A stretch of DNA of 34,406 bases from Chiloscyllium plagiosum (taxonomy: Eukaryota). Location of the stretch: positions 9,137,076 to 9,171,481 of the forward strand of contig NC_057758.1 in the NCBI RefSeq assembly GCF_004010195.1, in the 5' to 3' direction. Position 1 is the first letter of the stretch. The number at the start of each line of letters is the position of its first letter. The translations under genes were made by a program, and so were the position numbers. Below are positions 1 through 34,406 of the stretch, one piece after another. The notes under the pieces are model-generated. The model worked only from the letters and a program-made list of their open reading frames with translations. It had not been told where the DNA came from and did no database searches.

Positions 1-536
1 GTGTGTGTGAGAGAGAGAGAATGAGTGTGCGTGAGAGAGAGAATGTGAGAGTGTGTCAGAGAGGGAGAGTGTGTGTGAGAGGCAGACAGTGTGTGTGTGA
101 GGGTGAGAGAGTGTGTATGTGTGAAAGAGAGAGTGTGTCTGTGAGACAGAAACAGAGAGTGTGAAATAGAGAGAATGAGATAGTGTGTGTGAGAGAGAGC
201 GAGAGTGCGTGAGAGAGAAAGTGAGTCAGAGTGTGTGTGTGTTTATGTGAGAGAGAGTGCGTGTGAGTGAAACTGCGTGTGTGATAGAGAGAGAGAGTGA
301 GAGCGTGTTTCAGTGTCAGACAGAGAGTTAGTGTGAGATAGAGAGAGAATGAGATAGTATGTGTGTGAGGGGGAGTGAGTGTTAGAGTGTGTGTGAGAGA
401 ATGTGAGACAGAGAGATTGTGTATGTGTGTGACAGAGAGAGAATGTCAGTGTGTGTGAGAGAAAGAGAATGTCAGACAGAGTGTGTGAGGGAGAGAGAGA
501 ATGTGAGAGTGTGCGTGAGAGAAAGAGAGAGCCAGA
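1..536. repeat. degenerate (GA)n/(GT)n low-complexity tract
   Basis: Alternating gaga/gtgt runs up to the gap. Confidence 0.95.
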
Positions 537-1036
537 NNNNNNNNNNNNNNNNNNNNNNNNNNNNNNNNNNNNNNNNNNNNNNNNNNNNNNNNNNNNNNNN
601 NNNNNNNNNNNNNNNNNNNNNNNNNNNNNNNNNNNNNNNNNNNNNNNNNNNNNNNNNNNNNNNNNNNNNNNNNNNNNNNNNNNNNNNNNNNNNNNNNNNN
701 NNNNNNNNNNNNNNNNNNNNNNNNNNNNNNNNNNNNNNNNNNNNNNNNNNNNNNNNNNNNNNNNNNNNNNNNNNNNNNNNNNNNNNNNNNNNNNNNNNNN
801 NNNNNNNNNNNNNNNNNNNNNNNNNNNNNNNNNNNNNNNNNNNNNNNNNNNNNNNNNNNNNNNNNNNNNNNNNNNNNNNNNNNNNNNNNNNNNNNNNNNN
901 NNNNNNNNNNNNNNNNNNNNNNNNNNNNNNNNNNNNNNNNNNNNNNNNNNNNNNNNNNNNNNNNNNNNNNNNNNNNNNNNNNNNNNNNNNNNNNNNNNNN
1001 NNNNNNNNNNNNNNNNNNNNNNNNNNNNNNNNNNNN
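537..1036. other. assembly gap (500 N)
   Basis: Exactly 500 N, the same size as the second gap, so a scaffolding placeholder. Confidence 0.99.
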
Positions 1037-1927
1037 GCAATTGTTATATTTTCCCAGGGAAATTGTGGGATCTCCAACTGCACCACTCGTTACATGGTGG
1101 CCATGGCAATGGCGGATCTACTGACGATTATCACTGAGGTCATGCTTCTCCGAATCAATTGATATTATTTCCCGATGTCTCTCCTGAAGCTCACTGCTGT
1201 TTGTAAAGTTAACTATCTCCTGGCTTGATTAGCAATGGACTGTTCAGTCTGGTTCAGTGTCGCTTTCACGTTTGATCGATTTATGGCAATTTGTTCCGAG
1301 AGGCTTAAAATTAAATATTGCACCAGGAAAACTGCAACAGGAGCTCTTACAACAATCAATATATTTTTTAGTTTAAAAAAACACCCATTTACTTCCGATT
1401 TTAGCGAATTATTAACAATGTTCTTCTGTATTATTCTATCAAACGGAATCTATTTCACTGACCCGAGATGGATTGTATTTAGAATGTTTGATAAGGTTTT
1501 AACACCATTGTTACTACTTGATTTAATTCTGTTGCACAATGCTCTGATAGTCAGGCAAATGTTAGTGGCTAGTCGAGTCCGTAAGGGACTGAAGGTTCAT
1601 ATCAAGGGACAGAATGATCCAGAGATGGAGAGCAGACGGAATTCTTTTATTTTAATTCCCACAATTTCGTGCAGTTTTATACTGTTGTGGTTACTGTATA
1701 TTTTGTTCATTTTTAATGTTAATGAACTCCTCGATGACAATTGTGAATGTATATTTGAGGACATTGCACATATGTTGCAGAATTTAAATTGCAACACAAA
1801 AGCATTAATTTATATTGCGACGCAATCCAAGTTCAGAGAGGAGTTGAAGAGCATGGTGAAATATCCAGTTATAATAATTATGAAACGAACTTCGAAAGGA
1901 AATATCTCAGAGCTGCTCAAAAGATGA
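1037..1927 (+). pseudogene. GPR139/GPR142-like class A GPCR, copy A, exon 2 (5' end lost in gap), disabled
   Basis: Motifs AIVIFSQGNCGIS..TTRYMVAMAMADLL, DCSVWFSVAFTFDRF, LHNALIVR, DPEMESRR, IYIATQSKFRE. In-frame TGA at 1160-1162 and 1226-1228; -1 frameshift near 1380 and +1 near 1447 relative to intact copy C. Confidence 0.9.
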
Positions 1928-4689
1928 CACGCGAATGAAATGAGTGGATTGGCAGAGCATGGTTGGGAAAGAAAATAGAGAAGCAAGATGTATTGAGGTG
2001 GCGTGACCAATCCACATGGCGTAACAGAGGAACTAAGAAAGAACAGGGGCACCAGTTCAGGCAGAAACCTTCTTCAGGCCTGAAAGAAATGAACAGGCAT
2101 AACACAAATCCGCAAAAGCAGCAAGGCACGTCCTATATGAACTTGTATGACTGATTACAAAAGAGCAGGAAAATTCTCACATCCTAGAGAAAAGAGGACA
2201 AGGCCTAGAGAAAACAACCGTCCTGCAAACACGGTTGAAATGTGCATACGAGGAAACAAAATGATGGGTTAACATTGTATGCTGCAGGATTTTATTCCTT
2301 ACATGGCATCAACAAAATCATTTTCTGTCAGACAGAGCTCAATAATTCAACAAAGAAAGGATCAACTTGGCGTTGTACTTTATTCATCATATTATTGCCA
2401 TTGATACTGGTACAGATTAGACGCAATGGTTTCTGTGGTGAGGAACTCGTCGCCACTCTTGAAAATGCGCATCCACCTTCTTGAAGGCAGACGTCTGAAA
2501 TATAATGAAACACTCGCAGATGTGCTCGGATTGGTGCAGCTCGAACTGTATGTGAGTTTCTCAAATGATGCGGCAGGAATTTAACTGTTAAACCCTTTTG
2601 TTAACAAGTTGAATTTTCGCATCAGAGCCGGATTCTGCTCAGAGATAAGTAGATTTACGTAGTCTAGTTAAACATTCAGCTCCTGATAAAGCAGTTATCC
2701 ATCTATGACTGGAAACCCTTCACCTGAATGCGGCCCTCAGTATTGTCTTCACGTCTTTTGATTAATGGGGGGGTTCGGGATTTGGGGGAAGCAAATCCAT
2801 ACAGTGATTCATTGAAATCTAACTTAAATAAGGTTGAATAATGATATATGGGAATTGTTTGATAGTGAGAATTATGCACAATGGGGAAGGAAGTGATTCA
2901 CTTAGCATTTCTTCCAAACTGAAAAGCGTGAGGGGAGAGTTCGGTGCAGGATTCCAACTCCCCAACCCGAACCCACCTCGACGTACCCGGTTCTGGTCAG
3001 TTGCAGGCAGAGGATATTTCAGCAATTGCGCAAGTTGTTAGAGAAATGGTCAAAACGCGAAAACTGTCCTGTAGTCTTTTTCGATTTTTGGGCATTGGGT
3101 GTTGACCTAGGGCATGCATGTTCTCTGCAGTGTGCAAGCACCAAACAGACTGGGAGAGATAGGCAGACCGATTAGGAATCTACAAAGAGAGTAAAGATAA
3201 TACCAATGTATTTGTTTCTGAATGAAAGTAGGAACAAGTGTCCTTGTGGAAACGTCATTGAACTCAGAGATCCCATGCTGATGCTCTGAAGATGTATTTT
3301 CAAACAATCCCCTTGTCTGATGCAGCTGTTTCCCTGAAGATCGCTTTTCCACGAATATAACACAGACTCTGCTTAGACATTGCACAATTTCGACATTTTC
3401 TCATTCTGCCGTTTTTTTTGTTGCACTCCAGAGTCGTGTACAATTTTAGTATTTGTGAAACCTGCGGACTCCTCATCAGCTTTCATTGCTATTTGTTAAT
3501 GGGTTATTTCAGATAACGTTAAGCCTGTTCTGAGAAATCTGACAGAAATCTTGCTTCATCGTCATTAAAAAGTTATTCATGAAATTTCCAATCATGGAAC
3601 GGACGAAGAAAACCTTGTATTATTTCTCGAATCTTCTGCTCTTTCTCTGAGCAATTGTCATCAATTAATTTCAAAAAATGATAAGAAAGAAATTGTGCTC
3701 AAATGACACATTGTCCTGTTTCTATAATACTGAAAGTAATTGTAAATTTGAAAACCTGTGTTACAGTCCTTAACTCTGGCTAATGATTGCCCTCACACTC
3801 TTGAATGATGACATTTAAACATTAGAGAACAACACATGCAAAGAATTGTGATGACCATGGACAGGTCCTTCATGGAATGATCAGGATGAAGACGAGTTCT
3901 AGGTACATTTCGTTCAATAAAGTGCCGGATTTAAAATCATTTAATGGCGGTTTCCTACTTGATTAAATGGTTTTCTACAAAAAAAATAATAATTCAGACA
4001 GGACTTCTACGATTGTTGGTTGATATTTGTGCATAACGCATTTTGTCAATTTCCAACGAGGTAAGAGAATACTGAATTCCGTCTACATTTCCCACTGTCT
4101 GGTACTGTATATGACCAAGCACCTTTAATTTTCTCCCCACCTCTCACTGTCAGATCCATGAATCTCTGGGACTGTGGAACTTTGTTACAAGTCATACATT
4201 GTAAGTGGGATTCATTCTGTCTCTTAATCTTGCTGACAGTCAGCATGATTTGCAGCATTAATTTCAGAATCTCTAGTTTTCTGCATGGAAGTGTGATTCA
4301 CTCTGCACTCTGGTATCTGTGAGATGACAGTGCTCAGTGATGGAGCTCCATCCGTCCCATTTAATTAAGACTCCATCATTGACGACTCGTATCAACACAC
4401 AGTGTCTGGCACCACTTCGGCATACAAAGACCAATTATGAAATGGTCTTCCCCAGCAGCTCGAGCATTTCCGTCTCTTCAGGAACAGGGAACAAAGAGTC
4501 GTTCTGCTCAGATCAGAGAAGGAGTGCGTGAGGTGGATTTTCTGCATATGCCTGGACAGTATCCGAGCCGTGCCCCCTATAAACATACGATTCTCAACTG
4601 AATCAACACTTCCTGCTCCAAATTTTCTGGAATAATTACACGGTTCTGAAACAGAAATTGAGTGAGTGCCACTCTCTCACAGAGCATTA

Positions 4690-5445
4690 CCAGATGGTCA
4701 GTGCTGAGGAAGTGCTGCACTATTGGAGACTCAGTGCTGAGGGAGAGCCGCACTGCTGGAGGTCAATGCTGAGGGAGTGCTACACTATTGGAAGGGTCAG
4801 TGCTGAGGGAAGTGCCGCACTGTTGAAGTTTCAATGCATGAGTGGGCATTATCAAATGGTCAGAGCAGACAGAGCTCTGCACTGTCGGAGGGTCAGTGTT
4901 CAGGGAGTTCCTCACCGTTGGACGGTCCGTGCTGAGGGAGCGTTGAATTATCGGAGGCTCAGTACTGAGGGAGTGGTCACTGTCAGAGTGTCAGCACTGA
5001 GGGAGTGCAGCACTGTTGGAGGGTCAGTAATGAGGGAGAGGCCACTGTCAGAGGGTCAACACTGAGGGAGAAACCACTGTTGGATGGTCAGTGCTGAGGG
5101 AGAGAGCAATATTACAGGATCAGTGCTGAGATAGTTGGCACTCATGTAAGTTCAGTGCTGAAGGAGCGGCGCACCTGCTGAGGTTCAGTCCTGTTGGAAG
5201 GGGCACTGTCTGAGGGAAAAGTCCTGTTGAATGGGTCACTGTTGGAACGGGCAGTGCTGTGGGAATGTCGCACTATTGGAGAGTTAGTGCTGAGGGAGCG
5301 GCGCACTGATGCAGGGTCAATGTTGTGTAAGTGCCGCACTGTTGCAGGGTAAATACTGTGGGAGTGTCGCACTGTTGGAGGGTCAGTTCTGTGGGAGTGC
5401 TGCACTGTCAGAGGGTCAGTGCTGTGTGAGTGCTGCATTGTTGTC
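4690..5445. repeat. 33-bp degenerate minisatellite (consensus ~gagggagtgctgcactgtcggagggtcagtgct)
   Basis: About 20 units, e.g. actgttggagggtcagttctgtgggagtgctgc followed by actgtcagagggtcagtgctgtgtgagtgctgc at 5371-5436. Confidence 0.93.
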
Positions 5446-6169
5446 AGGGATTGTGGAGATGGTCGTCTGAGATGGAAAATGGTGAGATTTCTACACAGCT
5501 CGAATTCTGTGGGGTGCTGCTTTCAGATTCAGCAATAATCTCAGATCAGTGACAAAGCAATGAGTGAGTTAAGCTGAGCATTCGACACACGATGAAACCA
5601 TCAAAATGCCAATCCCCAGCTCCAGGGCAACGGACAGTCTGTAACTAGCTAATGGAAACCAGCTGCAATGGCAGGAGTTGCTGGGGAGGGAGCTGATGTG
5701 TGGTCAGTGACTGACTTGGACTCTCTCTCTCCCTCGGTCATTAAGTCACTTGAGATATATCCACAACCAGTTCCACACGATCCAGAAACATGGCCCATTT
5801 ATCCAGACAGGCATTCCCAAATGTGAAGCAGGAGTGCATCGAAATATCTAGTCCCGAGGTTGGGGGGTGTAGGGAAGGACCGTATATCTAACACACCGTG
5901 ATCACAGATCCTGGGGTAGGCGGCTTTGCCCTGGAACTTCTCCAATGTTGCTGGACATGCCCCCCCCCCGCCCCCCCCCCGGTGCACATGGCCTGGTAGA
6001 TGATGTATTTGAGGAACGGTTTGACGTGTCAGCCATGCCTCAGGCCGAAAGGGGCCGGGGACAGGGGGTGAGGGGGATCAAAACTGTGGTTCCGGCCTGG
6101 CGTGGAGTGCTAATGAAAGTAGGAAAAGGGGGTGGGGGGAAGTGAAGACTGCTGAGGTAAGGGTAGTCT

Positions 6170-7140
6170 GGTACAGAGACAGAGAGAAGGGTTAGATAGC
6201 GAGAACGAGAGCGAGACAGACAGACATAGAGAGAAAGAAAAGGAGACGGTGCCAGGTAGATAGGGAGAAAGAGAAAGTGTTGAGTGGAGAGAGGAGAATA
6301 CAGCGAAAAAGTGAGGCAGACAGACAGAGAGAAACAGAACTGTGGATAGAGAAAAAGAGCGAGAAAGGCATAGATAGAGGGAAAGACTTTGAGTCGTAGA
6401 GACAGAGGCAGACATACAGGGAGAGTGTGAGCGAGAATGACAGATTTTGAGAGAGTTACAGAGAAATAGAAAGACACAAAGAGAGACAGTGTGTGAAATG
6501 GAAAGAGAGAGGTTTAAATAGATAGAGAGATGTAGAGAGAGAGGGAGAGAGACAGCCAGGCAGACAAACAGACACTGTGAGGGAAAGGTCAGGTTAGCGA
6601 TCAAAATCACAGAGAGAGAGAGAAGTGACTATGAAGACAGAGAGAAAGAGAGCCAGATACAGAGGGATGAGCAAATTACTGCGGATGATAGAATTTATAC
6701 TGGAAATAAGAGATGCTGGAGTTCACAGCAAGTCAGAAAGTATCCATAAAGAGAGAGCCAGCTTCCGTTTCAAGCATTTCTTGACTCAATGCATGAGCTT
6801 GCTCTCTTTCCGTGAATGCTGTCTGACCCACTGTGATCTCCAGCATTTGTTGTTTACAGGAGAGACAGAGTGGTGTACACAGAAAAACAGAGATATAGCT
6901 GGAAAGAGAGAGAAAGAAATACTGACGGCAGTCAGGGGTAGTAACATAAAGATAGGGCTAGCACGAGAGAGAGACATAGAAAGAGAAAAGAGAGAGACAG
7001 TAAGGTACAGTTTGAAAGGGAGAGAAAGAATGACAGAAGGAGCAGTAGATAGTGAAGTGTTAATAGACAGATGACGTCAGAGACAGAGAATGAAGTAGGG
7101 AGTGTGCGAGAGAGATGCAGACAAAGAGAGAGAGAGCTGT
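6170..7140. repeat. GA-rich low-complexity tract
   Basis: Purine-rich gaga/gaca repeats; the ORFs over it are artefactual. Confidence 0.9.
6710..6852. mobile_element. short fold-back element made of two inverted PLE 3' ends
   Basis: atgctggagttcacagcaagtcagaaagtat...gagagagccagct is the imperfect reverse complement of agcttgctctcttt...atgctgtctgacccactgtgatctccagcat; the arm resembles the PLE tail at 21734-21765. Confidence 0.65.
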
Positions 7141-7149
7141 AGAAAAAGA

Positions 7150-7880
7150 AAATCCAACCTTGGTGGTGGAGAAAGTATTAGAATCAATTCTGAGGAACAC
7201 AATTAATTTTCATTTGGAGATACAGGAATGAATCTGGAACAGTAAGCTTGGCTTTATTAAAGGGAGGACATGTCAAATCAACATCATTGTTTTTATTTTC
7301 AGAGGTGACCAGTTGTGCAAACAACGGTAATGTATTATTTTTGACGTTGTCTACAGGGCGTCAGCCAGGCACTCGATATGGTCCCACATCGGAGACTGAC
7401 AGGAAAGGTAAGAGCCCAAATATCCAAAGAAATTTGGAGAGATGAATTCACAGTTGGCTGAGATGCAGAAGGCAGAGGGTCTTGGTTGAGAGGTGTCTTT
7501 GTGACTGGAAGATTGCGACCAGTGGGATCACAGGATCCCTGCTGTTTGTGGGTGACATCAATGATTTAGACTTGAATTTAGGAGAGATGGTCAGTTGAAT
7601 TCAATCCAGGCAAGTGTGAGCTGATGCTTTTGGGCAAGGCAAACAAAGCAGGAATATACATGACTGAGTGTTTACGAGTAGGGAGGTGATGCTGGAACAG
7701 GATAAAACAGTTCAGGTCACAGCTGGAATATTGCGTGCAGTTCTGGAATCCACATTAAGGAAGGGATGTAATAACACTGGATAGGATGTTGCTTGACCTA
7801 GAGAGTTTCATGTTTGTGGAGAGATCAAAAAACCTAAGGTTATTTTTCTAAGATCAGAGGAGTCTGAGGGAGAAAGTGAT
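7150..7880 (+). mobile_element. decayed CR1 LINE RT fragment with internal deletions
   Basis: Similar to the CR1 at 17797-18791 (tgactgga..gaccagtgg, atcaatgatttagac, gtgcagttctgg). Confidence 0.8.
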
Positions 7881-8049
7881 GCAGACATGGCAAATGATGG
7901 CTGAGTCTGCATTTGGACTGAGTCACTCCGGACTGCTGTTAGGATTATTCCTGAAATTCACATTCCAGGAGGGTTGTGAGTCAGTCCCTCAGTGCTACAG
8001 CACATGCTTCTTTCTTCATCTGCTTGGCCACAGATACACGCACTCACAT

Positions 8050-8290
8050 ATGAGGATACAAAATCCACCCAGACACAGACACAGGCACCGACACATTATT
8101 ACATATTGAAAACAAACGCACACGAAGACTCACTGAAAGCAATTGTACACAACGGGAGAGACAGACGGTCATACAGACACACACACAAACACAGATGTGA
8201 TGGTGTAGGGTGGTTTGGGCATTAAGTTTGGGTTGGAGTGTGGTGGGTGTGTATGTGTGTGTGTGGTGGAGATGGTGTGAAAGGGTGGGG
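8050..8290. repeat. CA-rich then GT-rich low-complexity sequence
   Basis: cacacac / gtgtgtg runs. Confidence 0.6.
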
Positions 8291-8516
8291 GGATTGGAGC
8301 TGGAGAATATTCTGACTCTGGGACTCGCTCTCCATCTCTTGCATCTTTTACTCCTTGACGTTATGTTCCTGTTGCCTGACTCTGGCTTTTCCAGGGGGCG
8401 GCATTTTCCTCTGTGGATGGCTCAGCTTGCTGAAGCTGAGGGGCGATGCTCAGGGCTCCTGCAGCCCGCCATCTCATAAACCCAACCCTTTCTCAAACCT
8501 CACTCCCTCGCTCAAT

Positions 8517-9047
8517 CCCTGCTCAACATTGACATTCCACCCCATTTGCAGAATACCTCCGGTCCGTGCACAAGCATGAGCCTGACCTTCTCTTAGCACA
8601 GTTATTTTAACAGAGCATCCTGCTCGCAAGCCCATGTGTCTGTGTTCGGTACGCTACCATACCCCAGTGAATCACAGCGCAAGCTGGTTTAGCAGCATCT
8701 CATATTCAAACCAGGCATGTTCTCAAACTTCTGAACTTGCGTTGAGTTCAACACCTTCAAATTGCGAACTCATTCCTTCATTTTCTCTCAGCTTTGCTTT
8801 TTAATTTTTGTCTATCACGCTCTCTCCCCTCACGCCAACACCAGTGGACGATCTACTCTTGCCAGTTTGGCAGGTCGAAACACAGTTATTCTACCATTCG
8901 CACAGTCTGATCACTTCATCTAAATTATCAATATCGTTTCTAAGCCCCAGCAATCAACCATCCCCCAGCAATGTTGCATAAATGCAGGTCCCTCCAGACG
9001 TCAACATCTAGACTCAGAACGTGAGTTTCCTCCCTCGCCATGGATAC
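8517..9047 (+). mobile_element. decayed Neptune-type PLE 3' fragment (end of GIY-YIG domain plus 3' tail)
   Basis: tttgcagaatacctccggtcc..., cagcatctcatattc... match the EHL..., LIFRLG segments of the PLE at 21144-21815. Confidence 0.7.
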
Positions 9048-9049
9048 AT

Positions 9050-9580
9050 TCCTCATGATGTCACACACGTCTACAAGGTCACTCCTCAGCCTCCGAAGCT
9101 CCAGGGAAAAAAACAACCCCAGCCGATTCAACTTCTTCCTACACTTCAAATCCTCCAACGGTGGCAACATCCTTGTATGTTTTTCTGAATTCTTTCAAGT
9201 TTCACAACATCCTTCCAATATTCTGCAAAAGGCCTGGCCAGTCTCCCGTGCAGCCGCAACACGACCTCCCAACCCCTGTACTCAATGCTCTTACCAAGAA
9301 AGGAAAGCATACCAAACGCCTTCTTCGTATCTACTTGCGACTCGACTTTCAAGAAACTATGAACCCGCACTCCTTGTTCTCTTTGCTCAGCACCCCCCCC
9401 CCCCCCACCCAGGACATTATAAAACCTGTCTGATATGCTTTTGCAAAATGCACATTAACTAACTTAAACCCCATCTGCTACACCTAAGCCCATTGGCCAA
9501 TTTGATTCTCAGGTTACCTTCTTGGCTACCCACTACAACGCTAAATTTGGTGTCATCTGAGAACTTACAAACTATATCTC
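9050..9580 (-). mobile_element. CR1 LINE fragment
   Basis: Minus-strand peptides KVESQVDTKKAFGMLSFLGKSIEYRGWEV and LNRLGLF..LELRRLRSDL. Confidence 0.85.
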
Positions 9581-9794
9581 ATATATTCCCATGTTACGTC
9601 CTTTCCATCTTCCCTGAGAACCTTTACATGTGGCATGTGCAAGGTTACTCCGTTAGTAATACAATGCCGCATTCCCAAAGAATGTGTGGATTTCCGCTAA
9701 TTGCAGTCCTTTCTTAACTGAAAAGTTCACTCCAGTGTTTTACACATGTGATTTTCGTTTTGTCCCAATGATGTTTCTTCTGTCCAGGAGTGGA

Positions 9795-10010
9795 TGGTGG
9801 AACTTGGAAGCTGGCGGAATTTAAATTCAGTTAATATATCTGGAACTGAAAGCAAATCATGATAGTGACCCCGGAGCTATCGTGGATTGACATGATAACG
9901 CCTCTGGTTTGCTAATGGCGTTCAGGTCATCCTTTCCTGGTCTGGCCCACAGACACACAGCAATTTGATTCATTGTTAATGCTCTCTGAAGACGCTTTAA
10001 GTAGTCATTC
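9795..10010 (+). mobile_element. probable decayed SINE body (family unassigned)
   Basis: ggcggaatttaaattcagttaata..tctgg, cctggtctggcc..cagacacacagcaat resemble a common shark interspersed repeat as I recall it; not verified. Confidence 0.45.
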
Positions 10011-10019
10011 AGTTCAGTG

Positions 10020-11750
10020 GAGTATCGATTTTGATAAGGGATAGCATTGCAGCTGTGCTGAGGGAGGACATTCCCGGAAATACATCGAGGGAAGTTATTT
10101 GCGTGGAGCTGGGAAATACGAAAGGGATTGTGTTGTAGAACCCCTAATAGTCAATGGGAAATTAAGAAATACTTTTGTAAGAATATTTCAGTTATGCATA
10201 ACAATAATAGCGGGGTTATGATAAGGGACTTTTAATTTCCAAACATGGACTGGGATAGCGTGAAGTGTTTGGATGGAGAAGAGTTGTTAAAAGTGAACAA
10301 GAAATTTTTCTGATTTAGTATGTGAATGTACCTAGTAGAGAAGTGCAAACATTGACCTGCTCTTGGGTAATGAAGCACGACAGGTGACTAATTTGTCAGT
10401 GGGGAAGTAATTTGGGGCCAGCGACTGATATCCTATGAGTTTTAAAATCGTGATGGAAAAGGATAGACCAGATCTAACAGTTGAAGCTCTCAATTTCAGG
10501 AAGGCTCATTTTGACGGTATTAGGCAAGAACTTACAAAAGCTGATTGGAGCAGATGTTTGCAGGTAAAGGAACGACTGAAAAATGGGACGACTTCAGAAA
10601 TGAGACAACGAGAGTCCAGCGTGAACGAAAAGGCTGGTAGGTGTAGAGAATGCTGTATGACGAAAGACATTGAGGGTTTGGTGAAGAACAAGGAGGAATT
10701 ATATATCATTTATAGACAGGAGATATTGAGTGAATCATTAGAAGAGTATAAAGGCTGTAGGAGTATACTTGGGAGGGAAATCAGGAAGGCAAAAACAGGA
10801 CATGAGATAGCTTTGGGAAATAATGTCATAGAGAATCCAAAGTGTTTTCACAAATACATTAAGGACAATCGATAACTCGGGACAGAATAGGGCACCTCAA
10901 TGATCAGTAAGATTGTCTTCGTATGGAGTTTTAGGAGATGGAGAGATACTAAACGAGTATTTGGCATCATGGTTTACTGTAGAGAAGAACATGGAAGATA
11001 TAAAATGTGAGGAAATGAATGGTGGCATCTCGAGAAATGTTAATATTACAGAGGAGGAATTGCTGTATGTCTTAAAATGCATAAACGTGTATAAATCCCC
11101 ACGACCTGGTCAGGTCCCTAGAACTCTGTGACAAGCCAGGGAAGTGATTGCTGGTCCTCTTACTGAGATACTTGTATCATCGATATTCACAGGTGTGGTG
11201 TCAGAAGACCGGAGGATGGCTAACATGGTACCATTATTAAACAAAAAAGATGTTAATAACAAACCAGGGAATTATAGACCAGTAAGCCGACATTGGTGGT
11301 GAGCAAGTTGTTGGAGCAAATCCTGACGGACATGATTTACACATATCTGAATAGACAAGGAATGATTAAGGATAGTCAGCCTGGTTTTGTGCGAGGGAAA
11401 TCATGTCTCACGAACTTGAGTGAGTTCCTTTGAAAAAGTAACAAAGGAGATGATAACGGCAGAGCGGTGAACGCGATTAATATCTTAAGTAAGGCGTTCG
11501 ATAAGGTTCCCATGGGAGACTGGTTAGCAACGTCACATCTCATGGAATACAGGGAAATCTAGCCATTTGAATACAAAACTGGCTCAAAGGTAGAAGACAG
11601 AGGGTGGTGGTGGAGGGTTGTTGACTGTGACCAGTGGAGTGCCACAAGGATTGGTGCTGGGTCCACTACTTTTCGTCATTTACATAACTTATTTGGATAT
11701 ATACATGGGAGATGTATGGGTAATTTTGTAGATTTCACCAAATTTGGAGA
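10020..11750 (+). mobile_element. CR1 LINE ORF2 fragment (endonuclease end, linker, RT), many stops and frameshifts
   Basis: GDFNFPN.DW, LNFRKAHFDGIRQEL, ENPKCFHKYIK, EILNEYLASWFT, KSPRP, PGNYRPVS, SKAFDKVP, GVPQG. Confidence 0.92.
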
Positions 11751-11774
11751 TTCAACGTTTGGGAGAAGATTTGT

Positions 11775-12080
11775 GGGCGGCACGGTGGCACAGTGGTTAG
11801 CACTGCTGCCTCACAGCGCCAGAGACCCGGGTTCAATTCCCGACTGACTGTGTGGAGTTTGCACATTCTCCCTGTGTCTGCGTGGGTTTCCTCCGGGTGC
11901 TCCGGTTTCCTCCTACAGTCCAAAAGATGTGCAGGTCAGGTGGATTGGCCATGCTAAATTGCCCGTAGTCTTAAGTACGAAGGGGTAAATGTAGGGGTAT
12001 GGGTGGGTTGCGCTTTGGCGGGTCAGTGTGGACTTGTTGGGCCGAAGGGCCTGTTTCCGTACTGCAAGTAATCTAATCTA
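11775..12080 (+). mobile_element. full-length HE1-type tRNA-derived SINE with 6-bp target-site duplication (TSD)
   Basis: A box tggcacagtggtt, B box gggttcaattccc, CR1-like tail gggccgaagggcctgtttcc ending (taatc)n; TSD atttgt at 11769-11774 and 12081-12086. Confidence 0.93.
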
Positions 12081-12137
12081 ATTTGTAGCTCGGGTGATAG
12101 TTGTTGTGGTTCTGTTCGCTGAGCTGGGAATTTGTGT

Positions 12138-12178
12138 TGCAGACGTTTCGTCCCCTCTCTCGGTGACATCCTCGGTGC
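12138..12178 (-). ncRNA. minimal hammerhead ribozyme motif with core mutation (CUGA to CCGA)
   Basis: Minus strand reads GCA-CCGAGGA-U-GUCACCGAGAGAGGGGAC-GAAA-CG-UC-UGC. Confidence 0.7.
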
Positions 12179-12802
12179 TTGGAAGCCTCCTGTGAAGCGC
12201 TTCCGCTGGCATTTATAGGTGATTTATATCTGCCGCTTCCAGTGTCAGATCCAGCTGTCCGCTGCAGTGACCGGTATATTGGGTCCAGGTCGATTGCTTA
12301 TTGATTGAAATTGTGGATGAGTGCCATGCCTCTGGGAATTCCCTGCCTGTTCTCTGTTTGGCTTGTCCTATAATGGTAGTGTTGTCCCAGTCGAACTCAT
12401 GTTGCTTGTCATCTGAGTGTGTGGCTACTAAGGATAGCTGGTCATGTCGTTTCGTGGCTAGTTGGTGTTTATGGATGCGGATCATAGCTGTTTTCCTGTT
12501 TGTCCTATGTTGTGTTTTGTGCTGTCCTTGCATGGGAGTTTGTACACTACATTAGTTTTGCTCATGCTGAGTATCGGGTCTTTCGCCCTGGTGTATTGTT
12601 GTCTGAGTGTGGCTGTTGGTTTGTTTGCTGTTATGAATCCTAGTGGTCGCAGTAGTCTGGCTGTCAGTTCAGAAATGTTTTTGATGTATTTCAGTGTGGC
12701 TCGTCCTTTGAGTTGTGGCATGTCCTCATTCCGTTGTATTTCCTTTAGGCATCTGTTAATGCACCTGACTAATGCACCTGAGACACACATACGTGACCAC
12801 AA

Positions 12803-13117
12803 TAGGAAATTGACCATGGCCAATTCACTTTAACCTGTGCATCTTTGGACTATAGGAGCACACCGGAGGACACGAAGGAAACCCATACAGACACAGGGAG
12901 AATGTGCAAACTCCACACAGTCACCCGAGGTTGGAATCAAACCCGGGTCCCTGGTGCTGTTCTAAACACAGAGAACAGAGTTGAATGAGGAAGTTGGAAA
13001 AGAAAAACGTTCTGCAACGTAGGAACTGCTCAGATGATTGGATCATTGGCTGCGTTCAAGATTTTTTGGTGTGGTCTGACCTGGCGCTGTGAGGCAGCAG
13101 TGCTAACCACTGAGCCT
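12803..13117 (-). mobile_element. HE1-type SINE fragment interrupted by a 119-bp insert
   Basis: Reverse complement of HE1 (agaatgtgcaaactccacacagtc; gaggcagcagtgctaaccactgagcc); insert at 12961-13079. Confidence 0.85.
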
Positions 13118-13512
13118 TCGTGTTCATGGATGTGCCCGCTCAGTGAATTTGCCATGGGAAATGCGAGATTACCGGATAGAGGTGGAAACTTCTTGTGGGT
13201 TTCCGGGGTTTGGAGCCCTGGCATGTTCTTCCGAGGGTTAGTTCAGTCTCGAGGAGCCGAGCAGCTTCCGTAGTTATTCAATGATTCTTTGGACATAAAA
13301 AATATTCAGTCCTTCATATCAGTAGATTCGCTGAAATCACCATTTTCATGTTTTGAAAGAAAATTAATGCAGCCGCAATTATGTAACTTGGTTTAGTTAT
13401 GGTTTAAACTGTGAAGGTAGCTTATGGCCATGTCTCCAACCAAATCTCAGTGCTTACTATCTCCACACGAGTATAAACAAAATTGAGATCCTCTGCCGAC
13501 TCCTTCTGACAG

Positions 13513-14401
13513 CAAATCTCGTGGCAATTGTCATCCTACCCCAAGGAAAATGTGGAATCTCCAGCTGCATCACTCGTTACATGGTGGCCTTAGCAATGGC
13601 GGATCGACTGACGATTATCATTGAGGTCATGCTAATCCGAATCAATAGTTTTTATTGCCCGTTGCCTCTCCTGGAACTCACTGCTGTGTGCAAACTTTAC
13701 TATGTCCTGGCTCGATTAGCAATGGACTGTTCAGTCTGGTTCACTGTCACCTTTACTTTTGATCAATTTATTGCAACTTGTTGTGAGAGGATTAAAATAA
13801 AATATTGCACAAGGAAAAGTGCAGCAATAGTTCTTGCAACAGTCGGTATATTGTTTAGTTTAAAAATATTCCCATTTACTTTCGATTTCAGCCCAAGCGA
13901 ATAATTAATAATGTTCCACTGTATTGTTCTAACAAACGAAGCTAGTTTACTGACCCAAAATGGATTGGATGTAGAATGGTTAATACGATTTTAACGCCAT
14001 TGTTGCCATTTGGTTTAATTCTGTTGCTCAATGCTCTGATAGTCAGACATATATTAGTGGCTAGTCGAGTCTGTAAGGGACTGAAGTGTCATAGCAAGGG
14101 ACAGAATTATCCAGAGATGGAGATCAGGCGAAATTCTGTGATGTTACTCCTCACCATATCGTGCAGCTTCATACTGCTGTGGTTTCCGTATATTTTGTTC
14201 ATTTTTAACTTTACTGAACTCCTCGATGCCAGTTCTGAATATGTATTTGAGAAAATTGCCTATACGTTGTGAATTTTAACTTGCAGCACAAACACACTAA
14301 TTTATGTTGCAACACAGTCCAAGTTCAGAGAACAGTTGAAAAACATGGTGAAATATCCGGTTACATTAATTATGAAACTAACTCCAAAAGGAAACAACTG
14401 A
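13513..14401 (+). pseudogene. GPR139/GPR142-like GPCR, copy B, exon 2, disabled
   Basis: Acceptor tccttctgacAG at 13511-13512, phase 1, reading (A)NLVAIVILPQGKCGISSCITRYMVALAMAD; FDQF in place of FDRF; -1 frameshift near 13865; in-frame TAG 13943-13945 and TGA 14270-14272; frame resumes TNTLIYVATQSKFREQLK to TGA 14399-14401. Confidence 0.9.
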
Positions 14402-17312
14402 GAGCTGCTGAAATGATGATACGTGAATTGAAAGAGTGGCTTGCCAGAACATCGTTGGGAAAGAAAATCGAGAAGCAAGATGTATTAAGGTGTCGTGAAC
14501 AATCCACATGGAGGAACAGAGGAACTAATAAAGAACAGCAGCAGCAGGTCAAACAGAAACCTTCAGAGTGCCTGAAATAAATGAGCAGGTATAACCCAAA
14601 TCCCCAACAGCAGCAAGGCTAATCTTATATGAACGTGTATGGCCTATGGCAAAAGAGCAGGAAAATTCTCACATTCCAGTGATAAGGGGATAGGCCTATA
14701 GATAGCACCCGTCCTGCAAAGTAGGTTTGTACGAGGAAACAAAATGATGGGTTAAGCTTGTGTGCTGCAAGATACTATTCCTTACATGGCAATCAACAAA
14801 AATATCTTCTATCAGGCAGGGTAAAATGATTCAAGAAAGAAAGGATCAATCAGGCATTGAACTTTATTCACCATATTATTACCATTGATACAGGAACAGA
14901 TTAGACGCAATGGTTTATTTGGTGAGGAACTCATCGCCCCCCTCCAAAATGCGCATCCACCATCTTGAAGGCAAACGACTGAAATATAATGAGATATTCG
15001 CATTTTTTGCTGGATTTGTGCAGCTCGAACAATATGTGAGATCCGCAACCGATGCTGCACGAATTTAATTGGTAAACCTTTTTGTTAAAATCAAGTTAAA
15101 GTTTCACGTCAGAGCTGGATTCTGCCCAGAGACACATAAACGTAAGTAGTGCAGTTCAATATTCAGCTCCTGATAAAGCAGTTATCCATATATCACTGGA
15201 AATCCTTCACCTGAATACGGCCCTCAGTATTGTCTTCAGTCTTTTGATTGCTGAGGAGGTGGGGGGTGGGGGGTTGAGGGAAACTAATCAATAGAGTGAT
15301 TTATTACAATCTTACTTACATTGAATAATGATATCTGGGAATTGTTTGACATTGAGAATTGTGCACAATGGGGGAGGAAATGATTCACTTAACATTTCTT
15401 CCAAACGGTAAAGTGTGCTGAGCGGAGAGTTCGGTGCAGGATTCAAACTGTACCACACGAACCCACCCCGTAGTACCAGACAGAGGATGTTTCAGAAATA
15501 ACACAAGTTTTTTAGAGAAATGGTCAAAATGCGAAAACGTATCAGGGGTGCTTTCGATTTTTGTGCATTGGGTCTTGCACTCGGGCGTGCGGAGTTTCGG
15601 CAGTGTTCAAGAACCAACCGGACTGTGAGAGATCGGCATACCAACATGGAATCTACAAAGACAGTAAGGATAATACGAATGTATTTGCTTCTGAATGAAT
15701 GTAGCAACAAGTGTCCTTGTGGAAACGTCATTGAACTCAGAGATTCTATGCTGATGCTCTGAAGATGTATCTTCAAACAACACCATTGTCAGATGCAGCT
15801 GTTTACTTGAGGATCCCTTTTCCACGTATATAACACAGACTCTGCTTAGACACTCCGTCATTTCGACATTTTCTCATTCTACTGTATTTTTCTTTTATTG
15901 CTCTCCACAGCCATGTACAAGTTTCAGAATCTGTGAAACTTGCGGAATCACCATCAGCTTTCATTGCTATTTGTCATTGGGTTATTTCAGAAAACTGTTC
16001 TGACAAACCAGACAGAAATCTTACTTCATCGTCATTAAAAGCTACGCATGAAAGTTTCAGTTATGGAATGAGTGAAGAAAATCTTGCAGTATTTCTCGAA
16101 TCTTCTGCTGTTTCTCTGAGCAATTTTCATCAATAATTGTTAAAAATAAGACAGTAACTATGCTCAAATGACACATTGTCCTGTCTCTATCATACTGAGA
16201 GTAAATGTAAATTTGACCAACTGTGTTGTAGTCCTTAACTCTGGCCAATGATTGCCCTCACAATCTTGAATGTTGACAGTTACAGATTAGAGAACGATGC
16301 GGATAAATGAATTACGATGATCTTGGATAGATCCTTTAGGGAATGATAAAGATGGAGGCGAGTTCTAGGTTCATGTCGTTCAATGAAATACCTGTTTTAA
16401 TATCGTTTGGTGGTGGTTTCCTTCTTGATGAACGGTTTTATACAAGAAAACATTAATTCAGGCAGTACTTCAATGATTGTTGATTGATGTTTGTGTAAAG
16501 CGTCCTGTGTTTGATACATTTTGTCAATCTCCGACGATGCAAGAGAATATTGAATACTCTCTGCATTAACCAGTGCCTGGTACTGTATATGACCACGAAC
16601 CTTTCATTTTCTCCCCACTTCACACTGTCAGATTTACGAATCTCTTGGTGGAACTGTGTTTTGAGTCATACATTGAAAGTGGGATTCATTCTATCTCTGA
16701 ACCTTGCTGTATGTCATGGTGAATTGTAGCTTTTCTTTCAGACTCTCTAGTTTTGTGCATGAAAGCGACATCCACTCTGCACTGAGGCCCTGCTCAACAT
16801 TGAGTGTAGATCCCCATTTGCAGAACACCTCCCGTCCATGTACAAGGATGATCCCAAACCTTCCCGTAGCCCAGCCATTTTAACACAGCACACTGCTTGC
16901 AAGCCCATGTGTCTTCAGTGCACTAACATAGTCCAGTGAATCACAGCGCAAGCTGTGGAAGCAACATCTCATCTTCAAACTAGGCATATTCATCAACTTC
17001 TGGACTAATGTTTTGTTCAAAACCTTTAAATTGTGAGTTCATTCCTTCATTTCCATTTAGCTTTGTTTTTTTTTCACTTTCTCTATCGCCATCTTTCCCA
17101 TCACTCCGACTGCAGTGGGACGGTCTCATCTTGCCATATGGAAACAGAGTTGTTTTACCATTCACACAGTCTGATCACCTAATCTGAATTATCAACATAT
17201 TTTCGAAACCTCAGCAGTCCAACCATCTCCCAAGCAATGTTGCATAAATGCGGCTCTCTCCACACATCAACATCTAAGCTCAAAACTTGAGTTTCCTCCC
17301 TATCCATGGATA
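13521..17312 (+). repeat. segmental duplication unit B
   Basis: Colinear with unit A except for the missing 4310-8516 segment; junction at 16783/16788. Confidence 0.9.
16788..17312 (+). mobile_element. decayed Neptune-type PLE fragment, duplicate of 8517-9047
   Basis: tttgcagaacacctcccgtcc..., cagccattttaacac, caacatctcatcttcaaactaggc. Confidence 0.7.
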
Positions 17313-17374
17313 TACCCTGGACCCACTCTGGTCTCCAATATTTTGTTGTTTTCAGTTTCCCATTCGACAGAACC

Positions 17375-17795
17375 AATTCCCCAAACCACATCCCTTACCA
17401 CTGTGTCGCGCCCAGCACACCACAAACCCCGCCCATAAACACTGTGCCCCGCGCAGCATCCCCCAAACTCCACCCCAATCAATGTGACTCGCCCAGCGCA
17501 CCTTAAACTCCACTCTCAAACACTGTGCCCCGCCCAGCACATCCCAATCTCCGCTCCCAAACACAATTCTCAGCCTAGCACACCCTCAAACCCCGCTCCC
17601 AAACACGGCCCCGCCTATTGCACAAACCCCACAAACAACAATTCCCCATGCAGTGCACCCCAGGAACTTCCCCAAACACTGTAGATTGACCAGCGCTCCA
17701 CAAACACCGCTCCCCATACATTTTGCCCTGTCCAGATCATCCTAAACCCTGCCTCAACTATAATTCCATGCCTTGTGCACCACAAACCCGCACCT
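17375..17795. repeat. C/A-rich degenerate tandem repeat
   Basis: Recurring aaacactgtgccccgcccagcac and aaaccccgc motifs. Confidence 0.75.
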
Positions 17796-17796
17796 A

Positions 17797-18791
17797 TCAT
17801 GTCTCACAAACTTGATTCAGTTTTTTTGAAGAAGTAACAAAGAGGATTGATGAGGGCAGAGGGGAAGATGTGATCTATATGGACTTCAGTAAGGCGTTCG
17901 ACAAGGTTCCCCATGGGACACTGATTAGCAAGGTTATGTCTCACGGAATTCAGGGAGAAAAAGCCATTTGGATACAGAACTGGCTCAAAGGTAAAAGACA
18001 GAGGGTAGTGGTGGAGGGTTGTTTTTCAGACTGGAGGCCTGTGATCAGTGGAGTGCCACAACGATCGGTGCTGGTTCCTCTACTTTTTCTCATTTATATA
18101 AACGATTTGGATGCGCGCATAAGAGGTACAGTATGTAAGTTTGGAGATGACACCAAAATTGGAGGTGTAGTGGACACCGAAGAAGGTTACCTCAGATTAA
18201 AAATCTATCTGGAACAGAGGGACCAATGAGCAGAGAAATGGCAGATGGAGTTTAATTCAGATAAATGCGAGGCGCAGCATTTTAGGAAAGCAAATCTTAG
18301 CAGGACTCATCCACTTAATGGTAAGGGCCTAGGGAGTGTTGCTGAACAAAGCGACCTTGGAGTGCAGGTTCATAGCTCCTTGCAAGTTGAGTCGCAGGTG
18401 GATAGGATAGTGAAGATGGAATTTGGTATGCTTTCCTTTATTGGTCAGAGTACTGAGTACAGGAGTTGGGAGGATATCTTGTGTCTATACAGGACATTGG
18501 TTAGGTCACTCTTGGAGTATAGCGTGCAATTCTGGTCTCCTTCCTATCGGAAAGATGTTGTGAAACTTGAAAGGGTTAAGAAAAGGTTTACAAGGATCGT
18601 GCCAGGGTTGGAGGATTTGAGCTACATGTAGAGCCTGAACAGGCTGGGACTGTTTTCCCTGGAGTGTCGGAGGCTGAGGGGTGACCTGAAAGAGGTTTAC
18701 AAAATTATGAGGGGCATGGATAGGATAAATAGGTAAAGTCTTTACCCTGGGGTCGGGATATCCAGAATTAGAGGGCATAGGTTTAAGGTAA
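17797..18791 (+). mobile_element. CR1 LINE RT and C-terminal region, fairly young, truncated by gap
   Basis: IYMDFSKAFDKVPH, GVPQRSVL, YINDLD, KFGDDTKIGG, YRTLVRSLLEYSVQFWSP; stops at 18229 and 18631. Confidence 0.95.
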
Positions 18792-19291
18792 NNNNNNNNN
18801 NNNNNNNNNNNNNNNNNNNNNNNNNNNNNNNNNNNNNNNNNNNNNNNNNNNNNNNNNNNNNNNNNNNNNNNNNNNNNNNNNNNNNNNNNNNNNNNNNNNN
18901 NNNNNNNNNNNNNNNNNNNNNNNNNNNNNNNNNNNNNNNNNNNNNNNNNNNNNNNNNNNNNNNNNNNNNNNNNNNNNNNNNNNNNNNNNNNNNNNNNNNN
19001 NNNNNNNNNNNNNNNNNNNNNNNNNNNNNNNNNNNNNNNNNNNNNNNNNNNNNNNNNNNNNNNNNNNNNNNNNNNNNNNNNNNNNNNNNNNNNNNNNNNN
19101 NNNNNNNNNNNNNNNNNNNNNNNNNNNNNNNNNNNNNNNNNNNNNNNNNNNNNNNNNNNNNNNNNNNNNNNNNNNNNNNNNNNNNNNNNNNNNNNNNNNN
19201 NNNNNNNNNNNNNNNNNNNNNNNNNNNNNNNNNNNNNNNNNNNNNNNNNNNNNNNNNNNNNNNNNNNNNNNNNNNNNNNNNNNNNNNNNNN
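18792..19291. other. assembly gap (500 N)
   Basis: 500 N. Confidence 0.99.
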
Positions 19292-19774
19292 CTTTGTCTT
19301 TGTTCAAAAGTTCCCAATTTCAGGATTCCAGATGGATACTCTGAAATTGTCAAGTTATTGAGTGAGAAGGAACGAACTGCCTCCCCCTTCTTTACTCAGC
19401 CACTGTCTGAGCTTCTCACAACAAGGTGCAATGTAAAGGGATGCCATTCCCCTGTGTGGATGCCGTTCCCCAGCCCAAATGCATTTCTGCTTTAAAGGAA
19501 GCCAGGCCTTCTTCAATTAAAGAGGAAGCAAGTTTTCAAAGTTTGTGAGAAGCAAGTTTATTTGCTCTTAAAATGGACGTATTGAGTGTTTTCTGCGATT
19601 AAAAATGTTACTTTCTCTCAGGAAAGACATTTGGAACAACAGCTGCTTGTTTTTAGTTTGCAATTCTAAGATATCAAACAAGCCTGGGCATGTCTCTAGC
19701 GGGTAGGGATTTGGAAGCTGAACGCAGCGATTGTGTAGTGATTAAAATAGGACATGGGCAAGAACTAAGAGGGC

Positions 19775-19897
19775 CAGAAACAGATTGCACTCAGAGGCAG
19801 ATATCAGAAACAGATTGCACTCAGAGGCAGATATCAGAAACGGATTGCACTCAGAGGCAGATATCAGAAACAGATTGCACTCAGAGGCAGATATCAG
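19775..19897. repeat. 30-bp tandem repeat, 4.1 copies (cagaaacagattgcactcagaggcagatat)
   Basis: Near-perfect, one substitution in the third unit. Confidence 0.97.
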
Positions 19898-19899
19898 GG

Positions 19900-20275
19900 C
19901 AGAAGGATGTGAACTTTAAGGTGATGGTGTTGCTGGAGAGGTATCCAGTGTAGCTTCCGAAGATTTGGACAGGTAAGTCTCGAGTGAGTTACTGAAGGTG
20001 GAAGCTGTAAGGCTGACTGAGAGTGCAGGATAATCCGGTGGTAATAAAGGTGTGGATGATGATTCTAGTCAAGGCGCTGCCCGCCAGGCTTTGGTGCAAA
20101 TATCAAGGCATTGTGAGAATACGTGGGACCAAACTGTCTTTCAAACAGGACACCAATGTTGCTGACAGTGGAGATATGCCTGAGAGAAATGCTGATGGGG
20201 GAGGCGGGGATCTGGTATATATTTATTGGCAAGGAAATCCACCAAAAGCATTGATTTCAGTCATTCCATCCTTAG
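19900..20275 (-). mobile_element. possible old L2-like LINE remnant
   Basis: caaacaggacaccaatgttgctgacagt and ttgatttcagtcattcca resemble antisense L2 RT sequence; heavily decayed. Confidence 0.35.
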
Positions 20276-20279
20276 GCCT

Positions 20280-20600
20280 ATAGAGCCATAGAATTATACA
20301 GCACAAACCAGATCCTTTGGTCTAACTGGTCAATGTTGATGAGCTATCCTAAAGTAATCTTGTCCCATTTGCTCTGTCTAAACTCTTTCTATTCATGCTC
20401 CTATCCAGATGTCTTTTAATTGTTGTCATTATGCCACTTTCTCTGATAGCTTATTCCATGCACACACCACCCCCTGCACAAATAGGTCCCTTATAAGTCA
20501 TTTCCCTCTCACTCTTAAACCTGTGCCCTCTAATTTTGGACTCCCTTACCCTGCCAAAAAGACTATTCACCTTATCCATGACCCTCATGATTTTATAAAC
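20280..20600 (-). mobile_element. CR1 3' end
   Basis: catagaattatacagcaca..cctttgg tail; ccctctcactcttaaacctgtgccctcta; cctcatgattttataaacct. Confidence 0.85.
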
Positions 20601-21143
20601 CTATGTTTAATAGGAAGAAATTGCAGCTCATCCAGGGTGGGGTATCAGATAAACACTGACAAATCAGAGGCAGTTGATACATACAGAGTGATGACAAGCT
20701 GATGAGGTTTGGTCTGTTCATGTAGATACCGCCTTGTAGCTGATCCCTGCCTCTGGGCCAGACCCTGTAGGCATTGTTGGTCACAGAATTTGTGCAGGTT
20801 GCACAGCCAGGCACGTTGATGGTGAACCTGTAAGTGCTTCCAACTTGCCTGACGGCAGGGGTAAAGTGGACAAGTTTTCTGGTCATCAATCAAGTAGTAA
20901 GCAATAACAAATCACTGTAATACTCTGCCCACAGGGGGTGGACCAATACAATCAAACTCTCTGAGATGAGAATGGGAGTACAGACAGACGGTATTCATGC
21001 AGATCCTCAGATTCTAATGGATGAAGTGAGAGTGAAACCAGAGGAGAGCAGTTACACTCAGTAAAGCAATGGGGGAGGGCAAAAACCACACACAGGTCAA
21101 GAAGGGAGAGACAGTTGGGTTATCTTTGTCACAGTCATGGAAC

Positions 21144-21815
21144 TTCCATATCCGCCACAGATTCACCTGCACCTCCACCCACATCATCTACTGCATCCGC
21201 TGCAGCCGGTGTGGCCTCCTCTATATTGGGGAGACAGGCCGCATCCTTGCGGAGCGATTCAGAGAGCACCTCTGGGCCACCCGGACGAACCAACCCAACC
21301 ACCCTGTAGCACAGCATTTCAACTCCCCCTCCCACTCCACCGAGGATATGCAGGTCATTGGACTCATCCACCGCCAAACCACAACAACGCGACGGTCGGA
21401 GGAGGAGCGTCTTATCTTCCGACTGGGAACCCTCCAACCACAGGGGATGAACTTGGACTTCACCAGTTTCTTCATCCCCCCTCCCCCCACCTCGTCTCAG
21501 CCGAATCCCTCCAGCCCGGCACCGCCTTCCTGACCTGCAGTCGTCTTCTTGACCTCTCCGCCTCCATCCTACTCCGACCTATCACCCTCACCTTGACCTC
21601 TTTCCACCTACCACATTTCCAACGCCCCTCCTCCAAGTCCCTCCTCCCTACCTTTTATCTTCTCCTGCTGAACACTCTCTGCTCATTCCTGAAGAAGGGC
21701 CTGTGCCCGAAACGTCGAATCTCCTGTTCCCTGGATGCTGCCTGACCTGCTGTGCTGTTCCAGCAATAAAGTTTCAACTTTGATCTCCAGCATCTGCAGA
21801 CCTCACTTTCTCCTC
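21144..21815 (+). mobile_element. young 5'-truncated Neptune-type PLE: undisrupted GIY-YIG domain, hammerhead, 14-bp TSD
   Basis: FTCTSTHIIYCIRCSRCGLLYIGETGRILAERFREHL...PVAQHFN...EEERLIFRLGTLQPQGMN; TSD cacagtcatggaac at 21130-21143 and 21816-21829. Confidence 0.95.
21685..21720 (+). ncRNA. minimal type I hammerhead ribozyme motif, intact core
   Basis: AUUC-CUGAAGA-A-GGGC(CUGU)GCCC-GAAA-CG-UC-GAAU: stem I AUUC/GAAU, stem II 4 bp, palindromic ACGU stem III, GUC cleavage triplet ending at 21716. Confidence 0.88.
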
Positions 21816-21904
21816 CACAGTCATGGAACATCATCAGTGACATTGATAAGGTCTGTGCCTGTAAAGCAGCGTGGGGAAAATATCAGATTGAAGAGATTCA
21901 AATT

Positions 21905-22169
21905 TATGACCTTAGGAGCAGCATGAGGCCAGTCAGCCCATCAAATCTGCTCCACCATTCAATGAGATAACGGCAGATTTGATAATCCTGAACTCCAATT
22001 TCCTCCATTTTCCCCATTACCTTGATTCCCTCATTAAAAGTCTGCCGATCCCAGCCTTGAATATATCTATAATATGGAGCATTATAGCGCAGTACAGGCC
22101 CTGCTGCCCTCGATGCTGCACCGACCTGTGAAACCAGTCTGAAGCTCATCTAACCTACACTATTCCATT
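21905..22169 (-). mobile_element. two abutting CR1-type 3' end fragments
   Basis: ttaggagcag..aggcc..cagccc..ctgctccaccattcaatgagat, and cattatagcgcagtacaggccc. Confidence 0.7.
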
Positions 22170-22420
22170 AGTGAGTTTTGAGAAGATTTGTAGCTCAGGT
22201 TGAGGTTTTGGATGTAGGTTTGTTCGCTGAGCTGGAAGGTTCATTTCCGACGTTTCGTTACCCTACTAGGTAACATCTTCAGTGGGCCTCAGGCGAAGCA
22301 ATGCTGAGAATTCCTGAGTTTTATTTATATGTTCGGGTTTCTTTGGGTTAGTGATATCATTTCCTGTGTGGATGTTATTTCCAGTGGTGAAGTCACTTCC
22401 TGTGCCTTTTCTCAGGGGGT
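22170..22420 (-). mobile_element. Poseidon-type PLE 3' tail
   Basis: gagaagatttgtagctc..gttcgctgagctgg..gacgtttcg is homologous to 11763-11774 + 12081-12150. Confidence 0.8.
22246..22286 (-). ncRNA. minimal hammerhead ribozyme motif, intact core, weak stem I
   Basis: Minus strand reads CCA-CUGAAGA-U-GUUACC(UAGUAG)GGUAAC-GAAA-CG-UC-GG. Confidence 0.8.
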
Positions 22421-22469
22421 TACACATCGAGTTAGACCCCAACTACCACCCCCTGAGTGAGAGTGTATT

Positions 22470-22640
22470 GCTTCTTTTGCTGAGGGTAGAAATGTCAATT
22501 GCTAGGGGATATGGGTTCAAGGTTAAAGTAGGAAAGTTTAAGAGAAGCAAGTTTTGTTTTACCCAGAGGGCGGTAAGTACCTCGAATGCATGGCCAGAGG
22601 AGATGATGAAATGTTTTAGAGACAGATTGACAGATGCATA
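22470..22640 (+). mobile_element. CR1 3' fragment
   Basis: RVEMSIARGYGFKVKVGKFK..FTQRAVSTSNAWPE. Confidence 0.75.
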
Positions 22641-22739
22641 AACAAGCAGGACCCAGACTTTGCAGAGCCAAAAGCTTTTTATGTTTGAAAGGAATCATGC
22701 ATTAGCGTATTCTTCGTGGGACATGATCAAATGCATCGA

Positions 22740-23420
22740 AGGTCATTATGGAAAGCTGGGGATGAAATAATGGGGACCCTAGCAGAGATATTTCTAACAT
22801 CGATAGCCATGTGGTGAGATTTTCGGAAAACTGGAGGGTGGCTAATGTTCTGCCATCATTGAAGAAAACCTTCAAGGAAAAGCCAAGGAGCTACAAACTG
22901 TGAGTTTAACATCAGTGGGAGGTAAGTTGTTAGAGGGAATTCTACAAATCGGGATCTGCATGAATTTGGAAAGTCCAGAACTGATCAGGATAGACAGCTT
23001 GGCTTTGTGCATGAGTGATCGTGTGCCTCAGTGATTGAGGTTTCTTGTAGATGTGACCAAGAAGACTGATGAAGGCAGAAGGGTAGACATTGTCTAATTG
23101 GAATTTAGCAAGGGCTTTGACAGGTCTTCCCATATTAGAATAGCGAGTAAGATTAGATCGCATGGAATCCAGGGAGAGGTTGCTAAGTGGGCACAACATT
23201 AGTTTGAGAGTACGGATCGAGGTTGATGGCTGAGGGTTGTCATTCAGACTGGAGGCTTGTGAATAACAGTGTGCTGCAAGGATCGGTGCTGGGTCCTCTG
23301 CTGTTTGTCATTTATATAAGCAATTTGAATGGGAGTATAGGAGACATGGTTTGTAAGTTTGCAGAAAACACCAAAACAGATGTTATTTGGGGCATTAAAG
23401 ACCGTTATCTAAGAGTACAA
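22740..23420 (+). mobile_element. decayed CR1 RT fragment
   Basis: actggagggtggctaatgtt, tttagcaagggctttgacagg, SVLQGSVLGPLLFVIYI..KFAENTK. Confidence 0.88.
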
Positions 23421-23627
23421 CAGGGTTTTTGGAACGGAGGGCCTAGGCTTTGTGTCTTTGCTCTGCATCAAAACCTAATTTCACGCATTTTTTTTCCCGT
23501 TTTTTTTCTTTCCCACATATTAATTAGGATAAGCGTGGAAATTATTACCTAATTTTGCTTGCTCACCTGACTGTCGCGAACAGCTACAATGTCAAAGCTA
23601 ATGATCTCTCCAGAGACCAAACTGCGT

Positions 23628-23633
23628 TATAAA
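23628..23633 (+). promoter_or_regulatory. candidate TATA box of GPCR copy C
   Basis: TATAAA 64 nt upstream of ATG 23692. Confidence 0.55.
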
Positions 23634-23691
23634 TGGCGATGGCCCCAAAATCAGAGCAGCGAGCACATCAGTGCGTCAATTTTCACCAAAG

Positions 23692-23761
23692 ATGCACGCA
23701 CCAGGGAAAGGTCTGATCTTCGCTATTTATTACACAGCTCTGGCAGTGTTCGGAATTCCAG
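23692..23761 (+). CDS. GPR139/GPR142-like GPCR copy C, coding exon 1
   Basis: aagATG; MHAPGKGLIFAIYYTALAVFGIP plus 1 nt, donor GTAAAC at 23762; phase 1 joins exon 2 to give TM1 ...FGIPANLLTI. Confidence 0.88.
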
Positions 23762-25029
23762 GTAAACCTGAGGACATTTAATGACGGGAATATGAATGGT
23801 TCAATGAGTCTGCAGTGAATAGCTACTTATGCAACGCATGGAGGTATTTCTTCCCCTTAGACTCATTCTCATTGTTCAGTTAAATTGCTGCCTCATTAAT
23901 TTCACTATTCTCATTATGTGCGACTGTAACATGGAGTTAAAGTATTGTTTGAAATTGAGATGTTCTGTTTCTTGACTGCGAAAGTCATCTTTTTGTTTAA
24001 TTTCTGCTCCAGCATCTTTTTAATGCGTCAGTATTCCCATTCGGTGCTCTGCTCAATGGCTTCACACCCTTTTTCATCCCACTTCTCCATCCAATTCCCA
24101 TCTGCTTTCAAATCGGATTCATTTCATTCGAGATCACGACATGGATCAAGGGGCGTTTCTGAGAGTGGAAAATGAAATTGCATTCGAACGCAGGATGTTA
24201 TAAACAATAAAATGACAACATTTGGAGATGACAGTGAACAATGTGATGGAAAGCCTTGGACTGCCATTGTGAGAGGGAAGCGAGCCAGGGTTATTTACTT
24301 TGAAATTTTGCTTCACTTCCAACTGAGTTGGCTCACCATAATTTCAAAATCTGTCGATTGCCCGTTTTCATTGTTTTTCTTAATACACAGAACGGATCCC
24401 TCAAATCATTATTATTAATCATCATTAAGAAAAAAAAACCTTGGTTTCCGTAATTAATTTTTCGTTATGCTCTAAAATATCTCTGGCAGATAGCCATAAT
24501 AATTTTTTTCCTGTATCATGCGTGGTAACTGCCAGAATTGAAGTTCATTGTCCTACTGTACTTCATTGTTGGTCACGGTGTGTGCCCAGGCTCAAAACAG
24601 GACTCAATCTCTACGTCCTTTATCTCGCTGCTCTGAGGGACTGAGGGTTAGATCTGTCCACCGTCTGAAATGAGGTTAAAGAAATTTGTCTTTTATAATT
24701 AATGACACAAAATCTTCGCTAACGCTTCATAATCATTGTCAAGAGTGCTAACTCTCATTTTGTTTTTCTCAAACAAGACCAAGCTGCCGGTGTTCCCCTT
24801 TCAGTCCGTCTGTCCTCTGTGTCCATTGTATCCAACTCCAGGTTCACAGTAAAATAAAACTGCAAATACTTCATGACCAGTCCCTGCATTTAACCATTTT
24901 GCGCTACAGCACGCTACCTGTCCATGTTTGTATGTAGATTGCATGCCTTGTGTTCTTACAACTGCAATATAATTACTTACCGTTCCTCAATTCTGTATTA
25001 TGACAATTTGCTGATTGATTATGTTTTAA

Positions 25030-25643
25030 AATAAGAGCACCATTGTGCTACTGAGACTTTATAAAGCTCTGGTTAGGCCCCATTTGGAGTACTGGGTCCA
25101 ATTTTGGGCCCCACACCTCAGGAAGGACATACTGGCACTGGAGCATGTCCAGCAGAGATTCACACGGATGATCCCTGGAATGGTAGGTCTAACATATGAG
25201 GAACGGCTGAGGATCCTGGGATTGTATTCATTGGAGTTTAGAAGATTAAGGGGAGATCTGATAGAAACTTACAAGATAATACATTGCTTAGAAAGGGTGG
25301 ACATTAGGAAATTGTTTCCGTTAGGCGAGGAGACTAGGACCCGTCAACACAGCCTTAGAATTAGAGGGGGTAAATTCAGAACAGAAATGCGGAGACATTT
25401 CTTCAGCCAGAGAGTAGTGGGCCTGTGGAATTCATTGCCACAGAGTGCAGTGGAGGCTGGGACGCTAAATGTCTTCAAGGCAGAAATCGATAAATTCTTG
25501 ATGTCACAAGGAATTAAGGGCTACGGGGTGAATGCGGGTAAGTGGAGCTGAAATGCCCATCAGCCATGATTAAATGGCGGAGTAGACTCGATGGGCCGAA
25601 TGGCCTTACTTCCACTCCTATGTTTTATGGTCTTATGGTCTTA
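25030..25643 (+). mobile_element. young CR1 3' end within the GPCR intron
   Basis: Open frame LYKALVRPHLEYWVQFWAPH...FFSQRVVGLWNSLP; 3' UTR ends in (ttatggtc)n octamer repeats. Confidence 0.95.
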
Positions 25644-26002
25644 AGAATGAGTACATTCACGTTTTGCATTATTATGTATATCGTCAATTATTTTAACATG
25701 TTCCTTTTCCTTGTTGATGCCTTGCAGAATTTCCAACCATTAAGCCTCTATGTTACAGATACTTACCATGAATAAACATCTGAAACAGAACATTCCATTT
25801 TCTTCTCTTGGTGTTTGTTGAAGTATAATTTGGAATATCGTAGCTGAAAATGATTAATAATTCCAACAGTTTTGATGTTTGATTAAATGCTTTATTGTTT
25901 ACAATTTAAGGTTGCTTTAAGAAAGTTAATGTTGTTGGTGTAATTCTGATGTCTCCTTTCCCCTCCTCCTTATCCTGTTTCTCTCTCATTCCCCCCTCCT
26001 AG

Positions 26003-26910
26003 CTAATCTGCTGACCATTGCGACCTTGACCAGAGGAAAGTGTGGTCTGTCTAAATGTATCACAAGTTATCTGTTATCAATGGCAGTGGCAGACCTCCTT
26101 GTCATTATCACTGCTGTGATGCTAAGCCGTCTTCGTGACATTTATTTCCCAGTGAGCTTTCTATCTACCACCCCTGGTTGCACAGCTGTCATTATTCTGA
26201 GTCGTGCTTCAAGAGATACGTCTGTGTGGTTAACGGTTGCATTCACCTTTGATCGTACCATAGCTATTTGCTGTCAAAGACTGAAAGTCAGATACTGCAC
26301 GGAGAAAGTGGCAGCTGTGGTCACAGGAATTGTCTCCGGTCTGTGTGCTTTGAAAACCATACCAATTTACTTCATACATAAACCTCTGTATATCATTAAT
26401 AATGTACCATGGTACTGCAGCATTAAGGAAATCATCTTTGTGTCAGTTGCATGGAGAATGCTTGACTGGCTAGATCGCATTCTCATCCCTTGTCTCCCAT
26501 TTCTCTTGATTATTATTTTCAATTCGCTAACAGTCAGACACATTATAGTGGCCAATAGATCACGTGAGAGACTTCGAGCTCACCACAGCGGTACCAGTCA
26601 GAGCGACCGAGAAATTGAGAGCCGGCGAAAGTCCATCATTTTATTGTTTGCCATCACGGGTAGTTTCCTCCTGTTGTGGCTGACGTACATTGTAAATTTT
26701 GTATATGTGCAGTTTACAAATAATAGCTATTCCTCAGGTTCGAATTCGAACGATTGGAAGTTTATCCTGCAGGAAAGTGGGTATATGCTACAACTCTTAA
26801 ATACATGCATCAACACAGTTATCTATGCTGGCGTGCAGACTAAGTTCAGAAAAAAGTTGAAGGATACTATAAAATACCCCTTCAATTTGATCGCTGGATG
26901 CTTCACGTAA
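26003..26910 (+). CDS. GPR139/GPR142-like GPCR copy C, coding exon 2 (spliced protein 325 aa, intact)
   Basis: Long polypyrimidine tract and AG at 26001-26002; YLLSMAVADLL, Cys at top of TM3 and in ECL2, SVWLTVAFTFDRT, PCLPF, FLLLWL, CINTVIY, TKFRKKL; no stops. No symbol given because it looks like a paralog rather than the GPR139 ortholog. Confidence 0.93.
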
Positions 26911-27409
26911 TTAAATAGTTTGTTTCAACAATCACACCTTAGTTTCCATTGAAACAAGGGAGAAACTGAACAATTACTCGGGAACGGATTGTGAATTGAC
27001 CCTATACATTCTTGACTTCTTGCACTCATATTTTTCACCAACTGGAATCGACATTAATAACGACGACATTAACAGATGGGCATTGTGTTCTGTCGTCAAC
27101 TTATCGACCATTTCCCATTATGCTAAATTCTGAAAAATATATAATTGAATACATTTTGTTGTAAAACTGTGATTGGGACATGCATGAGAAGACGCTCTGA
27201 TATGATATCTGTATAAACATGATCCTATAAATGGAAGAAACAGAGGTCAAGTTTCCTTGGCACCTTATCCGAAGGAATTGCCTCTGGTTCAATGTTGTCA
27301 CCATTCTCTCTATCACATCTAGTGCAGGTAACATCCTCCCAGAAATATTGTGACTAAAATTGAGCATGAGGTTTCACAAAACTCTTTAACAATTATCACA
27401 GACAATAAT

Positions 27410-27510
27410 TCCACTCTGAGGAAGGTCAGTGGGCCCGAAATGTTAACTTTTCTTTCTTTCCGTGGGTGCTGTCAGACCTGTTGAGCTTTCCAGCAATTTC
27501 TGTTTTTTGT
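27410..27510 (+). mobile_element. isolated PLE 3' tail with degenerate hammerhead
   Basis: ctgaggaaggtcagtgggcccgaaatgtt (27416-27444) followed by gtgctgtcagacctgttgagctttccagca, matching 21735-21765. Confidence 0.7.
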
Positions 27511-27749
27511 TTAATTCAAGGAATCTAATTGCCTTTTGACAAAGGTCGAGAATCCAATTAATTGAAAACTACTGGCACATTGACATCGCCTTAAGAAGGT
27601 GCTCTTTGCACCTGTCCTTCCCTATCTCACCAAACACATGCTATTTCAGTTCAGCAACTTAACGATATACATTCTCGATCCTATATCATATCCTAAAATA
27701 AAATTCAAGCAAACCGTTTAACACCTCCACATATTACGTTCCACCAGAA

Positions 27750-28570
27750 TATGGATAGATTGGAGAGTGGGGCAGAGAAATGCCAGATGAAGTTCAATCC
27801 AGGCCAATTCGAGTGATGCATTTTGAACGATCCAATTCAAGAGTGAACTACACGGTAAATGGAGAAGTCCTGGAGAAAGTAGATGCTCAGAGGGATTTGG
27901 GTGTTCAGGTCCATTGTACCCTGAGGATGGCCACACAGGTTGACAGAGTGGTCAAGAATCCTTACAACATGCTTTCCTGCATCGGGAGGGATATTGAGTA
28001 CAGGAGTTGGCAGGTCATGTGAGAGTTGTATAAGATTTCGGTTCGGCCACATTTGGAATACTGCATGCAGTTCTGGTCACCGCATTACCAAAAGGGTGTG
28101 GGTGCTTTGGGGAAGGTGCAGAGGTGGTTCACCAGGACGATGCCTTGTATGAACAGAAGTTGAGTACATTAGGATTCCTTTCATTACAAAAAGGGAGTTT
28201 GATGGGGAAGTGATTGAGGTCTACAAAATCATGAGAGGTATAGACAGTGAGGATAACAGGAAGCTTTTTTCCCAGAGAGGGGGACTCAATAACTAGGAGA
28301 CACGAGTTCAAAGTGAGAGGGGAAAAGTTTATGGGTGGTATGTGTAGAAAGTTCTTCACTCAGAGGGTAGTGGGTGCCTGGAATGTGGTATCAATGGACG
28401 TGGTAGAGGCGGGAACGATAACATCATTTAAATTGTATCTGGACAGATAAATGACCAGGCAGGGAGCAGAGGGATACAGATCTTTAGAAGATAGGCAACA
28501 GGTTTGGATAGAAGACCTGGAACAGCGCAGGTCGAACGGGCCTATTCCTGTGATGTAATTGTTCCTTGGT
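27750..28570 (+). mobile_element. CR1 3' portion
   Basis: QRDLGVQVHCTL..QVDRVVK, IEYRSWQVM, FFTQRVVGAWN; tail gggcctattcctgtg. Confidence 0.92.
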
Positions 28571-29269
28571 TTGACGATTGTTTGTGACTCTTTTTTAGCA
28601 ATCTCATTTTACTTGAACAATTTCTCTTGAACGATGGAAGCTCTCTTTCTTTTAATCTGTGGCGATGTAACATCAAATTAAAAGAAACTCTATTTCACTT
28701 GCCTTCACTTTTTGTTAGTTTACACAATATTCCTTGTTTCCAGGTTCGTCTGTTCAATCTGAGATCATCACTTCATAATGTGCGCCAATCCCCATGTCCC
28801 TGCCCTAACCGGGCAGACGTCTCCCTGCCGAAAATCTTGTTTTCCAATTGCATTCGTTCATTGTTGAAGTTGTTAAATTATTATTTGCTCTGACTGATTG
28901 TAAAAGCTTGCTTTCCCAATGAAACGTCCCTGTTTCTCTCCCACAATAAAACATTGAATGACGTTTTTGTTTACAATTATTGTTCATGGTTAAAAATTGC
29001 GTTTCCAAAATTAATACGAAGCTAATCGCTATGATGGACACCGTTATCAGTCGATCGGTGTTTGCAAATGATCTGGGTGAATGTGTCGCTGAATCAAAGG
29101 AAGGTTTTAAAGTTATCACTGCAAAAGGTGCTTGCACCTGAACATTCCGAATCTCAATCTGTTAGAGCTACCTTTTCCAATTGGACTCTCTCAGTCTATA
29201 TGGGGATTAAAGTGCATTACATTTAGGACCTTGGGCGGGTGGTATCGCTGAATAATGCTGAGACAAACT

Positions 29270-30312
29270 GTAACACATCAGTGCAGGATAAGACCGTTTG
29301 GCCCATCTGCTCTGTTCCACTATTCAATCAACCCCGTTCTCCAACCTTTTCCCACTGACTCATCATGAGACTATCTATTGCTCTTTTAGATGATTCGGAT
29401 TCCCAAGCCTCCTCGGGTAAGGATTTCCACAGATTCCCCTTCATCTCAGTTCTCAGGGCTCGTCCCTTCAATGTGAGGCTGTGCCCTCGGGTTCTATCCC
29501 CTTGTACTTGTGAAAACATCTGTATGTCCACTCTATCCAGGCCTCTCCGTACTCTCTAAGTTTCAGTGAGCTCCCCTAACATCCTTTAAAACTGCACCGA
29601 GTTCAGACACAGAGTCCTCAACCATACGACAAGCCATTTATCCCTAATATAGTTCTTATAAAACTTCTTTGCACCCCCCAGGCCAAAATATTTTTTCTCC
29701 GAAAGGGACCTCAAAATTGCTCACAAAAATCCAGATGCAATCTGACCAGAGCTTTATGTAGTCTTAGAAGCACATCCTTGCTGCTTTACTGCAGCCCCAT
29801 TGCAATGTATGCAAACATTCAGTTGTCTTCCTAATTACCATTTTAACATTATGATAATCCTGAACTAAGTCCCCAGGCTTCCCTATTTAGAAAATAGTTT
29901 TCTCCTCTATTATTTCAATCAATGCACATGACCCCAAATTTGCCAACGTTTTATTTATGGAGCCACCACTTTGCCCACTCTCTCAGCGCTTCTAAGTCTT
30001 TCTGCATCACCATGTGCCCTCCACACCTACCTTTCTATCATTTGCAAAAGCTGCAGCTTTGCCCTTAGTTACTTTGTCCAGCTTGGTAATGCGTGACGTG
30101 AATAGTTGTGCTCCAAACACTGCTCACTATAGAAAAACACTCGTCAAGGCTGAAAGAAAAGACCACTACTATGTACTCTCGAACTTCTTCTAATTATCCA
30201 ATCCTCTCTCAATGTCAATTCTCCATCCCTAAACAATGATTCTTACTTGATTTAGAAGTCTCACCGACGACATATTGCTCAAGGCCTCCCTGGAAATCCA
30301 AGTTGATTACAT
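29270..30312 (-). mobile_element. old CR1, 3' part (continues at 31088)
   Basis: DRTRGHSLTLKGRALRTEMK on the minus strand; actttgcccactctc, aaggcct..ctggaaatccaag. Confidence 0.8.
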
Positions 30313-31087
30313 TGCGATGATGCTGTCACCTTAAGATGTTATATTGTCCTTTTTGTCTGAAGAGAGTTAAAAATCACACAACACCAGATTCTGGTCCAAC
30401 CACCTGAGGAAGGAGCAGCGTTCCGAAACCTTGTGCTTCCAAATAATCCTGTTGGACTATAACCTAATGCTGTGTGATTTTTAACTTTGTCCACTCCAGT
30501 CGAACACTAGTACCTCCAGGCTTTTTTCTGAAGTGAGATTGCAAGGCAGAGTGAGAGCGATGGAAGTAAGCTGTTTGGGAGGCCTTGGGCTTTTTGTTAA
30601 AGTTGGAAGAGAGGCAGCTCTCAAGGACCAGGCTTCCTATTTGTTATTCTAATGGTTTTTAGGTTTAGTTTTCACCAGAATTCAGTGAGTGTCACCTAGA
30701 TTCTCCGAATCTTCCCTGAATTTACTCTATATGTCTTTTCCTTTTGGATTGGAGAGCTCCACGTGAGAATCAGTGTCTCAGTCTGACTTTCTGCCAGGAG
30801 GTGTGTATAGGGGGTATGTTACTATAATGGATAACAAATGAGTAATCAACACTGTGTCTATTATTAACTTAAGTTCTTCAATAAAAGTTCTTCAAGACTA
30901 AATTCTTATTCCTTTTGTTTGTGTTTTAACTTCAGGGCTTAAATACATTTCATTTAATGTTGAGATGTTTGACCGCTCGGTTTGCATCTGGAACACAGCA
31001 TTTCACATCTATCTGTACAAATAAAAAGTTAGGGTCGAGGTTGCCTTCTTAAAATGTCTTGGGGGTGGGCGGATGTGGTCGATTACA
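30313..31087 (+). mobile_element. probable solo LTR inserted in CR1
   Basis: TG...CA termini (tgcgat...attaca), 4-bp TSD acat at 30309-30312 and 31088-31091, internal AATAAA motifs, CR1 resumes across the insertion. Confidence 0.6.
30363..30520 (+). mobile_element. short PLE-derived fold-back element containing a hammerhead motif
   Basis: 36-bp inverted arms 30365-30400 and 30451-30486 enclose cac-ctgagga-a-ggagc(agc)gttcc-gaaa-cctt-gtg; flanked by ctttttgtctgaag / cttttttctgaag. Confidence 0.75.
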
Positions 31088-32330
31088 ACATGCAGTAACT
31101 CTCCTTTGTCTAACTTGCTTATTATCTCGTCAATGAAATCTCGCAGATTTGTCAGGGATGCACTCCCCTGAATGAAGTCTTGAACACTTCACGTTAGTTT
31201 ATCATGTCCTTCCCAGCACTCTGAGATCTCTAATTTAGTAATGGTCTCTAAAATCTTGGCAACCACCAATTTAAGGTTAACCAGCCTACAATTTCCTGTC
31301 TTCTGCTGCATCCTTCCCCTCTTACTTAATTCATTTGGAATCCTCTAGATCCTTCTGTTACACCAGTGATTCCTGAAAGATCACCACCAAATCCGCCACA
31401 ACACCTCATCTATCTCCTTCAGAGCCTTCGTGTCCTGTCCATTCGTTCTGAGACCTTTCCGTTTCGCCAGTACCTTCTCGTTAATGATGACCATCTCACC
31501 CACCTCTGTCTCCGAGCCCGTTGGGCTTCAGGAATACTGCTTGTGCCTTCCACCATGGTGACTGTTCAGTTCCTCTGTCATTTCCTTGTTCCCCGTTTCT
31601 ACTTCTGCTGCCTTCTTTCCCACCTGTTTAATTTACACACTCACCTCTCTCTGCTCTTTATCCAAAAAGCTAAATAGCAAAAACCTAGAAGTTTCCTTCA
31701 CGTACTGCCTTTGGGCGGCACGGTGGCACAGTGGTTAGCACTGCCGCCTCACGGTGGCAGAGACGAGGGGTTCAATTCCTGTCTCTGTCTGTGTAATGTT
31801 TGCACATTCTCCCCGCGTCTGCGTGAGCACCCCCCCCCCCCCCAACCGCCAGGTGCTCTGGTTTCCTCCCACAGTCCAAAGATGTGCCGGTCAGGTGAAT
31901 TGGCCATGCTAAGTTTCCTGTAGTGTTTGGTGTAGGGGAATGGGTCTGGGTGTGTCGGTTTGGACTCGTTGGGCCGAAGGGCCTGTTTCCACACTGTAAG
32001 TAATCTAATAACTAGCTCATTTATTCCAAGTTGTCATCTTTGAGCCCCTTCCCCTGATTTTTTTGTGTGAATTATTCTTTGCTATTTTTGCAAAGTTTTC
32101 CAACTCCGTTGACTTCCCACTAACTTTCATCACGCTGTATGCTTTGCTTTTATTTATTTTCCTGCTGTCCCTTGTCAGCCGCGGTTGTCTTCTCATGTCT
32201 TTAGTAACTTGCTTGGGACGAATCTGCTCTCTTTCCAGAATTCTCCCCAGAAACTTATCCCATTGCTCTTTCACTACCTTCCTTATCAACTCCCATTCCA
32301 ATTAACTCTGGTAAGCTCTTCCCTGAGACG
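31088..32330 (-). mobile_element. old CR1, upstream part, interrupted by a SINE
   Basis: gcagatttgtcagg.atg, aggttaaccagcctacaatttcctg (reverse complement of GN.RLVNL), PRLTRD..KINKSKAY. Confidence 0.7.
31713..32010 (+). mobile_element. HE1-type SINE
   Basis: Same head, body and tail as 11775-12080, plus a poly-C-containing insert at about 31826-31850. Confidence 0.92.
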
Positions 32331-32384
32331 TTCCTCTAACGTCCCCAGTAAAACCGATCCAGCTTCATTCCCGAGAATTAGTGC

Positions 32385-32690
32385 AGCAGTTCATCATCCC
32401 TTGTAGCTCCCCAGTGTTGTGGAGGCTGTATCCTGAGCAAAACATATAGTAAATTAAATTGAGTCAAGTGCAAACAGATTGTTGCTTCAACTGGAATGTA
32501 TGAATGGGGTCTTGAATAACGAGGGTGGAGTAGGTAAACGGGCAAGTTTGGTGTTCCCTGCAATATGCTAAGTGCTCGTGGGGCGATGTGGAAGCAGAGG
32601 AGGAGATCGGTGTGTTCCAGGGTGAACGTGTCCCGGGGCATGCAGGTAAGGGACTGGAGGTGTACATGTGTTAGTTGCTGGCATTCCACT
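32385..32690 (-). mobile_element. decayed Neptune-type PLE linker / GIY-YIG start
   Basis: C...QTCPFTYSTLVIQDPIHTFQLKQQSVCT*LNLIYYMFCSGYSLHNTGE aligns with FHIRHRFTCTSTHIIYCIRCSRCGLLYIGE. Confidence 0.7.
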
Positions 32691-32709
32691 AGGTGTTGTC
32701 AGAAATAGC

Positions 32710-33330
32710 ACATAGCCGCAGAGTCAGACAGAATATAAACAAGTCCTTCAGCCCACTATGTCTCTGCTGGTCAACAAATATCTAATTGCACTTTTTCCAC
32801 TTTAATGTGCTTTCTCAATAGCCTAAAATACCCTGCCATTTTAAGTGATCTTGCAGATGCTTCTATGCACTTCCGCCACCTTCTCAGCTGGAACGTTCCA
32901 AATTTCTCCCATCCTCTGGGAGATTTCAGTTTCCTCAATCCCCTCTAAAGGATTTATTCATCACTTTCATCTTATGTCCTTAGAAATGACTGCTATGGGG
33001 AAAGGTTAATCACAATCCGCTCAGTCCATGTCACTCATCATGATGTATGCATCATTCAGCCAAACCAGCCTCTTCCGCTCCACAGGCAATAGACACAAGC
33101 TAGCTTTCTTACTGATGCCTCTCACCCGTGGCAACGTCCTGGTGAGTCCCTCTGCTGCACAGACCCATAAGCACAATCTAACCTCGTTAGTGAGACCTCA
33201 CTCCTGAGGAAACATCCTGGTGAACCTTCTCAGCTCCATCTGCAGGACAATCGCATCCTCCCGATACCGTGACGATCAGACCCACACACAGATGCCCGAC
33301 TGTTGCATAAATATGTTTTTTGTTCAAAGT
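32710..33330 (-). mobile_element. decayed CR1 3' fragments
   Basis: ccttcagcccact tail, ttcctcaatccccct, ggcaacgtcctggtga, aacatcctggtgaacctt. Confidence 0.65.
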
Positions 33331-33989
33331 TTGCAGCAGAAACAGTTCCTTGCTCCTATATGGCACACAGTGGCTGGTGATTACACTGCCTTATGATCTT
33401 TTGGACGCAGAGACTGCTGGGTTATTAGTTCAGGACAACAGTGACTTTATCATCATTGCAATGAGGAGGCGGGTTGAAAGTCCTATCAGTGACGGTGCCA
33501 GCAATGTTTGAACATAACTGAGCGCTACCCATTCAACCCCCCCCCCCCCCCCCCCCAACCCCCCCACCCCCCCCCCCCCACTCCCTCATCCCCCGACTAC
33601 CGCCTGCCTATGTAACATTATCAGAGCAGATGCGATGGGGATGGAGAAACTGAGAGAATGGAAGAGAGTCCATTCAGGAAGGACGGTGTGACCATGCATA
33701 GTAAAGTTAACTGTAGAAATTGATAGGCGTGTCACAGATATCGGCAACGAATTTATCCTCTTCATTTCAGAACTATTGGATGTATGCCATATTTGGATCT
33801 GACGGTACGTGCTGTGCTAACCACCGCATTGAAAATTCTTCTTTCGTGACACTGAGCAGCTCACATCTATTTGACCACTTTCACCACCGTGTTAATTTTC
33901 GCTCTGTAATTTGTGAAACATATTGTATTTGTTCTTCTATTAATGCCCTCCAGCCAGCTGCAGATAACATCCTTATTGAGACAACACAC

Positions 33990-34135
33990 ACAACGCATTA
34001 AGGGTGAAAGGATATCTAGGGAGAGAACAGGGTCCCCTAAATTTCAGCAGTGCAGCCTACATGTGCAGCCACAGGAGGTGGGGGAGGTACTAAATAAATA
34101 TTTTGCTTCAGTGCTTATTTCAGAGAAGGACATGA
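33990..34135 (+). mobile_element. CR1 linker fragment
   Basis: RISRERTG..LHVQPQEVGEVLNKYFASVLISEKD. Confidence 0.8.
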
Positions 34136-34136
34136 A

Positions 34137-34406
34137 TGACACCTCCTCCAACCCTACCTCCTGTTCAAAATAAATCCCCAATTCGTTTTTTTCCCCAATT
34201 CTGCTTCCGCCACATCTGTTCCTAGAAGGACAAATTCCAACATAGAATATCCAAGATGGCTTCTTTCTTCAAATAATGCAATTTCCCCTCCCACGTGGTC
34301 GGCGATGCCCTCCAGTGCATCTCCTCCACTTACTGCACCTTCGCCCTTGTACCCCACCCCTCTGAACCCAACAGGGACAGAACCCCCCCCGTCGCCCCGG
34401 GCCCCA
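34137..34406 (+). mobile_element. decayed Neptune-type PLE RT C-terminal region, runs off the window
   Basis: TSSNPTSC, then F...RHICS*KDKFQHRISKMASFFK*CNFPSHVVGDALQCISST. Confidence 0.7.

Follow-up and report, generated by a model that had tools for sequence, protein, structure and literature searches.

The window, a 34,406-nucleotide stretch of Chiloscyllium plagiosum contig NC_057758.1, contains three copies (A, B and C) of a rhodopsin-class receptor gene, all on the forward strand (Table 1). Copy C is intact, A and B are broken, and other intact genes were not found in the window. LINE and satellite pieces are dense across the region. A preliminary description of three same-strand copies about 12.5 kb apart, two dead and one intact, holds for their number, strand and state; the even spacing applies to A and B only, because the span from B to C includes a 500-N gap, leaving its true size uncertain.

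Table 1. Coordinates of the receptor copies and associated features in the window
Feature	Position	Strand	Remarks
Copy A, disrupted exon 2, from the end of TM1 through helix 8	1037-1927	+	5' end lost at assembly gap
3' flank of A	1930-4309	+	83% identical to 14410-16783; co-duplicated with gene
Another segment of the unit duplicated in A and B	8517-9046	+	78-81% identical to 16788-17312
Copy B pyrimidine stretch and AG acceptor	13490-13512	+	Same codon position and phase as copy C
Copy B, broken exon 2	13513-14401	+	Frameshift, stops, no first exon found
3' flank of B	14410-17312	+	Homologous to flank of A
Scaffold gap, 500 N	18792-19291	.	Parts A/B contig from C contig; A/B-to-C adjacency unverified
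TATA-box-like hexamer	23628-23633	+	64 bases upstream of copy C start codon; presumptive function
Copy C coding exon 1	23692-23761	+	Very short N-terminus, first part of TM1, phase-1 GT donor
Copy C intron	23762-26002	+	2241 bp, GT-AG, phase 1; LINE 3' fragment at ~25030-25640
Copy C coding exon 2	26003-26910	+	Open to stop; remainder of seven-helix bundle

One intact receptor and two decayed copies

The two exons of copy C encode 325 amino acids with no internal stop, and the frame is also intact in contigs from two DNA runs (X1 and X2). Annotated relatives from sharks and rays have the same start and first exon, a profile built from the first exons of these relatives recovers exon 1 of copy C at E 5e-12, and 74 of the 105 best matches that start with methionine have an N-terminus of the same length. 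A short N-terminus is also found in the OR, V1R and T2R families. By profile, helix and key-residue criteria copy C is a class A (rhodopsin-like) GPCR: it scores 62.3 bits against Pfam 7tm_1 (cut-off 30.5; E 6e-17), its predicted structure (pLDDT 86.8) has seven membrane helices, a helix 8 and an ECL2 hairpin, and N1.50, D2.50, D-R 3.49-3.50, W6.48, N7.49, Y7.53 and the TM3-ECL2 cysteines are all in place. It departs from the residues conserved in its family at two of 61 positions, which is the family median. Its branch in the tree is long (0.28-0.32, versus 0.03-0.18 in the closest shark relatives), which could reflect relaxed selection. Over the TM3 stretch the depth of the X1/X2 contigs is about 25-30 times higher, an increase that fits the presence of many paralogues and is not a copy number. 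In a sample of about 2% of the reads of single-cell run X5 (one sample, tissue unspecified), almost all reads over 23300-27750 lay on repeat pieces; copy C had zero splice joints and a depth of 0.7 in one exon bin. About 6% of the reads of a second run of that sample, X6, yielded none in this interval. Both results are uninformative on expression either way.

Copy A is interrupted by stops at positions 1160 and 1226; it has also lost 1 bp at ~1379 and 6 bp at ~1402 and gained 1 bp at ~1449, the ~1379 loss and the ~1449 gain compensating each other in frame. Copy B has a 1-bp loss at ~13866, stops at 13943 and 14270, and a glutamine in place of R3.50, the arginine of the DRY motif. Family-conserved positions are altered at 12 of 60 sites in A and 10 of 61 in B. 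Apparent stops at 1714 and 14206 are alignment artefacts. Copy A begins at the edge of a gap. As to the proposal that B and C share a phase-1 intron in TM1, the AG acceptor, codon position and phase agree; only this acceptor side of the B intron can be checked, because a first exon is not detectable between A and B, where two profiles and a DNA alignment returned nothing above chance. A stretch at 5758-5825 scores 19.1, against 39.5 for the copy C exon, and lies beneath several repeat windows; it was therefore rejected as exon 1 of copy B. GPR139 likewise has a two-exon layout with an intron in TM1.

The second exons of A and B are 84% alike. Both lack 1 bp in a run of A, and the differences between them are spread near-evenly over the three codon positions (40/44/55). 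The shared frameshift and this near-even spread suggest that the gene was dead before it was duplicated to give A and B, but simulations do not uphold such an origin: the A-B dN/dS of 0.52 lies under that of neutral simulations in six of six settings (p 0.002-0.035), and therefore selection acted during part of the A/B history. Between A/B and copy C, dN/dS is 0.24-0.27 and dS is ~2.

These observations bear on whether the family might have expanded largely as a side effect of local duplication, driven by repeats in the large genomes of sharks, with a small core of old subfamilies being functional and most copies drifting or dying. At this locus two copies out of three are dead, the 1-bp loss is common to A and B, the coding sequences of these two resemble each other no more than the flanking DNA does (83.7% vs 83.2%), copy B is without a detectable first exon, and the surroundings are rich in LINEs and satellites. 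We nevertheless think such an origin unlikely, given that both sets of dN/dS values point the other way, that the full-length paralogues, of which each species has dozens, retain 61 positions at 90% or more, and that there are subfamilies common to sharks and rays.

The claim that the extracellular loops and TM6-7 differ strongly between A/B and C is borne out for ECL3 (1-2 of 17 positions identical, with gaps at 12 of them in the alignment used) and TM7 (7-8 of 25), where divergence is strongest; TM6 (14-16 of 30) and ECL2 (11-13 of 26) are about average. A recent three-unit array is not supported, because C and A/B fall in distant old subfamilies by both dS and the tree. A search with the first part of copy B gave five matches among 625 candidates, 54-60% identical and on contigs other than those of the copy C relatives; they are too few to judge the subfamily neighbourhood.

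A chondrichthyan receptor family related to GPR139

At E 1e-3 a search with copy C recovered 1752 clusters (90% identity) among 3862 candidates. The best 120 clusters include 119 from 18 named species of sharks and rays; Heterodontus francisci alone supplies 53, of which 36 lie on one 59.5-Mb contig. Together with six proteins from further searches, this shark has at least 59 distinct family proteins on 11 contigs, contrary to a proviso of the preliminary description that there might be only a few copies genome-wide. At 50% identity there are 105 clusters with E<=1e-30, and all 22 that were looked up are chondrichthyan. The name probable or putative GPR139 is attached to 115 of the best 120 matches; other automatic names within the family are GPR15-like, capa-receptor-like and vasopressin-V2-like. 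Copies A, B and C all fall within this chondrichthyan 'probable GPR139' set, with identities of up to 75% for copy C.

In a tree of 51 chosen rows the family is a monophyletic, chondrichthyan-only clade (UFBoot 96), and its sister is a gene of sturgeon and amphibians (UFBoot 96); the trees contain no true GPR139 or GPR142 sequences. A FastTree phylogeny of 214 rows agrees except for weak basal support, and has species-specific bursts mixed with old subfamilies shared by sharks and rays. Among 25 matches, the sister gene appears as a single cluster in each of 20 amphibian entries and in one sturgeon. Two members from Callorhinchus occupy separate places in the tree, and hence the supposed elasmobranch family includes sharks and rays as proposed but extends to chimaeras. 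The lineage-specific tandem expansion accompanied by gene death is corroborated by the large, clustered family and the decay of A and B. Thus, on comparison of sequences, copy C belongs to a large, fast-changing family of sharks, rays and chimaeras that is distant from GPR139. Our literature search found no description of these proteins as a family.

Could copy C simply be the shark GPR139 or GPR142, an aromatic-amino-acid receptor accompanied by two local dead copies? The database names suggest so, and human GPR139 (PDB 7vug) is the best solved relative of copy C by sequence (E 9e-12, 48 bits), the next of 13 solved relatives being 18 bits lower. A class A fold, a short N-terminus and W6.48 are also shared by copy C and GPR139/GPR142. 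However, a score of 48 bits corresponds to only ~85 identities over 293 positions (~29%; 24-25% in structure alignments), as against 70% between human and zebrafish GPR139 (PMC7946892, in excerpt). Only one of the four residues of the GPR139 Trp/Phe pocket (F109, H187, W241 and N271) is kept; F109, H187, N271 and R244 align with R91, D181, Y284 and Y252 of copy C, which in turn has a TM3-ECL2 cysteine pair that is absent from the aligned GPR139 chain. Further, copy C lies well inside a clade of many copies, whereas GPR139 and GPR142 are single-copy. Orthology, which the preliminary description had named as a possible refutation, is contradicted by these data and strikes us as highly improbable. 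Its implied link to Trp/Phe sensing is likewise unsupported, because three of the four residues required in GPR139 are replaced, and copy C is unlikely to bind Trp or Phe in the GPR139 manner.

Like this family, GPR210A/B of coelacanth, gar and teleosts are GPR139/142-related orphans without a human orthologue (PMC6504862). The survey describing them contains no shark data. Proteins of broadly this type from Latimeria and teleosts, which are not matched to the Ensembl identifiers of that survey, score 99-145 bits with copy C and branch outside both the family and its amphibian/sturgeon sister.

Variable pockets and a probable role in chemical sensing

The membrane positions of the family differ greatly in variability. 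In a set of 193 rows, skewed to copy C relatives (120 of 193), mean entropy is 2.11 bits at 26 pocket positions, which we take to be the generic class A ones, 1.69 at 41 other outer-helix positions (p 0.011) and 0.78 at 66 inner positions; in the 73 divergent rows alone the values are 2.68, 2.13 and 0.98. As judged by entropy rather than site-wise dN/dS, the pocket comprises the most variable membrane positions and the G-protein face the most conserved ones. The TM3-ECL2 cysteine pair is conserved in 98-99% of rows, and P6.50 and P7.50 are mostly threonine. In the amphibian sister gene nearly all pocket positions are invariant in five of five sequences, while the family varies widely there.

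The locus thus has an intact member and two broken ones of a tandem-expanded family, and we hold with middling confidence that the intact members of this family constitute a repertoire of chemical sensors. Size, clustering, turnover and variability are the patterns that make a chemosensory role likely. In such a scenario a single ancestral GPR139-related receptor would have begun duplicating before the chimaera lineage separated from that of sharks and rays. The paralogues would each have retained the common G-protein-coupling face as their pockets drifted to new ligands, with copies being born as local duplicates and many dying, as A and B did. The intact members may sense molecules that dissolve in water and are probably charged or peptide-like, whether these come from the surroundings or occur in body lumens. 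The cells involved might be sensory ones, in the nose, the taste buds, the skin or the gut, and not immune cells or cells of another kind, this being the least certain step. The feature neighbours of copy C include clusters that are FMRFamide-receptor-like and in part labelled Srw.

Some published expression results weigh against a sensory role. In the little skate, a 'probable GPR139' gene, matched to the family by name alone, marks 1.5% of one cluster of sensory-ganglion cells (non-significant after correction) and gives little or no in situ signal (PMC13694853). A catshark library of 'brain and olfactory epithelium' has no GPCR among its 50 most specific genes, and V2Rs are treated as the main olfactory family of the shark (both PMC11979771, in excerpt). 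The family was not found in the supplements of PMC13188829, PMC10529500 and PMC11806052.

Variable pockets and gene turnover are compatible with immune receptors too. The family could accordingly be read as immune or tissue-alarm receptors of leukocytes, mast-like cells or nociceptors for peptides from microbes or damaged tissue, in the role that FPR- and MRGPR-type clusters have in bony vertebrates. Such receptors would show the same clustering, turnover and variable pockets, the ECL2 hairpin with its nearly universal cysteine pair is peptide-receptor-like, and MAS1 and its relatives are given as absent from cartilaginous fishes (PMC8455134, in excerpt). Against this, kinship to chemoattractant receptors is lacking in sequence, GPR139 being well ahead of the next relative, the fold matches CXCR2, NTSR1, galanin receptors and GPR139 all at one level, which does not discriminate, and no sign of the family in immune cells was found. 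We regard an immune role as possible but not probable.

A smaller chance is given to receptors for an enlarged range of endogenous signals, such as neuropeptides or reproductive and osmoregulatory peptides, acting inside the body. Kinship with neuropeptide-type receptors would agree with this, GPR139 itself being a brain receptor (PMC12208981, in excerpt), as would the scattered spinal-cord cells marked by the skate gene that is named GPR139 (again by name alone; PMC13694853). However, the number of receptors for endogenous peptides usually changes little, as shown for nematodes (PMC2576165, in excerpt), and the near-invariant pocket of the amphibian sister stands against the wide variation within the family.

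Comparison with known chemoreceptor repertoires

A chemical-sensor repertoire of this kind would resemble the OR, TAAR, V1R/ORA, V2R, T1R and T2R families (PMC10869828, in excerpt) in its clusters, turnover and variable pocket, and the OR, V1R and T2R families in its short N-terminus. It differs from them in its intron in TM1 and in having no sequence membership in any: copy C has no match at E<=0.01 to the OR, V1R, V2R, T2R or Srw Pfam profiles, only to 7tm_1, and TAARs, which have no separate profile, do not occur among its 13 solved relatives. A precedent is the nematode srw family, a birth-and-death expansion from FMRFamide/myosuppressin-receptor kin whose members are proposed sensors of environmental peptides (PMC2576165, in excerpt). 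The srw expansion is nevertheless an independent one, and its ligands are only proposed.

Cartilaginous fishes have been described as GPCR-poor (PMC8455134, in excerpt), with 20-62 olfactory receptor genes (mean 43.8; PMC10869828, in excerpt). The present family may be their largest class A repertoire, carried under a misleading automatic name, because Heterodontus francisci alone has at least 59 distinct members. A bolder proposal, which we put forward tentatively and as rather doubtful, is that it might be an unrecognised chemoreceptor family derived from GPR139 kin and private to cartilaginous fishes, outnumbering all their known olfactory receptors and explaining the acute, large nose of sharks despite a tiny OR/TAAR/V1R/V2R repertoire. 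If true, this would parallel the srw expansion from the same receptor kin. With an intact member, a decayed pair and a sister gene in amphibians and sturgeon, the locus offers an entry point for functional work.

Structure and decay of the three copies

As the preliminary description had it, three class A GPCR copies lie on one strand of the window; one is intact and two are dead. The intact copy C matches the 7tm_1 profile with 62.3 bits, and annotated proteins of sharks and rays begin alike, which confirms its first exon; a TATA-like hexamer lies 64 bases 5' of the start codon. Both C exons and the intron are spanned by contigs from two DNA runs of the same species label (X1 and X2) with no exonic indel, and the best-supported coding differences from the assembly are amino-acid-changing sites at 26029 (residue 33, X1 and X2) and 26609 (residue 226, X2). 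Together with the long branch of C in our trees, these two differences may reflect fast change in this lineage. The structure model of C (mean pLDDT 86.8) predicts seven membrane helices, helix 8 and an ECL2 hairpin. Contigs and single-cell reads derived from other copies pile up very deeply on the decayed LINE piece in the C intron (25030-25640).

Features of the window
Feature	Position	Strand	Remarks
GA/GT-rich simple repeats	1-536, 6100-7150		upstream of A and of the B second exon
Copy A	1037-1927	+	
33-bp satellite, ~23 copies	4696-5443		between A and B; no first exon found behind
Decayed LINE pieces (reverse-transcriptase end and 3' tail)	9076-9584, 10200-11750, 17796-18790, 22700-23400, 25030-25640, 27760-28560		presumably CR1-like
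Fragments with GIY-YIG-like frame	12090-12830, 21036-21800		presumably Penelope-type-like
Copy B	13513-14401	+	
41-bp C-rich tandem repeat, 5 copies	17399-17615		
500-N gap	18792-19291		
30-bp repeat, nearly perfect, 4 copies	19775-19897		
Copy C exon 1	23692-23761	+	start matched by annotated shark/ray proteins
Copy C intron	between the two exons	+	2241 bp, GT-AG, phase 1
Copy C exon 2	26003-26910	+	two-exon product of 325 aa

Copies A and B each consist of a broken second exon; the two are 83.7% identical (83.2% in their 3' flanks), and the duplicated unit extends over at least 3.3 kb, plus a separate 0.5-kb block. No flank is common to C and A/B. The regular spacing of about 12.5 kb proposed earlier is shown for A and B only, because the gap parts their contig from that of C. 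Likewise, of the phase-1 intron said to be common to B and C, the acceptor stands, being equal in position and phase, and no first exon was detectable between A and B by profile and DNA-alignment searches. Duplication after death is suggested by a 1-bp loss in one A run, common to both copies, and by the near-even distribution of their differences over codon positions (40/44/55). However, their dN/dS of 0.52 (263 codons), which lies below neutral simulations in 6/6 settings (p 0.002-0.035), points the other way. The simplest reading is that A and B were duplicated with some selection still acting and both then decayed; the common loss may be due to repeated slippage or conversion.

A chondrichthyan family misnamed GPR139

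The three copies belong to a large orphan receptor family that is specific to chondrichthyans and misnamed GPR139; C is an intact member, A and B are dead ones. From 3862 candidates, the search with C recovered 1752 clusters at 90% identity; composition is known for the best 120, and the remainder may include other GPCRs. Among these 120, 119 are from sharks or rays (18 named species), 115 bear the name GPR139 with the prefix probable or putative, and 53 belong to Heterodontus francisci, with 36 of the 53 on one 59.5-Mb contig. Six further members from other searches bring this shark to at least 59 proteins on 11 contigs, so that the proposed repertoire indeed exceeds a few copies genome-wide. 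An exhaustive search yielded 105 clusters (50% identity) at E<=1e-30; all 22 looked up are chondrichthyan, including two of Callorhinchus milii, and next below this set are Latimeria, salamander, teleost and amphioxus proteins with 25-34% identity.

Trees were computed with FastTree (214 rows: 211 of 313 collected proteins, length-filtered and with redundant amphibian and cluster members removed, plus A, B and C) and IQ-TREE (51 chosen rows), both without true GPR139 and GPR142. In both, all chondrichthyan proteins group together in a single clade (UFBoot 96; basal support weak in FastTree), with sturgeon and amphibians as sister (96) and the Latimeria/teleost and amphioxus groups falling apart from these. 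The C subfamily includes both sharks and rays (FastTree 1.0, UFBoot 79); hence, C is older than the shark-ray split. A and B join a Chiloscyllium protein in a subfamily distant from that of C (99).

Among solved structures, human GPR139 is the best relative of C, yet it scores only 48 bits, with ~85 identities over 293 positions as counted from the alignment; the accessible text of PMC7946892 reports human and zebrafish GPR139 as 70% alike. Activation of GPR139 by Trp/Phe requires four residues, according to the portion available of PMC5430874, of which C retains the TM6 tryptophan alone (1/4), with GPR139 F109, H187 and N271 aligning with R91, D181 and Y284. Given also its multi-copy chondrichthyan clade, C is not GPR139, nor a GPR139/142 orthologue. 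In the accessible parts of these sources, GPR139 proper is treated in PMC12208981, and GPR210A/B are named in bony fishes only (PMC6504862).

Genes of the family are already present in public annotation. A full-text literature search, outside which most subscription journals lie, found no description of the expansion, though supplements may list the family; a term search found no mention of it in PMC11979771, PMC10620051, PMC8455134 or PMC6504862. As far as their accessible text goes, PMC8455134 calls cartilaginous fishes comparatively poor in GPCRs and PMC10869828 gives chemoreceptor repertoire counts.

Pocket variability and possible roles

The TM3-ECL2 cysteine pair is conserved in 98-99% of 193 family rows. 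Mean variability in these rows is 0.78 bits at inner G-protein-facing positions, 1.69 at outer non-pocket positions and 2.11 in the pocket, as defined by generic numbering (pocket versus outer non-pocket, p 0.011; p 0.0015 in 73 divergent rows); pocket residues are for the most part polar or charged. Repertoires directed at outside chemistry show this pattern: many different pockets on one signalling face, genes in clusters, and gene death as a frequent event. Judged from sequence, a sensory role has about an even chance, and the stronger proposal of a chemoreceptor family is doubtful; a mostly neutral expansion is distinctly unlikely.

C has FMRFamide-receptor-like clusters among its feature neighbours, and GPR139 presumably falls within the srw/FMRFamide-receptor kin group. 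Endogenous signalling is an improbable role. The nematode srw family offers a comparable expansion out of neuropeptide-receptor kin, as the accessible text of PMC2576165 describes. Two points in the available part of PMC11979771 count against the nose: no GPCR stands in the top-50 list for catshark brain plus olfactory epithelium, and V2Rs are regarded as the principal olfactory family of the shark. An immune or alarm role is unlikely. The main text of PMC13694853 makes no mention of GPR; in its accessible data lie the sole expression rows found, for two skate genes named GPR139, possible members of the family, in 1.4-1.5% of cells of a spinal-cord cluster and a ganglion cluster, the ganglion-cluster gene being not significant and giving little or no in situ signal.

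Separately, positions 6.50 and 7.50, as a rule prolines, are mostly threonine in the family, and ICL1 and ICL2 carry conserved cysteines; these may point to lipid anchoring or to an activation switch of an unusual kind.

The amphibian and sturgeon sister gene

A search with a salamander protein gave 25 matches among 1675 candidates, comprising 20 amphibian clusters, one sturgeon and four elasmobranch, with no amniote or teleost entries among the 25. The amphibian matches, from frogs, salamanders and caecilians, amount to one cluster per listed species, and the match list thereby suggests a single-copy gene in amphibians and sturgeon. Five amphibian sequences are near-invariant at the pocket positions. 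As sister to the whole shark expansion, this GPR139-like gene can serve as a convenient proxy for the receptor from which it arose.
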